Notes under the pieces: generated by a model
What the model saw: the letters and a program-made list of their open reading frames with translations, nothing else
Told to the model about the DNA's origin: nothing
Databases searched by the model: none
Origin: Clostridia bacterium
Lineage (GTDB): Bacteria > Bacillota > Clostridia > TANB77 > CAG-465
DNA length: 64,000 bases
Direction of reading: 5' to 3'
Assembly: GCA_900772475.1 (NCBI GenBank)
Contig: CAAHEI010000085.1
Location: 3,125 to 67,124 of the forward strand
Translations under genes and position numbers: made by a program
Part shown: positions 1 through 64,000 of the stretch, piece by piece
Layout: each line of letters opens with the position of its first letter
Numbering within the stretch: position 1 is the stretch's first letter

Positions 1-339
1 TAAACTTTCATCAATTATTCCTTTTGTTTCAGGTGTAAAGAATTCTTTATATATTTGTATATTTATATCTGGATTAATATCTAAAGCCCTACTTTTAGCT
101 ACCTCTACCTTAGGCTTACCAATTGTTGAAGTTGTGGCAATTATCTGCCTATTTATATTTGTAATATCAACATCATCTTTATCAATCAAAACAAAATTTC
201 CTACTCCAGCTCTAACTAATCCTTCTAAAACATATGAACCAACTCCACCAATTCCAAATATTGCAACCTTTGCGTTTTTTAATTTTTCTAGAAAATCTTT
301 TCCAATTAAAAGTTCTGTTCTTGAAAATCTATTTAACAT
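1..339 (-). CDS. tcdA: ThiF/MoeB-family enzyme, probably tRNA threonylcarbamoyladenosine dehydratase. Only the N-terminal 113 codons are in the window; the gene runs off the window start.
   Basis: ATG at 337-339 follows an AAGGAGGG SD, and the frame is open to position 1. The translation MLNRFSRTELLIGKDFLEKLKNAKVAIFGIGGVGSYVLEGLVRAGVGNFVLIDKDDVDITNINRQ has the GxGxxG dinucleotide-binding motif and the D-x-D...NRQ motif of the family. Confidence 0.7.
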   Translation of the reverse strand, partial: MLNRFSRTELLIGKDFLEKLKNAKVAIFGIGGVGSYVLEGLVRAGVGNFVLIDKDDVDITNINRQIIATTSTIGKPKVEVAKSRALDINPDINIQIYKEFFTPETKGIIDESL

Positions 340-349
340 TTTTCCCTCC

Positions 350-2860
350 TTAAATTATATCTTTTACCTCAAATCCTATATCTTCAATTACCTTTTTTAT
401 TTCATCATTATTTATACTTTTTGTTGATGTTATACTTGCCTTTTTATCATCTAACTTAACAACTACATTTTCCACTCCATCTATACTTTTTAAAGCTTTT
501 TCTACACTCATTTTACAATGATTGCAACTCATTCCTTCTATATATACATTTTTTTCATATATTTTCTTTTCCATTTTTGTTTCCCCCTCATATTTTACCT
601 TAAATTTATTTATTCTAAGTGCATTTGTAACAACACATACTGAACTTAAACTCATAGCAAGAGCTCCTATCATTGGGCTCAATGTAATTCCAAACTTTGG
701 ATACAAAATTCCTGATGCTATAAATATTCCAACAGAGTTATAGAAGAAAGCCCAGAATAAATTCATTTTAATATTAGATATAACCTTTTTACTAAGCTTT
801 ATACTTGTAATCACTTCCATTAAATCATTTTTCATCAATACTACGTCAGCTGATTCTATTGCTATATCTGTCCCATTTCCAATTGCAATTCCAACATCTG
901 CTCTTGCAAGTGCTGGACTATCATTTATTCCATCACCAATAAATGCAACTTTTTTTCCATCAGCTTGCAATTTTCTTACCTCTTTTTCCTTATCATCAGG
1001 TAAAACATCAGATACAACCTTTTTAATTCCAACTTCTTTTGCTATAGAATTTGCAACATATTTATTATCACCTGTAATCATTACTGAATCTATTCCCATT
1101 TTATTTAAATTTTTAATCATTAAGTAACTACTTGGTTTTACAATATCCTTTACAGCTATTATACCTATTATACTACTCTTATCTGCAACATAAAGAATTG
1201 TTTTAGCATCATTTTGTAAATTATCTACTACTAAAGCTATTTCATTATTTACATTAATGTTATTTTCATTTAGGAACTTTAAATTTCCACATATATACTC
1301 TTTTTTTAATATTTTACCATATATACCCTTTCCTAGTATTACTTTAAAATCACTTACATCTAATGTTTCAATTTTTTCTTCTTCTATTTTATTTAATATT
1401 GCTGTAGATAATGGATGTTCAGAATTTTTTTCTAAACTTCCCGCAATTTTTAACAAATCATTGTTATTAGTAAATGAAATAACATCAGTAACTACTGGTT
1501 TTCCATAAGTTATAGTTCCTGTTTTATCTAAAACAACTGTATCTACTAAATGAAGTGTTTCTAAACTCTCAGCAGATTTTATCAAAATACCATGTTTTGC
1601 ACCAACTCCTGTTCCAACCATTATAGCTACAGGAGTGGCAAGGCCTAATGCACATGGACATGCTATAACTAGAACACAAATAGCTATATTTAATGCAAAT
1701 TCCAAACTCTGTCCACTAATTAGCCATATTATACATGAGATAATTGAAATTCCAATTACAATAGGTACAAAAACTAGACTCACCCTATCTGCAAGTCTTG
1801 ATATTGGTGCATTTGTACTACTTGCTTCCTTTACTAATTTTATAATTTTGGAAACAGACGTATCCTCTCCTACCTTAGTTGCTTGTATTCTAATCATTCC
1901 ATGCAAATTTGTTGTTCCTGATGTAACTACATCCCCTATTACTTTCTGGACAGGTATACTCTCACCTGTTATGCTTGACTCATCTACTGTAGTAGTTCCA
2001 TGAACCACAATACCATCAACAGCTATATTTTCTCCTGGTTTTATTACTAAAATATCATCCTTTAGAGTATCTTTAGTATCTATAACAATTTCACTATTAT
2101 TACGTATAACAGTTACCTTCTTTGGTACTAAATTAATTAATTTTTTAATAGCATCTCCAGTTTTTCCTTTTTGTTTTTCTTCTAAATATTTTCCAAGTGT
2201 AATTAAAGTAAGAATTGTTCCTGCTGATTCAAAGTAAATATTCATAGAATATCTATGGACTAGTTCATGATTTTGTGTACTAAGTCCATACCCTATAACA
2301 TACATCGAAACAAGGCCATAAACAATACTTGCTGTACTTCCTATTGCAATTAAGGAATCCATATTTGGACTTTTCATAAATAATTTTTTAAAGCCGCTAG
2401 AAAAATATGTTCTATTTATATACACAATTGGAATAAGGAGTAAGAATTGTGTAAATACTACCGTAAATATACTATTATCTCCATCAAATATATTAGATAT
2501 AAACCTTGGAGTTGGTAACATGTGATGCATAGCAATATACATTAATGGAATTAAAAAGCATATTGACACTATAAGTTTTCTCTTAAGAAGTTTTAAATTA
2601 TTTTTTCCATTTTTATTTCCAGTATCTTTATTACTTTCTTTTTTATTACTCTCTAAACTTGCACCGTATCCTGCTTTTTCTACAGCCTGAATAATATCAT
2701 CACTTTTTAGAATTTTATTATCAAACTCAACTTCCATATTATTTAAGAGAAGATTAACATTTACATTTTTCACACCTTTTAACTTACTTACTGCTCTATT
2801 TACATGTGACGCACAACTACTACATGTCATTCCATTAACGTCAAACTTAAGTTTTTCCAT
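350..2860 (-). CDS. copA: Copper-translocating P1B-type ATPase with an N-terminal HMA domain and an extra C-terminal HMA (CopZ-like) domain
   Basis: 836-aa ORF with GMTCSSC (HMA), the CPC transmembrane motif (ACPCALGLATP), the DKTGT phosphorylation site, SEHPL, GDGINDSPAL, and a second HMA motif, GMSCNHC, near the C-terminus. Confidence 0.95.
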   Translation of the reverse strand: MEKLKFDVNGMTCSSCASHVNRAVSKLKGVKNVNVNLLLNNMEVEFDNKILKSDDIIQAVEKAGYGASLESNKKESNKDTGNKNGKNNLKLLKRKLIVSICFLIPLMYIAMHHMLPTPRFISNIFDGDNSIFTVVFTQFLLLIPIVYINRTYFSSGFKKLFMKSPNMDSLIAIGSTASIVYGLVSMYVIGYGLSTQNHELVHRYSMNIYFESAGTILTLITLGKYLEEKQKGKTGDAIKKLINLVPKKVTVIRNNSEIVIDTKDTLKDDILVIKPGENIAVDGIVVHGTTTVDESSITGESIPVQKVIGDVVTSGTTNLHGMIRIQATKVGEDTSVSKIIKLVKEASSTNAPISRLADRVSLVFVPIVIGISIISCIIWLISGQSLEFALNIAICVLVIACPCALGLATPVAIMVGTGVGAKHGILIKSAESLETLHLVDTVVLDKTGTITYGKPVVTDVISFTNNNDLLKIAGSLEKNSEHPLSTAILNKIEEEKIETLDVSDFKVILGKGIYGKILKKEYICGNLKFLNENNINVNNEIALVVDNLQNDAKTILYVADKSSIIGIIAVKDIVKPSSYLMIKNLNKMGIDSVMITGDNKYVANSIAKEVGIKKVVSDVLPDDKEKEVRKLQADGKKVAFIGDGINDSPALARADVGIAIGNGTDIAIESADVVLMKNDLMEVITSIKLSKKVISNIKMNLFWAFFYNSVGIFIASGILYPKFGITLSPMIGALAMSLSSVCVVTNALRINKFKVKYEGETKMEKKIYEKNVYIEGMSCNHCKMSVEKALKSIDGVENVVVKLDDKKASITSTKSINNDEIKKVIEDIGFEVKDII

Positions 2861-2874
2861 AGCACTTCACCTCT

Positions 2875-3174
2875 TTATTTTAATTTTTTGATTAAAAGCA
2901 TTACATCATCTATTATGTCTATATTTCCATCTTTAATTTCATCTGCCACACAGGTTTTTAAATGTTTTTCCAGAATTTTATTTCCTAAGCTTTGAAGAGA
3001 CTTACTTACTGCAGCAATCTGAATTAAAACATCACCACAATATCTGTCATCTTCTATCATTTGATTTATTCCTCTTACTTGTCCCTCAATTATATTAAGT
3101 CTAGATGTTATATACTTTTTATCATCCTTACTCCTATGAGTTAATCTTTTTTCTTCACATTTTTCACAACTCAT
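2875..3174 (-). CDS. csoR: CsoR-family copper-sensing transcriptional repressor
   Basis: 99-aa ORF directly upstream of copA. It shows the DUF156/CsoR pattern RLNIIEGQVRGINQMIEDDRYCGDVLIQIAAV...LEKHLKTCV, with the conserved Cys/His/Cys positions. Confidence 0.85.
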   Translation of the reverse strand: MSCEKCEEKRLTHRSKDDKKYITSRLNIIEGQVRGINQMIEDDRYCGDVLIQIAAVSKSLQSLGNKILEKHLKTCVADEIKDGNIDIIDDVMLLIKKLK

Positions 3175-3191
3175 TTTTTCACCTCAAATAT

Positions 3192-3220
3192 ATTATATAC
3201 CCCTATAGGGTATGTGTCAA
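3192..3220 (-). promoter_or_regulatory. Consensus sigma-A promoter of csoR-copA with an embedded CsoR-type operator
   Basis: The minus strand reads TTGACA (3215-3220), a 17-nt spacer, then TATAAT (3192-3197). The spacer holds the GC-rich inverted repeat ATACCC-ctata-GGGTAT (3197-3213), which stands out in otherwise AT-rich DNA. Confidence 0.7.
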
Positions 3221-3275
3221 GTAAAAAAAATCCAAATTATTAGTTTTTAATAATTGGATTCTTTTCATTTAAAAT

Positions 3276-3965
3276 TTATTCTAAAACAGCAAGTGTATCT
3301 TTTTTATCTATATTCTCTACTCCACTTATATTATAATACGATGATGGAGTATCACTAACAATTATAGTTTCTGCTATTACAACACTATTTGTATATTCTT
3401 GTATTTCTGATACAAAAGGTGCCAAAACCTTTACATCTGATGTAACTTCAAAAATAAGGCTATGCCTTGTTTGATTTATTCCAGCACTTTCAAACTTTGA
3501 TTTTATTTCACCTTTTACATCTCCTAAGGGAAAAGTTTTAAGAGTAATCTTTGGACCGTATCCACTCACAACATTTTCACTAAATATTATACCAAGAGGA
3601 AGTGTAATTTTTCCTTCTTCGTAATCTTGCAAATTTTTTTCAACATCATTTGTTATACTTGTTGTTAATTTGTTTATCTCAAGGGAATTAGCACTAAGTG
3701 AAGTTACCTTGCCATTATTATCTTTATTAATTGTTACTAAATTTTCATACTTTACATTTTCAATATTTTTATATACAGCATCATTTGTACATTTAACTGC
3801 AATATTTCTTGCACTATTTTCTGATACCTTTAGTATTGCTGGCCTTACTTTATTACTAAACGTATAAAAAATAACAATTAAAAGAAATATAAAAATAAAT
3901 AAAAAGACAAATGGTTTTTTAAAACTCATTTGTCTTAAAGTTAAAGCATAATACTTTGCTCTCAT
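3276..3965 (-). CDS. yunB: Sporulation protein YunB
   Basis: 229 aa with an N-terminal TM helix. The C-terminal part (LPLGIIFSENVVSGYGPKITLKTFPLGDVKGEIKSKFESAGINQTRHSLIFEVTSDVKVLAPF) follows my recollection of B. subtilis YunB (IPLGQVTGNSLLGNLGPKIPVRF...). Confidence 0.75.
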   Translation of the reverse strand: MRAKYYALTLRQMSFKKPFVFLFIFIFLLIVIFYTFSNKVRPAILKVSENSARNIAVKCTNDAVYKNIENVKYENLVTINKDNNGKVTSLSANSLEINKLTTSITNDVEKNLQDYEEGKITLPLGIIFSENVVSGYGPKITLKTFPLGDVKGEIKSKFESAGINQTRHSLIFEVTSDVKVLAPFVSEIQEYTNSVVIAETIIVSDTPSSYYNISGVENIDKKDTLAVLE

Positions 3966-3966
3966 T

Positions 3967-5508
3967 TTACCTTATTACAAATATTTTTTGGCCAACATTA
4001 ATTTTATCTGGATCTAAAATATCCTCATTGGTCTTTAAAATCTTCTCAACACTAGTTTTATATTTTTTTGCAATATGCCATAGTGTATCTCCTGGTTTTA
4101 CAATGTATATGTTCATACTATCTAAAGATGCTAAATCTAATTTATCACCATCTATTTTATCTATAATGTTTATATTTGCAACATTTTCAACATAACATCT
4201 TGCCATAATATTCATATCAATATCTATATCTCTTCCACTTTGTGTAAGATTTATTCCATTATTTGAAATATCAACTGTTATTTTAGCATCAGATGTAACA
4301 TTTTCAAGAGTTACATCTGCATTTACTAATACATCAACTTGCTTTGTTTCTAATTCACTATTTTCAGTATTTTGAGTTATTATATTTACTTTTGCATTTC
4401 CTTCTATATGAACACTATTATCTGGATTTATAGTTGAATTAACCGAATTTACATCTAAAGTATAATCTATTACATTTGTGTTTTCAGGTAATATATTTGA
4501 AAGGTTTTCTCTTACCTCGATATTCTTTTTAATAACAAAGTCCTTTTTTACAACATTTAATTCTGTTCTATCATAATTTAATTCACGAGTTTGACTATAA
4601 AAATCATCAACATATTCTATTTCTTCATCTTCAAACATTGTAACATCTGCTTCTATTCTGTAATCTGCACTCATTGTTTTTGAACTTTCAATATCAGATT
4701 TTTGTTTTAAATCAAAATTTTGTAAATTATATTCAATTTCAAATTTAGATCTATCATTTATATTTTCAAGTTCAATCATAGCAGAAAAAGGAATCATAAG
4801 TTTTGTTCTTTTTACCTTTTTTTCTTCTGAGTCTGGAAGGTATAACATACAAGCCTCAATATCTCCTTTTACCATTATTTTGTTATAACTTTCCTTATAC
4901 TCTGTATTTTTTATTTTTGTATTTAAATCTAATATTTCAAAAAAATCTTCAGCATCTTTTGGAAGCATTACATCATCTTTTGATGCTATAATACTTTTTT
5001 TATGTTGCAATATATTGCTAAAATTTCCTGTACACATTTTGCATTCAATATTTTCTTCTGGATCAAAAGAATTAATTAAATTTACATTTGTTGTACACTT
5101 TCCCCTTACCCTAAAACATACTTCAGCTTTAACTGATATTTTTCTTTCATTTGGAAGTGCATATATTATATTTTTAACACTTGGAACTACTGTTACATTC
5201 ATATCTTTAGAAATTCCTTTAACTTCTAAATTTTGAGTAAAAGGATAACTTGCAAAAAGCCCCCTAGTATTAAATTTTTCATCATCTACTCTATATATAA
5301 CGAAATAATTTAATTTACCAACTAGTTTTAGCCTATCCTCCATAACTTCTACATCAGATACATATGGTGTAACATTTACGTATACTATTTTTAATGCATC
5401 TGGTTTAGTATCTGGCACTATAATATCTTGCTCCATCCATTCACTTACACTTTCATTTATGCAGCATTTATTTAGATTTAAATTCTTTTTTTGTGATGTT
5501 ATTTGCAT
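3967..5508 (-). CDS. DUF3794-like repeat protein with a C-terminal LysM domain; probably associated with the spore coat or cortex
   Basis: 513-aa ORF. The C-terminus YIVKPGDTLWHIAKKYKTSVEKILKTNEDILDPDKINVGQKIFV is a canonical LysM. The stop is 1 nt from the yunB start. Confidence 0.65.
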   Translation of the reverse strand: MQITSQKKNLNLNKCCINESVSEWMEQDIIVPDTKPDALKIVYVNVTPYVSDVEVMEDRLKLVGKLNYFVIYRVDDEKFNTRGLFASYPFTQNLEVKGISKDMNVTVVPSVKNIIYALPNERKISVKAEVCFRVRGKCTTNVNLINSFDPEENIECKMCTGNFSNILQHKKSIIASKDDVMLPKDAEDFFEILDLNTKIKNTEYKESYNKIMVKGDIEACMLYLPDSEEKKVKRTKLMIPFSAMIELENINDRSKFEIEYNLQNFDLKQKSDIESSKTMSADYRIEADVTMFEDEEIEYVDDFYSQTRELNYDRTELNVVKKDFVIKKNIEVRENLSNILPENTNVIDYTLDVNSVNSTINPDNSVHIEGNAKVNIITQNTENSELETKQVDVLVNADVTLENVTSDAKITVDISNNGINLTQSGRDIDIDMNIMARCYVENVANINIIDKIDGDKLDLASLDSMNIYIVKPGDTLWHIAKKYKTSVEKILKTNEDILDPDKINVGQKIFVIR

Positions 5509-5728
5509 ATAATTTCCCCCTCATATATTTATACTACACTATATGTAAGTGAAAAAATTATATGCATTCTATTCACAAATTTTATATATTTAACATACTA
5601 TATATTAGTTGAATATTTACTATTCAACATTAGATATTTATCTTTAGTGATAAACATAAACTATATATATAATCTCCTTGAATTTTCAAGCTTACCCTTT
5701 ATAACTTAAATGGTAAGCTTTTATATTT

Positions 5729-7126
5729 TTAAGTGAAAATTTTACTTAATATAACGTTAGCATCTTTTTTTCTAATATATCCAGATGAAATTTTACTGTT
5801 TTTTAATGTTCCTAAAATACTCATATATATTTTGCAAATTCCAAGTTTATTTGAGATAATTCCCTCTCTTAAAATTATATTTTCAATATTCTCATATTTT
5901 ATGATCTGCATTCTTTTTAAAAATATACCATTTACAACACAAATATATTTATCTAGAATAACGACTTTTTTTATAAAATATATAACAAAAATTAATATAA
6001 AAAGAATGACGGATATACCAACAGCAATTTTAATATTTACATATATAGCTGGAATTACTAAAACAAGCATAATAATTATTATTTTTGTACCAAACACAGC
6101 TATACTTTGTTTTGGTTGTCTTTTATTTATCAATGGAATATCATATTCTGGCAAAATTAATTTTAATAATTCTACAGCTTTTTTCTTTCTTGTAATTGGA
6201 AATATCATATCCAGTTTATTTTTTCTATCTCCTATACCTGAGATAATTGAATTTAACTTAAAGCATCCAAATATGGCACAAAGTAGCGATACATCTACTA
6301 TTATTCCTTTTATTTTACTTACTGGAATAATATATAGTTTTTTTGTAAAAAAGCCAAAGGATATGTATATATTCTTATTATTTCTTTTTACATAATAATT
6401 CATATTTTTAAATAGGTTTTTTATCACACTATATATTACAGGAAAAATAAATCCTAAAAATGTAATTATTAAGCCTAAAATATCATACACAATACTTTTT
6501 AACAAGCTTCCATTTTCTATCATATTAAAAATTAGTAATATAAAATTTATAATGACAATAATTGATGATATAGGAATACTTAAAATACTATGTTTTAATA
6601 TATCCACTTTAGTAAACTTAATACTATTACTTTTACATAAAATTTTCTCTTCATTATACCCATTTTCTTTTAAAAATTTTCTAATATATATATTATATTT
6701 TTTATCTGAAATTACTACTTCAAAATCGCTAAAAATCTTATTCTTCTCATTTGAGAATATTTCTATTCTTGTTAACTTAAATATTTTTTCAAAAATGTTT
6801 TTACTTATACATATATTTGCTATGTTTCTTATTAATATTTCTTTCTTATCTTTTACAAAAATATTTTTGTATACAGTTAACATATCGTGCGTTATTTCGT
6901 ATCTAGAAATACGATATATAACTAAATAATATATAAATACAATAATTATAAACAATAATAGTAAAGTAATTAATAAAACATTCACGTTAATATTTAGTTT
7001 AAATTCATTTATTTTTTTTACTATTATTGCAAAGTTTGTAAAAACAAGAATTGATGCAAACCATGTAAGCTTTAATGTATTATCAAATATACTAAGTATA
7101 CTTGGTCTAAATTTATTATCTTCCAT
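5729..7126 (-). CDS. YdbT-like membrane protein with bacterial PH (bPH_2) domains
   Basis: 465 aa with alternating TM hairpins and about 80-aa soluble segments. It overlaps the upstream YdbS-like gene by 11 nt, as in ydbS-ydbT pairs. Confidence 0.6.
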   Translation of the reverse strand: MEDNKFRPSILSIFDNTLKLTWFASILVFTNFAIIVKKINEFKLNINVNVLLITLLLLFIIIVFIYYLVIYRISRYEITHDMLTVYKNIFVKDKKEILIRNIANICISKNIFEKIFKLTRIEIFSNEKNKIFSDFEVVISDKKYNIYIRKFLKENGYNEEKILCKSNSIKFTKVDILKHSILSIPISSIIVIINFILLIFNMIENGSLLKSIVYDILGLIITFLGFIFPVIYSVIKNLFKNMNYYVKRNNKNIYISFGFFTKKLYIIPVSKIKGIIVDVSLLCAIFGCFKLNSIISGIGDRKNKLDMIFPITRKKKAVELLKLILPEYDIPLINKRQPKQSIAVFGTKIIIIMLVLVIPAIYVNIKIAVGISVILFILIFVIYFIKKVVILDKYICVVNGIFLKRMQIIKYENIENIILREGIISNKLGICKIYMSILGTLKNSKISSGYIRKKDANVILSKIFT

Positions 7127-7589
7127 ATATAACTTTCATTCCTTTTCTTACTGTCTCTTCTAAATTGTTAACATCCATATAATCTACATAATTTAATCTT
7201 ATGCTTCCTCCACTGCTATAAAACTTTATATTTGCAACTTTAAATATTCTACCTATTATTCTTCTTTTTATTTCAATTTTATATACTCTATTTACTAACA
7301 TTATCTTTCTTGATATAATTAATGCCCCACTTATGACCTCAATTTTATTTTGTGTAACTGCATACCTATAATTTTTTATAATTATAGTAGAAATTAAAAA
7401 CGCCCATATATATATACAGATATTTATAGTTAAAAAAAGAAAATTTAGTGTTAATGTATATTTTCCATTTAAAAATATATCACTTAATATTGTAAGTATC
7501 AAAAGAAAAATATTTAAAAGTATAGCAATAAACAAATATATTATAGAAACATACTTACTTGAATTTTTAGATATTTTTACATACTTCAT
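7116..7589 (-). CDS. YdbS-like membrane protein with a bacterial PH domain
   Basis: 157 aa: two N-terminal TM helices followed by one bPH-like module. It is translationally coupled to the next gene. Confidence 0.6.
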   Translation of the reverse strand: MKYVKISKNSSKYVSIIYLFIAILLNIFLLILTILSDIFLNGKYTLTLNFLFLTINICIYIWAFLISTIIIKNYRYAVTQNKIEVISGALIISRKIMLVNRVYKIEIKRRIIGRIFKVANIKFYSSGGSIRLNYVDYMDVNNLEETVRKGMKVIYGR

Positions 7590-7605
7590 AGTTCTCTCCC
7601 AAAAA

Positions 7606-7637
7606 AATAGTTATATCAATTTTTTGATATAACTATT
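7606..7637 (-). terminator. Rho-independent terminator downstream of topB
   Basis: 14-bp perfect stem AATAGTTATATCAA / TTGATATAACTATT with a 4-nt loop, followed on the minus strand by a T7 run. Confidence 0.7.
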
Positions 7638-7667
7638 TTAACCTTAAATATACAAATATATGTATTT

Positions 7668-9626
7668 TTAGTAGTAACCATACAAATATTCATCTCTTGC
7701 TTTTTTTAATTTAACCACTCTAGTGCTTATATAATTTTCTAACTTATTCATAAAATCCTCTTTAGGAATTTCCTTTTGAGCAACCATTGTTAGTCCCTTT
7801 TCCCAACTTGCTGTAAGTTTTGGATTTAACATATCTGGTATTGATTTACATACAACATCATATATTTTTTCACCCTTATTTGTTGGAGTAAGTATCTGTG
7901 TTTTATTGTTTATACTAATATATTCTATTCTATCTAATTTTTTTATAATTTCAGCTCTCGTTGCACTAGTACCAATTCCACTTCCCTTTATTTGCTCTCT
8001 TAATTCTTCATCTTCAATTAATTTTCCTGCATTTTCCATTGCAAGAATAATAGTCCCTGAAGAATATCTACTAGGTGGTGATGTTTCCCCCTCTTTAGTA
8101 CTTAAATCTACAATTGATATCTTTTCACCTTTTTTTAAAGAATTTAGCATATCTAGATTTTCATTCTTATCATTTTTTTCTTCACTATCTTTTTCAGTTT
8201 TATCATCATCTTTTATAACTTCAAGATATCCTTGATTTATACATACTTTACCACTTGCACTAAATTCTTCATTTCCTATACATAATTTCACAGATACCCT
8301 GTTATACTCAGCTGATGGATAAAAAATACTTAAAAATCTTTTTACAATTATATGATAAACATCCTTTTTTAACTTATCTAGTTTTTCATAGTTTTCAAAG
8401 CCTTGTCCAGTTGGAATTATGGCGTAATGATCTGTTATTTTTTTATCATTTACATATTTGGTTTTAAGTAAATTTGTCTTATACTTTTCTTCTATCATTT
8501 TTTTTATATATTTCTTTATTCCATCATCTATATTAGATTTATATAGTCCATTTAAATTCTTAGAGATTTCTTTTGCAACACCCGTTGATAAAACTCTAGC
8601 ATCTGTTCTAGGATATGTGACTAATTTTTTTTCATATAATTCTTGAATTATATTTAATGTTTCATCAGGTGATATTTTAAATTTCTTAGAACATGTATTT
8701 TGAATTTCTGCAAGATTAAACAAAAGTGGAGGATTTTCCTTAGTTTTTTTCTTTGTAATTTCTTTTATAGTTGCAACATCAGATATATTTTTCATGTACT
8801 CAATATGTTCCTTGGCACTACTTTCTTTTTTAAATCCGGTTTCATTATATAAAGTTGGCAAATTGTATACTTTAGACTCTTCTGTAACTTGCCACTGGGC
8901 TTCAAAATTACTATCAATATTTCCAAATTTACCAATTATCTTATAAAAACTTTGCTTTTTAAAGTTTCGTATTTCTCTTTCTCTTGAAACTATCATTCCA
9001 AGTACACATGTCATTACTCTACCTATTGATATCACAGCTTTATCTTCATTTAAAGATTTTGCCAGACTTTTTCCATATATCAAAGATAAAAGCCTTGAAA
9101 AGTTTATTCCTATCAAATAATCTTCCTTAGCTCTTAGATATGCACTATCAGATAAACTATCATATTCAGAAATATCTTTTGCCTCTTTAATTCCTCTTTG
9201 TATTTCTTCCTGTGTTTGTGAATCAATCCATACTCTTTTCATTTCTGCCTTTGGATTAGGATTTGCCATCATAAAAACTAAACGTTGTATATACTCTCCT
9301 TCCCTTCCAGAGTCTCCTGCGTTATATATAACTTCAACATCATCCCTTTGTAGAAGTTTTTGTACTATTTCAAATTGATTTTTTACTGATGAAATTATTT
9401 CATACTTCCATTCTTTTGGAATAAAAGGTAATGTACTTAACTTCCACTTTCTTAAATTTTCATCATATACTTCTGGATAACTCATGGTAACCAAATGTCC
9501 AACGCACCAAGTTATAACCCAATCATCGGATTCAAGATAACCATTCATCCTCTTAGCATTTATTTTTAACGCCTTTGCAAATTCCATTGCTACAGACGGC
9601 TTTTCTGTAATTATTAACTTTTTCAT
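7668..9626 (-). CDS. topB: DNA topoisomerase III (type IA)
   Basis: 652 aa. Toprim N-terminus MKKLIITEKPSVA, an acidic DSGREGE cluster, and the active-site Tyr context LVTYPRTD. Confidence 0.9.
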   Translation of the reverse strand: MKKLIITEKPSVAMEFAKALKINAKRMNGYLESDDWVITWCVGHLVTMSYPEVYDENLRKWKLSTLPFIPKEWKYEIISSVKNQFEIVQKLLQRDDVEVIYNAGDSGREGEYIQRLVFMMANPNPKAEMKRVWIDSQTQEEIQRGIKEAKDISEYDSLSDSAYLRAKEDYLIGINFSRLLSLIYGKSLAKSLNEDKAVISIGRVMTCVLGMIVSREREIRNFKKQSFYKIIGKFGNIDSNFEAQWQVTEESKVYNLPTLYNETGFKKESSAKEHIEYMKNISDVATIKEITKKKTKENPPLLFNLAEIQNTCSKKFKISPDETLNIIQELYEKKLVTYPRTDARVLSTGVAKEISKNLNGLYKSNIDDGIKKYIKKMIEEKYKTNLLKTKYVNDKKITDHYAIIPTGQGFENYEKLDKLKKDVYHIIVKRFLSIFYPSAEYNRVSVKLCIGNEEFSASGKVCINQGYLEVIKDDDKTEKDSEEKNDKNENLDMLNSLKKGEKISIVDLSTKEGETSPPSRYSSGTIILAMENAGKLIEDEELREQIKGSGIGTSATRAEIIKKLDRIEYISINNKTQILTPTNKGEKIYDVVCKSIPDMLNPKLTASWEKGLTMVAQKEIPKEDFMNKLENYISTRVVKLKKARDEYLYGYY

Positions 9627-9705
9627 GTTTACCTCTTTTTGTGTTTATTATATAATAATTAGTCTAAAAAATCAATTGGATTTAAAAAAATAAACGTTAG
9701 AAAAA

Positions 9706-9738
9706 AAGGTATCCCAAGAATTTATCTTGAGATACCTT
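9706..9738 (-). terminator. Rho-independent terminator after the HTH/PIN-like gene
   Basis: Stem AAGGTATCCCAAGA / TCTTGAGATACCTT with 1 mismatch, followed on the minus strand by a T7 run. Confidence 0.65.
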
Positions 9739-9745
9739 ATTAAAT

Positions 9746-10588
9746 TTAAGTTCTATTTTTCTTTAATTCAACTAAATTATAATTTGAGTCAAATTTAAAG
9801 ATCTTGTCATCTATAAGAACCATACAACCTTCTCCCACTGGAATTATTCCCCTGCTATTTGGTTGCACTATTCTAAAAAGTTTATCATAAACTAACTGTT
9901 TGTCTTTTAATTTGACCCCCCTTTCTCTTTTGCCAATTTTAACAATTTCAACTTCCGGAACTTCGTCTGTTGAATTTTTAGTAACTTTATCCTCCTCATC
10001 AATATTTTCAAATTGGAATTCAATTCCATTCTGAATACATCTGACTGCCAAAATTTTGTCACACGTATAAATTTTACATTTATTATGTGACATTGCATAA
10101 TCCAGCAGAGCAAAATCTGCAACATCTTCATACTCCGGAACTTTAGTTGGGCTACTATACTTACACTTTTCCAACTTAATTTTGTTAGTAGATTCCAGTA
10201 ACACATGGAAAAATTTGACTGCCCTTTTATTTTTTTTAACCTTTTCCTGGAAAATTAATTGTTCAAAAACCTCGGGAAGGATAATTCCTTCCAACTTTTG
10301 GAACTCACAAATTCCAGAAATTATGTATGAAGTGTCATACAGATTTGTCACTTCATCAAAAGTTTCAACATTGGTTTTATGATTTGATGTTTCATCATTG
10401 CCATTCTTCTTACGTAAGGCATTTCCTATTAAAATCCTCCTCAACTTTTCTATACTATTCCTCGAAAAGCCTGAAATAATATGTTTATATTCTTTTTCAG
10501 TTATTCCCAGCTTTTTAATAATTTGAGCCCGTGTATAACCTGCTTCTGCCATACCAATTAATTTTTTTAATGTGATTTTCATCGTCAT
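9746..10588 (-). CDS. Hypothetical protein: N-terminal HTH, a central PIN-like acidic-residue pattern, and a small C-terminal beta-rich domain
   Basis: 280-aa ORF, visibly GC-richer than its neighbours. The N-terminus (GYTRAQIIKKLGITEKEY) looks like an HTH. The motifs LYDTSYII ... DFALLDYA ... YTCDKIL resemble the D/E/D/D layout of PIN domains. This rests on pattern only; no search was run. Confidence 0.35.
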   Translation of the reverse strand: MTMKITLKKLIGMAEAGYTRAQIIKKLGITEKEYKHIISGFSRNSIEKLRRILIGNALRKKNGNDETSNHKTNVETFDEVTNLYDTSYIISGICEFQKLEGIILPEVFEQLIFQEKVKKNKRAVKFFHVLLESTNKIKLEKCKYSSPTKVPEYEDVADFALLDYAMSHNKCKIYTCDKILAVRCIQNGIEFQFENIDEEDKVTKNSTDEVPEVEIVKIGKRERGVKLKDKQLVYDKLFRIVQPNSRGIIPVGEGCMVLIDDKIFKFDSNYNLVELKKNRT

Positions 10589-10725
10589 ATCTCTCCTAAA
10601 AAAAATTTAAAGAGCCAAATGTGTAAAGTAAAGGTGGAAAATAATATACTAGTTTTCTCCTAAAAAACAATTATCATATTTATTAGATTCCAATGGTACT
10701 CTAAACATTAAACTCCTCTAGTTAT

Positions 10726-10754
10726 ATTATACAACTTTTTAAACTTTATGTCAA
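10726..10754 (-). promoter_or_regulatory. Perfect consensus sigma-A promoter for the 9746-10588 gene
   Basis: The minus strand reads TTGACA (10749-10754), a 17-nt spacer, then TATAAT (10726-10731). It is about 85% identical over 35 nt to the promoter at 11475-11503. Confidence 0.7.
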
Positions 10755-10784
10755 ATCTTTTGCTGATTATGATTTAAAAAGAAG

Positions 10785-10810
10785 AATTCCCGAGAAAATT
10801 CTCGGGAATT
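10785..10810 (-). terminator. Rho-independent terminator after the ClpP-like gene
   Basis: GC-containing 10-bp stem AATTCCCGAG / CTCGGGAATT with a 6-nt loop, followed on the minus strand by a T-rich tail (CTTCTTTTT). Confidence 0.7.
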
Positions 10811-10819
10811 AAAAAAATT

Positions 10820-11383
10820 TTAGTATATTTCCACTTTCTTTGGAATACGATATATGCCTGAAATATTTTCAAGCAATTCCGTTGCAAAACCTAGACTTAC
10901 AACCTCATTTGGGGTATACTCCAAATCATCTCCTGAATCAAACAATTCTGTAAAATTTGGAATGTTAACTTTTAACTCAGGATTGCTTAGGTAACATTGA
11001 AGTATCCTTTTATTGTCCTCAACAATACTTTCCCAGAGATCCTTTGCAGCTTTTGCATTTAGCTTTGCTTTATCAATTTTCACAGAAGCTCCATGAATAA
11101 GGAAATAGCAATTATTTGTTATAAGTCTTTTATTCCCTGCCGCAAAAATAACAGTTGCAATACTACGACATTTTCCAATTGCAACAGTTGTTATTTCAAT
11201 ATCCAATGCCATAAGCATATCATATATGGCAAATCCATATGTGATTTCACCACCATTTGAATCAATAATAATGACAATTTCCTTCGTATCACTTCTAATA
11301 ACCTCATCCACAAATTTTAAAAATTTTTCGTAGACTTGAGTATTTATATCTCCGTTAATGCTAAAGAACTTTTTTTCCATCAA
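10820..11383 (-). CDS. Divergent ClpP-family (S14) serine peptidase paralogue
   Basis: 187 aa. IIIDSNGGEITYGFAIYDMLMALDIEITTVAIGKCRSIATVIFAAGNKRLITNNCYFLIHGAS aligns by eye with the ClpP core (SPGG...IYDTM...G.AASMG...IHQP). Ser and His candidates are retained, as is a distal acidic DSGDD segment. Confidence 0.6.
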   Translation of the reverse strand: MMEKKFFSINGDINTQVYEKFLKFVDEVIRSDTKEIVIIIDSNGGEITYGFAIYDMLMALDIEITTVAIGKCRSIATVIFAAGNKRLITNNCYFLIHGASVKIDKAKLNAKAAKDLWESIVEDNKRILQCYLSNPELKVNIPNFTELFDSGDDLEYTPNEVVSLGFATELLENISGIYRIPKKVEIY

Positions 11384-11474
11384 TATGGCCTCCTATAAAT
11401 TTTATTGTGAAACAATCAGGAGCTGACCTCTCCCGAAAATTTTCGAGAGTATATGCAATTTACTCTACATAATT

Positions 11475-11503
11475 ATTATACAACATTTTTAATTTTATGT
11501 CAA
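11475..11503 (-). promoter_or_regulatory. Perfect consensus sigma-A promoter for the ClpP-like gene
   Basis: The minus strand reads TTGACA (11498-11503), a 17-nt spacer, then TATAAT (11475-11480). An imperfect palindrome, CTCTCCCGAAAATTTTCGAGAG, lies in the leader at about 11428-11450. Confidence 0.7.
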
Positions 11504-11596
11504 GTAGTGTACTCTTTCATTCATCACTCACCTCCACTAACTTATTTTGTAGTTAGTTAGATTTTTTAAATGGAAAAGAAAAGAATACATAACAAA

Positions 11597-11632
11597 ATAG
11601 ATAAAGTAACACTAAAGTGCTACTTTATCTAT
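11597..11632 (-). terminator. Terminator hairpin after the 11635-12354 gene
   Basis: 12-bp perfect stem ATAGATAAAGTA / TACTTTATCTAT with a 12-nt loop, then TTTGTT on the minus strand. Confidence 0.55.
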
Positions 11633-11634
11633 TT

Positions 11635-12354
11635 TTATTTTACCTTTTTAAAATATACTCTATTTTGTGTACTAAGATTCATTCCCTCACATTCGTCTGA
11701 TGATGCGTTATAGAAAAATAAAGCATATGGAGTAGTTATTGTTGAAATAGATACCTTATCATTAATAACTAATTTTTTCCTATTTAATTCAAGATAATAT
11801 ATATCTGTCCTTAAAATAGATGTATTTTTATTAAATTCCTCTTCATTAAAACCATATTCATCATTAATTTGCTCTATTGCACTATCCCCTAAAGAGAGAG
11901 TATACTCTCCTTCATAATAATTATCTGTTTTATCATTTTCATCTTCATACCAATAATATGTTCCATCATCTTTTAACTCTAAAACTGAACCATCACTTGC
12001 CATCCATTTATTTCCCTTGATTTTATTCTCTACATCTAAATCATCTGTAATTCCCTCAGAAATATCATTATACAATTCTGTAATATTAGACTTTATATTT
12101 TCTTCATTAATCAAACTTGGTTTTCCAGCTATAAATATTATGAAAAAAGTCCATAAAATTGTAATAATTATTGATACTACAGATAGAATAATTCCTGCTA
12201 TACCAAATGCCTTTTTTTGCTTTTTTACTAATGAAATTATACCAAGTATAATTGATAATAACGCCAAAGGAATAGATATGTATATTAAACTACATATTAT
12301 TGCTATTATACCTAATACCATTGAAGCTATACCAAGCCCCTTTTTTTCTTTCAT
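11635..12354 (-). CDS. Membrane protein with a DUF4190-like N-terminal helical hairpin and an extracellular C-terminal domain
   Basis: 239 aa. The N-terminus GLGIASMVLGIIAIICSLIYISIPLALLSIILGIISLVKK plus one further TM helix, followed by a soluble acidic domain. Confidence 0.45.
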   Translation of the reverse strand: MKEKKGLGIASMVLGIIAIICSLIYISIPLALLSIILGIISLVKKQKKAFGIAGIILSVVSIIITILWTFFIIFIAGKPSLINEENIKSNITELYNDISEGITDDLDVENKIKGNKWMASDGSVLELKDDGTYYWYEDENDKTDNYYEGEYTLSLGDSAIEQINDEYGFNEEEFNKNTSILRTDIYYLELNRKKLVINDKVSISTITTPYALFFYNASSDECEGMNLSTQNRVYFKKVK

Positions 12355-12419
12355 ATACTAACCTCCCTAAATATAATAAAATATTAACACAAAAAATATC
12401 ACTATGCAATACATATTTA

Positions 12420-12466
12420 TTATTTTATTATTTTATTATTTTATTATTTTATTATTTTATTATTTT
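12420..12466. repeat. Tandem 8-bp repeat (TTATTTTA), about 5.8 copies, intergenic
   Basis: Direct reading: five perfect units from 12420 plus one partial unit. Confidence 0.9.
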
Positions 12467-12531
12467 TAGCCATACTAACCAAAAGGAGATGAATATAAAA
12501 TATCATCTCCTTTATTACTCTAATACTTTTT

Positions 12532-13749
12532 TTAATTTGAAGCCTGTGTTGTATCATCACTTTCAAGAGTCACTTGAACATTCATATCTTTATTTTGTCT
12601 ATGAACCTTTAATGTAATCTTGTCTCCAACATTTTTAGTGTTTTTTATTTCATTCAATTCTTCCATTGTTGTTATATCTTTACCTTCTATTCCTGTTATA
12701 ACATCACCTTTTTGAAGTCCAGCCTTTGATGCAGGTGAATTTGTAACAACTTGTGCTACATATACACCTTGTGGTAAATTATTCATTTTAGCTGTAGTTT
12801 CATCAACGTTTATACCTGATACACCAATATATGGTCTTACTATTTTTTTATCTTTTATAAGTTTATTAATTATATCAACTGCATCATCACTAGGAATTGC
12901 AAAACCAAGACCTTCTACAGATGTACCACTAAGTGAAGATCCAATTTTTACAGTATTAATACCAATTACTTGCCCTTGTGAATTAACTAAAGCTCCACCA
13001 CTATTTCCAGGATTTATTGCAGCGTCTGTTTGAATCAATTTGTATGTTCTACCGCTAGTTGTTATTTTTCTATTTAAAGCAGATATATAACCTACTGTAA
13101 CACTACCAGCCAACTCTTGACCTAGTGGATTACCAATAGCAACTGCTATATCTCCAACTTGAAGTTCTGATGATTTACCAAACTCTGCAGCTGCAAGTCC
13201 TGTTTTTTCAACTTTAATAACGGCTAAATCTGTTGTTTCATCATATCCAACTATACTTGCTTCAATTGTTTCATCTGAGTCTGCAAGTGTAACTGAAATT
13301 TTAGCACTTGAATCTTTTATTGCACTTTCAATTACATGATAATTTGTAACAATGTAACCATCCTGTGAATATATAATTCCAGATCCCTCTTCACTTGATT
13401 CTTGAAGAGAGCCAAACATTGTTTGTGACATTGCATTTATTTTTATTCCAACAATTGATGGTCCAGCTTTTTTGGCAATTGCAACAACTGGACTATCAGT
13501 AGCTTCAATTTTAATACTTGTTGTATTGTTATTACTTGTATTAGTAGAATTATTACCGTTTGTTTTTGTAAGAATTGTATATGTTAAAACACTACCTATA
13601 GCACCTGCAATAATTGCTGTAATAACAGCCATTATAAACATGGGAGTACTATTTCTTTTTTCCTTAATAAACATCTTTGTTCCAACGCTTTTCTGTTCTG
13701 TAGCTTTTTTTTCTTTTGTTATCTTTTTTTCTTCTTCATTTTCACTCAT
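12532..13749 (-). CDS. HtrA/DegP-family serine protease with a PDZ domain, membrane anchored
   Basis: 405 aa with an N-terminal TM helix. Trypsin-fold motifs HV (TNYHVIE), DLAVIKV and GNSGGALV, plus a C-terminal PDZ (GLQKGDVITGIEGKDI). Confidence 0.9.
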   Translation of the reverse strand: MSENEEEKKITKEKKATEQKSVGTKMFIKEKRNSTPMFIMAVITAIIAGAIGSVLTYTILTKTNGNNSTNTSNNNTTSIKIEATDSPVVAIAKKAGPSIVGIKINAMSQTMFGSLQESSEEGSGIIYSQDGYIVTNYHVIESAIKDSSAKISVTLADSDETIEASIVGYDETTDLAVIKVEKTGLAAAEFGKSSELQVGDIAVAIGNPLGQELAGSVTVGYISALNRKITTSGRTYKLIQTDAAINPGNSGGALVNSQGQVIGINTVKIGSSLSGTSVEGLGFAIPSDDAVDIINKLIKDKKIVRPYIGVSGINVDETTAKMNNLPQGVYVAQVVTNSPASKAGLQKGDVITGIEGKDITTMEELNEIKNTKNVGDKITLKVHRQNKDMNVQVTLESDDTTQASN

Positions 13750-13778
13750 ATTATCCCTCCTAAAAAATATATAATAAA

Positions 13779-15029
13779 TTAAAAACTATCTTTTCCAGCA
13801 GCAACACCAGTTGAAAAAGCAATTTGCAAGTTAAACCCTCCTGTATATGCATCTACATCCAATAATTCACCTGCAATATATACTCCCTTTATTATTTTGG
13901 ATTCCATAGTTTTTGGATTTATTTCCTTTACATTTACTCCGCCACTTGTTATTATTGCCATATCAAGCGGCATAAAGCCAGAAATATTTACTTTTAGATT
14001 TTTAATTATCTTAATTAAATTTTCTCTCTGTTCTCTAGTAATTTGATGAACCTTTTTCTCTTTATCTATTTTTGATAAGTTAATTATTGGAGATATTAAT
14101 TTTTGAGGTAAAAGATCATTTAAAGAGTTTTTAAATTCTTTATTTGTATATTTTTCAAAATCTCGCTGTATTCTTTTATCTAGCACCTCTATACTTAACG
14201 CAGGTTTTAAATCAATTACAAGTTCAATTTGCTTTTTACTTAACTTTTCTTTTATATTTTTTACTGTGTTTAATTTACTACTTGCACTTAATATAACTGG
14301 ACCAGTTACTCCAAAATGTGAGAACATCATTTCTCCAAAGTCGCTATATATTATTTTATTATTTGTTTTATCTATAACATTAATTTTAACATTTCTAAGT
14401 GAAAGTCCCTGTAGTTCTTTACATATTTTATCTTCAGATTTTAAAGGAACAAGTCCAGGTTTTATTTCTTTTATACTATGCCCGAGTTTTTCAAGCAAAA
14501 TATATCCATCTCCTGTACTTCCTGTTGATGAATAGCTTTTTCCACCTGTTGCTATAATACATTTATCACAAGCAATTTCAGTACCATTTTCTAGTTTAAC
14601 TCCTGATACCTTTTCATTTTCAGTTATAATTTCTACAACTCTTGAGTTATATTTAATCTCAACATTTTCTTTCTTTAACTTATTTTTTAATGCATTAACA
14701 ACATCCATTGCATTATTACTTACTGGGAAAATTCTTCCTCCTCTTTCAACCTTAGTTTTTACTCCTAATTTATTAAAGAAATCTACTACATCTTTATTAT
14801 TGAAATTTGAAAAAGAGCTATACATAAATTTAGAATTATTGACAATGTTATTTCTAAAATCGTCTTCATTTCCATCAAATGTTAGATTACATCTTCCCTT
14901 TCCAGTTATTTTTAATTTATTTCCAAGTGAACCATTTTTTTCAATTAATATTACATGATTTTTTTCTTTTGCTGATGTAATTGCTGCTATCATGCCTGCA
15001 GCTCCACCACCAATTACAACAACTTTCAT
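13779..15029 (-). CDS. HI0933/YhiN-family NAD(P)/FAD-dependent oxidoreductase
   Basis: 416 aa. The N-terminal FAD fold is MKVVVIGGGAAGMIAA. The C-terminal GELLDVDAYTGGFNLQIAFSTG is typical of this family. Confidence 0.8.
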   Translation of the reverse strand: MKVVVIGGGAAGMIAAITSAKEKNHVILIEKNGSLGNKLKITGKGRCNLTFDGNEDDFRNNIVNNSKFMYSSFSNFNNKDVVDFFNKLGVKTKVERGGRIFPVSNNAMDVVNALKNKLKKENVEIKYNSRVVEIITENEKVSGVKLENGTEIACDKCIIATGGKSYSSTGSTGDGYILLEKLGHSIKEIKPGLVPLKSEDKICKELQGLSLRNVKINVIDKTNNKIIYSDFGEMMFSHFGVTGPVILSASSKLNTVKNIKEKLSKKQIELVIDLKPALSIEVLDKRIQRDFEKYTNKEFKNSLNDLLPQKLISPIINLSKIDKEKKVHQITREQRENLIKIIKNLKVNISGFMPLDMAIITSGGVNVKEINPKTMESKIIKGVYIAGELLDVDAYTGGFNLQIAFSTGVAAGKDSF

Positions 15030-16297
15030 CTTTTCTCCTTATCAATAATTTTAGATACTGCACTACATACTGCAAGTTTTGCAGACTCATAAGTAAGTCC
15101 CCCTTGCATATACGCAACATATGGTGCACGTATAGGTGAATCAGCTGATAGTTCTATTGATGCCCCTTCTATAAAAGTTCCTGCAGCCATTATAACATCA
15201 TCATCATAGCCTGGCATTGCCCACGGTTGTGGAGTTACATGACTATCTATTGGACTTTCATTTTGAATTTGCTGTATAAATGTTATTAGTTTATCTTTAT
15301 CATTAAATTTTATTGCTTGAACTATATCTGACCTTTTATCAAAAGCTGATGGATATACATCAAAACCTTGTTCTTCTAACATTTTAGCAGCGAATACGGC
15401 TGACATCATTGCGTTTTTAACTATAGATGGAGCCATAAATAATCCTTGTAATATGTTCCTGTTTTGATCTAATGTTGCTCCACATTCTTTACCAATTCCA
15501 GGGCAAGTAAGCTTTTCAGAACATAATTTTATGATTTTACTATCTCCTGCTATATAACCACCTGTTTCACATAGTCCACCACCTGGATTTTTAATTAAAC
15601 TACCGCATACTACATTTACTCCAACATCAGTTGGTTCAAGTTTTTCTGTAAATTCACCATAACAATTGTCAACCATTATTATTACATCTTTATCTATTTT
15701 TCGTATATGTTCCACTACTTCTTTTATATCATCAATACATAAAGATTTTCTTAAAGCATATCCTTTTGATCGTTGAATGTGAATTAATTTTACTTTATTA
15801 TTTTTTAGATATTTTTCAATTTCTTCTATATCAAAATTTCCATCATTTTTTAAATTTATTTCGTCATATCTAACACCATAAGACATTAAAGATAGTGGAT
15901 TTTCTGTTAATCCTATGACTTCGCATAAAGTGTCATACGGTCTTCCACTTATTGCAAGTAATGTATCACTAGGCATAAGTAATGCTTGAAGAACTGTTGC
16001 AATTGTATGTGTGCCATTAACAAATTGTACTCTTACTAGACTATCTTCTGTATGAAATACATCTTTATATATTTTTTCTATTACTTCTCTTCCTGCATCA
16101 TCATATCCATATCCAGTTGTTTTATTCATGTGCATTGTTGATACTTTGTTATCTTTAAATGCCTTTAATACTTTTGCTTGATTATACAGTGCTGTTTCTT
16201 CTATTTCATCAAATACAAATTTTATGCTCTCTTCAACTTCTTTTGATTTTAATAGTACATCACTAGATATGTTAAACATTTCATCTAAGTTATCCAT
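15026..16297 (-). CDS. Methionine gamma-lyase family / aluminium-resistance (YnbB-like) PLP-dependent protein
   Basis: 423 aa whose layout matches my recollection of the YnbB-type Cys/Met-metabolism PLP fold (QRSKGY lysine region). It overlaps the downstream gene by 4 nt. Confidence 0.65.
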   Translation of the reverse strand: MDNLDEMFNISSDVLLKSKEVEESIKFVFDEIEETALYNQAKVLKAFKDNKVSTMHMNKTTGYGYDDAGREVIEKIYKDVFHTEDSLVRVQFVNGTHTIATVLQALLMPSDTLLAISGRPYDTLCEVIGLTENPLSLMSYGVRYDEINLKNDGNFDIEEIEKYLKNNKVKLIHIQRSKGYALRKSLCIDDIKEVVEHIRKIDKDVIIMVDNCYGEFTEKLEPTDVGVNVVCGSLIKNPGGGLCETGGYIAGDSKIIKLCSEKLTCPGIGKECGATLDQNRNILQGLFMAPSIVKNAMMSAVFAAKMLEEQGFDVYPSAFDKRSDIVQAIKFNDKDKLITFIQQIQNESPIDSHVTPQPWAMPGYDDDVIMAAGTFIEGASIELSADSPIRAPYVAYMQGGLTYESAKLAVCSAVSKIIDKEKR

Positions 16298-16385
16298 TTT
16301 TTACCACCATAAGCATTATATCACAAATAATAATTATTGTGAATATACTAAACTTAATTTCACTAAAATTTCACCATGTACACAT

Positions 16386-16417
16386 AAAAGAGTACACATA
16401 ATAACGTGTACTCTTTT
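16386..16417 (-). terminator. Rho-independent terminator after the 16421-16606 ORF
   Basis: 12-bp stem AAAAGAGTACAC / GTGTACTCTTTT with an 8-nt loop. T-runs lie on both sides. Confidence 0.65.
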
Positions 16418-16420
16418 CAA

Positions 16421-16606
16421 CTATATACTATTCATGATATTTAATAAAATGTTACGAATTGTTTCATTATCTTTTACGATTTTAATTTCTTCGTCAACTA
16501 TTAAAAAAATATCTTCATCACTTAGTATATAATACTTTTTGTCTTCTGAATATATAATCCCAATTACCTCCATTTCTATTTTTTTTCCGTCTTTAATAAC
16601 GAACAT
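16421..16606 (-). CDS. Small acidic hypothetical protein (61 aa)
   Basis: ORF preceded by a GGAGGAAT SD at 16611-16618 and followed by a terminator. No family was recognised. Confidence 0.4.
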   Translation of the reverse strand: MFVIKDGKKIEMEVIGIIYSEDKKYYILSDEDIFLIVDEEIKIVKDNETIRNILLNIMNSI

Positions 16607-16853
16607 TTTGAATTCCTCCTAAAAATTAATAATATTTTTAAATTTATATATCAACTTTATATAGTATACAATATTTTTGAACGTTTGTCAACTTTTTATT
16701 CTATATTAATAAATAAGCAAAATATTAAGCCTAAGTTTATAATTATTAATTTAACTATATGACCTACTAACACTATGTATGCTTTATTACCATGTTATAA
16801 AAATTATGACATGATAATTTATCTTTTATATCAAAAATTAATTTTTCATATAA

Positions 16854-17210
16854 TACAAAAAAAGTTTTAGACTTATAAAATGCCAAAACTGCGATTACTT
16901 TTCTATTCCTAAAAAAGCTCATAAAACTTTATATTGTGATGAAATATTTGAAGAAGGTAAGACTTGTAAAAAATATGCTGAAAGCCTTGCCTTCAGTAGA
17001 ATTTTTGCAAATGATCCCGTTTATAAAAGATATAGAAATAGGTATAGAAATTTGAATAAACAGGCTTCATTAAGTAACAATCCTGAAGTGCAAATTCTTT
17101 ATGAAAAATATAAAACAGATGGTTCTAAAATGCTTGAAAAATATCGACATGGTAAAATCACTGCTGAAGAATTTGAAGATTGGATTAATAGTATGAAAAT
17201 AAAGAAATAA
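16854..17210 (+). pseudogene. ORF with no start codon that encodes a Cys4 motif and a basic tail; probably a remnant or frameshifted small gene of mobile-element origin
   Basis: The frame is open from 16854 to the TAA at 17208-17210 and encodes ...CQNCDYFSIPKKAHKTLYCDEIFEEGKTCKKYAE...ITAEEFEDWINSMKIKK. It has no ATG. A short ATG ORF (16775-16870) would join it after a 1-nt change in the A7 run at 16857-16863. From memory it resembles the C-terminal module of DUF6076-like Firmicute proteins; this is unverified. Confidence 0.3.
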
Positions 17211-17268
17211 TACAAAAAGAGATGATTTTTAATCATCCCTTTTTAGCTTACTTTTATTAATTTTTAAA

Positions 17269-17628
17269 TTATTCCATGTCTTCAAGATCTTCTTGGTTTT
17301 TAGTGAATTCATCAAATACTTTTTTACCTAATTTTTCATCAGTAACCGTATCATATACCTCTTCACCATCTACTTCCTTGATCTCAAGAATTGTTACTTC
17401 TACATCATCTTCTTCATTTCTATCTGCCTCAGCTACAATTAGAAATTCTCTTTCATCATCAAGTGTAACTACATCAATAATTTCAAATTTAACATCGTTT
17501 CCTTCTTCATCTGTTAGAGTAACTATTGGACTTATATCATCTGGAAGACCTTCTCCAAAATGATCATGTCCACAACCTGCACAAGAATCACATCCTGCTG
17601 CACATCCATTTAATTCTTCTTTATCCAT
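17269..17628 (-). CDS. DUF1292-family acidic protein with an N-terminal Cys-rich extension
   Basis: 119 aa. VTLTDEEGNDVKFEIIDVVTLDDEREFLIV matches the DUF1292 core pattern. The N-terminus is CAAGCDSCAGCGHDH. Confidence 0.65.
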   Translation of the reverse strand: MDKEELNGCAAGCDSCAGCGHDHFGEGLPDDISPIVTLTDEEGNDVKFEIIDVVTLDDEREFLIVAEADRNEEDDVEVTILEIKEVDGEEVYDTVTDEKLGKKVFDEFTKNQEDLEDME

Positions 17629-17654
17629 ATTTTTTCCTCCTTTTATATTTAAAA

Positions 17655-18068
17655 CTATAAACTGTTTAAATATCCTTCTAATATATATGTAGCTGCTAAT
17701 TTATCTGCATATGTATTTTTTTTCTTCTGAGAAATATTAAGCTTTCTCATAGTTTTGTATGCAGAAACAGTAGTAAGTCTTTCATCCCACTTAACAATTT
17801 CAATATCTACTTTTTCTTTTAGCAAAGAAATAATTTCGTCAACTTTTTTTGTCTTATCAGACATTGTACCATTCATGTTTTTAGGATAACCAAATACTAT
17901 AGTTGTTATACCATATTCTTTGATTAAACTTTTTATATGATTTATTAATTTTTTTGTACTATTGTTTATTACAAGTGTATCTAGTCCTTGAGCTGTTATA
18001 TTTAGTTCATCTGAAATAGCTAGTCCTACTCTTACGTCTCCGTAATCTATACCTAAAATTCTACTCAT
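17655..18068 (-). CDS. ruvX: Holliday-junction resolvase-like nuclease RuvX (YqgF)
   Basis: 137 aa with the N-terminus ILGIDYGDVRVGLAISD. It sits in the conserved ireB-ruvX-DUF1292 neighbourhood. Confidence 0.9.
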   Translation of the reverse strand: MSRILGIDYGDVRVGLAISDELNITAQGLDTLVINNSTKKLINHIKSLIKEYGITTIVFGYPKNMNGTMSDKTKKVDEIISLLKEKVDIEIVKWDERLTTVSAYKTMRKLNISQKKKNTYADKLAATYILEGYLNSL

Positions 18069-18074
18069 AATTGC

Positions 18075-18329
18075 CTATAAATCTAAATATTTTTTTATCA
18101 TTTCTTGTAATAAATCATCTCTTTCAATTTTACAGATTAATGCTCTTGCATTTTGGTGTGATGTAATATATGTTGGGTCACCTGATAATATGTACCCTAT
18201 TATTTGACTAACGGGTTCATATCCCTTATCTTTAAGGGCGGCAACAACTTGTTCCATTATTTCTTTTACTCTTTTTGATTCATCTTTTTGTGGTTTAAAA
18301 ACTGTTGTATTTTGATCCATAAAAATCAC
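18075..18329 (-). CDS. IreB-family regulatory phosphoprotein (UPF0297)
   Basis: 84-aa ORF; the start may instead be the internal MDQNT. VAALKDKGYEPVSQIIGYILSGDPTYITSHQNAR is the family signature. Confidence 0.8.
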   Translation of the reverse strand: MIFMDQNTTVFKPQKDESKRVKEIMEQVVAALKDKGYEPVSQIIGYILSGDPTYITSHQNARALICKIERDDLLQEMIKKYLDL

Positions 18330-18377
18330 TCCTTTTTTTATTATACTACATTATTTTAAAAATAATGATTAATATAA

Positions 18378-19451
18378 CTAAATTATTTTTATTGTATTAG
18401 TAGCATTCATTCCATCTATATATTCTACCATTTTTTCTATTTCAGTATCCATATCATTTTGATTTTTTACTGTGTGTAACAATAATTGTGCTGATATTGT
18501 AATCTTTTCTTCTCCCACATATTCACTCTCAAGATTTAATTTAGCAAGCATTCTTTCAACTAGTGGTTGTGCTGCTTGAGCAGTCATATTTGGGAAAATT
18601 ACTAAAAATTTAATTCCACTGTATCTTATTAGTATAACATTCTTATTTACGAAATTTTTTATACAGTTTGTAGCTTTTATAAGAACAGCATTACCAACAT
18701 TTCTGCCATATTTATCATTTACCTCTGGTATATTTTTTAGACATACCATAGCTACAGCATTATTTTCATTATTTTTTACAATTTTTCTTGCACCTGAATA
18801 CAAATATAAATTTGTATAAAAACCTGTTTGTTTATCAAGATTTTGTGCTTGTTCAATTGATTTTTGAAATTCAACTACGTCTAAGAATATACCAATATTT
18901 GCTTTTATTTTTGCAAGAACTGCTTTAGGTATTCCATCAAATGCGTTAGGCATTGTATCTTCTAATAACCAAAAACCTAAATATACTCCGTTACAATATA
19001 TTGGAGAAAACATTGCTGATTTTATTCTTCTTTCTACAGCACTTCTATATAATAAATTTTTTCCAGATGATGTTGTTAAATATTTTGAAACATTTTTTGA
19101 TATATTTGTTTTAAAATCACTTTCAAATGCTATATCCTTTATTCTTTCTTTATATATCTCCTCTATATTACTTGCTGTTGAATCATACTCATAGCCATCA
19201 AAAGTTGAAATTGTAGAATATTTAACCCCATAATTAGTTATTATTACATTATTCAAAGTTTTAATCTTGTCTTCTGCAGACAATTTTGAACTCATTATTT
19301 CTAACATGTTTTGTAATATATTCATATTAGCTACATTTTTTGAAACCGTTTTTAACTGATTAATTTGTCTTTTTTGCACAGAAAATGCAATAATAGATAC
19401 AGCTAAAATTCCTAAAATGACAATTATTAAAGCTATAATCAAAATTTCCAT
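18378..19451 (-). CDS. Membrane-anchored protein with a degenerate GGDEF domain, probably catalytically inactive
   Basis: 357 aa with an N-terminal TM helix. The C-terminal domain aligns with the diguanylate cyclase fold, but the GGDEF position reads RYSGIKFLVIFPN, and no RxxD I-site is seen upstream. Confidence 0.55.
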   Translation of the reverse strand: MEILIIALIIVILGILAVSIIAFSVQKRQINQLKTVSKNVANMNILQNMLEIMSSKLSAEDKIKTLNNVIITNYGVKYSTISTFDGYEYDSTASNIEEIYKERIKDIAFESDFKTNISKNVSKYLTTSSGKNLLYRSAVERRIKSAMFSPIYCNGVYLGFWLLEDTMPNAFDGIPKAVLAKIKANIGIFLDVVEFQKSIEQAQNLDKQTGFYTNLYLYSGARKIVKNNENNAVAMVCLKNIPEVNDKYGRNVGNAVLIKATNCIKNFVNKNVILIRYSGIKFLVIFPNMTAQAAQPLVERMLAKLNLESEYVGEEKITISAQLLLHTVKNQNDMDTEIEKMVEYIDGMNATNTIKII

Positions 19452-19480
19452 TAAATCAAAACCTCTCTTTTTTACTTTAG

Positions 19481-21256
19481 TTATTTTACTTCTTTTTCAT
19501 ATACATTTTCATTTGAATTTCTATAACTTCCACCTGACTTTTTAGAAAACAAACCAAATGAATTTTTCTTTTTAGATGTCTTATATGAATTTCTAGGACT
19601 TGAGTTTTCTCCAATAGGATATATGGCATTTATTATCTTTAATAAATCAGCTCTAAACTCATCTGTGAATGTAGAAAATTTATTTGTATATTTATATAGC
19701 ATTTCTATATATTTTGTATAATTTTCTTGATCAAATGATAATATATAGTATGGAATTGTAGTAGAATTAAATAGTTCATCAAACATTTTTAAATCATAGC
19801 TGGTATACGTAGCAATTCCATCGATAATATCCTTTGCTGTTAAGGCACATCTTACATGTTTGTTTATTATTATTCTTATTTTATTCATTGGAACGCCATG
19901 AGATTTTAGTTCTCTTAAAAATATTGTAGTTTGAGATATATTTAAAACATTCATATCCTGAACTAGATATATTTCTTGACAAAGCCTAAAGAAATCATAT
20001 GGTGTTGTAAAATCCGTATCAATTAACACAACATTATTATTTTGCATTATTGTATCTACAGCAACACTTGCATTATATTGTTTTCTATCATCACCAGGCA
20101 TTCCTGTATATACACTTAATTTTTCATATATAAGTGGTTCATTTAATCCGTTTGAAGCATATTTTAAACTTTCTGCTGCAATTGCTCTTTTTCCTTCATT
20201 GTCATAAGTGTAAATTGTATATGTATCTCTTTTCCTTGTAACATCGCATATTGCAGTTTTTATACCGTTTCTTGCAAGATATGTACCTATACCGTTTATG
20301 CAAAATGTTGTTCCAGACTTTGGTGCACCAACAAAACATACTATTTTCTTGTAATCTTTTGGAACTTCAAATACATTTTTCACAACTTCTTTTTCTATTA
20401 CCTTAGTCACAACTGGTGCAGGCGTTGGAACCTTTTGAACTACTATTTTTTCAATAATTTCAGGTTCTTTTTTTATTTGTATCGCATTTGCATCTTTTTC
20501 AACAATTTTCTTTTGTGGCTTTACACGTTCATTCCTTTTTTCAACAGTTGTTTCAACATTTGGTTGTTCTTCAACTTCAACTGTCTGAGTAGCCACTCCA
20601 AGACTTTTATATTTTTCATTGTTAAATGCTAAGTATTGTTTAACATCAGCTGGTAAAAAATTAGTAATAACCTTTAATTGTTCATCTGTATACTGAGCTG
20701 CTATTCTATCAAATATTTCGTTATATTTATCTGGAACACCATTTTGATTCCTATAATATGATATTATTCTCTGAATTTCTATTTCTGATACTTCAGCAGC
20801 GTTATATATGTTTTCACCGGCCATTTTATCATAATACTTCTTAACATCTTTCTTTTGAAATGGTCTATTAATTCCAGCAGCAACTTTTCCTTTTGTCCTA
20901 TCTTGACCTGTTAAAACTGTATATATTCCAAGGTTAAATAATTTAGCTAAGAAATCATCACCTAATTTTCTTCTATCTGATGCAACATACACAATATTTT
21001 TTGCATCATAAACATCTGTCATAGCATCAATATTCTTAAATAAATAGTCATCAATTTGTGCATAATTATTTGTAGGAAATTTTTCCAACTCTTCAAGAAC
21101 AACTGCTCTATCATATTCACCAGTTGATAACTCTTGAATAAACTGCTTAAAATAATACACGTTTTTATATTCTATTTTCTCTTGATACTTCTGCTGATAA
21201 AAATCAGCAATTCCTTTAGCCGTATCATCATTATTTATACCAAAAAGTATTTTCAT
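19481..21256 (-). CDS. TadZ/CpaE-like protein: receiver-like N-terminal domain, a Pro/Glu/Val/Lys linker, and a ParA/MinD-fold domain with a deviant P-loop
   Basis: 591 aa. The C-terminal domain is KIVCFVGAPKSGTTFCINGIGTYLARNGIKTAICDVT ... NNVVLIDTDF (Walker A-like GAPKSGTT, a Walker B-like hhhhD). The N-terminal ~130 aa has alternating beta/alpha character like an atypical receiver. Confidence 0.45.
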   Translation of the reverse strand: MKILFGINNDDTAKGIADFYQQKYQEKIEYKNVYYFKQFIQELSTGEYDRAVVLEELEKFPTNNYAQIDDYLFKNIDAMTDVYDAKNIVYVASDRRKLGDDFLAKLFNLGIYTVLTGQDRTKGKVAAGINRPFQKKDVKKYYDKMAGENIYNAAEVSEIEIQRIISYYRNQNGVPDKYNEIFDRIAAQYTDEQLKVITNFLPADVKQYLAFNNEKYKSLGVATQTVEVEEQPNVETTVEKRNERVKPQKKIVEKDANAIQIKKEPEIIEKIVVQKVPTPAPVVTKVIEKEVVKNVFEVPKDYKKIVCFVGAPKSGTTFCINGIGTYLARNGIKTAICDVTRKRDTYTIYTYDNEGKRAIAAESLKYASNGLNEPLIYEKLSVYTGMPGDDRKQYNASVAVDTIMQNNNVVLIDTDFTTPYDFFRLCQEIYLVQDMNVLNISQTTIFLRELKSHGVPMNKIRIIINKHVRCALTAKDIIDGIATYTSYDLKMFDELFNSTTIPYYILSFDQENYTKYIEMLYKYTNKFSTFTDEFRADLLKIINAIYPIGENSSPRNSYKTSKKKNSFGLFSKKSGGSYRNSNENVYEKEVK

Positions 21257-21290
21257 ATTTCTCTCCTCTTAATTTTCATAAGTTCATTTA

Positions 21291-21629
21291 TTATTTCATT
21301 ATCAAAAATGCATATAAAAGTGGTAAACATTGTATAATAACCATAAAAATAGCTATACCAATTAACAAACGTCTACCTAATATTTTATGTTCTAAAACCT
21401 CTGAGCCAACAACATAAAATTGATATAAGGCATATATAAATATAAGTGTTACAACAGGCCACGAATATTTTTGTAAAAATATAAGTACCTTCATTGTACC
21501 ATCCATAATTTGATCATTTGTAAAAGTTTCTTCAGCTCCAAAAACAAAATTTGAAACAATAGCAGAAACAATTGAAATAACCAAACATACTATGACTAAT
21601 TTTTTATACCCAATACTTTTATACTCCAT
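21291..21629 (-). CDS. Small polytopic membrane protein (112 aa), unknown function
   Basis: Signal/TM helix plus two further hydrophobic helices. It lies 34 nt upstream of the TadZ-like gene. Confidence 0.45.
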   Translation of the reverse strand: MEYKSIGYKKLVIVCLVISIVSAIVSNFVFGAEETFTNDQIMDGTMKVLIFLQKYSWPVVTLIFIYALYQFYVVGSEVLEHKILGRRLLIGIAIFMVIIQCLPLLYAFLIMK

Positions 21630-21817
21630 TTTTTACCTCACATTTATTATAACTTTCTCTATACCATATAATTTTACTATAAAAGTAATAAAATATCAAG
21701 ACATAATAACAAACTCTTTCAAAAAAATAGAAAACAATAAAATATAACAAAATAAATTAAAACAAAAAAAATAAATATAAAAAATAAATAATTAAAAAAT
21801 GAAATAACAGAAAAAAA

Positions 21818-21843
21818 TCTCCTCATCAATTAAGATGAGGAGA
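21818..21843 (-). terminator. Rho-independent terminator after the LRR/PT-repeat gene
   Basis: 10-bp stem TCTCCTCATC / GATGAGGAGA with a 6-nt loop, followed on the minus strand by a T7 run. Confidence 0.8.
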
Positions 21844-21851
21844 ACAATTCA

Positions 21852-23168
21852 TTAAAATTGTCTTTTTTTCCATCTTACTACAGTAGTGGCTGCAGCAAAT
21901 AGAAGAAGTAAAATTATACAAGGATCATTATAATCCCCTGTTTCAACTACCTTACCAGAAGCAGAAGCACTTGGACTGCTACTTCCATTTCCACTTACAC
22001 TTCCACTTACACTTATATTTCCATTATCACTTGGTGTATGTGTAGGCGTTGGTGACGGTACAACTGTCGGTTCAGTTGGTTCAGTTGGAACTGTTGGAAC
22101 TGTCGGTTCAGTTGGAACTGTTGGTTCAGTTGGAACTGTCGGAGCAGTTGGTTCTGTTGGTTCTGTTGGTTCGGTTGGAACTGTTGGAACTGTTGGAACT
22201 GTCGGTTCTGTTGGAACAGTTGGAACTGTTGGTTCAGTTGGAACTGTTGGTTCGGTTGGAACTGTCGGTTCAGTTGGAACTGTTGGTTCTGTTGGAACTG
22301 TTGGAACAGTTGGTTCTGTTGGAACTGTCGGTTCTGTTGGAACAGTTGGAACTGTTGGTTCAGTTGGAACTGTTGGAACAGTTGGTTCGGTTGGAACTGT
22401 CGGTTCAGTTGGAACAGTTGGTTCAGTTGGTTCGGTTGGAACTGTTGGAACTGTTGGAACTGTCGGAACAGTTGGTTCAGTTGGTTCGGTTGGAACTGTC
22501 GGTTCAGTTGGAACAGTTGGATCTGTCGGCTCAGTTGGTTCTGTTGGAACAATAGTCTTCTGATTAGCAGCCCAATATTCAAACCAGCTTGATAGTTGGC
22601 TTGGTAGTTTTGCCTCAAATTCGTCGATGGATAAATAGTTTTTTTCAAAGCCTGTCGGATATCCATATACTCTATTAACAAGTTTACTGAAATTTTTCAT
22701 ATCAGGTAAAATTGTAAGATTATTGTTATATAGAAACAATGTCTCTAGAGAGTCACTCATTCCAATAATTGCATCAACATTTTCAATTACACCTTCAGAT
22801 ACCCAAAGGTTTTGTAATTTTAAACCATTCAAGCCATCAAGAGTCTTTAATTTGCTACAACCAATAATGGTAATATATTTTAAATTATGACATAGACTTA
22901 AACCATGTAAGCTTTTTATTCCATATTCTGACTCACTATCAATAAAATGATTATATTCAAATAGATCCAACGAATTTAATTCTGACTGTGATATTTTACC
23001 ATCCTTGTCGCTATCTGCAACTTTTACAAGTTCCTTATATAGAACTTCATCTGGAATATCTTTTTGTGTAATTATCCGGTCTTCTGCTTCGTTAGAAGCT
23101 GAAACAGGAATTACTCCAATAGCCATAACCATAACGATTGTTAAAATAACTGATAATAATTTTTTCAT
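21852..23168 (-). CDS. Secreted leucine-rich-repeat protein with a long Pro-Thr repeat stalk and a C-terminal sorting-signal-like anchor
   Basis: 438 aa. It has a signal peptide, one EF-hand/dockerin-like loop (DSDKDGKISQSELNSLD), LRR units (LxxLxLxxN pattern), about 170 aa of PTEPTV/PTVPTE repeats, and ends GKVVETGD + hydrophobic helix + RWKKRQF. Confidence 0.7.
   Translation of the reverse strand: MKKLLSVILTIVMVMAIGVIPVSASNEAEDRIITQKDIPDEVLYKELVKVADSDKDGKISQSELNSLDLFEYNHFIDSESEYGIKSLHGLSLCHNLKYITIIGCSKLKTLDGLNGLKLQNLWVSEGVIENVDAIIGMSDSLETLFLYNNNLTILPDMKNFSKLVNRVYGYPTGFEKNYLSIDEFEAKLPSQLSSWFEYWAANQKTIVPTEPTEPTDPTVPTEPTVPTEPTEPTVPTVPTVPTVPTEPTEPTVPTEPTVPTEPTVPTVPTEPTVPTVPTEPTVPTEPTVPTVPTEPTVPTEPTVPTEPTVPTEPTVPTVPTEPTVPTVPTVPTEPTEPTEPTAPTVPTEPTVPTEPTVPTVPTEPTEPTVVPSPTPTHTPSDNGNISVSGSVSGNGSSSPSASASGKVVETGDYNDPCIILLLLFAAATTVVRWKKRQF
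22040..22550. repeat. Tandem 12/18-bp coding repeats (GGTTCAGTTGGAACTGTC-type) encoding the PT-rich stalk
   Basis: Direct reading. The periodicity keeps three or more frames open on both strands. Confidence 0.9.
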
Positions 23169-23267
23169 ATAAATTCTCCTTTTTTATAAGTATAAATTAA
23201 AAATGTATTTACGGAGATCCACTACTCTCCGTATTGTTGGAGAGCAATTAAGATTACTCATATCTTG

Positions 23268-23296
23268 ATTATAACATTTTATGTATATCTTGTCAA
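23268..23296 (-). promoter_or_regulatory. Perfect consensus sigma-A promoter for the LRR/PT gene
   Basis: The minus strand reads TTGACA (23291-23296), a 17-nt spacer, then TATAAT (23268-23273). A hairpin, ACGGAGA-n8-TCTCCGT, lies in the leader at about 23212-23233. Confidence 0.7.
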
Positions 23297-23341
23297 GTTT
23301 TTTTCCATATTTTTCAAGCTTTTACCAAAAAATAGCAAAAA

Positions 23342-23363
23342 ATATCAGGCATTTGCCTGATAT
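23342..23363 (-). terminator. Rho-independent terminator that closes the pilus-like operon
   Basis: 10-bp stem ATATCAGGCA / TGCCTGATAT with a 2-nt loop, then TTTTTTGCTATTTTTT on the minus strand. It lies 16 nt after the stop of the 1199-aa gene. Confidence 0.8.
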
Positions 23364-23378
23364 TTTAATATATTTTTA

Positions 23379-26300
23379 TTAGTCAAAATCATTTGCCGCT
23401 CTATTATCTAAATCAAATAATGCAACTGTACCTTTTACTTCTCCATACTTAGCATTAGAATTTGTATCATTTACAGTCCAAGTTCCCTTTTCCAACTGAA
23501 TACTTAAATCATCTGCTTTTTTTCCAGGTGTACTAAATCCAAGATATCCTTCATAATCCCATTGAGTAGTATTGGTATTTGGATCTGCTTTTTTATCATT
23601 AGAATTATAACTAATCTTGTTTTCTCTTCCATTGGAACTTTCACAACTAACAATTTCAAATTTAACTCCAACATAACCATCTGTTAATGGTTTTGAAACA
23701 TTTGAGCCCTCCACAGCGATGGTTGAATTTGGTAATTTAAATTCACCATACCAAGATTGTATAAAATTGTTGTCTGACGAACTCATCATCTTACTACTTA
23801 AAACAAAATAATCGCTACTTCCAACTGTAAGTGGTTCTAATTGACTTGACATTGTATCAAGATTTGAAGTTACCCCTGAATTTGATTTTGTCCTATATCC
23901 ATCATTTGGTTTGAAATAAATTGTATAATTGCTTCCAACAAATTTTGTATATTTTCCTGAAGAATTTTTATAGTATAAATTAATATTTGGTTTATACGTT
24001 TCACCATCTTTTGAAATATAATAGTATTTTGGTGTAATTCTTACTTCTTTTTTCGAACTATTTGCATCGTTTAAGTCTTCCTTTGATTTATCAAAGAAAC
24101 CGCTTGTTTTTAAATCAAAGCTTATTCTATACCCCATTTTAGGTGCATTTACATATGATATATTTGTATTTTTATATGGTCCAAGTGGAAGTATTGTTTT
24201 TGCAGCAGCTGACGAAGAAATTGTAAGCCCTTCTCTGTCTTCTAAAGTATTCACATCACTTGAATATATACTATATTTTTTTACTCCAGAAAAATATTCA
24301 ATTCCAGTTAAATCGTTTACACCTTGTTCATTTTTCCTAAATACTGATTTAAAATCAATATCTGAACAATCCGTAACTTTAAAATCATAAATTCTTCCTA
24401 AGTTTGTAACTTCATTATCGCTCTTAGCAAAATAATAAGCATCATTATACATTGTTAAATTACTATATGCTCGTGCATCATGAACCTTGTAATTAGCATA
24501 ATTTATTCCTCTTTCACAATAGTTTCTCCTTACTGGGAAAGTCTCATATTGTCCGTTTATATTAACTTTGAAACTATTATTATTTTTTAAGCCAATATAT
24601 GTATATTCATTAGCAGAAGTAATTAGATTTTTTGATTCTCTATTTAAAACTTTCTGTTTTAGCCAATTATTATTTTCAATAGGCATATTATTTGACGAAG
24701 CTATTAAAGATATTTTTCTTGTGTCACTTGTATTTTCAATTATACTATTTTGATTTATGTTACCACTGACTGTATTTCCAGCTTTTGCCTTGAATTCTCT
24801 TGTATCCTTACTTAATACAATAACTGTACCATATGGAATTTCCTCTCCAACGTTTTTAGTTATTTCTTGAATTTGACCACCACTCGTAAATGAATATAAT
24901 TTTTCATAATTTGTATCATTAGTCTTTACTACATTTATATCAAAAATTAAGTAATACTTATCTATATATTCAGTATATTTATGATTTTTGTATGCATCGC
25001 CTGTTGGTTCACTAATTTTAAGAGTAAAGTCTGCATTTTTCTGAATCACTGATGTATTATTTGTTCCAACTGAATGGTCAACAATTCCACTAGATTCAAC
25101 TTTAACCTTTTCAACTTTAATTGGGTTATATACAATTACCTTAGATTCATTCTTCGTATTTGTAGAAATTTTAGAACCTGAATAACTTTTAGTTAAAACA
25201 TTGTATTTTTGATAATTTGCTGTAATTTTTGGTATTCGAAGTCCATTATATCTATTTTCAGGTACTTTATAACCAGTCTCAAAATCATTTTTTTCAGTCT
25301 TTTTCTCTGCAACAGTTTTCAAATCAGATTTTGAAGGAAAATTCTTAACTTCCTTATATTTTTCCAATTCTGCATTTATAGAATCTACATTTTTAGCTGT
25401 AAATTCCTTTGTCGAATTTCCCTCTAGTAACGTCCACTTATCATTTGCACCCCCAAATATTTTTCCTACATCACCACTATTATCGCTAATATTACCAGAA
25501 ATTAATTTGTTTACATCAAAATTTTTAGCCTTGTATTTTAGAACTTTTCCTTCTATTTTATATTCATATTTTAAAGCTATAAATTTAACTTTATTTGCGA
25601 TTAAATATGGTGTTATATTTTCATTCGTTGGAGTATATTGCATTTGACAATCATCTGTTTTTGAACCATCAGATACTGTTTTAATTCCACTTTCAGGTGT
25701 ATTCCCACCTCCATCTGGATTATCAGGATCATCCGGTGGAATATTCACCTTTTTATACTTGAATTCTATTACAGTGACCTTACTTGTATCTCCAGCTGTT
25801 ATATTAACTGTATCCTTAATATTACTCTTAGCCTTAGACAAATTCTTATGTGCCTCTTCATATGATGTACTTGTACTAACTTTTACTCCTGTAAGCTCAT
25901 AATATTTTGCCCTATCTACTATTGTAAGATATCTACTAACAATTAATTTGTCTCCTGAATCCACCTCATAATACTCAGGATAAACTGAACTATGCTTATT
26001 ATTTGATGAAAATTTATTATTTTTTAATTCTTCAAGATTTCCACTACCACCTCTATCTAATACTTCTGAGTCATTATGACCTATGTCATTTCCTTTTTCA
26101 TCAATATGTCTTACATATACTTTTGAATTTGTGTTAACCACATTTTTTGGTAATAAAAGAATATTGTCATAATAATTTAAAAATGACATTGGTGCTTGAT
26201 AAACAGGGGATCCGGTCAACCCAAATAATTCTGGCAGATCCTTCTCATCATCATTTTCTGCAGCTGTTAAATAACCTACCTCTTTTTTGTCTTCTTTATC

Positions 26301-26978
26301 TATATCATAAACAGAACGTGTGTTTAAATAATATTTATCATAAGAATAACCTATTGGTTGTGAAATATAATATTTATAACAATCTCCTTTAATCTTACTT
26401 GTCCCCAATTTACTTTTTATTTTTTTAATATAATTTTCTGAAATCTGATTTTCATTTAAAGATACATATTTTTTATTTTTTTCGACTACTTGAATTGTTT
26501 CTCTTCTTGCATATCTTGCAAACTCCACGTATTTAATTTTCTTCAAGTCTTCTTCATCTTTATGTGAAACATTGGTTCTTTTTGAATCACCTTTTATGCT
26601 GCCTTTCATGTATCCATATTTACCATTTCCATTATCATCATATTTTGAAAAGGGCTCTGTGTGAACAACAAATGAATACGTTCTAATTGTACCCCATTCT
26701 TTTTCCCAACCAGCTTTAATATTATCACCAAATGGCTTTACAAATGATTCGCTTCCATCATAATATACCCATTCATTACCCTCAGTTGATTTGCGGCTGT
26801 TAACCCACTTTAGCCATGAACCTGTTTCTGCTCCTATACTTGATATAAACACAATATTCTTTCCCTCTGCTGTGCCCTTTATCTCTATATCCTTTGCAAA
26901 TATATATGTATTACATGTTAGGAAAAGAAAAACAAAGGATATTAATATAAATAATCCTTTTTTTAAATGTTTTTTCAT
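23379..26978 (-). CDS. Large secreted protein (1199 aa), unknown function; last gene of the pilus-like operon
   Basis: Signal peptide MKKHLKKGLFILISFVFLFLTCNTYIFA. It has no C-terminal anchor. There is an internal PPDDPDNPDGGGNTPESG linker. One segment (VYVRHIDEKGNDIG...VTVIEFKYKK) resembles MucBP-type beta modules. Confidence 0.5.
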   Translation of the reverse strand: MKKHLKKGLFILISFVFLFLTCNTYIFAKDIEIKGTAEGKNIVFISSIGAETGSWLKWVNSRKSTEGNEWVYYDGSESFVKPFGDNIKAGWEKEWGTIRTYSFVVHTEPFSKYDDNGNGKYGYMKGSIKGDSKRTNVSHKDEEDLKKIKYVEFARYARRETIQVVEKNKKYVSLNENQISENYIKKIKSKLGTSKIKGDCYKYYISQPIGYSYDKYYLNTRSVYDIDKEDKKEVGYLTAAENDDEKDLPELFGLTGSPVYQAPMSFLNYYDNILLLPKNVVNTNSKVYVRHIDEKGNDIGHNDSEVLDRGGSGNLEELKNNKFSSNNKHSSVYPEYYEVDSGDKLIVSRYLTIVDRAKYYELTGVKVSTSTSYEEAHKNLSKAKSNIKDTVNITAGDTSKVTVIEFKYKKVNIPPDDPDNPDGGGNTPESGIKTVSDGSKTDDCQMQYTPTNENITPYLIANKVKFIALKYEYKIEGKVLKYKAKNFDVNKLISGNISDNSGDVGKIFGGANDKWTLLEGNSTKEFTAKNVDSINAELEKYKEVKNFPSKSDLKTVAEKKTEKNDFETGYKVPENRYNGLRIPKITANYQKYNVLTKSYSGSKISTNTKNESKVIVYNPIKVEKVKVESSGIVDHSVGTNNTSVIQKNADFTLKISEPTGDAYKNHKYTEYIDKYYLIFDINVVKTNDTNYEKLYSFTSGGQIQEITKNVGEEIPYGTVIVLSKDTREFKAKAGNTVSGNINQNSIIENTSDTRKISLIASSNNMPIENNNWLKQKVLNRESKNLITSANEYTYIGLKNNNSFKVNINGQYETFPVRRNYCERGINYANYKVHDARAYSNLTMYNDAYYFAKSDNEVTNLGRIYDFKVTDCSDIDFKSVFRKNEQGVNDLTGIEYFSGVKKYSIYSSDVNTLEDREGLTISSSAAAKTILPLGPYKNTNISYVNAPKMGYRISFDLKTSGFFDKSKEDLNDANSSKKEVRITPKYYYISKDGETYKPNINLYYKNSSGKYTKFVGSNYTIYFKPNDGYRTKSNSGVTSNLDTMSSQLEPLTVGSSDYFVLSSKMMSSSDNNFIQSWYGEFKLPNSTIAVEGSNVSKPLTDGYVGVKFEIVSCESSNGRENKISYNSNDKKADPNTNTTQWDYEGYLGFSTPGKKADDLSIQLEKGTWTVNDTNSNAKYGEVKGTVALFDLDNRAANDFD

Positions 26979-26993
26979 TTTTTCCTCCTTTCA

Positions 26994-28454
26994 TTAAAAT
27001 TCTAATTTAATACTTCCTGCAATCCAATTCTTTATTGAACCATTTGAAATGCTAAGGTTTAAATCTTCATCCATTGATTCTCCCATTGGTACATCTAAGA
27101 TCATTTTTGAGGTGTTAGTGTCATATTGAGTTTCAAGCTCTAAATTATCGCCAAAAAATAAATTTTTGTCTGTATAGCAACCTGAAAAATCAACTTCCAC
27201 TATAGTCCTTACTCTATAATTTCTTCCATCGTAATATACTGCTGGTAAAGCTACTTTTGCGTTTCCTTTTAAAACAATTTTATTATCTTTTACATATTGT
27301 ACATACTCTTTTACTTTTTCTTTGTCAACTCCATATAACATATATGGTAAAATGTCAGCTGCAAACTTATCAGTATTTATTGTTGTGTAATCAACATTTA
27401 ATATTGTGTTAAAATATTGTTCAACATAATTAGAAATCTGAAAATAAAATTCTTTCTTTTCTGAATACACACTTTTTGCATTTTCATAACTATTTTTATC
27501 ATAAATATAGTCTTCCTTTTCATACACACTCTTATCTACATCAGATAATGTATATGGATACTGATCTTTATTTGAAGGCATTTTATCTTCATTTATATTT
27601 ACTTTTGCATCTTCTATTGTTATTGTGTTGTATTTTACAAGGAAGTTTGAAATAATTTCATTCATTTGTCCTTTAAATATTTTTGAATCACCATTTATTT
27701 TCTTTTTATTTATAGTGATTATCTCGTTTGCAATCATATCTTCTATTGCAATTTTTTCATCAGGTTTGTATTTGTCTATATCTTTTACTTTAAGATCAAC
27801 TGCTGAATTTACCTCTTTTTCAAGTATCTTTGTTTTTGCATTTACAAAATAACGTATTACCTCAATATATGTGGCTTTTTCATCTGCGTTATCTTTTGTT
27901 ACATCTGCCTCTCCTATTATTCCTCTATATTTTGCATATTCAACCCACATTGCATTATTGTAATTTTCTTCGGGTTCTCCAGCAAATCCTGATATATCGT
28001 TTGTGTTAAATACAGTTGCAAGTACCATTTTAACAGCTTCTGATTTTGTTATACTCTCTCCTGTTTTTGCACTTTGGTTATCATAAACCTTATCAAAACC
28101 ATAATTTTTCATTGTTTCTTCTAAGCCAAAATATGGTTTGTATTTGTTATATTTTACTAATGATACAATACCAAATATAGCTAGTCCAACTAATATAACT
28201 AATGCAACGAGAATTACAATTGTAATTCTTGACTTTATTGCTTTTTTATCTAATTTTTTCTTTTCTTTTTTATTTCCAGGTTCTTTGCTCTTTTGATATG
28301 ATGGTATAATTTTTTGTTTCTCTACTTGCTTTTCTTCTTCTTTTGGCTTATTTATTTTATTTGTATCTTCATTTACGTTATCTATACTATTTGTAGTCTT
28401 TTTAAGCTTTTTTTCCTTTTTTGTCTTAATTTTATCATCATGGTTTTCTTTCAT
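26994..28454 (-). CDS. Bitopic membrane protein with an ~85-aa Lys/Glu-rich cytoplasmic N-terminus and a large extracellular domain
   Basis: 486 aa with a single TM helix (ITIVILVALVILVGLAIFGIVSLV) after a K-rich low-complexity region. No family was recognised. Confidence 0.45.
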   Translation of the reverse strand: MKENHDDKIKTKKEKKLKKTTNSIDNVNEDTNKINKPKEEEKQVEKQKIIPSYQKSKEPGNKKEKKKLDKKAIKSRITIVILVALVILVGLAIFGIVSLVKYNKYKPYFGLEETMKNYGFDKVYDNQSAKTGESITKSEAVKMVLATVFNTNDISGFAGEPEENYNNAMWVEYAKYRGIIGEADVTKDNADEKATYIEVIRYFVNAKTKILEKEVNSAVDLKVKDIDKYKPDEKIAIEDMIANEIITINKKKINGDSKIFKGQMNEIISNFLVKYNTITIEDAKVNINEDKMPSNKDQYPYTLSDVDKSVYEKEDYIYDKNSYENAKSVYSEKKEFYFQISNYVEQYFNTILNVDYTTINTDKFAADILPYMLYGVDKEKVKEYVQYVKDNKIVLKGNAKVALPAVYYDGRNYRVRTIVEVDFSGCYTDKNLFFGDNLELETQYDTNTSKMILDVPMGESMDEDLNLSISNGSIKNWIAGSIKLEF

Positions 28455-28487
28455 TTACTTCACCCCTTATATATTTTATACAACACA

Positions 28488-29717
28488 TTATGGATTACAA
28501 ATAGGACAAGGATAAAATCCTTCCAATGTAATATATGTATTTCCTGTTTTATATACAGCCCTTACTGATGCTGCTTGTTGCTTTGTAAATAAATATCCTG
28601 GTGTAATATTATTATGTGTAGATACTCTATACTCTGGACAATTAACATCTTTGTGATATAAATTCATTATATATTTTGAGTTTTTATTTGCTATATCATC
28701 TGTTTTTGGTATTGTTAAATAATAACGTGTTATTTCTGTTAGTTTTGATGTACTATATGCTCTAGTGTTTAAATACCTATTTCCTATAGAGATACCTTGA
28801 ACAAGAGCCATTATACCTACATTTTTTATTTGACTTTCCATTTCCCCTTCTTCTAATGTTGGAAATACAAAATTATATTTAATACCAGCATTACTTGCAT
28901 AAATATTGTTATTATTTGTTGCAAATTGCATTTCACTTTCTATTGCATTTATTATAACTGACTTTCTTACTTCTTGTAATTTTTTTATAGTATCCTTTAA
29001 ACAATCTTTTTTAGATTGTACATTTGGTTGTGTATTTGAAAATAATTTGTAATTATTCTTGGTATCAGTTAAGTAAAAACCTGAAACCTCAATATCTTCT
29101 TTTTTTCCATTTATTACTTCATATCCTCTATGAGTAACATAGTCATCCATTGTAAACTCAATTAAGTGATATGATTGAAGAGAGGATTCTTTGGCATCAT
29201 CACGTTTTTCGGAAAATGTTGCTCTATAACCATTTGTACTATCATAATATATGTAATATTCATAAGTATAATATTTCTTTGGCTTTAATGAATGTCTTAC
29301 TACTTTTTGACCATCAAGTGAATCATCTTCAAATGATTCTATAGATGAAACCTGTACACCGTTATAGTCGATTACAGCAATTGCAGGTATAAAATACTGC
29401 AAATAATTTTCTGCATCTTTATTTCCCTTTATTCCAAAATTATTATACATCGAATTTAAAAAGGTATCAACTGCTACTTGGGAATTAACACTAATTTTGT
29501 TATTTGATACACCTGAATATCCATAATCAATTTCAGAGTCTGAATTTTCAACTTCCTTCATTTGATCAGAAGCATCATTAAGTGATGTACTAATAACCTT
29601 TTTGTAATACATTTCTTGCTCCTCTGCTTTTATTGTAAAAGACACATTAACATATACTATAATTATTATTGGAAGAGTAACTCCTATAAATATTAAAGCA
29701 AAATCTGTAAGTTTCAT
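28488..29717 (-). CDS. Pilin-like/pseudopilin-like protein (409 aa) with an N-terminal hydrophobic helix and a C-terminal Cys cluster
   Basis: N-terminus MKLTDFALIFIGVTLPIIIIVYVNV. The C-terminus contains VNCPEYR ... FYPCPICNP. Confidence 0.4.
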   Translation of the reverse strand: MKLTDFALIFIGVTLPIIIIVYVNVSFTIKAEEQEMYYKKVISTSLNDASDQMKEVENSDSEIDYGYSGVSNNKISVNSQVAVDTFLNSMYNNFGIKGNKDAENYLQYFIPAIAVIDYNGVQVSSIESFEDDSLDGQKVVRHSLKPKKYYTYEYYIYYDSTNGYRATFSEKRDDAKESSLQSYHLIEFTMDDYVTHRGYEVINGKKEDIEVSGFYLTDTKNNYKLFSNTQPNVQSKKDCLKDTIKKLQEVRKSVIINAIESEMQFATNNNNIYASNAGIKYNFVFPTLEEGEMESQIKNVGIMALVQGISIGNRYLNTRAYSTSKLTEITRYYLTIPKTDDIANKNSKYIMNLYHKDVNCPEYRVSTHNNITPGYLFTKQQAASVRAVYKTGNTYITLEGFYPCPICNP

Positions 29718-29732
29718 CTATTCACCTCATTT

Positions 29733-31184
29733 CTACATACCAATTACCCTTGATTGAATCAAAGTTAAATCCTCATCATCAACTTTACCATCTTGGTTCA
29801 TATCTACTCTTTTTTTCTCATCTTCACTAAGACTTAGAGTATTTGCAATATACCTTTGTAACAAAACTAGATCATTAATGTTAACCTTAAAGTCATTATT
29901 TACATCTCCTAATATATATCCAAAATTAACTATTTCCTTTAAGTAATCTACATCAATTTGTGAAATAACACCATCACCATTGATATCTGCTGCTTTCTTT
30001 TGTATTTCAGTAAATGTAACTTCATTGTTTATTTTTCTTGTAATTAAGCTATAATCATCATCTGTTATTTTAAAATCTTGATTAACATCTCCTGTTATAT
30101 AACTATTTTGTACATATTCTCCGACATATTTTTTATCTATTTCATCTATATTTCCATCCTTGTTAATATCATAAGTCTCTTTTTCAGAATCTGTAAGAGT
30201 TCCTGTACCATCAATGTATTTTTGTATTTTATCTAAGTCTTCTGATTTAAATTTTCTTTCTTGTTCATCTGGATTTCCAATTTTTAATATAATTGTCGTT
30301 GTACCTGACCTATATCCAAGTGCATCTATAGCATACACCTCAATTTTATATTTTATTCCATCTTCAAAGAAACCTATATCTTTTTCCAAACTAGTACCTT
30401 CTGTTGTCTCTTTTGTAGATGTTGCATTATTACTAAGATTAGTTATTTTCCATTTATATTTTGAAATACTGTTAGCTACATCTGAATCTCCACTACTAAA
30501 TGCAGTAGATTTTGCCTTTATTGTTTTGTTTATAAATTCTGATTTAGGTAATGTTTTTTCTTCGTTATTAGTTAAAGTTTCACTATTAAAAGATATAACT
30601 GGTGCTCCTGGTGCTTGCATATGTCCCTTATATGTTGCATCAACATTTTTCCAAGCATTGTTTTTTATAATGCCTCCATATTCAACTGAAATTCTATCCT
30701 TTTTTGATGCGGGAATAATTGTATTAAACAATGATCCTGCTAGCGTCATATTACTATTTTTAACTCTAACATATATTTCGTCCTTAGCGTTTAATCTATA
30801 TATATTATTTTTAATTGTTTTTTCCATTAAACCACTGTCTATAGTATTTGATTCAATAGAATTAAAAATATCATTGCTATAATCTATATAACTATCTTCA
30901 GTATATACATCATTACTACCCTCAGGTAATAAAACCTTTCTATGAGCCTCAACTTGAATATCATATACATTACCAGTATTTGCAAGATCATTTACAAATT
31001 TGTTATACATATCTTGATCAATATATCCATTATTCATTACCTGATCTGCAAACGTTGAAGTTGCTTTTAAAACCAAGTTATATGACATATCATCCTGTCT
31101 CTCAAAAAAATTATATAAAGGGAAAATTACTATTAGAAGCACTAACAGAATTATAGTTATTATTATACTTAAATTATCTTTCAT
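29733..31184 (-). CDS. Pilin-like protein (483 aa) with an Ig/PKD-like module and tandem type-I dockerin-like modules. It is a paralogue of the 32237-33025 product.
   Basis: The N-terminus MKDNLSIIITIILLVLLIVIFPLYNFFERQDDMSYNLVLKATSTFADQV..GYIDQDMYNKF...TGNVYDI parallels the 262-aa paralogue. The C-terminal third carries the F-hand pairs GDVNQDFKITDDDYSLI / DINGDGVISQIDVDYL and GDVNNDFKVNINDLVLLQRYI / DMNQDGKVDDEDLTLIQ. Confidence 0.55.
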   Translation of the reverse strand: MKDNLSIIITIILLVLLIVIFPLYNFFERQDDMSYNLVLKATSTFADQVMNNGYIDQDMYNKFVNDLANTGNVYDIQVEAHRKVLLPEGSNDVYTEDSYIDYSNDIFNSIESNTIDSGLMEKTIKNNIYRLNAKDEIYVRVKNSNMTLAGSLFNTIIPASKKDRISVEYGGIIKNNAWKNVDATYKGHMQAPGAPVISFNSETLTNNEEKTLPKSEFINKTIKAKSTAFSSGDSDVANSISKYKWKITNLSNNATSTKETTEGTSLEKDIGFFEDGIKYKIEVYAIDALGYRSGTTTIILKIGNPDEQERKFKSEDLDKIQKYIDGTGTLTDSEKETYDINKDGNIDEIDKKYVGEYVQNSYITGDVNQDFKITDDDYSLITRKINNEVTFTEIQKKAADINGDGVISQIDVDYLKEIVNFGYILGDVNNDFKVNINDLVLLQRYIANTLSLSEDEKKRVDMNQDGKVDDEDLTLIQSRVIGM

Positions 31185-31218
31185 ACACTAAAAATTCCCT
31201 CCTTTTATTTTTAAGATT

Positions 31219-31704
31219 TTATTTTTTACACCTTATCTTTATATATACAGTTTTAGTATTTGGATTTTCTGCCTCATACTCTAAATAGAATTTATTGTAC
31301 CTTCTTAGCTTTTCCTCCACTTGACTATTAGTCAAGTTTTTACTTTCTTCTTCTTTTCCTAAACATATATTTTCTCTTTCAGTTTCAAGTACAATATTAA
31401 CATCATATTTTACATCTGCATTATTATTTGATTGTCCTCCATATAAATCCTTTTTTATATAGTTAAAATAATATGATAGTACATCTTCTCTTGTTAAAGG
31501 TAAAAGTTGAGTATCACCATCATACATTTCTGTTCCATCACTTACTGTATTTATAATTGATCCACCAAGGCCTTGTGAATATTCATAGGCTGAATTTGCA
31601 TATCTATTAACACCTAAAAACAACATTATGGATAAACTCAAAGCAATTACAAATATAAATACATAAGTTGCAGTATATAACAAAGTATTAGTTGATTCAT
31701 TCAT
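31219..31704 (-). CDS. Small pilin-like protein (161 aa)
   Basis: Short polar N-terminus, then a hydrophobic helix (MNESTNTLLYTATYVFIFVIALSLSIMLFLGV), then a soluble domain. Confidence 0.4.
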   Translation of the reverse strand: MNESTNTLLYTATYVFIFVIALSLSIMLFLGVNRYANSAYEYSQGLGGSIINTVSDGTEMYDGDTQLLPLTREDVLSYYFNYIKKDLYGGQSNNNADVKYDVNIVLETERENICLGKEEESKNLTNSQVEEKLRRYNKFYLEYEAENPNTKTVYIKIRCKK

Positions 31705-31726
31705 TATATCATCGCTCCATTCTACT

Positions 31727-32203
31727 TCATTTTATATTAAAACCTACAATGACATGTCCATCACTTAGTTTCATTACATAAGTGCTATATTCTTTATTTG
31801 CCTCATTTAAATTTCTAACACTAACTCTACCTTCATTTTCTTCAACCCCTAAACTACTATTTAAAGCTCTTATTGCATTTTTGGTATTTACTTTATTATG
31901 TTCTGCAGCATACATTTTACGGCTATTATCTCCAACTACAGATGAAAAACTACTTGTTGTAACAATAACAGAACCGTTATCCATATATTTTTTTGCAGTA
32001 TTTAATAAATCAAGTTTTGTCTTTACAGTGCCATCATACTCATCAAATTCATCAATAGCTGACTTAATTGAAGTATCTGTTTCATATACTTGCTTGTAAA
32101 CATTTATAATCTGGTTAACAGAATATAACACTGCACTTGCAATCATCATTGTAACAATAAGACTAACAGCTATAACAAGAGCTTTATTTGACATATAATC
32201 CAA
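31727..32203 (-). CDS. Small pilin-like protein (158 aa)
   Basis: TTG start 9 nt after GGAGGTGA. The N-terminus is MDYMSNKA-LVIAVSLIVTMMIASAVLYSV. Confidence 0.45.
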   Translation of the reverse strand: MDYMSNKALVIAVSLIVTMMIASAVLYSVNQIINVYKQVYETDTSIKSAIDEFDEYDGTVKTKLDLLNTAKKYMDNGSVIVTTSSFSSVVGDNSRKMYAAEHNKVNTKNAIRALNSSLGVEENEGRVSVRNLNEANKEYSTYVMKLSDGHVIVGFNIK

Positions 32204-32236
32204 TGGTATGATTCACCTCCAAATCAATTTTATTAT

Positions 32237-33025
32237 CTAATCAATATATCTATATAAATTTCTGTATTCTTCCTCTTGAATTGTACCTCCATAATTTATA
32301 TATACACGAGTATTATTCTCTACGCCTCCAACACCAAGAGTAAATGCATTAAACAATATAGTAGCAATAGTAACATTTTCATTTCTAATTCTTACGTTAA
32401 ATTCATCCCCTTTATTCATTGTATATATTTTATTTTCATTGTTGATCTGAGCTCTAATAAATCCTGAATCATCTTTACTCACATTATAATTTGCATACAT
32501 ATATGGAATAACTGGAATATCTTCTAAATTTATATTTACATAATCAGAAATTGACATTTCAGAAAAAGGTTTTATATTATCTTTATTTTTAATAACATTT
32601 AATATCTGTTTTTCAGAATATTTTACTTCAGACGTACTATATGACAATTTTGCATTATTTGATACAGGGTTATTATTAAGCCAATTAATATATTCCGAAT
32701 AGTCTTTTTTTAATTTTACCTTTCCATTATCACTATTTTCATTTCTATTATATAAATAGTAAACTGGAGTATATTTTTTTGAAACATGTTCCATTTTTAC
32801 TTCATAAACATTTCCTGTAACTGAAAGTCTTGTAATAAAATCATTATACATTTCTTCTGAAATATATCCTTTTGCTGTTACGTTGTCTACAAAATTACTA
32901 GTTATTTTTAAAGCAAGAGAATATGATATATCATCTAATTTTTCAAAAGTAATGTAAAGTGGTAGTATAAAAAATATTAAAATAGATATTAATACTGAAA
33001 ATACTTTTTGTAAATTATCGTCCAT
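32237..33025 (-). CDS. Pilin-like protein (262 aa), paralogue of the N- and central parts of the 29733-31184 product
   Basis: MDDNLQKVFSVLISILIFFILPLYITFEKLDDISYSLALKITSNFVDNV..GYISEEMYNDF...TGNVYEV. The C-terminal ...NVRIRNENVTIATILFN...INYGGTIQ matches ...YVRVKNSNMTLAGSLFN...VEYGGIIK in the paralogue. Confidence 0.45.
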   Translation of the reverse strand: MDDNLQKVFSVLISILIFFILPLYITFEKLDDISYSLALKITSNFVDNVTAKGYISEEMYNDFITRLSVTGNVYEVKMEHVSKKYTPVYYLYNRNENSDNGKVKLKKDYSEYINWLNNNPVSNNAKLSYSTSEVKYSEKQILNVIKNKDNIKPFSEMSISDYVNINLEDIPVIPYMYANYNVSKDDSGFIRAQINNENKIYTMNKGDEFNVRIRNENVTIATILFNAFTLGVGGVENNTRVYINYGGTIQEEEYRNLYRYID

Positions 33026-33042
33026 ATTCCCTCCTTATTTTT

Positions 33043-33531
33043 TTATTGTCCCTCTATTTCAATTAAAGTTCCAACCTTATCTCCGGTCAAATGTTGGTTT
33101 TCTGTACATTCAATTTTAAATTTTTGATCTAACAATATGTTATTCATAACATATTTGTAACTTGCCTCATCATGATTAATATTAAATCTTGAGTATGTAG
33201 CTGAAGCTTTTGATTTATTTTCCTCATATACATTAATTACCCTCATTACCCTAATATTAACTTCCACATCATCTTTATCATAAAAATAATTAATAAGATT
33301 CTTAACATCTGCACCCGTAATATATGAATTTCCAGTAACATTTTCTGTTCCAGAAACCAAAAGATCTTGAATACTTTGTTCATAATTTGCAGCAAAATCT
33401 TGGCCACGCCCAACATTAGATGCCAACTGTTTTGCTGAGTTATAATACATTAAAACTGCTGAAATTGTAGCAACCGCAAGTAAAGTGCTTACACCTATTA
33501 CAATAGCTCTAATTGGAGCACTTTCGTCCAT
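33043..33531 (-). CDS. Small pilin-like protein (162 aa)
   Basis: The N-terminus is MDESAPIRA-IVIGVSTLLAVATISAVLMYY. A GAGGTGG SD lies 7 nt upstream. Confidence 0.45.
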   Translation of the reverse strand: MDESAPIRAIVIGVSTLLAVATISAVLMYYNSAKQLASNVGRGQDFAANYEQSIQDLLVSGTENVTGNSYITGADVKNLINYFYDKDDVEVNIRVMRVINVYEENKSKASATYSRFNINHDEASYKYVMNNILLDQKFKIECTENQHLTGDKVGTLIEIEGQ

Positions 33532-33648
33532 GATTTTACCACCTCACTTTTAATTTATATATATAATATACACTTTAAGAAATTAATTTACCTTGATTAT
33601 ACACATTTTCCACATTTAATTAATTTTTTAAACTATATATTAGTAGTA

Positions 33649-33686
33649 AAGGTATATAACTATATGTGTATATAATTATATACCTT
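33649..33686 (-). terminator. Stem-loop just downstream of the candidate major pilin gene; possibly a partial terminator or a stabiliser
   Basis: 11-bp perfect stem AAGGTATATAA / TTATATACCTT with a 16-nt loop, 13 nt after the stop. The T-tail on the minus strand is weak. Confidence 0.35.
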
Positions 33687-33698
33687 TAAAAAAAGTCT

Positions 33699-34085
33699 TT
33701 AATTCCACTCTATAGTAACAGTCCCTGCATCTATATTTTGTGTAACTGTTCCTGTATACATTTTGGTAGCTGTAGCTGAAGTTGCAGAATTAATGGCCGC
33801 TGTATCATTTTTTACTGCCCCATCAATCTTAATTGTAATACTAGATGCATCATCTCTATTTTTTAATTGAACAGCTGCTGTTCTAACTTGTGCACCTGAC
33901 ATTTTTTTACCATTATATTGTTCAAAAAGATCATTTTGTAAACTTGCAGATATACCATTTACTTGTGCTTGACCTTTATTAAGTAGGTTTTGACCCATAC
34001 CAGTTATTAACATTACGGCTGCAATTATAATGATTGTGATGAAAAGACCAACACCAATCATAATAGCTTTTTGTGCGTTATCCAT
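33699..34085 (-). CDS. Candidate major pilin (128 aa)
   Basis: The N-terminus is MDNAQKA-IMIGVGLFITIIIIAAVMLITG, followed by a small Ala/Thr/Gly-rich domain. This is the first and smallest pilin-like gene after the platform gene. It is flanked by longer intergenic spacers with stem-loops and has a strong SD (AAAGGGGGA). Confidence 0.5.
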   Translation of the reverse strand: MDNAQKAIMIGVGLFITIIIIAAVMLITGMGQNLLNKGQAQVNGISASLQNDLFEQYNGKKMSGAQVRTAAVQLKNRDDASSITIKIDGAVKNDTAAINSATSATATKMYTGTVTQNIDAGTVTIEWN

Positions 34086-34161
34086 AATTTATATATCCCC
34101 CTTTATACATATATATAATATCCACCTAAATGGTGTGATATCCAATTTAATTGTTGCCTTA

Positions 34162-36222
34162 TTAGAAAGACATTTTTGTAAAATAATTCATCATTTGCAT
34201 TATTGACACAATCATAAGTGGAGCAACTAAATATCCACCTATAAGTAGTACCATTGGTGTAAATCCAAGTACTTTACCAATAGCTGTTTTCTTTTTAATT
34301 AACCTTTCGTTTCCTTCTTTTCTTCTTTCATAGAAGAAAGCTCTTTCTGTTTCTAGTTCATCAAATGCATCCCTTATTGGTATTCTTTCAACAGCTGATT
34401 GTAATTGTTCTACAATTCTTTGAAAATCCTTATATGGCACAGCTTCTTTTAAATCTTCTAATGCTTCATATGCACCGGATTCATAGTTGTTAAGACATGT
34501 TGCAATTGGTTCTTTAAATGCATAAGAAAATCTACATAACCATTCAAGAATTGTTTGTACATCAATTCTATCTATATACATAAGCATAAGAATAATTGAC
34601 TGAAATTGCATTATTTCATTTTCTTTTTCCATTTCACGTATTTTATTACGTATAAACAACATAACTGATGGTGCATAGTATGCAATAAATGCTAATATAA
34701 ACGATGTAAGTACTTGCCAGAATTTTATATATGAATTTTTTATACTTTGTATTTTGTTATATACTCTTGTTACCTCATCTGCATCAGTCTTACCTGTTAC
34801 AGGATCGGTAAATTCCATTTCTAATTGTTCCTTAGTTACATTTTTGTTTTTATATTTATCAATGTATGTTTTATCTCTATCATTTATTGCTTGAGCAGCT
34901 TTTTCTTGCTGTTCAGTAAGTTGTCCAAATGATAAAAATTCATCACTTATTTTTTCATAAGTAGCCTTTACATCTATACGTGTTATATTAAACATTAAAG
35001 TAAATGCTAATATAAATGTGACAAAGGCTGCAGTTATTTTATTTACATATAACCATTCAATTGTAAGATATGAATTGGTATTTTTAATAAGTATTGTTTC
35101 ATTTCTATTTTTTCTTGTATTAGGTCTTGATTTAAATGCATCAACTATTTGTTTAATAATAGGTATCTTGTATAATTTGTCCTGCCACCTTACACTAGCA
35201 ACTCTATCAAATTTGATTTGTTCTGAATCTTCTTTTACAATTCTTAACATCAAATATGATACAAATATTGATATTATAATAAGTGATTGCATTATAAAAC
35301 CAAAACTACTGTTATAGAAGTTTGAGAGTGCCGGGAAGTTAGATTCAGCCCAAGCTTGTAATGGCTTAATACATACAAGTGGTACTACTGCAATTACATT
35401 TAAACTTCTAAACATATAATTTATTTTATCTTGTTTTAATATTTCAAGATAAATTTCTTGTAAAATATTGTTTAAATTTTTTAGATAAACTGATGTACCA
35501 TCAATTTTTCTATCACCCAAGTCATAAGTTAAATATGATATACCAGCAAATAATTTTAGAAATCTATTTGGTGCACTATCATAATACTTTTCTAACTCTA
35601 CCTCTGGATTATCCGAAATTATTGCTTCTTTAATACGTCTAAGTTGAGGTCCTATCTCTTTATCTCCAAGCTCATCTATGACTGTAGCAAATGCTTCATC
35701 AATCATCCCATGTTCATGAAATGCATGTCTTATTGTTGTAAATGCATCTGGCATTTGTCTTAATATTTTGTTTGAGACAGACGTTATACCAAGATCAATC
35801 ATTTTTTCTGCTATAATTAGAACTCCAACTATAACAATTAAAGTCATATATAAATCATTTACTAAATTTATTAATACAAATAATGATATGAATATGAATA
35901 TTACTGCAAATAACATATATTTACCTGTTCTTTTTCTTAGCTCATATTCTGTATAATCATTTGTCATTTCAAGTTTTAATCTTGTCTTTTTTGTATAATA
36001 CTTTATTATTGGCATTTTTACAAAAGTCATATATACAATTTGATATAGTCTATCTAAAATATCTTTAAAACTAGACTTATTTTTAACCATCAAATTATCT
36101 TTTGCAAAAAGTGCTGAATTTTTCTTGTACCTATGTTTTATAACTTTTAAATACAAAAGTAAAACGAGTATCCCAATTAAAGAAAAAGCTAGTAAACCTA
36201 TTGCAACATATGTAATATTCAT
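34162..36222 (-). CDS. Polytopic inner-membrane platform protein, fused TadB/TadC-like (T2SS-F family)
   Basis: About 686 aa counted from the ATG at 36220-36222 (SD GGAGGTGA 7 nt upstream); the ORF track extends to 36243. Two blocks of TM helices are each preceded by a cytoplasmic helical domain. The gene lies directly after the ATPase gene. Confidence 0.55.
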   Translation of the reverse strand: MNITYVAIGLLAFSLIGILVLLLYLKVIKHRYKKNSALFAKDNLMVKNKSSFKDILDRLYQIVYMTFVKMPIIKYYTKKTRLKLEMTNDYTEYELRKRTGKYMLFAVIFIFISLFVLINLVNDLYMTLIVIVGVLIIAEKMIDLGITSVSNKILRQMPDAFTTIRHAFHEHGMIDEAFATVIDELGDKEIGPQLRRIKEAIISDNPEVELEKYYDSAPNRFLKLFAGISYLTYDLGDRKIDGTSVYLKNLNNILQEIYLEILKQDKINYMFRSLNVIAVVPLVCIKPLQAWAESNFPALSNFYNSSFGFIMQSLIIISIFVSYLMLRIVKEDSEQIKFDRVASVRWQDKLYKIPIIKQIVDAFKSRPNTRKNRNETILIKNTNSYLTIEWLYVNKITAAFVTFILAFTLMFNITRIDVKATYEKISDEFLSFGQLTEQQEKAAQAINDRDKTYIDKYKNKNVTKEQLEMEFTDPVTGKTDADEVTRVYNKIQSIKNSYIKFWQVLTSFILAFIAYYAPSVMLFIRNKIREMEKENEIMQFQSIILMLMYIDRIDVQTILEWLCRFSYAFKEPIATCLNNYESGAYEALEDLKEAVPYKDFQRIVEQLQSAVERIPIRDAFDELETERAFFYERRKEGNERLIKKKTAIGKVLGFTPMVLLIGGYLVAPLMIVSIMQMMNYFTKMSF

Positions 36223-36226
36223 ACTA

Positions 36227-38125
36227 TCACCTCCAAGCTGCATCTATGAAGTTATCAAAACTTCTTACATCTTCTGGTGACATATTATCTCTCATTGATT
36301 TTATATTTTCTTCACTTATTGGGTTTACAAATACATATTTTCCATCTTGCCATTCAACAATATTTCTATATGTATAGTTACTTGTTTGTGTCATATGTTC
36401 AAAATACTCGACTGCATTGTCCATAAAGCTATCAAGTTTTTTGTCCATATCTTTTACTTTCCTATAATCATTATTATATGAGAATTTTTTCTCAAGAGGT
36501 ATACATTCTGTTATTCTTTCAATATATCTTGTACCATCTGTTCCTCTTTTTAAGTGAATATCAAAGTTTATAACAGATACAACTTGTACTTCAGCAACAT
36601 CTTCAGATTGGAACATACCTATTTTTAAAAGTGAGTTTCTAAGTGCAGTTATTAAGTTTGGAAAGGTTTTAGCATGGTGAGTAAATAGTGTAAATTTAGA
36701 GGCAACCTGTGCCATTTGAATCATCCATGCAGCAACCGGATCAGTTGCAACCTCACCTAGTATGTTAACTCCACCATCAGTTTTCTTTTGAACGTCTAGA
36801 CCTTCCTGTCCATTTATAGTTTCAGTTTCTCTAAGTGACAAAATGTTGTGATAAGGATAAATTTTTCTTAAGTGTAACTCGAATGCTGTTTCCTGTACAC
36901 GAATTGTAATTGTTGGATATAAATATTTCATTATAGCCATTAGTAATGTTGTTTTACCACAACCCTGCTCACCAGTTATTGCTGTTACTCTTGCACCTCT
37001 AACTAAATATTTTAAAAGCTCAATTACATTTGCTTTATTTTCATGTATTAAAAGCTGTTCTGCAGAAATAAGTGTTGGAGGAGCAAATTTTCTTACGAAG
37101 AATGCCCATGATTCTGAAAAGTTTGGACGTAAAACAACAATACGAGAACCATCTTTCATTTCATTTATTTTATAACCAACAGACTCTGATAATTGTCCTG
37201 GGTTATTATATTTATATATATTCTGACACACTCTTTTTAATTCAGATTCACTACCAAATGATAAGAAAGATAAGTAAGTTGATTTACCTTTGTAGAATAT
37301 CCAAACACTATCGTATGACATTGGAATTTTTCTTTCTTTCATTTGTTCTAAGTAATCTTCCATACCAGAAACTTGGTCTAAAAATGAAGGTGGAATACCA
37401 GATACACCACCTGATACACCGTCTATATTCATATCACGAATATCATCTACAACACTATATCCTTTGTATCCTTGATATACTCTTTGCACTACAATTTCTA
37501 ACTTATCTTCAAAAGATAATGTATCAGGAGTCACTTCATTTTGAAATATTTGATGTATTTCTGATGCAGTTATAACATAAGATGGAACTTCTGGGTCAAA
37601 CTCATATTTAGGAACATCAAGATTATATTTTGTTATAATCTCAGTTAAAGCCTCAGATTTATATTGCTTTTTATACAAGTGAAGCAATATTTCAAATTCA
37701 TCTTGTGGAGTTAACTCATCAAAATTATCAAATGAAATTGCATTACTTATATTTGAATTGTTTACTTTATATGTATTTCTTAACAAATCAAACATTAAAG
37801 TTTTTACATATTTTTTATCACTAGAATCCGCATATCCTGCACCTTTTAATGCCTTTTTTAATTCATATTTAACATTTTTTCTTCTTTCAAATTCTTCTTC
37901 AGAAAGTGCCAAATCATAAAGATTCATTCTTGTGATTTCATCAAATTGCTTCTTTATAAACGCCTGCATACTAGGAATACTATATTTTTCTCTTGCTCTT
38001 TCAAACTCTGAACGCTTATTATCATCATCAGGTCCGCCCTTTTTAATTTTATATACTATAAAACCTACAACAAACGCAACAAGTAGAACTATAAGCACAA
38101 TATTAAAAATAAATGCAACTGACAT
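36227..38125 (-). CDS. CpaF/TadA-family type II/IV secretion ATPase with an N-terminal transmembrane anchor
   Basis: 632 aa. Walker A is ITGEQGCGKTTLL, the Asp-box-like segment is RVQETAFEL, then ILGEV (catalytic Glu) and the His-box-like FTHHA. The N-terminus MSVAFIFNIVLIVLLVAFVVGFIVYKIKK is a predicted TM helix. Confidence 0.75.
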   Translation of the reverse strand: MSVAFIFNIVLIVLLVAFVVGFIVYKIKKGGPDDDNKRSEFERAREKYSIPSMQAFIKKQFDEITRMNLYDLALSEEEFERRKNVKYELKKALKGAGYADSSDKKYVKTLMFDLLRNTYKVNNSNISNAISFDNFDELTPQDEFEILLHLYKKQYKSEALTEIITKYNLDVPKYEFDPEVPSYVITASEIHQIFQNEVTPDTLSFEDKLEIVVQRVYQGYKGYSVVDDIRDMNIDGVSGGVSGIPPSFLDQVSGMEDYLEQMKERKIPMSYDSVWIFYKGKSTYLSFLSFGSESELKRVCQNIYKYNNPGQLSESVGYKINEMKDGSRIVVLRPNFSESWAFFVRKFAPPTLISAEQLLIHENKANVIELLKYLVRGARVTAITGEQGCGKTTLLMAIMKYLYPTITIRVQETAFELHLRKIYPYHNILSLRETETINGQEGLDVQKKTDGGVNILGEVATDPVAAWMIQMAQVASKFTLFTHHAKTFPNLITALRNSLLKIGMFQSEDVAEVQVVSVINFDIHLKRGTDGTRYIERITECIPLEKKFSYNNDYRKVKDMDKKLDSFMDNAVEYFEHMTQTSNYTYRNIVEWQDGKYVFVNPISEENIKSMRDNMSPEDVRSFDNFIDAAWR

Positions 38126-38163
38126 ATTTTCACCCCTCTTATTTTTTATCTTCCATTTTTATT

Positions 38164-38979
38164 CTAATTTTCCCTAATCTTAGCCATTTCTACAATTTGA
38201 TTTGCAATATTTAAAGTCTGAAATATAAAATTTCCGTTATAATCTTTTGGATCTGCATTTATATTTTTGTATAAGAAATCAACAACAGCACCTGAATTGC
38301 ACGCGTCTGCAAACATGTAATTATGTGGTACAGTAAATATTGGATCTTTTACCCTATACTTCCATTTAATATTCATTACATTATATTTCGATGATTGCTC
38401 ATAATCTGCAATTACAATTATTTTTTTCTTATCTTTTAGAATTTCGTTTGTTGATATAATATTAAAGAAATCACTAAATTTTACAGTATCCTGATTTATA
38501 ACACACACAACAATTTCTGCATCAGATATTGTTTCTTTAATAGTTTTTTTACTAAAATTTTTAGGCATGTCTATAAAAACTAAATCATATATTTCGTCTG
38601 CTTTTCTTGTAACATATGGAAGATTGTTTATAATTTGATTATATCCATCAATATCATCAGCATTCATTCCATATAAGACGTCTAATCTATCTTTTAACAC
38701 TGGCTTAGCATAATTTTGTATAGAATCTGCAGTAAGTTTATTACTTGAAACAAGTCTAATCAAAGCATTTATTCCTATATTTGAACTTTCGAAGACTCCA
38801 CTTTGTTTAAGCTCGTCATATGGTGTAAAAGAAGATTCCATTTTACATGAATGAAAATTTGCTTGCATAAGTAAACTAGAAACTTTATGAGTCATCCCCA
38901 TTAATGTACTTACTGCAACTGCAGCATGAGTGTTTCCTGTCATACTTTCATATGGGCTCCAAAATACAACTCTTGACAT
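38164..38979 (-). CDS. ParA/MinD-fold (CpaE/TadZ-like) protein with a degenerate P-loop
   Basis: 271 aa. VVFWSPYESMTGNTHAAVAVSTLMG occupies the place of the xKGGxGKT P-loop. A Walker B-like segment, YDLVFIDMP, is retained. Confidence 0.45.
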   Translation of the reverse strand: MSRVVFWSPYESMTGNTHAAVAVSTLMGMTHKVSSLLMQANFHSCKMESSFTPYDELKQSGVFESSNIGINALIRLVSSNKLTADSIQNYAKPVLKDRLDVLYGMNADDIDGYNQIINNLPYVTRKADEIYDLVFIDMPKNFSKKTIKETISDAEIVVCVINQDTVKFSDFFNIISTNEILKDKKKIIVIADYEQSSKYNVMNIKWKYRVKDPIFTVPHNYMFADACNSGAVVDFLYKNINADPKDYNGNFIFQTLNIANQIVEMAKIREN

Positions 38980-38981
38980 TA

Positions 38982-39695
38982 TTACTTCCTCCTTTTTATT
39001 TGATTTAATACTTTTTTAGCATTAACATCTCCCATTATTTCTGCCGCAAGATCTGCAAGAATTGCCATATACAATTTAGAATGTTTTTTAGTTTCTATAC
39101 TTCCACTAAATTGCGAATCTATATCAGCAAGTCTATCTTGTTCGTCTAATGGAACTTCATAATCTGGTTCTTTCCATTTTACTTCATATTCCTTTATTTT
39201 TTGGTCAAAATAATCGTCTGCAGCCCTTGATATGTATGATTTATACAATACTTTTGTCATTACAAGTTCTGAATCACCTTCAGTATCAAATACTTTCATT
39301 GCCTTTATTATTTCCTTATTTTTCTCTATGGAAATAACACTAGTATCAATAAAAAAGTACTTCTTATCAACACCTTTAGTCCTAAATAATTCATAAGATC
39401 TAGCACTATCCATATCAATAATTACAAAGTCATATTTATTTATATCAACACCTTGTTCACCAGCGTAGCTTTCAACATCACGCATACTATCAAACCCAAC
39501 AGCAAAATCTATATCGCTATATTGAGTTATATATGCCCTGCCCATATTGCTTAGGGCAGGAACAATATATTTTAGTTTTCTATCTAGTGTTGCATCAACT
39601 ACTAGTACTGATTTATCCATTACATTAATTGCTTTTGCAAGATTCATAGCAAAGTCGTATTTATCAACATATCCAATTAATCCAATTACTTGCAT
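38982..39695 (-). CDS. ParA/MinD-fold (CpaE/TadZ-like) protein with a degenerate P-loop
   Basis: 237 aa. VIGLIGYVDKYDFAMNLAKAI occupies the place of the P-loop. SVLVVDAT and YDFVIIDMD are retained. Confidence 0.45.
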   Translation of the reverse strand: MQVIGLIGYVDKYDFAMNLAKAINVMDKSVLVVDATLDRKLKYIVPALSNMGRAYITQYSDIDFAVGFDSMRDVESYAGEQGVDINKYDFVIIDMDSARSYELFRTKGVDKKYFFIDTSVISIEKNKEIIKAMKVFDTEGDSELVMTKVLYKSYISRAADDYFDQKIKEYEVKWKEPDYEVPLDEQDRLADIDSQFSGSIETKKHSKLYMAILADLAAEIMGDVNAKKVLNQIKRRK

Positions 39696-39745
39696 TTAAT
39701 TTCCTCCTTGTATAAATAATCTTGTATAAAATTTTAAATTGTTTT

Positions 39746-40783
39746 TTATTCTTCAGTAGTTCCATTTAATAAAGCTGTTCTTTGATTTTGTTGAGTTGTT
39801 ATAGAAGTTTGTGCTCCACTAACTATATTACTATAATTATCTTCGTTATCAGATTTGTAACTACTTAATCCACTTTCAATTGTTCTTCTTGAATCTTCAC
39901 TTAATTTTTCTTTTGCTTGTGATAGAATATTTTCATTTGTTTTCATAAGATTCATAACTTGTGAATTTGGTTGGTAATTTTCTGAAACTCTAGTTGCTGC
40001 TGAAGCAAAGTTTTTATATTTTACAATTAAATCAAACATTTTCTCTGTAAACTCATCAGCATCTGCATCCTGTAAAGTATCTAGTTCTTTTTCAATTTCT
40101 TCAGAAACATATCCTTTAGCAGTTGTAGTTGCTTCTTCTGATAAATTTGTTTGTGATGTAGCATCTGTATATTTCGTTGCATATAATTTTGAACCTTGAT
40201 TTAAATATGAATCAACTGTTGCACTGCTAAGTAACAATCTTTCATCTTCAGCCATATTTATCCAAAATGTTTTTCCAACAATATTTTCAACTTTCTTTTG
40301 AGCTAAAACAACATAGTCAGTACCATTAGGAAACATTATTCTTATGTCAACATAATCTCCAATATTAAGATCAGTTGGCATAAGTACTGTATTTATTTCT
40401 TGAGATCTAACATCAGCCGCCACAATTTCAGATGTAACCATTGAATTTAGAACTGGTACATTAGCTGCAATATTATATTTTGCTACGCTTCCAACTATCT
40501 CATCTGTAGATTTTGCCGCACCATTTGGCACTGTGTTCTTATTTATATTTTTTGCAACTGTTACCATGTCATTTGTTATGACCTCACCTTGAATTATATC
40601 TCTTTTACATACAACAACATCCTGTGTGTATTTTTGATTATATCCTTTATTCACACCTTTTTCATAGCTCTTAATTGTACTAATAGACCACCATAATGTA
40701 AGTCCAATTCCAACAACACCAATGACGGCACCAATAACAATACCCTGCATCATTTTCCTCTTAATTTGACTCATTCCTATCAT
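39746..40783 (-). CDS. CpaB/RcpC-like pilus assembly protein (TM anchor plus SAF domain)
   Basis: The most plausible start is the ATG at 40781-40783, 9 nt after GGAGG; the ORF track extends to 40915. After a TM helix, the segment VVVCKRDIIQGEVITNDMVTV is SAF-like. It is followed by a beta-rich domain and an acidic/polar tail. Confidence 0.6.
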   Translation of the reverse strand: MIGMSQIKRKMMQGIVIGAVIGVVGIGLTLWWSISTIKSYEKGVNKGYNQKYTQDVVVCKRDIIQGEVITNDMVTVAKNINKNTVPNGAAKSTDEIVGSVAKYNIAANVPVLNSMVTSEIVAADVRSQEINTVLMPTDLNIGDYVDIRIMFPNGTDYVVLAQKKVENIVGKTFWINMAEDERLLLSSATVDSYLNQGSKLYATKYTDATSQTNLSEEATTTAKGYVSEEIEKELDTLQDADADEFTEKMFDLIVKYKNFASAATRVSENYQPNSQVMNLMKTNENILSQAKEKLSEDSRRTIESGLSSYKSDNEDNYSNIVSGAQTSITTQQNQRTALLNGTTEE

Positions 40784-40843
40784 ATGTTTCAACCTCCAAA
40801 TTATCTTTTTTACGTTATAATTAAAATATAACCTATCGTATCT

Positions 40844-40881
40844 AGTATATATTTTTATATAAAAAAAATCAACACGTTGAT
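40844..40881 (-). promoter_or_regulatory. Candidate promoter of the pilus-like operon, with a palindrome overlapping the -35
   Basis: The minus strand reads TTGATT (40867-40872), a 17-nt spacer, then TATACT (40844-40849). The perfect 6-2-6 palindrome ATCAACACGTTGAT (40868-40881) overlaps the -35. Confidence 0.4.
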
Positions 40882-40995
40882 AAAAAAATACATTTAAGAC
40901 ATTAAAATGAAACATATTTGAAATATAAATGAAATTATTATGAAACTTACATTTTTTTTAAACGTTTATTTCGACATTTATTTGCAAAAAACAGC

Positions 40996-41014
40996 AGGAA
41001 TAAATATTATTCCT
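40996..41014 (-). terminator. Rho-independent terminator after the carboxypeptidase gene
   Basis: 8-bp stem AGGAATAA / TTATTCCT with a 3-nt loop, then GCTGTTTTTTGC on the minus strand. Confidence 0.55.
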
Positions 41015-41033
41015 ACCTTTACAATTTTGTAAA

Positions 41034-41825
41034 CTAACCTTTCTTTATTAAATAATATCCTAAAACCTCCTTAATATATGTTAATAAATCTGATTTAGAT
41101 GCATCTTTTGAAATTATAAGTTTACTCTCTGCAATCTTTTCATTTGTATCTTTATTAAATATTTCAATATTTCCTACTTCATCTCCATTAGAAAGAGGAG
41201 CTATTAAGTTATCATTATATGTTATCTTTTCAACCGTATCTATTTTTGCACCTTTATCAGAAAGAATTGTTACATCATCCTTTATTGCTACCTCAAAACT
41301 TTCATTTACACATTTATTAACATTTATACTACTTGTCACAACTCCCTTTTCACAAACATTTTTTACTTCATAATTTGCAAAACCAAAATCTAAAAGTTGT
41401 TTTACTTCTTCAAGTCTTACAGCACTTGATGGTGCTCTCATTACAACAGCTATAAAAGAAGTCCCATTTCTTGTAGCAGTTCCTGATAAATTAAACAACG
41501 CTTGTGAAGTTGAACCAGTTTTAAGTCCCGTTGCACCCTCATAAAAACGAATTAGCTTATTTGTACTATTTAAGCCAAACGTTCCATCTCTTAAAGTATC
41601 TTGCCAAATAGATGTATATTTTAAAATATCAGGATGTTTTGTTATAAGTTCTCTTGACATTATTGCAATATCTTTAGCTGTTGTATAATGTCCTTCTTCA
41701 TCTATTCCATGTGAATTTTTAAAACAAGTATTTTCCATTCCAAGCTCTTTTGCCTTATCATTCATCATTTTAACAAAATTTTCTTCACTTCCACCAATTT
41801 TTTCGGCCATAGCAACAGTAACATC
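41034..41825 (-). pseudogene. 3' portion of a split D-alanyl-D-alanine carboxypeptidase gene (S11, PBP5/DacF-like)
   Basis: The frame is open from just after a TAG at 41841-41843 and reads KFTHRDVTVAMAEKIGGSEENFVKMMNDKAKELGM...GLKTGSTS (KTG motif), then the PBP5 C-terminal beta domain. It lacks the SxxK and SxN motifs, which are found 9.6 kb away. Confidence 0.85.
41814..41825. repeat. 12-bp direct repeat AACAGTAACATC, left copy (att core)
   Basis: The identical 12-mer occurs at 51439-51450. In both copies it encodes D-V-T-V in the carboxypeptidase reading frame. Confidence 0.85.
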
Positions 41826-41860
41826 TCTATGTGTGAATTTCTAGCATGAAAAAAATCTAA

Positions 41861-43390
41861 TTAAATAAACTTAAATTTATAATTTATTACAATTTCATTT
41901 TTAGAAATTAATATATTATAAATAAGTTTTTCTATCAATTCTTCTTTTATATTATTATTTATTATATTATTTTCTTGTTGTATATTTTTTTTCAACTCTA
42001 ATATATTTTCTTCATTTATATTAGACTTTAAATCATTATATTTATTTATTTCATTTTGTATATTATCTCTTTTTTCTTTTAATATTTTAGTATCTTTTAA
42101 GTAGTCTTCATCATTTATTAGATTATCAAGTTTTTTCATATATAACGAATCTATATTATCATTAACTCTATTGTAATCATAATTTAACTTCTTTAATTTT
42201 TCATCTATATTTTTTAGATAGTCTTTATTTTTCTTTAATATGATATCATCTTCTGCACTTACTAAATCAAACAGTTTTTTATAATGTCCTTTTATATTAT
42301 TAATTATTTCTTTTTCTAATTTAAAATAATTATAATAATATTTCCCGCAGCAATTCATATCTGATTTTGGGCAATTAATTGTTACAACTTTATCACTTCT
42401 TACATTAAAATTTAATTTTCTTCCACACTTTGCACAACGCATATATGGTCTAAATAAATAATTGTGTACTTTTACATTTGTCGTTTTTCTCTTACTATTT
42501 AATATCTCATGTACTTTTTCAAAATTACATTTATCAATAATAGGTTCATGTGTATTTTTAGTAATTATCCATTCGTCTTTATTAGTTTGCCTTTTTTTCT
42601 TTTCTCTATATGAAACTTTATTAACAACATTTCTTACTGTATTGCCTATATACACCTGATTTTTCAAAATTCTCAAAATTTGTGTACGTTTCCAAATACC
42701 ATACATATTTGTTTTCTTATTTGGTGTAATATGATAATATTCTGCAGGTGTTTTGATCTTTTTTGAATTTAAGTATTTAGCAATATACTGTGAACTTTTT
42801 CCGTCTATATACATATTATAAATTTTCTTAACAATTCTACTTGAATTCTTATCAACTACTAATTTACCTTTATTATTTGGATCTTTTTTATAACCGTAAG
42901 GTGCATATGTTCCCATATACAAACCTTTTTCCATATTACTTCTTTTACTTTTTTTCAATTTATCAGAAACATCTTTAGCAAATTTTTGGTTGTTATATAA
43001 CTTAAATTCTATAAGTACATTGGCTAAACTATCCAAATAAGTATCTATATTATCAAGCACTGCAATAAATCTTACATCATGTTCAGGAAAAAATTTTTCT
43101 ATATATTCTGATGCCTCTACACTTTCCCTTGCAAATCTAGATAGATCTTTGACTATTATAGTATCTATTTTTTTTAACTTAACATCTGATATCATTTCTT
43201 TAAATTTAGGTCTATTAAAATTAGTTCCACTATATCCATCATCAACATATTCTTTATTAATTTTAATTCCTATATCTTCTGCATATCTTTTTAAAAGTTT
43301 TCTTTGATTAGAAATACTTTCACTCTCTGCCTTATCACCATCATCTTTTGATAACCTCATATATATACATACATTATTAAAGAAGTCCAC
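41861..43390 (-). CDS. Large serine recombinase
   Basis: 509 aa. Resolvase catalytic N-terminus CIYMRLSKDDGDKAESESISNQR, a recombinase domain, a zinc ribbon (CAKCGRKL...CPKSDMNCC) and a long coiled-coil C-terminus. Confidence 0.9.
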   Translation of the reverse strand: MDFFNNVCIYMRLSKDDGDKAESESISNQRKLLKRYAEDIGIKINKEYVDDGYSGTNFNRPKFKEMISDVKLKKIDTIIVKDLSRFARESVEASEYIEKFFPEHDVRFIAVLDNIDTYLDSLANVLIEFKLYNNQKFAKDVSDKLKKSKRSNMEKGLYMGTYAPYGYKKDPNNKGKLVVDKNSSRIVKKIYNMYIDGKSSQYIAKYLNSKKIKTPAEYYHITPNKKTNMYGIWKRTQILRILKNQVYIGNTVRNVVNKVSYREKKKRQTNKDEWIITKNTHEPIIDKCNFEKVHEILNSKRKTTNVKVHNYLFRPYMRCAKCGRKLNFNVRSDKVVTINCPKSDMNCCGKYYYNYFKLEKEIINNIKGHYKKLFDLVSAEDDIILKKNKDYLKNIDEKLKKLNYDYNRVNDNIDSLYMKKLDNLINDEDYLKDTKILKEKRDNIQNEINKYNDLKSNINEENILELKKNIQQENNIINNNIKEELIEKLIYNILISKNEIVINYKFKFI

Positions 43391-44975
43391 TAACTACATT
43401 CAACTCCTTAAAATTAAACATTATTTCTATATTTTTTTCCTTATTTATATATATATTATCAATTAATAATGTTAAATCATCCTTTTTTAATATAGTTGAT
43501 TTCAATATGTGTTTTACAGTTTTCTTTAATTCTTCATCTTGTAATATTTTATTATTATCTATATTATAATTTTGTCCCTCTACCTTTGTTTGAGTTAATG
43601 TTTTTTCTAATTCTTCTCTCTTTTTTATCAAAATATTATATATTCTATCATAGTCAATATTATCAATAATGCCATCTAATTTATCAAGATAAGCTTTATC
43701 TATTTTATCATTAATACCTTTTATATCTAATTCTATTTTATCTATTTTTTGGTTATAAAGGTTTATTTTTGCATTAATCATTGTAGAATATTTTTCTTTT
43801 ATCTTAGTAAAATCAATTTTGCTAAGATATTTTTTCATAACTTTTTTTATTTCTTCTATAATTACTTTTTCTATTTCATCATAATTAATATATGTTACAC
43901 TACACTTTTCATTACCAACTCTTGGTTTACTAGCTGATGAACACATACAATATCTTCTAATAGTTACTTTATCTTTATACTTATCTTTTTTTGTTATAAT
44001 GGCTAATTTTCTACCACATTCTTTACATACCAATAAACCTTTTAAAAGGTAATTATGCTTATTTACTTTGCTCGATTTATTATTGCTTAATAATTTTTGT
44101 ACTTTTTCAAAATTGCATTTATCAATAATAGGTTCATGTGTATTTTTGTTAATTATCCATTCATCTTCTGGTGTATTTATTATTTTTTTACTTTTGTAGT
44201 TTATCTTCTTTGTTTTTCCTTGAACAGAATCTCCAACATACACTTCTTTTGAAAGCATCCTTCTTATTGTTTCAGGATTCCATTTATTACTAATAGTTGT
44301 AACATTTTTTCTTGAAACAGCCGGAGGTGGAGTTCCATCATTATTCAACTTTTTAGTTATTTGATATGTTCCCATACCACTTAAGTACATTTTAAAAATA
44401 TCTTTGACTATTCTACTTTCCATTTCATCAATAATCAAGTGTCCTTTTTTGTTAGGATCTTTTTTATAACCATAAGGAGCTTCTACTGATATATACATAC
44501 CATCTTTCTTCTTATTATATAACATAGCTCTAAATTTCCTAGATGTATCTTTACAATATAGGTCATTCATAACTGCTCTAAGTGGTAACATATCATCAGT
44601 TTCTGTGATTGTATCAATTTCATCATATATAGCAATAAACCTAATATTATTTTCAGGAAAATATCTTTCTATATATCTTCCCACTTCTGAATAATCTCTA
44701 CCTAATCTTGATAAATCCTTTACTATGACCATATTTATATTCTTTTTTTCAATATCTTCTTTCATTTTATTAAGCCCCGGTCTATCAAATTTTAATCCTG
44801 AAACACCGTCATCTATATATTCATTACATATTTTTAATCCGTTTTCCAAACAAAATCTATTTAATATAGTTCTTTGATTGGAAATACTTTCACTTTCTAC
44901 CTTATCACCATCTTCCTTTGATAATCTAAAATATAATCCTACTTTATAATCTTTGTTATTTTTATAGATATTCAA
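43377..44975 (-). CDS. Large serine recombinase, second of a tandem pair
   Basis: 532 aa. VGLYFRLSKEDGDKVESESISNQR, a zinc ribbon (CKECGRKL...CMCS) and a coiled-coil tail. It overlaps the downstream recombinase gene by 14 nt. Confidence 0.9.
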   Translation of the reverse strand: MNIYKNNKDYKVGLYFRLSKEDGDKVESESISNQRTILNRFCLENGLKICNEYIDDGVSGLKFDRPGLNKMKEDIEKKNINMVIVKDLSRLGRDYSEVGRYIERYFPENNIRFIAIYDEIDTITETDDMLPLRAVMNDLYCKDTSRKFRAMLYNKKKDGMYISVEAPYGYKKDPNKKGHLIIDEMESRIVKDIFKMYLSGMGTYQITKKLNNDGTPPPAVSRKNVTTISNKWNPETIRRMLSKEVYVGDSVQGKTKKINYKSKKIINTPEDEWIINKNTHEPIIDKCNFEKVQKLLSNNKSSKVNKHNYLLKGLLVCKECGRKLAIITKKDKYKDKVTIRRYCMCSSASKPRVGNEKCSVTYINYDEIEKVIIEEIKKVMKKYLSKIDFTKIKEKYSTMINAKINLYNQKIDKIELDIKGINDKIDKAYLDKLDGIIDNIDYDRIYNILIKKREELEKTLTQTKVEGQNYNIDNNKILQDEELKKTVKHILKSTILKKDDLTLLIDNIYINKEKNIEIMFNFKELNVVSGLL

Positions 44976-45038
44976 TCCATACCACTCCTAACAAAGCTAT
45001 TTATCATACATAATAATATACAAATTCAATAATTAATG

Positions 45039-45140
45039 TCAATCCCTTTCAAAAATTCTTTCCATAATAAACTCCTCAATTATTTCTTGAAAAGTTTTAC
45101 CTCCATTATTAAACTTACAAATTATATTTATATTCTCCAT
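45039..45140 (-). CDS. Possible 33-aa ORF upstream of the recombinase pair
   Basis: A GAGGGGG SD lies 5 nt before the ATG. The product is MENINIICKFNNGGKTFQEIIEEFIMERIFERD. There is no family assignment, and the ORF is short enough to be spurious. Confidence 0.25.
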   Translation of the reverse strand: MENINIICKFNNGGKTFQEIIEEFIMERIFERD

Positions 45141-45179
45141 AGCTACCCCCTCATTTAATATTATTAAAATATTAATCCT

Positions 45180-46055
45180 TTAGAACTTTTCTTCTTCTCT
45201 TTTCTTTAATTCTTCATATGCAACCTTTCCATAATCTACAAATTCATTTTTCTTCTCTGAGGATAATGAATTTATAGTATCTGGAAGTACTGGCAGCCTC
45301 TCCTTTGTTGTTTTACCAAAGTTTCCTGTTGCAAGTGATGGATCTATATCTTCAGTTATTTGAAGAGCAATTATAAGAGCTTTACTGGTTTCTCTTGTCA
45401 TACTACCATCAGTAGGTATGAACCCTATATAAGGTTCATACCTATTATTCAATCTCTGTTGAATTGTTCTTATATCATCAATCCCACCCGAAACTTTTTT
45501 TGACTGTTTCATACTCAACAAAAACTTCATAACATTTAAAGTAACCGTAGAGCTATCACTAGAAATGCCAAGATCTCTCTTTAAAGCTTTTACCGCATTA
45601 CCAGTACCATCGTAAAAATGTTTAGTTATGCTACTTGAACCTGTAGAATATCCCTTTGTCCATAATGCACACTGAATAATTCCATACACTTTATCTTCTT
45701 CTGTTGATGGGTATTCTTGCTGAACTATACCATTTTTATAAGTTGATTTAAACAGTGATTCTGTTCCTTGACCAAAATTATCAGCAGTATTAACTATGCC
45801 AAGCCGAATTTGTAATGCCCTTATACAACCATTTACTGTTGCTCTTCTGCTAGTTCCATCCTCTGGTACACTACCAAAAGCACTATTAGAAGAAAAGTTT
45901 TCATTTAACCATTGTTGGCTTTTTAAAAGCATTGAATCTACACTTCTAGCACTAGAGGTAGTATCGGCAGCGAAAGCTACTATATTACTACAAACTAACA
46001 TGGTTACAACTAACATAGTTGAGAGTATAACTTTAAAATATTTATTTTTTAGCAT
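45180..46055 (-). CDS. Secreted protein with repeated peptidoglycan-binding-like helical modules
   Basis: 291 aa with a signal peptide ending FAADT. It has three repeats of the type WLN...G..T....I.ALQI.LGI...DG.FG..T, as seen at the N-terminus of clostridial wall hydrolases. Confidence 0.45.
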   Translation of the reverse strand: MLKNKYFKVILSTMLVVTMLVCSNIVAFAADTTSSARSVDSMLLKSQQWLNENFSSNSAFGSVPEDGTSRRATVNGCIRALQIRLGIVNTADNFGQGTESLFKSTYKNGIVQQEYPSTEEDKVYGIIQCALWTKGYSTGSSSITKHFYDGTGNAVKALKRDLGISSDSSTVTLNVMKFLLSMKQSKKVSGGIDDIRTIQQRLNNRYEPYIGFIPTDGSMTRETSKALIIALQITEDIDPSLATGNFGKTTKERLPVLPDTINSLSSEKKNEFVDYGKVAYEELKKREEEKF

Positions 46056-46280
46056 TATTATTCCTCCTGAAGTTATAAAATATTTTTACTTGTTATTACT
46101 TTAAAAATCTGGTGACCGTATGTGCTCCATAATTAGGATCCTCCTTTATAAATGTTAATTAACACTTAATAAATATTTAGTGTGATATACATTATACATC
46201 ACTACACATTAGAAATGAACAAAAGTGGAAAAAGATAGAAAAAAGTAGAAAGTTTATATAACAATATTCTACCGTTTTTA

Positions 46281-46308
46281 TTGTATAATTAATAAAATAT
46301 GTTATAAT
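46281..46308 (+). promoter_or_regulatory. Candidate extended -10 promoter for the only plus-strand gene
   Basis: TTGTAT (46281-46286), a 16-nt spacer, then TGtTATAAT (46300-46308). It is 17 nt upstream of the ATG at 46326. Confidence 0.45.
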
Positions 46309-46325
46309 TATAAAGGGTGTATAAA

Positions 46326-47408
46326 ATGAAAAAATCATATATTATCATATTAATATTAATAATAACTATTTCATTGGTAATCCTATTTACAAAATTATTA
46401 ATCATACCTAATTTAATGTATAACAAGGACTTAAAACAAGACAAAGAGAATAAAGAGCAAAATTCAGAAGAATTAACTAAAGTAATAAGCCAGTACAACA
46501 ATCCAGTTATACCTGATGGATTTAAAAAAGTAGAAACTGATAATGCTAGTTGGAACTTAGACGAACAAGGAAATCCCAAAGGTTGGAATGATGGATTGGT
46601 TATTGAAGATGAAAAAGGAAATCAATTTGTTTGGGTACCATGTACTATAGATGGAATTAATAATACAGTAAAATATAGTAGATATATAGTTAATAATAAA
46701 GATTTAATGCCTGTTACAGATAATAAATTATACGATAATATACTTAATCAAAATAAAGCCTGTTATTTTGTAGAATCAGATCAAATAAATAATGAAATTT
46801 ATAAAAGTATAGAAAAAAATCAGGGATTTTATATAGGGAGATTTGAAACAGGAATTGAAAATGGTGATTTGCTACCTCTAACCAATGATTATACAAGCGA
46901 TTCATTTACTTTATGGCAAAACGGAACTCCTATAATAAAAGCAAACTGTAAAGTTTGGAACTATATAACTAGATATAAAGCCGAAGAAATTTCAAAAGAT
47001 TTTTATAATTCTAATAATGTACAAAGTAGCCTTATAACTTCCTTTTGTTTTGATACAGCATTAAAATGGATAAGTAATAGCATTCCTGACTTTTGTATTA
47101 ATAGTCAAAATTACGGTAATTATAACGATATAAAAAAAGATGATTCAGGGCATATACTTACTGGCACTGATAAAAAATATATGTATAAAAATATTTATGA
47201 TATGGCTGGAAATATGAGAGAATTTACCACAGAAATTTATATTGATAATAGAACTTCTACTCAATTAAACGTTTTAAGAGAAAATCACGGTCATGTATTT
47301 GGTATTACCAATATTCAAGATAAAAAAAGCTGCATTTCAAGATTAGCATTACCTAAAGAATGGTATAATATATCATGTTCTTTTAGAATTGTTCTATTTA
47401 TTAAATAA
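46326..47408 (+). CDS. Membrane-anchored protein with a formylglycine-generating-enzyme (SUMF1/C-type-lectin-like) fold signature
   Basis: The start is the ATG at 46326; the ORF track starts at the GTG at 46317. It has an N-terminal TM helix. The motifs GNQFVWVP, GFYIGRFE, KVWNYIT and YDMAGNMREFTTE resemble the FGE-sulfatase family pattern (GN.WEWT). This is recognition from memory only. Confidence 0.4.
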   Translation: MKKSYIIILILIITISLVILFTKLLIIPNLMYNKDLKQDKENKEQNSEELTKVISQYNNPVIPDGFKKVETDNASWNLDEQGNPKGWNDGLVIEDEKGNQFVWVPCTIDGINNTVKYSRYIVNNKDLMPVTDNKLYDNILNQNKACYFVESDQINNEIYKSIEKNQGFYIGRFETGIENGDLLPLTNDYTSDSFTLWQNGTPIIKANCKVWNYITRYKAEEISKDFYNSNNVQSSLITSFCFDTALKWISNSIPDFCINSQNYGNYNDIKKDDSGHILTGTDKKYMYKNIYDMAGNMREFTTEIYIDNRTSTQLNVLRENHGHVFGITNIQDKKSCISRLALPKEWYNISCSFRIVLFIK

Positions 47409-47444
47409 TTTATGGGGTGTCAAAACTTGACACCCCTTTCTTAA

Positions 47445-48605
47445 TTATGCAAAAGTATCTATATAAATTGATACTTTTGCATTTAAATATCTTGGATCCA
47501 TTTCACCATACAAACCTGCATCTGCACAAAAATACTTAAATCTATAAATACTTTCAGTACTAGTATCCATCAAATCTGATTCATATTCATAAATATTGTA
47601 ATGTCTTTCTTCTCTCCAAACAGTTCCTATTCCTTTCTTTTCTAAATTTACGTCTAAATGTGGCATAATACTCGTTCCATCAAGGCTCTCCCATACAACT
47701 CTATATTTCATTTTTTTAGCATTTACTCTAAACCACTCTCCAGTATTTTCTTTGAAAAATTGAACATCCCCAAAATGATAATTTGTTACATTAGCAGGTA
47801 TTACTCTAGTTTGCATATCTATAAATGATACCACTGGAAATCTATTAGAATAAGACACTTTATCTATATCCCAAGAGCCACTAGCCGTTGTTACAGAATA
47901 TTCATGAAATTGATCCAAATTCCAATTATTTGGAATTTTAAATCCCATATTACCAGAATATCCTGTAGACATATCGCTTACAAAACAAGTTTCTGCATAT
48001 CCTGCTCCCATAACTTTTGTACAGGCATTTCTTGTTCCATAAATTCCTACTTTGTACTGACCTATAGCACTATTTATTCCGTTAAAATAAGGAATAACGT
48101 ATGACGAAATCTCGGAATCTATTGGGTCAAAATCAATTGCAAAATAAATTATTGTACCACTTGGTATTCCTAACTCCATTGCTCTATTTACAGCTTTATT
48201 AGCATCAGATACTCCCAAATTATAATTATACTTACTTACAGTATCTGTATAGAGTGTTTCTTGGAATATCGGAAAGAATGAGAGTCCATTATCTAATATT
48301 CTTTTCGGCTCATCATCTTTTAAGCCTTTAGATGATCCGGTTAAATATCTTCCTACAACAGTATAACCATTTGATTTAAGATAATCAAGCCTTTCTTGTG
48401 TCATTTCAAATCTTGTATCACAAGCCGTACAACTTCTATCAGGATTTCCTTTACTAAGTAAAAGTGCCATCCAAGTATCTACATTCATAGTACCTGTCTG
48501 TTCAATATTTAGATCAGCCTGAAAGCTCTTTACAACATTTGAAAGACTAGTATTCCATTGTACATTAGACAAATTAATACTATCTCCATAACCATTACAA
48601 CACAA
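47445..48605 (-). CDS. DUF1906 (Rv2525c-like glycoside-hydrolase-like) domain protein, apparently lacking a signal peptide and N-terminal repeats
   Basis: 386 aa. One residual PG-binding-like repeat (VVKSFQADLNIEQTGTMNVDTWMALL) is followed by the TIM-barrel-like region GYTVVGRYLTG...FFPIFQE...IYFAIDFD. The protein starts abruptly with MCCNGYGD. Confidence 0.55.
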   Translation of the reverse strand: MCCNGYGDSINLSNVQWNTSLSNVVKSFQADLNIEQTGTMNVDTWMALLLSKGNPDRSCTACDTRFEMTQERLDYLKSNGYTVVGRYLTGSSKGLKDDEPKRILDNGLSFFPIFQETLYTDTVSKYNYNLGVSDANKAVNRAMELGIPSGTIIYFAIDFDPIDSEISSYVIPYFNGINSAIGQYKVGIYGTRNACTKVMGAGYAETCFVSDMSTGYSGNMGFKIPNNWNLDQFHEYSVTTASGSWDIDKVSYSNRFPVVSFIDMQTRVIPANVTNYHFGDVQFFKENTGEWFRVNAKKMKYRVVWESLDGTSIMPHLDVNLEKKGIGTVWREERHYNIYEYESDLMDTSTESIYRFKYFCADAGLYGEMDPRYLNAKVSIYIDTFA

Positions 48606-48642
48606 ACAATATTGTACTAACTTAATACATTTTTTATATGTT

Positions 48643-49254
48643 TCATATTGCCCTTATTTCGATTTTTTGCTCTTCAGGGTTAAATAATCCGTTAGCCCTA
48701 CCTAAACTGCTTTTAAAGTTGATTTTTATTCCACTTATTTTTTCTAATGTTGATATAATTTTGTCCTTATTTGTAACCTTTTCATTGCTTTCTTTTTTTA
48801 ATTCATACTTATCTCTATCAGCATTTGTTTGAGAAATATCAAATACTCTACCTACTTTAAATGTAGTTCTTTCTGTTTTCCCTTTTTCTATTTTTTCTCC
48901 ATTTTCATCTAAAGCAACTCTTCCTTTATCATCCATTTGATATTCTACAAAAACTTGTTTTACAGGACAAAATATTTTTATTCCTTTCTCATTTTTATTA
49001 ATTTTTACCCCATCTTTTTTCCAGTCAGTAAAGGACTTTACAAGTGTAGCATTTTCATTTTGTAGTGATATAAGTAAAAAGTTGGTAAAACTATAATTGT
49101 GACATCTACTCATTATATTAAGAAAACTTTTATATCTTTCAGAATTTAAAGCATCTTTTATTCCTTGATTTAGTGTATTCTTTAATTCTTCTCTTTCTTT
49201 ATCTTTTATTTTTTTATATTCTTCTGTACTATATTTGTTTTCCACATTTTCCAC
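48643..49254 (-). CDS. ArdC-like N-terminal ssDNA-binding domain protein
   Basis: 203 aa. YKSFLNIMSRCHNYSFTNFLLISLQNENATLVKSFTDWKKDGVKINKNEKGIKIFCPV matches the ArdC-N/DUF1738 pattern. Confidence 0.65.
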   Translation of the reverse strand: MENVENKYSTEEYKKIKDKEREELKNTLNQGIKDALNSERYKSFLNIMSRCHNYSFTNFLLISLQNENATLVKSFTDWKKDGVKINKNEKGIKIFCPVKQVFVEYQMDDKGRVALDENGEKIEKGKTERTTFKVGRVFDISQTNADRDKYELKKESNEKVTNKDKIISTLEKISGIKINFKSSLGRANGLFNPEEQKIEIRAI

Positions 49255-49257
49255 CTC

Positions 49258-49743
49258 CTACATCTCAATTTCATTCTCTTTATTTTTTATATGTTTTAAA
49301 CTATAATCTAATTTATTTGTTTTTCCTTGATTTTTTATACTCACATAAGAATTTTCCGTTACTATAATGTGATCTACAAGTTGAATATTAAACATTTTTA
49401 ATAGTTCCTCTACATTACTTGTAAATTTTGTATCTTGTGCACTTGGCTCTAAAGTATTTGAAGGATGATTATGTACTAATATAACTCTATCATTAGCATT
49501 TATTATTGCTTTTCTAACAATATATTTTGCATCTATCTCTATACTACTGGAACCACCTATTCCTAAAATATCTATATTTCGTATATGATTGCCCCTATCA
49601 AGCCCTATATACATTAAATGCTCTTGTATTGCATCTTTAATTTCTTGGATTTCTTTTAATTGGTATACATTCTTAGGACAAATAATTTTTCTTGCATTCT
49701 GTTCATTAATCAATTTAGGTTTCTTAGTTACTTGATAATTCAT
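49258..49743 (-). CDS. RadC-like JAB/MPN domain protein
   Basis: 161 aa. VILVHNHPSNTLEPSAQDTKFT is the JAMM motif H-x-H-P-S-x(n)-S-xx-D. Confidence 0.8.
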   Translation of the reverse strand: MNYQVTKKPKLINEQNARKIICPKNVYQLKEIQEIKDAIQEHLMYIGLDRGNHIRNIDILGIGGSSSIEIDAKYIVRKAIINANDRVILVHNHPSNTLEPSAQDTKFTSNVEELLKMFNIQLVDHIIVTENSYVSIKNQGKTNKLDYSLKHIKNKENEIEM

Positions 49744-50093
49744 AGTTCGCTTTCTAAGTCTTTTTCTAAGTATTTAAAACTTCTATTTTGAATATCCCTT
49801 TTTATTTTTCTAATATCTTCATCAACTAATGAACTAAATTCTCCTTCCTCACTCTCCTTTACAAAGAAGCAATTTCCGGCAATAAAATCATTTCCTAAAA
49901 TCAAATTTGGTAATAAATTATTTATTTTCCCCTCTTCATTACATATTAGCAGTACATTATCTTTATAATTTACTACTTCAATTAATCCATCTACTAACTT
50001 TTGCATAGTCTTTAAATCATTTTTTATCTCCATAACTTTTGGATCTTTATTAACTTTTTTATATATAATTTTTAAAGTATTCTCCTTTTTCAC
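49740..50093 (-). CDS. DUF3846-like protein
   Basis: 117 aa. The pattern MEIKNDLKTMQKLVDGLIEVVNYKDNVLLICNEEGKINNLPPN-type, and the genomic association with RadC/ArdC in Firmicute mobile elements, both fit this family. Confidence 0.5.
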   Translation of the reverse strand: MKKENTLKIIYKKVNKDPKVMEIKNDLKTMQKLVDGLIEVVNYKDNVLLICNEEGKINNLLPNLILGNDFIAGNCFFVKESEEGEFSSLVDEDIRKIKRDIQNRSFKYLEKDLESEL

Positions 50094-50095
50094 AT

Positions 50096-50518
50096 CTATA
50101 CCTCCAATACTCTTTTAAATACAAACCATTCTAATAAAAAGTTTGGAATAGAATCATATACAATTCCTATGCAAGCATCTTCTTTAAAGTATACAAATAC
50201 TCTCGCTCCTTTTAAATTTTTGCTTAAATGATAAGTTCTATAATCTTCTAAAAAAGATTCTGCTTTTTGACAAAAATAAAACTCAGCCATTTGGTACAAT
50301 TCCTTAGCTGAATTTATAAATTGTTTCTTATATTTTTCTTTAGTAATAATTGGTATTCCATTACGACTATATTTTTCTACAAACTTTCTAAATAGTTCCT
50401 CCACTTTTTGTTTTCTTAACATACGGACATTTTCTCCTATTGTAAGATAATCAGTTAGCATATTGTCTAAATCATATTCACTATATTTATTTCCTTTTAT
50501 CTCTGCTGTAATTATCAA
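50096..50518 (-). CDS. Hypothetical protein (140 aa)
   Basis: The ORF is tightly packed between the RepA_N and DUF3846 genes. No family was recognised. Confidence 0.4.
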   Translation of the reverse strand: MIITAEIKGNKYSEYDLDNMLTDYLTIGENVRMLRKQKVEELFRKFVEKYSRNGIPIITKEKYKKQFINSAKELYQMAEFYFCQKAESFLEDYRTYHLSKNLKGARVFVYFKEDACIGIVYDSIPNFLLEWFVFKRVLEV

Positions 50519-51352
50519 TTAATCCCCTCCTATGTCATAAAAATTTTCTAAATCATTATATTCTCTTTGAGTGTAACTTTTATATCTATTGCTACTTTTT
50601 TTAGAAACACCTTCAAGTTCTCTTTTTTCATCTCTTTCAACTTTAGCTACTACCCAATTTAATATTGCATTATAATCACTAGCATACACTTTACCACTAG
50701 ACTTTTTATATAAATCTAATGCTACAATTATTTTAGCTGTTTTCTCATTACCATATTGCTCTACCAAATTATTTAGCTCTTCCAATTTTAGAGAAACTCT
50801 ATCTGCAAAAAAAATTTTTTCTTGCCCATTAGAAATATTTAAATTAGTATTATTTATATCAGTATTATTAGAGTTCTCTTTTAGACTTCTAGAAATTCTA
50901 TTTAGAACTTCTTGAAGTTCTTCTTTTGAACTTCTGAAAGTTCTATCCTTAAATTTTTCTAAATCTTCTGATTGCATTTTACCTATATAAATTCTATTTG
51001 CAAGCCCTTGTCCTAGTCTTTCTTCCTTTATAAGATTGCATTTTTTCAATTCATTAAATACTTTTGAAGCAGTTGCTCTAGATATTTTTAATTCATTTAT
51101 AAGTTCTTGTCTTGTATAAATCAAATATATCTCTCCATTTTCATTAAACCATTTATTTATTCTTGAAAGTTCTAATCTATCAAGCAATAATGTATATGTT
51201 ACCTTTGCTTCTAAAGATAATTTATCTTTATATAATGTACTTCTAAATAATTCTTTTGGCATTTGATAAAACCTGTATGTTAGTGTTTCATTTATCTTAA
51301 ATAAATCTAATTTTTCTTCATATTCACTACTCATACAACTCCTTTCAAGCAA
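50519..51352 (-). CDS. Replication initiator protein A (RepA_N family)
   Basis: 277 aa. YRFYQMPKELF...LSLEAKVTYTLLLDRLELSRINKWFNENGEIYLIYTRQELINELKISRATASKVFNELKK is the Firmicute RepA_N winged-helix signature. Confidence 0.75.
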   Translation of the reverse strand: MLERSCMSSEYEEKLDLFKINETLTYRFYQMPKELFRSTLYKDKLSLEAKVTYTLLLDRLELSRINKWFNENGEIYLIYTRQELINELKISRATASKVFNELKKCNLIKEERLGQGLANRIYIGKMQSEDLEKFKDRTFRSSKEELQEVLNRISRSLKENSNNTDINNTNLNISNGQEKIFFADRVSLKLEELNNLVEQYGNEKTAKIIVALDLYKKSSGKVYASDYNAILNWVVAKVERDEKRELEGVSKKSSNRYKSYTQREYNDLENFYDIGGD

Positions 51353-51438
51353 AAAAATAATGAAAATTATATTCTTTATATAATTTTCATTTATGATAAA
51401 TAGCTTATTTTCAATATTTTTCTTTCCTGCTAAAATTT

Positions 51439-51450
51439 AACAGTAACATC
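51439..51450. repeat. 12-bp direct repeat AACAGTAACATC, right copy (att core)
   Basis: Identical to 41814-41825. Confidence 0.85.
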
Positions 51451-51892
51451 ATTTGCAGAAACTACACATATAGCTTTTAAAGCTTCATCTACAGTCAGCT
51501 CTTCATTTTCTTTAAACCATATTTGTGAACCTCCCATTTTAGATGCTTTAGTACTGCATTTTACTTTATCTTGATAAGTCATTTTTCCGTGAATCTATTT
51601 GTTCCATTGTAAGAAGCATAGTCATAACTTTAGTTACAGACGCAGGTAATAACTTTTCATTCTCATTATTGGCATAAAGGATTTTTCCAGTTGTAGGCTC
51701 CATAAGTACCTGAGCTTCAGACTGAAAATTGAACTCAGGAGAGGATGCAAGTGTGCTTATACTACTTATCTTTGTTTCTTTATTTTTATTTACAGGATAT
51801 GTATATGTTGCTGCACTAACTGTTGTAAATATAACCATTAAAAAGTATGTAATCAAAAAGCTTATTTGTATTTTCTTTTTCAAATTAACCAC
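51439..51892 (-). pseudogene. 5' portion of the split D-alanyl-D-alanine carboxypeptidase gene, itself carrying a 1-nt frameshift
   Basis: The probable start is TTG at 51881-51883, after GAGGTGG. It has a signal peptide and the SxxK motif (LPASVTKVMTMLL). The frame ends at the TAA at 51566-51568, but the next frame continues ...KMTYQDKVKCSTKASKMGGSQIWFKENEELTVDEALKAICVVSANDVTV (SxN motif) up to the att core. Confidence 0.85.
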
Positions 51893-51940
51893 CTCAAAAA
51901 AAATCGAATAATATAACTATTACATTATATTATTCGACAT
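51871..51940 (-). repeat. Copy A of an ~68-bp module (terminator hairpin, T-run, SD, first codons) at the dac 5' end
   Basis: About 88% identical to 52908-52976. It contains the hairpin TCGAATAATATAA-n8-TTATATTATTCGA (51904-51937) followed on the minus strand by T8 and then GAGGTGGTTAATTTG. Confidence 0.75.
51896..51937 (-). terminator. Rho-independent terminator immediately upstream of the dac ribosome-binding site
   Basis: 13-bp perfect stem, 8-nt loop, and a T8 run on the minus strand (51896-51903). Confidence 0.7.
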
Positions 51941-52150
51941 TTATTTTATGAATGATAATTTTTAACGAACAAATTGTTAATACAAGCTATCCTATTTAAT
52001 AATATTTAGTTTGTATTTATCACGCCTATACCATTAACAGTGATATAACTGTATAACTTTTATTTTCCAATCCTTTTTCGTAAGCAAACTTATCTCCTAT
52101 TAATGCCATATCTTTTTTGTATTCTAATATCTCTAATACTTAATTATCTA

Positions 52151-52777
52151 TTATAAAATAACAGATAAATTTTCTAGATTATTCCCTTTAAATTCCAGTT
52201 TAACAACGCATGGTGATTTCATATCTAAAACAATTTCATCTTTATATACAAGTTTTATTTCTTCGTTTAATTTGCACCAATTCATTAATAAAAATTTTAA
52301 CGCAGCCCCATGACTTACTATTGCAATTTTTTTACCCTTATTTTCAGTTAGTATTTTAGTTAATGCATCTGTCATTCTTTTATTTACTTCAACTCTGCTT
52401 TCTCCACCAACATTTTTTAAATTCTTATCTAGTAACTGTTCTTCTGTAAACGAATGCTTTTTATTTTTTCCTAACTCTTTTAATAAACTTAAATCACCTA
52501 ATTTTCTCTCATTTAACTTATCGTCTATATTGATTTCTATATTATTATTATCTGCTATATATTTTGATGTAGAAATAGCTCTAACATAATTACTAGACCA
52601 TAAAACGTTTATATTACTTAGTTCGTCTAAATCAGCCAATTTTTGTGCTTTCTTTTCACCAAGCACAGATAAAGTTATTTTCTCATTATTTATTTGTTCA
52701 TTTTCCGCTATATATTTTTTCCCTTTTATTTTTAATTGTTCTGAATGTCTTATTAAATAAACTATTGTTTTATTCAA
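52151..52777 (-). CDS. Histidine phosphatase family (phosphoglycerate-mutase-like) protein
   Basis: 208 aa. The N-terminal motif is VYLIRHSE (an RHG-type motif) and the distal motif is VSHGAAL. Confidence 0.75.
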   Translation of the reverse strand: MNKTIVYLIRHSEQLKIKGKKYIAENEQINNEKITLSVLGEKKAQKLADLDELSNINVLWSSNYVRAISTSKYIADNNNIEINIDDKLNERKLGDLSLLKELGKNKKHSFTEEQLLDKNLKNVGGESRVEVNKRMTDALTKILTENKGKKIAIVSHGAALKFLLMNWCKLNEEIKLVYKDEIVLDMKSPCVVKLEFKGNNLENLSVIL

Positions 52778-52907
52778 AATTTTATCACCAATAAAATTAT
52801 ATCAAAAAAAATTATCTTGTACAAGAATATAACATAACTTTATATTTGTTATTTGAATTTTTATTGCAGTATTATTTATTACTTAAGAATTGCAACATAT
52901 CATCATA

Positions 52908-52976
52908 TCCTTCTTTTTTAAACTAACTACCTCAAAAAATCGAATAATATGACTATTACGTTATATTATCCGACTT
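52908..52976 (-). repeat. Copy B of the ~68-bp terminator/SD/start module
   Basis: The hairpin here has two mismatches, and the SD is GAGGTAG. The TTG start is mutated to TTA, followed by AAA AAG AAG. See copy A. Confidence 0.75.
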
Positions 52977-53003
52977 CTATTAAATTTTAATATATATTTA
53001 TTT

Positions 53004-53138
53004 TTAAATAAATTTTTTTGTCATTTTCATTAATTGTTTTTTACCTTTTTGGTACATACCCATAATATTTGAACTATTCATAACACCAACAACTGTACCT
53101 GCTATTATACCCATTATTGCTCCTTTAGCAAAGCTCAT
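53004..53138 (-). CDS. Possible 44-aa Gly-rich small membrane protein
   Basis: An AGGAGTGA SD lies 4 nt before the ATG at 53136-53138. The product is MSFAKGAIMGIIAGTVVGVMNSSNIMGMYQKGKKQLMKMTKKFI. It is not in the supplied ORF track because it is under 60 aa. Confidence 0.35.
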   Translation of the reverse strand: MSFAKGAIMGIIAGTVVGVMNSSNIMGMYQKGKKQLMKMTKKFI

Positions 53139-53151
53139 AAAATCACTCCTT

Positions 53152-53538
53152 TCATTTTTTATTATTTTTTGTCTTGTACATCTTTTTTAAACTAGAAAAT
53201 ATTTCATATATACCAAGTAATACCATAAACAAGTAAAAACAATTTTTTAAAATTTTTTCATCAATTATTTTTAACAAAAAAATTCCAGTTATACTTCCAA
53301 TGCTAACGGGAATAACAAGTTTTAAAAGATTTTTAACATCAATATTCTTCTTTTTAATATTATAAATAGTAGTAACTATCCCTACTACAATAAACATTAT
53401 CAAATTATATCCCTGTGCCTCCTTATGCTCTAAAATGTTAAAAATTGTTGTAAGTAGTATAAAAATACTACCTCCACCAATTCCCATTCCAGCAATTATT
53501 GTGCTAATTATTGATATTAAAATAAAACCTATATTCAA
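53152..53538 (-). CDS. TauE/SafE (TSUP) family transporter, half-size subunit
   Basis: 128 aa with four predicted TM helices and the GMGIGGGSIFILL motif. Confidence 0.65.
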   Translation of the reverse strand: MNIGFILISIISTIIAGMGIGGGSIFILLTTIFNILEHKEAQGYNLIMFIVVGIVTTIYNIKKKNIDVKNLLKLVIPVSIGSITGIFLLKIIDEKILKNCFYLFMVLLGIYEIFSSLKKMYKTKNNKK

Positions 53539-53540
53539 AT

Positions 53541-53930
53541 TTACACGCCTCTTTCTTGAAAAAATTTAAATACTGTAAGAATAACAAGTAATATACCAGA
53601 AATTAAGTTTAAAACATTTGCAGGAATTTTCTTCATAACTTTTGTTCCAATAATTCCTGATATACAAGCAATAACAATAAGTGGTGTAATTATTTTGTAA
53701 TCAAAATTTATCACATTTCTATATCCAAAAATAGCAAACATGCTTGAAACTGAAAGTACAGCTACACTTAAAGCCCTTACTTTGTGTGTCTCTAATTTTA
53801 AAAAATATATTAAATAGAATACTAAAACCTGTCCTGAACCAGCAGCAAACATACAATTTAAAACTCCCACGAAAAATCCTACTAAATAAATCATATTTTT
53901 ATTATTTGTAAAAAAAAAGAAAACATGCAA
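53541..53930 (-). CDS. TauE/SafE (TSUP) family transporter, half-size subunit
   Basis: The ORF is 129 aa; a more plausible start is MIYLVGFF at 53894. It has four TM helices and the motif AAGSGQVLVFYL. The stop is 2 nt from the next half-size gene. Confidence 0.6.
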   Translation of the reverse strand: MHVFFFFTNNKNMIYLVGFFVGVLNCMFAAGSGQVLVFYLIYFLKLETHKVRALSVAVLSVSSMFAIFGYRNVINFDYKIITPLIVIACISGIIGTKVMKKIPANVLNLISGILLVILTVFKFFQERGV

Positions 53931-53962
53931 GATTTATCCTGCATGTTTTTAATTATATTTTT

Positions 53963-56900
53963 TTATTCTTTTTTGTTTAAATCATCGTTATTATATTTTG
54001 GTGTAATGTCAATCATTTCATTTTCTAACTCCTCTATTTTTTTTGAAGAGTTGTCTACTTGTATAACATTACTATTATCTTTAGCTTGTTCTTCCTCTAT
54101 TTTGTTATCTTTACTTTTTACTTTTTCATCTGTACTAATTGATGTTATATTTTGATTTTGTATGCATTCTGTACTTTGTGAAATATTATCTTTGTTTTCT
54201 TGCAAGTTAACATTATTATCTAAATTTTGATCATTACCTATGATAACATCACTTTGATCTTTTACATCTTGAATGCTATTTTTTACACCATTTTCACTTT
54301 CACTTGTTAAATTATTAACCTTGTCAGATTCATCTTTACTAATTATATTATTACAATTACCGTTCGGATTATTATTTTCATATGGACTAGAATTATTATC
54401 CTCTGGTGGATTTGGATTATCCTTTTTATTTTTTATTATCTTATATAAAATATACACTATAACACTTCCAGCTGTAACTATAACTACAATTAGAGTATTT
54501 GTGCTTAAAAATCCACCAGTTACAGGTAATTTCTTGTGTTCATTTGAAACTTTCTTTTCAACCATTTCATTATTCTTTTTAATTTTTATATCATATGTTT
54601 TTGAATCAATAATATATTCATCTGGCACCTCAACTTCTTGGTATATATATTCACCAGTTGGTAATGATTTAGTTGTTGCAACTCCATTTTCATCTGTAAC
54701 AATTGCGTCTACAATATCATTATTTGACTTATCAATTACATTAAATTTTGCATTTGCTATTGCAACTTTACTATCCTTATCAATTTTTAAAATCTTTATA
54801 TTTCCATGAGATCTTTTATTTACAACTTTTACAGTAGCCTCTAAGTTTTTAGCATTAATCTCAAAGTCATATTCATTTGTATCTAAAACATATTTATCAG
54901 GTACATCGATCTCTTTATATTTATATTTTCCTAGTTTTAAATTATCTAAAGTTGCTGTCCCCGTAGAATCTGTTTTTATTGTTCCAACATTCTTATTTTC
55001 ACTATTTAAAATTTGGAATTTTACTCCTTCTATTGGAGAATCATTTTCATCAACTTTGATAATCTTTATTTTTCCTCTTACTTGAATATTTTTAACTTTT
55101 TTTTCAAGCATTTCATTATTTTTCTTGATTTTAAATTCATATTTTTGGTTATCTAAAACATATTCAGGTGGTACTTCCACTTCCTGATAAAAATAATCAC
55201 CTGTTGGCAAAGCTTTTGTTCTTGCAATACCATTTTCATCAGTTATAATTGTATCAGCAACTTTATTACTTGATCTTTCTATTATATTAAATTTTACCTT
55301 TGAAACTGGTTGCTTAGTTTCTTTATCTAATTTTATAATCTTTAAAATTCCCTTTGCTCTTTGGTTTACAATCTTAGCATTAACTTCTCTTGATTCTGAA
55401 GTTATTTCAAATTCATATTCTTTCTCATCCAAAACATACAGATATGGTGTGTGGATTTCTCTATATTTATACTTTCCAACAGGTAAATTTTGTACTTGTG
55501 CAATTCCATTAGCATCCGTAATAACTGTAGAAATCACTTTATTATCTGAGTCAATTATCTCAAATTTTACCCCTCCTATAGGAGCATCATTTTCATCAAC
55601 TTTTATAATTTTAATTACACCATATATTTTTTTATCAATTTCAGTCTGTTCTACCACTTGATTTAAAGTTTCAATTTTAAATGTATACTCTTTTGTATCC
55701 AAATCATATCCATAAGGAGCTTTTACCTCTTTGTATGTATATGAACCCTTACCTAAATCTGGAGATATAGCCTTACCGTTTTTATCGGTTGTAAGTTTTG
55801 CAATTACCTTTTTATTAGAATCATATATTTCAAATTCTGCACCTTCTAAAGGTTTATTTTCATCATCACCCACTTTTAAAATTTGTAATTTTCCAACTAT
55901 TTTTTCATTTGTAATACTTTCTCTTACAACACTATTTTTTTCTGTAATACTAAAAGTTCTTGTTTCGGTATCCATAATAAATCCATCTGGAACTGATACT
56001 TCTTTATATGTATATGTACCTTTTTCTAACTCAGGACTAGTTGCAATACCATTTGCATCTGTTGTAATTTTTGCAACTACTTTGTTCTTTGCATCATATA
56101 TTTCAAAAACCGCTCCAGCAATTGGTGTTTTTGCTTTCTTTTCTAATTTTGTTATTTGAAGTACACCTTTTACCTTTGTATTTTTTACTTCAACACTTGT
56201 TGTTTTATTTCTATTTACAGTTACATTATAGCTTGCTTTTTCAATAATATATCCATCTGGAACTGAACTTTCAGTTAAAGTATATTTACCAAGATCTAAT
56301 TTGTTAAAACTTAAGTTACCCTTTGCATCTGTTTTACCAGTTGCGACCTGTTTTCCTGTAGAATCTTTCAATGCAAATTCTGCACCTTGTACAGGTTTTT
56401 TATCTTGATCAGATTTTACAATTTTTATATTTCCTTTACTTTCTTCCCAAGACGCTGTAGCATTTCCTGATACGTTAACTTGTTCTGTATCTAAGAAAAC
56501 AAAGTTTTGCCAACTACCTCTTCCATATATAACTCCTACATATTTATTAGCTTTTGAAGTTGCATTTATTTTAAGAGAACCAGCTGGAAGTGACTTCTTA
56601 ACTAATACATATATTTCCTCATTTTTTGAAAATGAAGATTTTTCTTTATTATTTTTATCAACAATTTTTGTTCCAGCCGGTTGACTAGATAATGAAATAT
56701 TTATTTTATTTATAGAAGAAAATCCTGATATTGTTGCTTTATATGGTCCAATTTTAATTTGACTATCACTATATTCGTAATTTACTTTTGCTTTAGACGA
56801 GTCAAGTTTGAATGTACCTGGATTATAACTAGTCTTTAATAATTTGTTAGCTATTTTTTTACTATTTTTTAACATATCACCTGTATGTGAACTATACTTC

Positions 56901-57394
56901 AAATTTGCTTGAAGTTTATTCATGTCAAAATTTAATCCCTTAGTATCTGATGTTCCATTTACAGCAGTCCAAACAGCCATCTGAGTTGCAAGATATGCTT
57001 CATCATTATTAGCAGCTCCTAATTGTGCTGCACTTTTTGTAGGATAACCGTTCATAAGTACTGCGACTGCCTTGTTTGATTTTACATTTCCAATATACTG
57101 AAGTCCTGTTCCATTTGGTGGATTTCTTACATCATAATCCATACAATATGCAACGTGTCCTCCCATCCATGATATTGCATAATAACTATATGAATTATGG
57201 TTATTATCAAAAGCATATGGATGTTGTATTCCATCTTTAAATGTATATACCAACGTTTCTCGACCTGCCTTCAAAAAGAATGGATTAACATCAACAAGCA
57301 TAATTAAAGTAAGAATCGCAATCATAATAATCTTAACTCTAGTTTGCCTTAATTTAGAATATCCCTTTCTTATTTTTTCAACTATTTTCTTCAT
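53963..57394 (-). CDS. Thioester-domain (TQxA) surface adhesin with seven tandem SpaA/CnaB-type Ig-like domains, LPVTG, a TM helix and a long low-complexity tail
   Basis: The start is the ATG at 57392-57394, after GGAGGAG. The Cys context is HVAYCMDYD and the Gln context is YLATQMAVW, which is the thioester pair. There are seven ~90-aa repeats (G.[IL]KI.K.D....P..GA.F.I.D...K.....TD.NG.A....L..G.Y.Y.E...P..Y). LPVTG is at 54515-54529. Confidence 0.8.
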   Translation of the reverse strand: MKKIVEKIRKGYSKLRQTRVKIIMIAILTLIMLVDVNPFFLKAGRETLVYTFKDGIQHPYAFDNNHNSYSYYAISWMGGHVAYCMDYDVRNPPNGTGLQYIGNVKSNKAVAVLMNGYPTKSAAQLGAANNDEAYLATQMAVWTAVNGTSDTKGLNFDMNKLQANLKYSSHTGDMLKNSKKIANKLLKTSYNPGTFKLDSSKAKVNYEYSDSQIKIGPYKATISGFSSINKINISLSSQPAGTKIVDKNNKEKSSFSKNEEIYVLVKKSLPAGSLKINATSKANKYVGVIYGRGSWQNFVFLDTEQVNVSGNATASWEESKGNIKIVKSDQDKKPVQGAEFALKDSTGKQVATGKTDAKGNLSFNKLDLGKYTLTESSVPDGYIIEKASYNVTVNRNKTTSVEVKNTKVKGVLQITKLEKKAKTPIAGAVFEIYDAKNKVVAKITTDANGIATSPELEKGTYTYKEVSVPDGFIMDTETRTFSITEKNSVVRESITNEKIVGKLQILKVGDDENKPLEGAEFEIYDSNKKVIAKLTTDKNGKAISPDLGKGSYTYKEVKAPYGYDLDTKEYTFKIETLNQVVEQTEIDKKIYGVIKIIKVDENDAPIGGVKFEIIDSDNKVISTVITDANGIAQVQNLPVGKYKYREIHTPYLYVLDEKEYEFEITSESREVNAKIVNQRAKGILKIIKLDKETKQPVSKVKFNIIERSSNKVADTIITDENGIARTKALPTGDYFYQEVEVPPEYVLDNQKYEFKIKKNNEMLEKKVKNIQVRGKIKIIKVDENDSPIEGVKFQILNSENKNVGTIKTDSTGTATLDNLKLGKYKYKEIDVPDKYVLDTNEYDFEINAKNLEATVKVVNKRSHGNIKILKIDKDSKVAIANAKFNVIDKSNNDIVDAIVTDENGVATTKSLPTGEYIYQEVEVPDEYIIDSKTYDIKIKKNNEMVEKKVSNEHKKLPVTGGFLSTNTLIVVIVTAGSVIVYILYKIIKNKKDNPNPPEDNNSSPYENNNPNGNCNNIISKDESDKVNNLTSESENGVKNSIQDVKDQSDVIIGNDQNLDNNVNLQENKDNISQSTECIQNQNITSISTDEKVKSKDNKIEEEQAKDNSNVIQVDNSSKKIEELENEMIDITPKYNNDDLNKKE
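54560..56440 (-). repeat. Seven tandem ~270-bp coding repeats (SpaA/CnaB-like domains)
   Basis: Protein-level periodicity. Repeats 4 and 5 resemble repeats 6 and 7 more than the others, for example ...ALPTGDYFYQEVEVPPEYVLD... versus ...SLPTGEYIYQEVEVPDEYIID... Confidence 0.8.
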
Positions 57395-57658
57395 ATATAC
57401 TCCTCCACATATATCAAATATATTCATATTACAAACATTCTAGCACAAAAAAATATATACGTCAAAGCGTTATGTCGTCTTTTTTAACATTTTTTTCGCC
57501 TTTATGCTATATATTTATTTGATTTTGTAGCATTTTAATTTCAATATTACATTTTAATTAAATCTATGACTTCATTTTGTAAAGAAACTAGTTTAATATT
57601 GATTCTACTAACTTTACAAGAGATAAAGCACATGAAGATAAACCTTCATATGCTTTAT

Positions 57659-58927
57659 TTAATATTGCTCTATTATATATTGTTTATACTTTCCATAGTC
57701 TTTTTGATTTAAACAGATTTTAATCAAAGTTCCTCTTTCTGTATAATTTGTTGATAAAAATTTATATTTTTTATTTAAATATGAAGTAATATCACCTCTT
57801 TGAAATGGAATTTCCATTTTACATGTTATATAATGTGTAAAAACTTTATCTGATATTACTTTTATAAGTTGATCTATACCAATATTATTTCTTGCTGAAA
57901 TATACACTTTATTTCCATCAATATATGGTAATTTACTATTACTTACTTTATCACATTTATTAAAAACATATATTACTGGAATATTGTCCGCTCCTATTTC
58001 TTTTAAAGTATCATTTGTAACCCTAATATTTTCATCATAGTCCTCATCAGAATAATCTATAACATGTAGTAATAAATCTGCATTTTTTACTTCATCTAAT
58101 GTACTTCTAAATGCTTTTATAAGGGAATGTGGTAACTCACGTATAAATCCAACTGTATCAGATAATAAAAACTCTTTTCCATCTTTAATTTTTATTTTTC
58201 TTACACTAGTTTCAAGTGTTGCAAAAAGCATATCCTCCTCAAGTACCTTTTTTGAATTATCTGAGCGTGATATATCAACAAAGGTATTTAAAATAGTCGA
58301 TTTTCCCGCATTTGTATAACCAACAAGAGAAACTAAAGGGATCTGTGAATCATTTCTTTTTCTTCTTTGAATATTTCTCCTAATCTTAACCTCATTTAAT
58401 TCTTTATTTAATTTATTAATTCTATCCTCTATTATTCTCCTATCTAGTTCAATCTGTTTTTCACCACTACCTTTATTACTAAGTCCACTTCCTCCACCTT
58501 GCCTTCCAAGAGACATATGAAGTCCTGCAAGTCTTGGCAACATATATCTAAGTTTTGCTATTTCAACTTGCATTTTAGATTCATTTGTCTTAGCTCTTCT
58601 TGCAAAAATTTCAAGAATAATAGAAGTTCTATCTAAAATTTGTATATCTAACTTTGATTCTAAATTTTTTAATTGAGATGGTGAAAGTTCATTATTAAAT
58701 ACAACCATATCAGGTTTACAATCATCTATTTTCTCTTTTATTTCTTCTATTTTTCCAGTTCCGACATAAAATGCTGAATTTATTTCCCTTAAATTTTGTA
58801 TAATGCTCCCAACTGGTTCAATCTCACATGCTTTAACTAATTCTTCTAATTCATTCATAGATTTAAAAAAATACAATTCATCGTTTAAATTTGCTCCAAC
58901 AAGTAGTGCTTTTTGTTTTTCCTCCAT
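57659..58927 (-). CDS. hflX: GTPase HflX
   Basis: 422 aa. An HflX N-terminal domain is followed by G1 GYTNAGKST, G3 DTVGF and G4 NKCD. Confidence 0.9.
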   Translation of the reverse strand: MEEKQKALLVGANLNDELYFFKSMNELEELVKACEIEPVGSIIQNLREINSAFYVGTGKIEEIKEKIDDCKPDMVVFNNELSPSQLKNLESKLDIQILDRTSIILEIFARRAKTNESKMQVEIAKLRYMLPRLAGLHMSLGRQGGGSGLSNKGSGEKQIELDRRIIEDRINKLNKELNEVKIRRNIQRRKRNDSQIPLVSLVGYTNAGKSTILNTFVDISRSDNSKKVLEEDMLFATLETSVRKIKIKDGKEFLLSDTVGFIRELPHSLIKAFRSTLDEVKNADLLLHVIDYSDEDYDENIRVTNDTLKEIGADNIPVIYVFNKCDKVSNSKLPYIDGNKVYISARNNIGIDQLIKVISDKVFTHYITCKMEIPFQRGDITSYLNKKYKFLSTNYTERGTLIKICLNQKDYGKYKQYIIEQY

Positions 58928-59005
58928 AAATAATACCTCTTTATCTAATCTTTACAATATCTGAACAAGTATACCCTATTTATTAAATTTTACCAAATAT
59001 GTTTT

Positions 59006-59542
59006 TTATAAATTCAATAAATAGTTAATTGCTTCACTTGCCGTATCAGTTACTATATATAACTGTCTATTCTTAGGGTCTGCAAACCCTTCGTGATAAA
59101 TTTTATCTAGCATATCAAGTAAATGTCCAAAAAAATTATCTACATTTATTATTATAATTGGAATATTGTGTTCATGATTTCTTCTTGTTTCAATTGCTGT
59201 CATTATCTCATCTACAGTACCAATTCCACCAGGTATGAAAATCATAATATCTGATATTGATGTAAAAGTATTTTTCCTCTCGTTTACAGTATTTGAAACG
59301 TACGATTTACTGTATGATATATTTTTTAAATCACCTTCATATGCCTTAGCACTAGTAACAATAATATCACTTTTGTTACTTTTTGATACTAACGAATAAA
59401 TTTTTCCCATTAATCCATGTTCACATCCACCAAATACAAGATTATGTCCTCCATTTATAATATAGCTAGCTATTTGCTCTGCAACCATATTATAACTTTT
59501 ATTATCAGTATCCCTTGATGAACAACCCACAAATATATTCAT
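59006..59542 (-). CDS. LOG-family (TIGR00730) Rossmann-fold nucleotide-binding protein
   Basis: 178 aa with the PGGIGTVDEI motif (PGGxGTxxE) and GGCEHGLMG. Confidence 0.8.
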   Translation of the reverse strand: MNIFVGCSSRDTDNKSYNMVAEQIASYIINGGHNLVFGGCEHGLMGKIYSLVSKSNKSDIIVTSAKAYEGDLKNISYSKSYVSNTVNERKNTFTSISDIMIFIPGGIGTVDEIMTAIETRRNHEHNIPIIIINVDNFFGHLLDMLDKIYHEGFADPKNRQLYIVTDTASEAINYLLNL

Positions 59543-59592
59543 AGTACGTCTATCCCCTCTTTTAACTTATTTTGCTTTTTTATACTTAAAAA

Positions 59593-59787
59593 TTAATGCA
59601 ATATTTCTTGTACTCTACCAACTTGTCCATCTTCGAGCCTTACCTTAATTCCTCTTGGATGAACTTTACTATTAGTTAGAATATCCTTTACTACTCCTTC
59701 TGTTAAAATCCCAGTTGGCTGATCTTTTTTTAAAACAATTTTAACTCTTAATCCTGGTGTTATATTACTTCTAATTTGATTTTCCAT
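59593..59787 (-). CDS. ywbE: YwbE-family small protein
   Basis: 64 aa. GLRVKIVLKKDQPTGILTEGVVKDILTNSKVHPRGIKVRLEDGQVGRVQEI matches the YwbE/DUF2196 pattern. Confidence 0.8.
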   Translation of the reverse strand: MENQIRSNITPGLRVKIVLKKDQPTGILTEGVVKDILTNSKVHPRGIKVRLEDGQVGRVQEILH

Positions 59788-59896
59788 AACAACCTCCCAA
59801 AAGAATTATATCAAAAAAAATCACCTTATACAATGTATAAAATGATTTTTTAAATATTTTATTTCTAATATTTTATATAAATAACACAATGATTTT

Positions 59897-61210
59897 TTAA
59901 AAACCAGTTTTAGGAAGCTCTATTTTTTCAATTTTTTCTAATTTATTATTCTTAAACTCTACAGATGTAGTGGAACCAACTTTTAACTCTACAATTTTAA
60001 AATCACAATTTTTATCTATGGTATACGGTGCAGGTACTTCTTCCTCTTTTACTTTTACCTTAGTATTTTTAAATATCTTTAGATCTTTTTCTACGTCTAA
60101 ATATATCTTTCCATCTTCATTAGTAGTAAAACTACCAATAAGTTTATCATTCAAATCATATATACTAAATTTAACATTTGGAATATGTATGCTTTCATCT
60201 TCAGCATCTTTTTTTATGATACTTAAATTTGTTTTTACTTCATTAAAATTTCCACCAATATATGAACTTTTTAATTTTACAGGCTCTAAAGTAAGGGATA
60301 AATCTTGCATACCACTTATACTTGATTTAGCAAAAAGAACAGCACTCTCTTTATATCTACTTTTTATATTTATTTTAAAATCTATATTGCCACTGTTACT
60401 TTCTCTAGGTATTAGAACCTTTATTTGTTTATTTTTATTAACACTATCTATTTTGTTGTTATTTTTATCTACAATTAAATAATCTTTAACTCCTTCAATA
60501 CTAATGTCAATATCTAATACATTATCACCATACTCAAGGCTGTAAGTTTTGGAATAATATCTTTCATCTAGTTTATCAATATCATTGCTTTCTAATTCTT
60601 TAATAACTACACCATTTGAATACTGTACTTTGGAATTTAATCCATTATTATATATGTTCTTAACACCTTCGACAACTCTTAAATATTGTTTCTCCATTGG
60701 TGTTATTTGATTTATATCTAAATTATTTAATTTAACCCATATAGCAAACTGAGTTGCATATCTTGCTTCACTTTCGTTTGCAAGGCCAAGCTCACTTACG
60801 GTTTTATATGGATAACCATTTAATACAATGTTATTTACAACACAATCATCTACATATTTCTCCACATCTACGTCATATCCACCATCAATTGTTTCGGCCC
60901 CAGACATTCCTAAATTCATACAATACGCAGGCAAACTTTTAGATTCATTATTTATATAGTAATACTCGTGTATTCTTTGTGGTCTATCTTTATATTTTAT
61001 ATATCTAAAAGAATCCTTGTATGAATAAACATGATATCTTCCAAAATCGTTTGAATTTTTAGTTACAGCTGTACTATATGGAATATTTAAAAAAAACATC
61101 ATCAACATAACAACCACAATAAACTTTCTCTTGTTATTTACTTGCTTGTTTTTTAACTTTTTTTCTTTTACACTATCTTTACTTTTATTAACAATACATA
61201 TTTTTTGCAT
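59897..61210 (-). CDS. Thioester-domain surface protein with one CnaB-like domain, ending in LPKTGF with no membrane anchor
   Basis: 437 aa with a signal/TM N-terminus. The Cys context is LPAYCMNLG and the Gln context is RYATQFAIW. The C-terminus is ...KIELPKTGF followed by the stop. Its SD overlaps the sortase stop codon. Confidence 0.75.
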   Translation of the reverse strand: MQKICIVNKSKDSVKEKKLKNKQVNNKRKFIVVVMLMMFFLNIPYSTAVTKNSNDFGRYHVYSYKDSFRYIKYKDRPQRIHEYYYINNESKSLPAYCMNLGMSGAETIDGGYDVDVEKYVDDCVVNNIVLNGYPYKTVSELGLANESEARYATQFAIWVKLNNLDINQITPMEKQYLRVVEGVKNIYNNGLNSKVQYSNGVVIKELESNDIDKLDERYYSKTYSLEYGDNVLDIDISIEGVKDYLIVDKNNNKIDSVNKNKQIKVLIPRESNSGNIDFKINIKSRYKESAVLFAKSSISGMQDLSLTLEPVKLKSSYIGGNFNEVKTNLSIIKKDAEDESIHIPNVKFSIYDLNDKLIGSFTTNEDGKIYLDVEKDLKIFKNTKVKVKEEEVPAPYTIDKNCDFKIVELKVGSTTSVEFKNNKLEKIEKIELPKTGF

Positions 61211-61220
61211 TCACTCCTCC

Positions 61221-61802
61221 TTATTCTATTGCTTGTACAACCAGCCTTTTATTTGGCTCGTTATCTACACAAGTTATTAAAGTTATTCTATTATCATTTG
61301 TACTATTTAAATAGCCCCAATCATAACTATCAATTTCCAATTTTTTATCCACTTTATATTTCCTAACATTATCTCCTAATTTATATATAACTTCATCACC
61401 AATATTTAGTTTATGTATATTACTAAAATAATTGATTTTGTAACCCCTGTTATGTGCTGCAAGACCAATATTCCCATCTAAATTACTTGTAGTTGGAAAA
61501 TGTCCTACATACCCTTCTAAAGTATCTTGCTCTACACCCTCTTTAATCGGTGCATCATTTAAAAAAATTGCAGGAATTGTAATAGATGAATTTAAAACTA
61601 CAGTATCTTTATGCATATCATTAATATTCTGTATTTTTTCCTCATTTTTATCATTATATATGTTTAAGTTAATATCTGGCGTTTTAAATTTTGATTTATT
61701 TTTATTATTTATAAATAGTAAGGATATAAATATTACAAAAAGAATTAATACTACTAGAAACAAAAAATTTTTACTTGACTTTAATTTATACTTTGACCTC
61801 AA
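61221..61802 (-). CDS. Sortase (class not determinable by eye)
   Basis: The TLITC active-site motif (RITLITCVD), a His region (GLAAHNRG) and a distal Arg (KRLVVQA) are present. The most plausible start is TTG at 61800-61802, 6 nt after AAGGAGG, giving a basic N-terminus plus a TM helix. The ORF track's ATG at 61937 adds 45 atypical residues. Confidence 0.8.
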   Translation of the reverse strand: MRSKYKLKSSKNFLFLVVLILFVIFISLLFINNKNKSKFKTPDINLNIYNDKNEEKIQNINDMHKDTVVLNSSITIPAIFLNDAPIKEGVEQDTLEGYVGHFPTTSNLDGNIGLAAHNRGYKINYFSNIHKLNIGDEVIYKLGDNVRKYKVDKKLEIDSYDWGYLNSTNDNRITLITCVDNEPNKRLVVQAIE

Positions 61803-61942
61803 AAAAAACCTCCTTAGAAAAATTTGAAAGAAACTAATTAGAAAACACACCAAGATTATATCGTCCCATTTTTGCTTTGTCAAGAAATTTTCATCGCAAT
61901 TTTTGACAACAAAAATTATATTACACAAATATATCAAAAGCC

Positions 61943-61963
61943 ATATATATATATATATATATA
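61943..61963. repeat. (AT)10 dinucleotide microsatellite
   Basis: Direct reading. Confidence 0.95.
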
Positions 61964-62204
61964 ATAAGTAACCCTTAAATAAACCAAAGGTTACTTATTT
62001 ATATACTTTATATTATTCATAATATAAAGATTATTTTACATTTTAAATTTTACAGACTATTAATCCAATTATCAATATCTACATTGCTTGTAACAAGATT
62101 ATCAGAATATCCCTCAAAAACAATATTCATTTCTACTTAATTAAATATACTTATCCTTAAATCATCCTTTTAATTGAAAAACAATGTGCTTATAGAGAAT
62201 TTTA

Positions 62205-63818
62205 TTAAACTCCTACTAGGTCATAATATTCTCCTTGTTTTTCCATAAGTTCATTGTGGTTTCCTTCTTCTATTATTTTTCCATCTTTCATAAGCAATAT
62301 TTTATCACAATTTTTTATTGTTGATAATCTATGTGCTATAATAAAACTTATCTTTCCTTTTGTTATTTCCTCTATTGCTTTTCTTACCATCATTTCCGAT
62401 TTGTATGAAAGTGATGCTGTTGCTTCATCTAATATAATAATTTCTGGCTCTTCTACCATAACTCTTGTGAAATTCAACAATTGTTTTTCACCTGTTGAGA
62501 AAATATTTGTATCGTTTGAAATTTTAGTTTCATATCCATCTTTTAAGCTCATTATCTTTTCATGCAAATTTAATTTTTTACAAATTCTAATTATTTCATC
62601 TTTTGAAATATCTTTATTTGCATAGTTTATATTTTCTAAAATTGTACCATCAAATATTACAACTTTTTGCATTATATATCCTATTTTATTTCTTAAACTT
62701 CTTATACTGTATTCTCTATAATCTTTTCCATTTATTTTAATTGTTCCTTCATTTAAATCGTAAAATCTACATAGCAAATTTACTAAACTTGTCTTTCCAC
62801 TACCAGTTCTTCCTATTAATGCAATGCTTTGATTTCTTTGTGCTTCAAATGATATATGATTTAATACTTTTTTTTCACTATTATATGAAAAACTAACATT
62901 ATTAAATTCAATTTTTTCTACTTTTTTAAGTTCAATTCCAACATCGATATTTTCTTCTTCATTTTGCAAAATGTTATTTATTTTTTCATACGATATTTTT
63001 CCAACATTTCTATATTGAAATCCTTCTATTACCCATCTAGCATATGTTTCTGGCGAAGATATGTATCTTGCAAGTATTATCATAGCACCATATGTTATAA
63101 TTCCTTGCTCTACACTAATAGAACCTATTAGTATATTGATTACTCCTACAAAAGAAACTATAAAATCATATAAGCAACTATATATTCTAATATTTTTTTC
63201 TAATTTATTGGCAGACTTTTCATATTGTGAAATTAACACTTTTAATTCTTTTAATCTCTCTTCTTCAATTTCTAATGCTTTTATTGTAGAATATCCTTGA
63301 ACTTGTTCATTAGACCAATTTAATATTTTAGCATTTGCTTCTCTTTTTAGCTTTGTATATTGAATTGATTTTTTATTGAAAATATGAGTTACAAAAAATC
63401 CTATTATATATATTAAGAATGTTATTGTAACAATAGGAATATTTAAATAAGCTAGAACCAATAATATTCCAACTAATCTTACTATTCCTGCAAAATATGA
63501 CCTACATATTCCAGTTCCATACCACATAGAAAATTCTTTAGTGTCATTTATAATATTTTCTAATATTTCTCCTACTCTTATTTTGTCTAAATTACTTTGT
63601 TTAGTATTTTGTAATTTTTTATAAATTTTTTCACGATAATCGGCTTGTAATTGTTTTTCAAATCCTACATCATTAAAATCTTCAAAAAATGTTGCAATTG
63701 ACCTCAATATATTAACTCCAAAATAGCTTATACCTAATATTAGTATAAAATTTATATTTTTACTTGGTATTGCATATTCTACCATTATTATTGTATAAGC
63801 TATAAAAACTACAACCAT
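62205..63818 (-). CDS. ABC exporter, fused permease/ATPase (MsbA/MdlB type); the 5' end is apparently frameshifted
   Basis: 537-aa ORF with a six-TM domain, Walker A GRTGSGKTS, the signature FSTGEKQ and Walker B IIILDEAT. A typical N-terminus, MLKEIFKNYKKQAIKLAI, is encoded from the ATG at 63892-63894 in another frame. Confidence 0.85.
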   Translation of the reverse strand: MVVVFIAYTIIMVEYAIPSKNINFILILGISYFGVNILRSIATFFEDFNDVGFEKQLQADYREKIYKKLQNTKQSNLDKIRVGEILENIINDTKEFSMWYGTGICRSYFAGIVRLVGILLVLAYLNIPIVTITFLIYIIGFFVTHIFNKKSIQYTKLKREANAKILNWSNEQVQGYSTIKALEIEEERLKELKVLISQYEKSANKLEKNIRIYSCLYDFIVSFVGVINILIGSISVEQGIITYGAMIILARYISSPETYARWVIEGFQYRNVGKISYEKINNILQNEEENIDVGIELKKVEKIEFNNVSFSYNSEKKVLNHISFEAQRNQSIALIGRTGSGKTSLVNLLCRFYDLNEGTIKINGKDYREYSIRSLRNKIGYIMQKVVIFDGTILENINYANKDISKDEIIRICKKLNLHEKIMSLKDGYETKISNDTNIFSTGEKQLLNFTRVMVEEPEIIILDEATASLSYKSEMMVRKAIEEITKGKISFIIAHRLSTIKNCDKILLMKDGKIIEEGNHNELMEKQGEYYDLVGV

Positions 63819-63897
63819 AACACTAGTAATAAACCAGCCGAATTGCTAATTTAATTGCTTGTTTTTTATAATTTTTAAAAATTTCCTTTAACATTAT

Positions 63898-64000
63898 TTA
63901 TAATTCCTCATCTTCTAATATTTTGTTATTGCTTATTTCTATAATATCTTTGTATAACACATTGTTTTTCATTAATTCTTCATGAGAACCTTCTTCTATA
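63898..64000 (-). CDS. C-terminal end of a second ABC exporter subunit (partial; continues beyond the window end)
   Basis: The frame is open from 64000 to the TAA at 63898-63900 and encodes ...IEEGSHEELMKNNVLYKDIIEISNNKILEDEEL, a typical end for an ABC ATPase. The stop is 3 nt from the next start. Confidence 0.7.
   Translation of the reverse strand, partial: IEEGSHEELMKNNVLYKDIIEISNNKILEDEEL

Follow-up and report, generated by a model that had tools for sequence, protein, structure and literature searches.

The Tad/Flp (type IVc) systems of Caulobacter crescentus and Aggregatibacter actinomycetemcomitans are built around only one secretion ATPase, of the CpaF/TadA type, together with a CpaB-type SAF protein, ParA-like TadZ/CpaE proteins with degenerate P-loops, a TadB/TadC-like platform and several minor pseudopilin-like genes downstream. 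Monoderm Tad systems, among them that of the Eubacterium rectale TadZ, are secretin-less, often lie on mobile elements, and encode a SAF protein, a ParA-like protein, an ATPase and two platform genes. Further examples come from Micrococcus luteus (PMC4322843), Cutibacterium acnes plasmids (PMC5696575) and Bifidobacterium breve (PMC13170226); as monoderm comparison loci we fetched Thermoanaerobacterium and Streptomyces plasmid loci. Archaeal type IV or Epd-like pili are the ancestors of Tad (PMC6668835). Their platform is usually one long protein whose two halves are T2SSF-like.

The closest described system is the TANB77 pilus gene cluster, conserved in 122 of 129 TANB77 species (Kim et al. 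2024, Nat Commun 15:10726, PMC11680825). It comprises CpaB, TadZ, CpaE, a TadA with one transmembrane (TM) helix, a 693-aa TadC/TadB fusion and seven pilin-like proteins; the order is uncultured, and a filament has been observed in no TANB77 organism (PMC11680825). A prepilin peptidase and the N-terminal motif are not discussed there, and relatives outside TANB77 appear only as homologues of protein 930 (PMC11680825).

The operon studied here lies in a 64-kb stretch of clostridial DNA (the window) and is an orthologue of this published cluster, thus already known and not a new discovery. The lengths in Table 1 of that paper (358, 231, 280, 640, 693, 165, 170, 143, 146, 237, 178, 621) closely fit those of our loci L050-L078, and gene by gene these loci are homologous to the window cluster. 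The original prediction of a possibly undescribed branch is not supported, given the 2024 description of the cluster as TANB77-specific, with order and sizes alike (PMC11680825, Table 1). Both clusters have a CpaB-like protein, two ParA-like proteins (TadZ/CpaE), a TM-anchored TadA/CpaF-like ATPase, a TadB/TadC fusion of ~690 aa and seven pilin-like genes, in uncultured low-GC gut Clostridia. The window lineage differs from the subgroup fitting the paper's reference in its ATPase (~61% identity), in its set of pilin paralogues and in lacking the 143-aa signal-peptide protein; its additions are the g11 dockerins and two accessory genes, g13 and g14.

Compared with Tad/Flp, no secretin, RcpB/C or TadD is present, as expected in a monoderm; the platform appears as one fused protein, the ATPase is membrane-anchored and the TadZ-like proteins lack a receiver-like domain. 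Flp pilins have 40-60 aa, whereas the subunits here measure 120-190 aa and include a globular head, and the locus has neither the G/xxxxEY motif nor TadV. In monoderm Tad systems, unlike the window, TadB and TadC are encoded separately, standard models recognise the TadE/DUF4320 proteins, and the pilins are small and of the Flp type (...G/A(L)T..E[YW]).

Operon layout and conserved core

Fourteen co-directional minus-strand genes, g1 to g14, occupy 23379-40783 (-), spanning 17.5-kb between two terminators. Upstream, 5' of g1, the boundary is a terminator-like hairpin of the preceding dac gene (40993..41017, -); at the other end, the strong terminator foreseen after the 1199-aa gene is an intrinsic terminator-like hairpin directly 3' of g14 (23339..23366, -), whose 12-bp stem runs into a T-rich tail. 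Every gene listed in the original prediction is present in the order and size given there. The intergenic gaps, put at mostly 2-40 nt, measure 2-50 nt, with exceptions at g4/g5, which overlap by 17 nt, and on both sides of g6, where they reach 76 nt before and 167 nt after the gene. The window copy is chromosomal with housekeeping neighbours, and 40 of 80 loci share the synteny with dac. The cluster is real and beyond chance, since at least 80 loci that we fetched from different species conserve it; the core genes g1-g5 were found in 77-80 of 80, and g8, g11 and g12 in 61-73.

The CpaB-like g1 (39746..40783, -; 77/80 loci) carries an N-terminal TM helix and a SAF domain, as predicted, followed by a long acidic/Ser-rich tail. 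Its longest ORF is 39746-40915, and the start is likely at 40783 (345 aa) because the orthologues begin MIGMSQIK. SAF was recognised by Pfam (8.6e-10), and the TIGR03177 CpaB model matched at 1.5e-9, below its curated cut-off and over only its N-terminal 100 positions. No component except SAF reached curated model cut-offs.

Two ParA-like genes follow. g2 (38982..39695, -; 237 aa; 77/80 loci) is a ParA/MinD-like protein without an N-terminal receiver-like domain, whose family profile matches MinD 4v02 (E=2.8e-4) and whose counterpart was named TadZ-like from structure (PMC11680825). Its P-loop is modified (GYVDKY), and the family alignment has invariant Gly8 and Lys12 (GxxxK[TY]) with both Asp motifs kept. 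In g3 (38164..38979, -; 271 aa; 79/80 loci), a second ParA/TadZ-like protein, the Walker A Lys is replaced (TGNT in the window) and is lost in most lineages of the family alignment; this family aligns at full length with five TadZ/CpaE references (hhalign, E=2.4e-4, Prob 44%). The ParA-like P-loops, all described originally as broken, thus differ in how they are altered, the Walker Lys being gone from most of the g3 family while the g2 family retains the invariant Gly and Lys. Nor is such degeneracy unusual, since reference TadZ/CpaE proteins of ordinary Tad loci share it.

The CpaF/TadA-like ATPase g4 (36227..38125, -; 632 aa) contains all three predicted motifs, Walker A GEQGCGKTT, Walker B ILGEV and the His box THHA. 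Against PDB CpaF 8rkd it aligned across residues 280-547 with E=1.4e-7 and these three motifs in register, far better than against the archaeal GspE-like 2oap (E=0.033), which places it nearer bacterial CpaF than the archaeal systems. TIGR03819 matched at 1.9e-6, the top NCBIfam model was 'TadA family conjugal transfer-associated ATPase', and Pfam T2SSE gave 0.0015, below cut-off. Within a 14-sequence reference set, phmmer matched CpaF/Tad ATPases (5e-13 to 6e-9) and no GspE; scores were 30 bits for monoderm Tad ATPases and 25-38 bits for proteobacterial CpaF, the monoderm ones being no closer. The protein has an N-terminal TM anchor and ~250 extra residues. The membrane anchoring noticed originally proved to be a family trait: the anchor occurs in all 80 of 80 loci, and 88 of 101 representatives of full length have it.

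Immediately downstream, g5 (34162..36222, -) is a polytopic protein with 8 predicted TM segments; its ORF extends over 34162-36243, and 686 aa are counted from a Met with a ribosome-binding site. As the original prediction supposed, it is probably a fused TadB/TadC-type platform, judging from profile alignments and a model; such a fusion would recall the single two-part platform protein usual in archaeal type IV pili. Against ten TadB/TadC references its N and C halves each aligned end to end in hhalign (E=1.6e-4 and 1.1e-5), scoring 39 and 47, while shuffled and reversed controls reached 11-23. Pfam T2SSF matched 0 of 46 family members, and no PDB sequence match was found for g5. Its AF2 model is of low confidence (pLDDT 50), and sizeable well-superposed local fold matches were obtained only in the cytoplasmic domains of EpsF/OutF/PilC.

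Pilin-like proteins, N-termini and terminal genes

The operon has seven pilin-like genes, one of which carries three dockerins. The candidate major subunit g6 (33699..34085, -; 128 aa) begins MDNAQKA, followed by a hydrophobic helix. Its AF2 model, built from 84 sequences (pLDDT 79), predicts a 56-residue helix (2-57) and a small alpha/beta globular head, for which Foldseek returned no pilin-like match (best E=2.2). The g6 family has 2618 database members; no Pfam family occurs among those listed or scanned, and no pilin family in the 84 scanned. Loci contain one to five g6-type genes with a conserved N-terminus. Directly 3' of the g6 stop codon lies an AT-rich 19-bp hairpin (33647..33688, -) in a 181-nt region with z = -3.6, which might serve as an attenuator or mRNA stabiliser and so set the ratio of major to minor subunits. 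The paralogues g7 (33043..33531, -; 162 aa) and g9 (31727..32203, -; 158 aa) start with MDESAPIRA and MDYMSNKA before the helix, and g10 (31219..31704, -; 161 aa) is a diverged member of the g6 pilin family (hhalign, E=3.8e-8, Prob 95%).

Three larger proteins are minor-pilin-like. The N-terminal module of g8 (32237..33025, -; 262 aa; 71/80 loci), FxLPLY...E+xDDxSY, is paralogous to g11 (hhalign between the families, E=2.4e-43). g11 (29733..31184, -; 483 aa; 73/80 loci) consists of a minor-pilin-like N-terminal module of ~175 aa and a lineage-specific extension, and the dockerins claimed for one pilin-like protein are three type I repeats at its C-terminus (Dockerin_1 8e-31, 3 stretches). To our knowledge, a dockerin module on a pilin-like protein has not been described. 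In Streptococcus sanguinis, PilB and PilC are modular minor pilins in which a pilin-like N-terminal module precedes variable C-terminal adhesive modules; g8, g11 and g12 are modular in a like manner, with g11 orthologues of 163 to ~1240 aa. Unlike the window pilins, the streptococcal ones start with a canonical class III signal peptide that includes Glu5; they depend on PilD. g12 (28488..29717, -; 409 aa; 61/80 loci, 303-876 aa) has a pilin-like N-terminus and is the last conserved gene; it is the positional orthologue of 'pilin 938', whose N-terminal 25% has a TadE/PilV-like structure (PMC11680825), and matches TadE references only at E=0.006.

The absence of a Flp-type G/xxxxEY motif and of Glu+5 was confirmed. 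The conserved N-terminus is M[ED]NA[SQ]KA plus a hydrophobic helix, found in 170 ORFs of 78 loci, none with Glu+5, and this motif is new relative to the published cluster. Archaeal class III signal peptides resemble TANB77 pilins in their short leader, Lys at -2, Ala at -1 and lack of a conserved Glu+5. This archaeal-like small residue at -1 is not conserved in distant relatives of the cluster, where K, Y, W or F stands before the helix, which is likewise a new observation. Within the 64-kb window no A24 peptidase was found, as first noted, as far as single-sequence phmmer, a motif scan and a Pfam search of multi-TM ORFs can detect one; the 80 related loci gave no A24 signal, none was listed in the precomputed Pfam records for six distant loci, and no FlaK/PibD/EppA-type peptidase was found in cis. 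This A24 absence is new relative to the published cluster. It was considered unusual, but a peptidase encoded away from the locus is a known trait of type IV filament (TFF)/Tad systems (PMC6668835).

The operon ends with g13 (26994..28454, -; 486 aa), a bitopic protein with a Lys-rich N-terminus and one TM helix, and g14 (23379..26978, -; 1199 aa), a fast-evolving secreted protein only 62% identical in relative L037, where its neighbours are 86-98% identical. Neither has a Pfam match. Both are lineage-specific, a finding new relative to the published cluster: g13 occurs in 22/80 loci, only within the window's subclade, and a g14-like protein follows it only there, wherever the flank reaches.

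A probable diverged Tad-like machine and its rivals

We consider it fairly probable that the operon encodes a Tad-like (type IVc-like) filament machine of a monoderm, deeply diverged and without a secretin, orthologous to the TANB77 cluster. This Tad/CpaF-type assignment, also made originally, is supported by weak sequence, profile and structure signals from the ATPase, SAF/CpaB, the g5 halves and the g6 model. Weighing against it are the lack of any observed TANB77 filament, the missing canonical pilin signature, the g6 model without a pilin-like Foldseek match, the absent A24 signal, the platform homologues unmatched by T2SSF, the low-confidence g5 model and the sub-threshold matches to curated models. 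In a pseudopilus-type system resembling T2SS, a short non-protruding piston would push or present g13, g14 and g11 with its dockerins across the cell wall; this seems to us unlikely. It would account for the co-transcription of g13 and g14 ahead of the terminator, for the g14-like protein after g13 in several loci of the subclade, and for many minor-pilin-like genes beside a single clear major one. Against it, and against the originally suggested display or secretion of large terminal proteins as a general function, stand the restricted distribution of both genes, the fast divergence of g14 and the more distant orthologous clusters that stop at g12 with unrelated genes beyond. Moreover, g14 has its own Sec-type signal peptide and therefore needs no dedicated exporter, and specialised secretion evolved seldom and late within TFF (PMC6668835).

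A role of the filament in mating-pair formation or DNA uptake, instead of host or substrate adhesion, is also unlikely. Distant relatives share the architecture, and one set lies beside conjugative T4SS genes, an observation new relative to the published cluster: in L088/L089, where g1-g6, g8, g11 and g12 are all detectable (E 1e-89 to 2.5e-6), the cluster is directly downstream of VirD4-like, TrbL/VirB6-like and VirB4-like genes. Such a role would also fit the name of the best NCBIfam model of g4, the FtsK/SpoIIIE and relaxase genes adjoining plasmid-borne monoderm Tad-like loci, and natural transformation by Micrococcus luteus Flp pili (PMC4322843). However, of six distant loci inspected, a single one adjoins conjugation genes, the window ORFs that were scanned yielded no recognisable ComEA/ComEC or T4SS genes, and the chromosomal setting and dac synteny speak against it. 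So does single-copy presence in 122/129 TANB77 species (PMC11680825), a sign of vertical inheritance. Equally improbable is that no filament exists, the 'pilins' being bitopic proteins with an uncleaved N-terminal helix and the ATPase-platform serving another membrane task, e.g., a surface protein layer. The A24 peptidase undetected in cis in 86 loci, the pre-helix residues of distant relatives, which misfit A24 cleavage, the absent Glu+5 and the g6 model without a pilin fold match would suit this idea. Against it, the full Tad-like core (CpaB, two TadZ-like, CpaF-like, TadB/C-like) has no known non-filament role, g6 combines a predicted helix-plus-head (lollipop) architecture with a pilin-like size, and multiple tandem paralogues and a post-gene hairpin are typical of major/minor pilin loci.

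For the favoured Tad-like machine, we infer filament formation, subunit roles and adhesion from homology to Tad systems. The membrane-anchored, CpaF-like hexameric ATPase g4 would drive the fused platform g5, which would pull g6 and its paralogues g7, g9 and g10 out of the membrane and assemble them, through the long hydrophobic helices at their N-termini, into a filament on the cell surface, with g1, g2 and g3 scaffolding or positioning the machine. Subunits may be matured by an unlinked A24 peptidase or not be cleaved. g13 and g14 would be lineage-specific add-ons, and g8, g11 and g12 low-abundance minor subunits whose variable C-terminal modules, here three dockerins, may confer adhesive or docking properties in the gut.

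Operon layout and published orthologues

The cluster comprises fourteen consecutive minus-strand ORFs between 23379 and 40915, with the sizes and order given in the original prediction: a CpaB-like protein (g1), two ParA-like proteins (g2 and g3), an ATPase (g4), a candidate fused platform protein (g5), a 128-aa candidate major subunit (g6), further pilin-like proteins (g7-g12), a Lys-rich protein of 486 aa (g13) and a secreted protein of 1199 aa (g14). Judged from its orthologues, g1 begins with MIGMSQIK, at about 40783, and g5 measures 686 aa when counted from the Met with a ribosome-binding site. Gaps between the genes are 2-50 nt, except for a 17-nt overlap of g4 and g5, 76 nt before g6 and 167 nt after g6. 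The last of these is the sole long intergenic gap of the operon and holds a perfect 19-bp AT-rich hairpin directly 3′ of g6 (33647-33688, minus strand). Terminator-like hairpins, also on the minus strand, lie at the upstream boundary after the carboxypeptidase gene dac (40993-41017) and at the downstream boundary after g14 (23339-23366).

Pfam and NCBIfam searches with all 14 proteins returned nothing beyond SAF, dockerin, and sub-threshold ATPase and CpaB matches. The Pfam SAF match of g1 is clear (8.6e-10, 39.5 bits against a cut-off of 21), and the CpaB equivalog model reaches 37.5 bits against a cut-off of 71, with only its N-terminal part covered. Weak, mutually consistent evidence supports the Tad-type reading that had been proposed, as detailed below. 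The suggestion that the cluster was possibly undescribed has to be withdrawn, since both the cluster and an annotation of it as Tad-like have been published. Kim et al. (2024; PMC11680825) reported a 10-14-gene cluster in 122 of 129 TANB77 species and annotated, from orthology, topology and structure, CpaB, TadZ, CpaE, a TadA/CpaF with one TM helix, a 693-aa protein whose two halves resemble TadC and TadB, and seven pilin-like proteins; their paper mentions neither a prepilin peptidase nor the N-terminal motif described below. The same gene order was found in the window (CpaB, TadZ-like, CpaE-like, TM-anchored TadA, a fusion of about 693 aa and about seven pilin-like proteins). Because the loci L050-L078 among the 80 related clusters that we fetched closely match the published gene-length pattern and show gene-by-gene homology to the window, we regard the window operon as an orthologue of the published cluster.

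All 80 fetched loci come from uncultured gut Clostridia, and at least 513 ATPase matches were obtained among GTDB species representatives. Related records carry the names “uncultured Clostridia bacterium”, Clostridium sp. CAG:1219 and UMGS1761; a GC content of about 27% and gut or animal-gut sources are consistent with the order TANB77. The genes g1-g5 are present in 77-80 of the 80 loci, and g8, g11 and g12 in 61-73.

ATPase, platform and ParA-like proteins

Residues 280-547 of the ATPase g4 align with the solved Caulobacter CpaF (E=1.4e-7), with the Walker A, Walker B and His-box motifs in register, and in the same PDB sequence search an archaeal GspE-like ATPase and VirB11 scored far more poorly than CpaF. 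Sub-threshold matches to Pfam T2SSE (0.0015) and to the NCBIfam “TadA family conjugal transfer-associated ATPase” (1.9e-6) were also recorded, and g4 represents the CpaF/TadA-family ATPase of Tad systems. The ComGA model reached E=0.019 at best with this protein; the set of competence (ComG) pilus features (ComGA, ComGB, ComGC with Glu5, and ComC) was not found, nor was any ComG-type pilin signature. Among 1.84 billion representative proteins, g4 has 1149 relatives at E<=0.001 and 336 at E<=1e-30, and judging from these sequences its family appears to be compact and deeply diverged, a clade distinct from ordinary CpaF. Its database relatives number more than 7500, few of them annotated, under the NCBI names CpaF or T2SS/T4P/T4SS ATPase. 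The membrane anchor predicted for this enzyme is widespread in the family: all 80 of the 80 related loci have an N-terminal TM segment, as do 88 of 101 representatives of full length.

The platform candidate g5 had no Pfam match and none in PDB sequence and profile searches, and Pfam T2SSF matched 0 of 46 diverse homologues scanned one by one. Using ten TadB/TadC proteins from five annotated plasmid Tad loci as references, hhalign aligned both halves end to end, the N-terminal half with E=1.6e-4 (score 39) and the C-terminal half with E=1.1e-5 (score 47), against scores of 11-23 for shuffled and reversed controls. An AF2 model built from a shallow alignment was poor (pLDDT 50); its sole sizeable, well-superposed local matches in Foldseek were the cytoplasmic domains of EpsF, OutF and PilC (prob 0.35-0.77, TM 0.53-0.59, rmsd ~3.8-4.4 Å), matches that are suggestive at this model confidence. 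Structural homology of the platform to TadB/TadC has been reported (PMC11680825), although by our weak profile scores the N-terminal half is the TadB-like one and the C-terminal half the TadC-like one, an order opposite to that in Table 1 of that paper.

The original prediction held that all ParA-like proteins had broken P-loops. The loops are not uniform: the g3 family lacks the Walker Lys in most lineages, and the modified P-loop of g2 keeps an invariant Gly and Lys; reference TadZ proteins are equally degenerate in this loop. The g2 family profile matches MinD (E=2.8e-4), and the g3 family matches the ATPase domain of TadZ/CpaE references (E=2.4e-4, hhalign). Neither g2 nor g3 has the N-terminal receiver-like domain of TadZ/CpaE. 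That two-domain layout, absent from both, is seen in a 591-aa protein encoded 2 kb downstream of the operon (19481-21256, minus strand), which has no Pfam match and consists of a receiver-like N-terminal domain, a Pro/Lys/Glu-rich linker and a C-terminal ParA-like domain (GAPKSGTT) similar to the g2 family (E=4.6e-4, hhalign). This protein may belong to the machine as an unlinked component; in the distant locus L088, the homologous cluster has a weakly similar gene in front of it. Just downstream of the 591-aa gene lies a gene for a GGDEF diguanylate-cyclase-domain protein (18378-19451, minus strand), and a c-di-GMP link between this protein and the pilus machine is speculative.

Pilin-like subunits and their possible maturation

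Downstream of the platform gene, 170 ORFs in the 80 loci, one to five per locus, start with M-[ED]-N-A-[SQ]-K-A-[LI]-[IML]-[IM]-[AG] and continue with about 20 hydrophobic residues, with Ala7 in 170/170 and Lys6 in 161/170. As the original prediction had noted of the pilin-like N-termini, the Flp G/xxxxEY motif and a Glu at +5 are missing: none of the 170 carries an acidic residue in the hydrophobic helix, and in comparison with reference Flp sequences the cluster differs from Tad (type IVc) pili in having no Flp-type prepilin. The g6 family counts 2618 database members, the named ones all “hypothetical”, and 84 homologues scanned individually matched no pilin Pfam family. The AF2 model of g6 (84 sequences, pLDDT 79) has a helix at residues 2-57 and a small alpha/beta head, a predicted layout that resembles the pilin “lollipop”.

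While g10 is a member of the g6 family (hhalign E=3.8e-8), g8 and g11 have in common another conserved N-terminal module (E=2.4e-43), and the g12 family is a third type with a faint TadE signal (E=0.006 against TadE references, hhalign); the g8 and g11 families gave no significant match to the same references. A TadE/PilV-like structure was reported for the g12 orthologue (PMC11680825). Orthologues of g8, g11 and g12 range from ~165 to >1200 aa, and these proteins combine a conserved N-terminal module with variable C-terminal modules, the three dockerins of g11 (Pfam, 8e-31) being one lineage-specific C-terminal addition.

No A24 prepilin peptidase was found by single-sequence phmmer with E. 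coli GspO or by a GxGDxK scan of multi-TM frames, in agreement with the original prediction for the 64-kb window and also within +/-10 kb (~20 kb) in each of the 80 loci; no signal of the TadV/CpaA peptidase of Tad systems was thus detected in the stretches scanned. In six distant loci, the precomputed Pfam lists contain no Peptidase_A24, and neither does the annotation of the five plasmid Tad loci, which is incomplete. The polytopic ORFs of the window are a P-type ATPase, a bPH_2 protein, a split TauE and an ABC transporter. The split TauE is a pair of adjacent minus-strand ORFs (53152-53538 and 53541-53930; 128 and 129 aa with 4 TM segments each) that correspond to the N- and C-terminal halves of the TauE/SafE sulfite-exporter model. 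A peptidase domain hidden in g5 was ruled out, since the TadB/C alignments explain all 8 TM segments and both halves of that protein. The absence of A24 in cis is not unusual in itself, because prepilin peptidases count as “loner” genes and MSH loci are always without one (PMC6668835).

The N-termini themselves bear on maturation. A bacterial class III signal peptide has a small residue at -1, is cleaved by an A24 enzyme and is followed by Glu at +5. In TANB77, K-A precedes the helix, but the Glu at +5 is absent and the N-termini do not qualify as such. Distant relatives have K, Y, W or F just before the helix (MATVKKI..., MGTFQKY..., MNSVPIKW..., MENITKF...), residues that, on sequence grounds, would not fit the small -1 residue needed by A24, and the short MxNxxK N-terminus is conserved family-wide. 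It is conceivable, if rather unlikely, that the TANB77 cluster, together with its relatives, makes up a clade of its own within the type IV filament superfamily (TFF) and that the subunits of this clade are assembled without prepilin-peptidase cleavage. Such a clade would be characterized by a TM-anchored CpaF-like ATPase, a fused platform, two receiver-less ParA-like proteins and subunits of 120-190 aa; some of its members would reside on conjugative elements, and the N-terminal hexapeptide (MxNxxK; MENASKA in TANB77) would serve for recognition, with no Glu+5 salt bridge.

Genomic surroundings, probable mechanism and significance

Upstream of the operon, a 9.6-kb integrative element (41826-51438) splits dac, which encodes a Peptidase_S11/PBP5_C D-Ala-D-Ala carboxypeptidase, at about residue 150, leaving fragments at 41034-41825 and 51439-51895; in related genomes an intact dac lies immediately upstream of the operon. 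The element carries two large serine recombinases, RepA_N, DUF3846, RadC, an ArdC N-terminal domain, an Rv2525c-like glycoside hydrolase and a PG-binding protein. The operon as part of this neighbouring mobile element was ruled out, the element being a separate insertion in dac. The N-terminal part of dac also shifts frame near residue 108 (window ~51584-51588), and the 98%-related locus L037 (1134-2367) has ORFs of 108 and 307 aa at the same site; possible explanations are a pseudogene, a programmed frameshift or an assembly error common to both.

On the other side, a 438-aa surface protein (21852-23168, minus strand) has a signal peptide, an EF-hand/dockerin-like loop, LRR-like repeats recognized by eye, (E/V)PT repeats over about 150 residues and, at the C-terminus, a hydrophobic anchor with a basic tail. 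In front of its gene lies a promoter-like site, a perfect TTGACA-17-TATAAT with TG (23268-23296, minus strand), and in the (E/V)PT repeat local GC rises to 0.34 and the GC skew is flipped. The adjacent g14 (23379-26978) is 62% identical to L037 (16437-17162) over its first 242 residues, against 86-98% for neighbouring operon proteins, which marks g14 as a fast-evolving surface protein.

As to mechanism, we consider a monoderm Tad-like adhesive filament with modular minor subunits the most likely, and on balance a probable one. A rival is a pseudopilus that exports g13 and g14; g13 occurs in 22 of the 80 loci, and g14-like proteins are confined to the subclade of the window. Another rival, a non-filament membrane complex, is to be set beside the g6 model, which has the N-terminal hydrophobic alpha-helix and globular head typical of TFF subunits, and for which Foldseek against the PDB returned nothing significant and no pilin fold.

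A third possibility is a DNA-transfer pilus, and here the distant relatives are informative. Loci around ATPases of 31-34% identity (GC 30-43%) have the same architecture as the window cluster, and in L088/L089 the cluster (7608-21040) lies immediately downstream of conjugative T4SS genes (1-4357) for a VirD4/TraG-like coupling protein, TrbL_4, a TraC-like protein and a VirB4-like AAA_10 protein, with a resolvase downstream. These neighbours suggest that conjugative elements carry relatives of the system; a conjugative nature of the window operon itself was ruled out, its neighbours being housekeeping genes.

TANB77 is an uncultured, prevalent order of the human gut whose abundance correlates with the response to checkpoint blockade, and protein 938, the g12 orthologue, was reported to activate dendritic cells via TLR4 (PMC11680825). 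Because of this link to therapy response and the reported dendritic-cell activation by one of its proteins, how the machine works is of medical interest.

Follow-up and report, generated by a model that had tools for sequence, protein, structure and literature searches.

A serine-recombinase element in the SxN-coding stretch of a predicted DD-carboxypeptidase gene: a likely site-specific genomic island in a Clostridia bacterium

In a 64,000-nucleotide stretch of a Clostridia bacterium contig (CAAHEI010000085.1; referred to as the window), a PBP5-type gene, here called dac, is interrupted within its SxN-coding stretch by a serine-recombinase element. This raises the question of whether the gene is rebuilt on a developmental schedule, was simply inactivated by insertion, or hosts an element of a different kind. 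In our view, the insert of 9,625 bp is likely to be a genomic island that integrates site-specifically and an active mobile element, rather than one with excision demonstrably timed to sporulation.

Junctions and natural empty sites

The 12-mer AACAGTAACATC was found as two exact copies in the window (41814-41825 and 51439-51450), while no copy was expected from 100 shuffles. This agrees with the original prediction, which had placed the repeat at both junctions with 9613 bp between the copies; together with one copy, 9625 bp are removed. In the gene orientation, the copy on the recombinase side forms attR (coding strand GATGTTACTGTT) and the copy at the 5′ junction forms attL. The 3′ part of dac (41034..41825, minus strand) starts with DVTVAMAEKIGG and carries KTG, as had been described; it spans codons ~145-407 including PBP5_C and was called as a 258-aa ORF from a Met at 41810. 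The exact 258-aa product was present on at least 17 contigs, and the recombinases adjoined it every time. Stop codons were confirmed just inside the element at both ends, 2 codons (KF*) and 5 codons in, as was the 35-bp spacing between the left core copy and the stop codon of the first recombinase gene, rec509. Element arm P, which runs from the core to this stop codon (41826..41860), was identical in lineage L012 and partly conserved in L021. Arm P′ at the 5′ junction (51364..51438) is probably a recombinase binding site, because it is near-identical in the L021 element, which is elsewhere ~73% identical.

Uninterrupted relatives had been proposed as the means of defining attB. Contigs of the same species with an empty site carry the junction GCAAATGATGTTACTGTTGCTATGGC, and the window excised in silico gave one colinear alignment with them over 6.9 kb at 99.3-99.6%. 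These natural empty sites match the predicted attB, with the junction at the 12-mer, and prove the junction position. The rejoined 307-aa ORF was also found exact in the protein collection (P0121), and at least 9 contigs carry it. As in an intervening element, the coding sequence is interrupted and precise excision restores the gene. The PBP5-type sequence that had been predicted upon excision exists in nature as a rejoined sequence, but it occupies two frames and still needs a +1 frameshift.

The inverted repeats predicted at the element ends proved to be weak. The best dyad of the reconstructed attP (15/24) was equalled by 84/500 shuffles and that of attB (11/24) was reached in 442/500, and dyad symmetry was rejected as a significant feature of both sites on this basis. 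The centre of the best attP dyad coincides with the GA that opens the 12-mer. In L021, the two core copies differ from each other (GATGTGTATGTT and GATGTTACAGTT), and the crossover was placed within GATGT because the differences lie outside this pentamer. The sites are consistent with recombination of the large serine recombinase (LSR) type, which is conservative, acts at short att sequences with a 2-bp crossover and leaves no duplication beyond the shared core. The tandem pair rec532 and rec509, presumably acting together, would use the SxN-coding stretch of the DacF/PBP5-type gene as attB (...GCAAAT GA TGTTACTGTTGC...), with a 2-bp crossover inside GATGT, for which we infer GA as the probable dinucleotide. 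Conservative recombination would therefore allow integration to split the gene cleanly and excision to restore it exactly. The system would add a tandem recombinase pair whose attB, of at most ~40 bp, falls within a highly conserved PBP motif, and the natural attB, attL and attR sequences from many genomes can be useful for studies of recombinase specificity and of the mobile elements of uncultured gut Clostridia.

Recombinase module and cargo

Both of the predicted recombinase genes encode large serine recombinases. The rec509 gene (41861..43390, minus strand) carries Resolvase and Recombinase domains, while rec532 (43377..44975, minus strand) carries Resolvase, Recombinase and Zn_ribbon_recom domains; the genes overlap by 14 bp and the products are ~40% identical. 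The resolvase catalytic domain PF00239 was matched at E = 3e-23 in rec509 and 1e-24 in rec532, with the presumed catalytic Ser located in the motifs YMRLSKDDG and YFRLSKED, respectively. PF07508 was found in both proteins and PF13408 in rec532 only; Cys pairs are present in rec509, and its Zn_ribbon match was not significant. The N-terminal resolvase and C-terminal Recombinase region give both proteins the predicted domain architecture of LSRs, and they matched the phrog_95 integrase with 329 and 339 bits.

The recombinase operon is preceded by a sigma-A-like promoter, TTGACA-16-TATATT (45013..45042, minus strand), which was the best promoter match of the region (11/12). Five elements with recombinases that are just 60-79% identical share the pattern TTGAC(A/T)-16/17-TATAT(T/C) together with the leader GATAAATAGCTTTGTTAGGAG. 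Just upstream lies a 33-aa ORF (MENINIICKFNNGGKTFQEIIEEFIMERIFERD; 45039..45140, minus strand), the peptide of which (..F.n.G.TFQEIIE..) is conserved in L021, L089, L091, L092 and L115. It has no Pfam match and is a candidate accessory or directionality factor. The search proposed in the original prediction for a sigma-E/K-type promoter or a recognizable directionality factor in the element found neither.

The cargo begins with a secreted protein with PG_binding_1 (45180..46055, minus strand; phrog_15213, profile positions 1-220). It is followed by an ORF with an N-terminal membrane/signal segment (46317..47408, plus strand), the sole element gene on the opposite strand, after which a terminator-like hairpin is located at 47414-47436. 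The remaining genes, all on the minus strand, encode, by domain match, a Rv2525c-like glycoside-hydrolase (endolysin-like) protein (47445..48605), an ArdC-N anti-restriction-like protein (48643..49254), a RadC-like JAB domain protein (49258..49743), a DUF3846 protein (49740..50093) and a RepA_N/DnaD-like replication initiator (50519..51352), with a 140-aa protein without a family match (50096..50518) between the last two. RepA_N, ArdC-N, RadC and DUF3846 are typical accessory genes of ICEs or plasmids, and the cargo of this non-phage island resembles what conjugative or mobilizable elements carry. Neither the 10 element ORFs nor the variants inspected showed a relaxase, an oriT or transfer genes, an observation that counts against the island reading.

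In the PHROGs comparison, no phage structural, packaging or lysis modules were found, and the matches were limited to integrase, endolysin-like, DnaD-like, anti-restriction and RadC families. A phage origin was rejected, as the IMG/VR scan with rec509 gave relatives of 26-28% at most and none close. A tRNA-targeted island was also rejected, since ARAGORN found no tRNA or tmRNA; Rfam, applied to the entire window with gathering thresholds, gave no match. The island is a member of a family of small non-phage islands that share a tandem LSR pair.

The host gene, its frameshift and its selection

When repaired and rejoined, dac presents SVTK, SAN and KTG and matches the PDB entries of PBP5 and DacB; in the window, these motifs are distributed among three frames or segments. 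The Peptidase_S11 and PBP5_C domains, the SxxK/SxN/KTG motifs and the signal peptide identify the predicted product as a PBP5/DacF-type serine DD-carboxypeptidase. The signal peptide, SVTK and VVSANDVTV had all been predicted in the 5′ part (51439..51892, minus strand). They are present there, but split over two reading frames: the signal peptide and SVTK, up to Ser98, are in frame -1, and the sequence from Gly99 to DVTV, which includes VVSANDVTV, is in frame -2, the +1 frame. The shift is due to an extra C at 51589 (GAT TCA C GGA AAA ATG) within the site TCA CGG (51587..51592, minus strand), where the +1 frame reads GGA AAA ATG. Because of this base, which the original prediction missed, excision alone does not give one open frame.

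The frameshift is common to lineages that are just ~70% identical and was observed in hundreds of contigs from several species. A homopolymer sequencing error was rejected, as the extra C lies outside any run and was found again in other species and in assemblies made independently. CGG, the joint-rarest sense codon with 2 of the 15,698 host codons, was likewise rejected as an unassigned codon, given its in-frame use in three other genuine ORFs. Two separate polypeptides are unlikely, as the C-terminal piece would be made without a signal peptide and, in L024, a start codon is missing at this position. The sharing of the frameshift by ~70%-identical lineages and the purifying selection on both halves (dN/dS ~0.1) suggest programmed +1 frameshifting at the rare CGG codon.

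Programmed +1 frameshifting is known from prfB (CUU UGA C), from antizyme (UCC UGA U) and from rare-codon 'hungry' sites. The candidate site in dac resembles these cases in its conserved single extra base, in the slow A-site codon (CGG) that follows a Ser codon and in the purifying selection on both frames. It differs in that the slow codon is a sense codon and not a stop; P-site tRNA re-pairing is impossible (UCA to CAC), and no stimulatory element was found. If confirmed, dac, with its conserved shift at a rare sense codon, would be a rare bacterial programmed +1 case outside prfB.

Selection on the gene also bears on whether dac is a dead pseudogene, frameshifted and interrupted, with the island as inert junk that landed by chance. 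The frameshift at 51589 and lineage L091, in which the interrupted gene was lost and a truncated dac remnant remains, are in line with such decay. Among frameshift-bearing lineages, however, the sequences on either side of the frameshift gave dN/dS values of 0.03-0.25, with dS reaching >1, and no internal stops were found in either half in 11 lineages. The frameshift recurs across species as noted above, and both recombinase genes are intact and ~99.5% conserved across species. The selection analysis largely refutes this explanation, which we regard as hardly credible.

Both halves of dac are stop-free in every carrier examined, with the exception of L091. Even between L002 and L134, which both carry an island in the gene, dS was ~0.45 and dN/dS ~0.10 in the two halves. 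This purifying selection between island-carrying lineages counts against the island reading, and it is easier to explain if carriers regain a working dac at some stage. Under the island reading, the carboxypeptidase is presumably not made while the island is integrated; the island would disable a gene that is dispensable yet under selection, and would undo this by excising itself. The alternative offered in the original prediction, simple insertional inactivation, comes closer to the evidence than developmental excision but is too simple, given the strong purifying selection where islands are common. As dac is still under selection, whether and when carriers regain the enzyme becomes a testable question.

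A developmentally excised element of the skin, SPbeta or gin type, as originally proposed, would leave the chromosome solely in the terminally differentiating mother cell of sporulating carriers and rebuild dac for cortex maturation, while the spore genome would keep the island. The host appears from its genes to be an endospore former, with YunB and SipL encoded in the window and GerA beside dac in relatives; literature searches gave nothing specific on sporulation in CAG-465/TANB77. Precise excision, the selection on dac in carriers and the conserved small ORF beside the recombinases, a frequent position of directionality factors, would all suit such an element, and precedents include the non-phage element in gerE (PMC5595907, PMC4191935, PMC5025042). 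In relatives, the SxxK codons of this dac gene serve as the target of another, unrelated LSR island. Two unrelated LSR islands thus use one gene, which favours developmental excision and counts against the island reading, as it recalls intervening elements drawn to sporulation genes. The SxxK- and SxN-coding stretches would in any case form a recurrent landing pad for unrelated islands.

The identity and the expression signals of the host gene point the other way. Its closest Bacillus relative is DacF (43% identity, 290 bits), against 137 bits for B. subtilis DacB (3mfd). In Bacillus, the DacF gene lies directly upstream of spoIIAA-spoIIAB-sigF, and DacF is made in the forespore; by sequence, the host gene leans towards forespore DacF more than mother-cell DacB. 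Were excision to occur in the forespore, the island would be lost from the germ line. Forespore sigma factors control both of the DD-carboxypeptidases that C. difficile induces during sporulation, and in this species deletion of dacB in the wild type left the sporulation frequency unchanged (PMC3789822, PMC13344953). Upstream of dac, the promoter-like block TTCATA-17-TATAAT(GTAATA) (51924..51952, minus strand) contains AATATAATGTAATA, which is invariant in 11 orthologues, to ~57% protein identity. Its -35 is T(G/T)CATA and its invariant -10 is TATAAT, not the CATA-type -10 of sigma-E/K, where consensus classing among sigma-E/F/G/K is weak in a 27% GC genome. Together, the DacF likeness, the TATAAT -10 and the C. 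difficile precedent lean against mother-cell-specific expression. A conserved attenuator or riboswitch in the dac leader was dropped from consideration, as the palindrome and T8 upstream of the RBS gave no consensus structure across orthologues.

Further points against developmental excision are the sigma-A-like recombinase promoter, the loss of the interrupted gene in L091, the polymorphism and recent transfer of the island, which is not fixed, and literature searches on dacB, dacF and carboxypeptidase genes, which gave no intervening element. The proposal is not supported by these results and appears unlikely. More doubtful again is a dac gene that needs two recoding steps, namely sporulation-timed excision of an LSR island from the active-site codons in a terminal cell, with two unrelated island families co-opted as timing switches, and a programmed +1 frameshift at CGG. 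If true, it would represent a new class of developmentally rearranged gene, the first to need recoding at both the DNA and the translation level.

Spread of the island and comparison with known systems

The exact rec509 adjoins the dac 3′ part at the same codon in 23 of the 23 contigs read, with no other target; neither an excised circle (attP junction) nor a second target was found in these contexts. The same recombinase pair occupies the same codon in L012, L021 and L086-L090, the host Dac proteins of which are 61-92% identical to the one in the window. Between genomes with downstream genes 80-86% identical, the recombinase module is 99-100% identical over ~3.4 kb, and identity falls off gradually from the module into dac. 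An identical rec509 protein was found in two host species, where the flanks differ by 16.5% and the module is ~99.5% identical. From these sequences, horizontal transfer of the island is evident despite the lack of detected transfer functions, and the island would have crossed between species recently.

Within the species (divergence <=0.6%), empty and occupied sites are intermixed in the clustering, and roughly half of the contigs of the window's species carry the island. Among the samples listed, in lists that are incomplete, those for the empty and the occupied forms did not overlap. The intermixing of empty and occupied sites would fit repeated gain and loss of the island within the species. 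The cargo varies between copies: L021 carries NUDIX and AAA_14/DUF4143 genes, and in one variant the recombinases are preceded by small HTH_3 and Sigma70_r4 genes, a pair that we take to resemble the Tn916/Tn5397 regulatory module. The recombinase/att module would thus stay constant while the cargo is exchanged.

That the island is gained and lost precisely, and apparently often, could also reflect a reversible switch outside sporulation ('active lysogeny', as in the Listeria comK prophage), in which a stress or host signal excises the island in vegetative cells, the carboxypeptidase is regained and re-integration follows later. The RepA_N initiator could maintain an excised circle, and transcription from the dac promoter could continue into the element, since all but one of its genes are co-oriented with dac. 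However, no circular form was found in any assembly, which also counts against the island reading, and no regulator linked to a signal was identified. We regard such a switch as very unlikely.

The island reading finds parallels in several known systems. As in Tn5397 (TndX) and Tn4451/Tn4453 (TnpX), LSR activity alone would move a non-phage clostridial element by conservative integration and excision. Tn5397, with TndX as its LSR, targets DNA for a conserved Fic domain with a central GA dinucleotide (PMC4430133); here, similarly, the target is a conserved SxN-coding stretch and the attP dyad is centred on GA. Unlike these transposons, the island has two tandem recombinases instead of one, a different target and no conjugation, mobilization or resistance genes. 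The SCC elements (CcrA/CcrB) share with it a tandem LSR pair, a non-phage island with modular, variable cargo around a constant recombinase/att module and insertion at a single fixed position within a conserved gene of the chromosome. The NCBIfam models for CcrB, CcrA and CcrC gave 60-132 bits against cut-offs of 700-900, so the pair are not Ccr orthologues. SCC inserts at the rlmH 3′ end without inactivating rlmH, whereas the insertion here splits a catalytic domain.

In skin/sigK, SPbeta/spsM, gin/gerE, vfbin/spoVFB, vrin/spoVR and yin/yabG, as here, the coding sequence of an endospore former is broken up by an element that carries an LSR, and precise excision restores the ORF; gin is also non-phage (PMC5595907). 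The genes split by these elements are mother-cell genes, and excision of the elements during sporulation is demonstrated, whereas the host gene here is DacF-like (forespore or vegetative type). Unlike them, the present island is demonstrably mobile horizontally and has no detected directionality factor or sporulation promoter. The best NCBIfam match of rec509 was XisF, at 100 bits against a cut-off of 375, and the two are not equivalogs. In the heterocysts of Anabaena, which are terminally differentiated, the LSR XisF excises the fdxN element from a gene, in a different phylum and a different developmental programme from those of the host studied here.

Junctions of the insert and the rejoined gene

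The carboxypeptidase gene dac, which is PBP5/DacF-type and lies on the minus strand, is split by an insert bounded by the 12-mer AACAGTAACATC. This sequence occurred in exactly two copies in the 64-kb window (41814–41825 and 51439–51450), where none would be expected by chance. The two copies are 9613 bp apart; excision therefore takes out 9625 bp. In agreement with the original prediction, the 5' side of dac above 51439 terminated in ...ICVVSANDVTV and was followed directly inside the insert by KF and a stop codon. The 3' part, read on the minus strand from 41825, began with DVTVAMAEKIGGSEENF, carried KTG and terminated with a stop codon at 41034. The closest recombinase gene has its stop codon 35 bp from the left copy of the 12-mer. 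The two junctions read TGCAAATGATGTTACTGTTAAATTTTAGCAGG (attL) and CACATAGAGATGTTACTGTTGCTATGGCC (attR), the empty gene site reads TGCAAATGATGTTACTGTTGCTATGGCC (attB) and the reconstructed junction of the closed island reads CACATAGAGATGTTACTGTTAAATTTTAGCAGG (attP).

Fusing the window fragments at DVTV gave a 307-aa ORF that was residue-for-residue identical to a protein (P0121) present on at least nine contigs of public assemblies. The contigs L106–L113, which carry this protein, had the same gene neighbours as the window, including a TED-SpaA adhesin, two TauE ORFs, a histidine phosphatase, dac and a SAF-domain gene. When the window was excised in silico, it aligned with the uninterrupted relatives as one colinear block of 6.9 kb at 99.3–99.6% identity, which placed the junction where it had been predicted; in the empty-site contigs it reads GCAAATGATGTTACTGTTGCTATGGC. 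The contigs carrying P0121 are empty sites from the same species as the window. Interrupted copies are no rarer than rejoined ones: the exact 258-aa 3' ORF was found on at least 17 contigs and the exact 50-aa junction ORF on 371. Samples containing carriers include ERZ28621585, ERZ4560047 and SRR1761719.

A family of site-specific islands

As predicted, the insert encodes two large serine recombinases (LSRs), rec532 (43377–44975) and rec509 (41861–43390), both on the minus strand, with ∼40% mutual identity and an RLSK(E/D)D catalytic motif in each; by its mechanism it belongs to the LSR integrative islands. The recombinase promoter is preceded by a 33-aa ORF (45039–45140, minus strand) without a family match, which was kept as a peptide with a TFQEIIE core in all diverged island copies and has the AT-rich palindrome TTAATATTTTAATAATATTAA ahead of it. 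The remaining genes encode a secreted PG_binding_1 protein (45180–46055), a membrane-anchored protein of no assigned family on the opposite strand to the other island genes, an Rv2525c-like (endolysin-like) hydrolase (47445–48605), ArdC-N, RadC and DUF3846 proteins, a 140-aa protein without an assigned family and a RepA_N/DnaD-like initiator. No phage structural genes, relaxase or transfer genes were found among the ORFs of the window island, and a search of IMG/VR returned no close relative. The GC content of the island was 25.8%, against 27.1% for the entire window.

The PG_binding and hydrolase ORFs matched successive stretches of the phage family phrog_15213 (positions 1–220 and 239–508), and in other island variants they form one fused 658-aa gene. 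In the window island they are unfused, with their order swapped, on either side of the opposite-strand ORF, and the L090 island has two modules of this kind. Rearrangement and duplication of the cargo are evident.

The same recombinase pair adjoined the identical dac codon in L012, from Clostridium sp. CAG:465, and the human-gut contigs L086–L088 and L090, L086 being QRFC01000014.1 (recombinases 99–100% and Dac ∼92% identical to the window), in L089 (77–79% and 61%) and in the rabbit-gut MAG L021 (59–64% and 77–82%), whose island spans just 6.6 kb. The exact rec509 protein was followed by the dac 3' fragment in all 23 contigs encoding it. The comparison indicates that the insert is one of a family of site-specific islands, the cargo of which varies among copies. 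L021 carries NUDIX and AAA_14/DUF4143 genes, and another variant combines the fused 658-aa gene with small HTH_3 and Sigma70_r4 genes, which we take to be reminiscent of the Tn916 regulatory module. The two junction copies in L021 are unequal (GATGTGTATGTT and GATGTTACAGTT), which limits the crossover to GATGT. Concerning the inverted repeats noted earlier at the element ends, the best attP dyad was centred on the GA starting GATGT, but its symmetry was not significant alone. Approximately 75 bp inside the 5' junction were near-identical between the window and L021, against ∼73% identity for the rest of the two elements.

Two known systems come nearest to it. Tn5397/TndX inserts at a GA core within sequence that encodes a conserved domain (PMC4430133), and SCC/CcrAB, like the window island, combines a tandem LSR pair with variable cargo. 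The profile scores were far under the equivalog cut-offs, which places the window recombinases outside the Ccr and XisF equivalog families. The target, the SxN codons of dac, is new; the island also has a tandem-LSR module, and relatives carry a second island at the codons for SxxK. This ∼5.3-kb island interrupts dac in L002–L004, L022, L134 and L135 (L002:737–5966; L134:2656–7966) at ACAAAAGTTATGACT, the stretch that codes for the TKVMT residues of the SxxK motif. Its content is CYTH and guanylate kinase genes, two genes without assigned function, a 51-aa ORF and the gene for a 569-aa LSR with ∼27% identity to rec532. Its copies in L002 and L134 were 87–98% identical, and it is polymorphic, L136–L141 being without it. 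These comparisons indicate that the second island is unrelated to the window island yet targets the same gene.

The recombinase modules of the window and L012 were 99–100% identical across ∼3.4 kb. Identity then fell along the dac 3' part (98, 97, 94, 89%) to 80–86% in the downstream host genes, and ended abruptly on the cargo side. Two host species with 16.5% divergence between their 3.3-kb downstream flanks shared an identical rec509 protein, and within the window species (divergence at most 0.6%) occupied and empty sites were interleaved when the flanks were clustered. Together these show recent interspecies transfer and repeated gain or loss: the island is mobile at present. Against L001, the dac 5' part (window 51439–51963) was 98.7% identical, the 3' part 91.8% and the downstream genes 79–88%. 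The mosaic identity around dac, seen at 41030–45254 against L012 and at 51439–51963 against L001, suggests frequent homologous exchange across the locus.

A conserved +1 frameshift in dac

The least expected feature of the locus was a conserved frameshift. Excision had been predicted to give a continuous PBP5-type sequence; the SxN motif is indeed rebuilt, but an extra C at 51589 (GAT TCA C GGA AAA ATG), missed in that prediction, splits the 5' fragment across two frames, and precise excision therefore does not restore a single open reading frame. The 0 frame encodes the signal peptide and SVTK up to ...MEQIDS and then RKNDLSR and a stop, while GKMTYQDK...SANDVTV lies, because of the extra C, in the +1 frame. 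The site (51587–51592, minus strand; dac codon 99, GAT TCN C GGN AAR) is spanned by ATAGATTCACGGAAAAATG, and the predicted trans-frame peptide is ...LLTMEQIDSGKMTYQDK....

Within the window species, all contigs had the same extra C, whether their site was empty or occupied. It was also present in L001, L006 (UMGS1761), the L002/L134/L136/L139 clade, all of L134–L141, L022 and, at ∼70% identity, the distant lineages L015 and L024; it was absent from L005, L021 and L007. The Ser codon ahead of the extra C can be TCA, TCT or TCG, the 0-frame codon is invariably CGG, and a stop follows 1–8 codons past it. In the frameshift-bearing lineages, dN/dS was 0.03–0.25 on either side of the site (dS 0.14 to >1), with no stops in either dac half in 11 lineages. 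Both halves are thus under purifying selection (dN/dS ∼0.1), in lineages down to ∼70% identity. CGG is the joint-rarest sense codon, with 2 occurrences in 15,698 host codons. Read most simply, these patterns would reflect programmed +1 ribosomal frameshifting at a CGG that is decoded slowly, similar to sites of the rare-codon or antizyme type, which makes the site a candidate for such recoding. CGG as an unassigned codon was also considered and rejected, since three other genuine ORFs contain it in frame.

Timing of excision and the dac neighbourhood

In structure, the island conforms to a sporulation gene-intervening element, and the original prediction was that it may be excised developmentally from dac, in the manner of skin, or could equally be a simple insertional inactivation. 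Precedents exist, including a non-phage element in gerE (PMC5595907, PMC4191935, PMC5025042). The window encodes YunB and a SipL-like protein (SPOCS and LysM domains) side by side at 3276–5508, which indicates endospore machinery in this uncultured CAG:465-like gut organism, and GerA genes lie beside dac in relatives. Strong purifying selection was also seen on both halves of dac between two carriers of the SxxK-codon island, L002 and L134 (dS ∼0.45, dN/dS ∼0.10). Nevertheless, we consider developmental excision unlikely. Against DacF, encoded in Bacillus directly upstream of spoIIAA-spoIIAB-sigF, window Dac showed 43% identity and scored 290 bits; against B. subtilis DacB (3mfd) it scored 137 bits. 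DacF is a forespore protein, and excision in the forespore would strip the island from the germ line. In C. difficile, sigma-F or sigma-G governs both sporulation-induced DD-carboxypeptidases, and deletion of dacB in the wild type left sporulation frequency unchanged (PMC3789822, PMC13344953). The literature search returned no report of dac intervening elements.

In terms of expression, the match to such an element leans negative. The sole invariant block upstream of dac in 11 orthologues was T(G/T)CATA-17-TATAATGTAATA, without a CATA-type -10, and the recombinase operon has a TTGAC(A/T)-16/17-TATAT(T/C) promoter that is kept in five diverged islands. Neither a directionality factor nor a sporulation promoter, which the original prediction had proposed seeking in the element, was recognisable. 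In L091 (3340–3440), a homologous recombinase pair is followed by merely 16 dac codons (DVTVAMAEHIAGNEEN) and then by unrelated DNA; this would be either a fossil attR whose host gene was lost or an island that moved elsewhere carrying a piece of its target. The DacF-like host gene, the conserved recombinase promoter and this arrangement in L091 all count against the developmental reading.

About 1.3 kb upstream of dac, TauE/DUF81 is represented by two adjacent half-size ORFs (53152–53930, minus strand) that match profile positions 3–113 and 129–235 and are split likewise in strains of the same species. An adjacent DUF81 pair, CD0793-CD0792, is among the sigma-G-controlled genes of C. difficile (PMC3789822), and this analogy gives a weak hint that the neighbourhood is forespore-type.

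A perfect palindrome with 13-bp arms (TCGAATAATATAA-N8-TTATATTATTCGA), followed by T8 (51905–51937, minus strand), sits immediately ahead of the dac RBS and overlaps the conserved TATAATGTAATA block. Comparable palindromes with other arm sequences occur in L008 and L013, the remaining orthologues being without one; the window palindrome may serve as an operator or form a terminator-like leader. The cluster directly downstream of dac (28488–40915, minus strand), kept in all relatives, encodes a SAF/CpaB-like protein, two proteins without assigned function, a P-loop ATPase of 632 aa with weak similarity to TadA, a 693-aa protein without assigned function and several small ORFs. The cluster is possibly a locus for a Tad-like pilus or for secretion, and co-transcription with dac, if it occurs, would expose it to polar effects of the island. 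Further downstream, related contigs carry a dockerin-domain gene.
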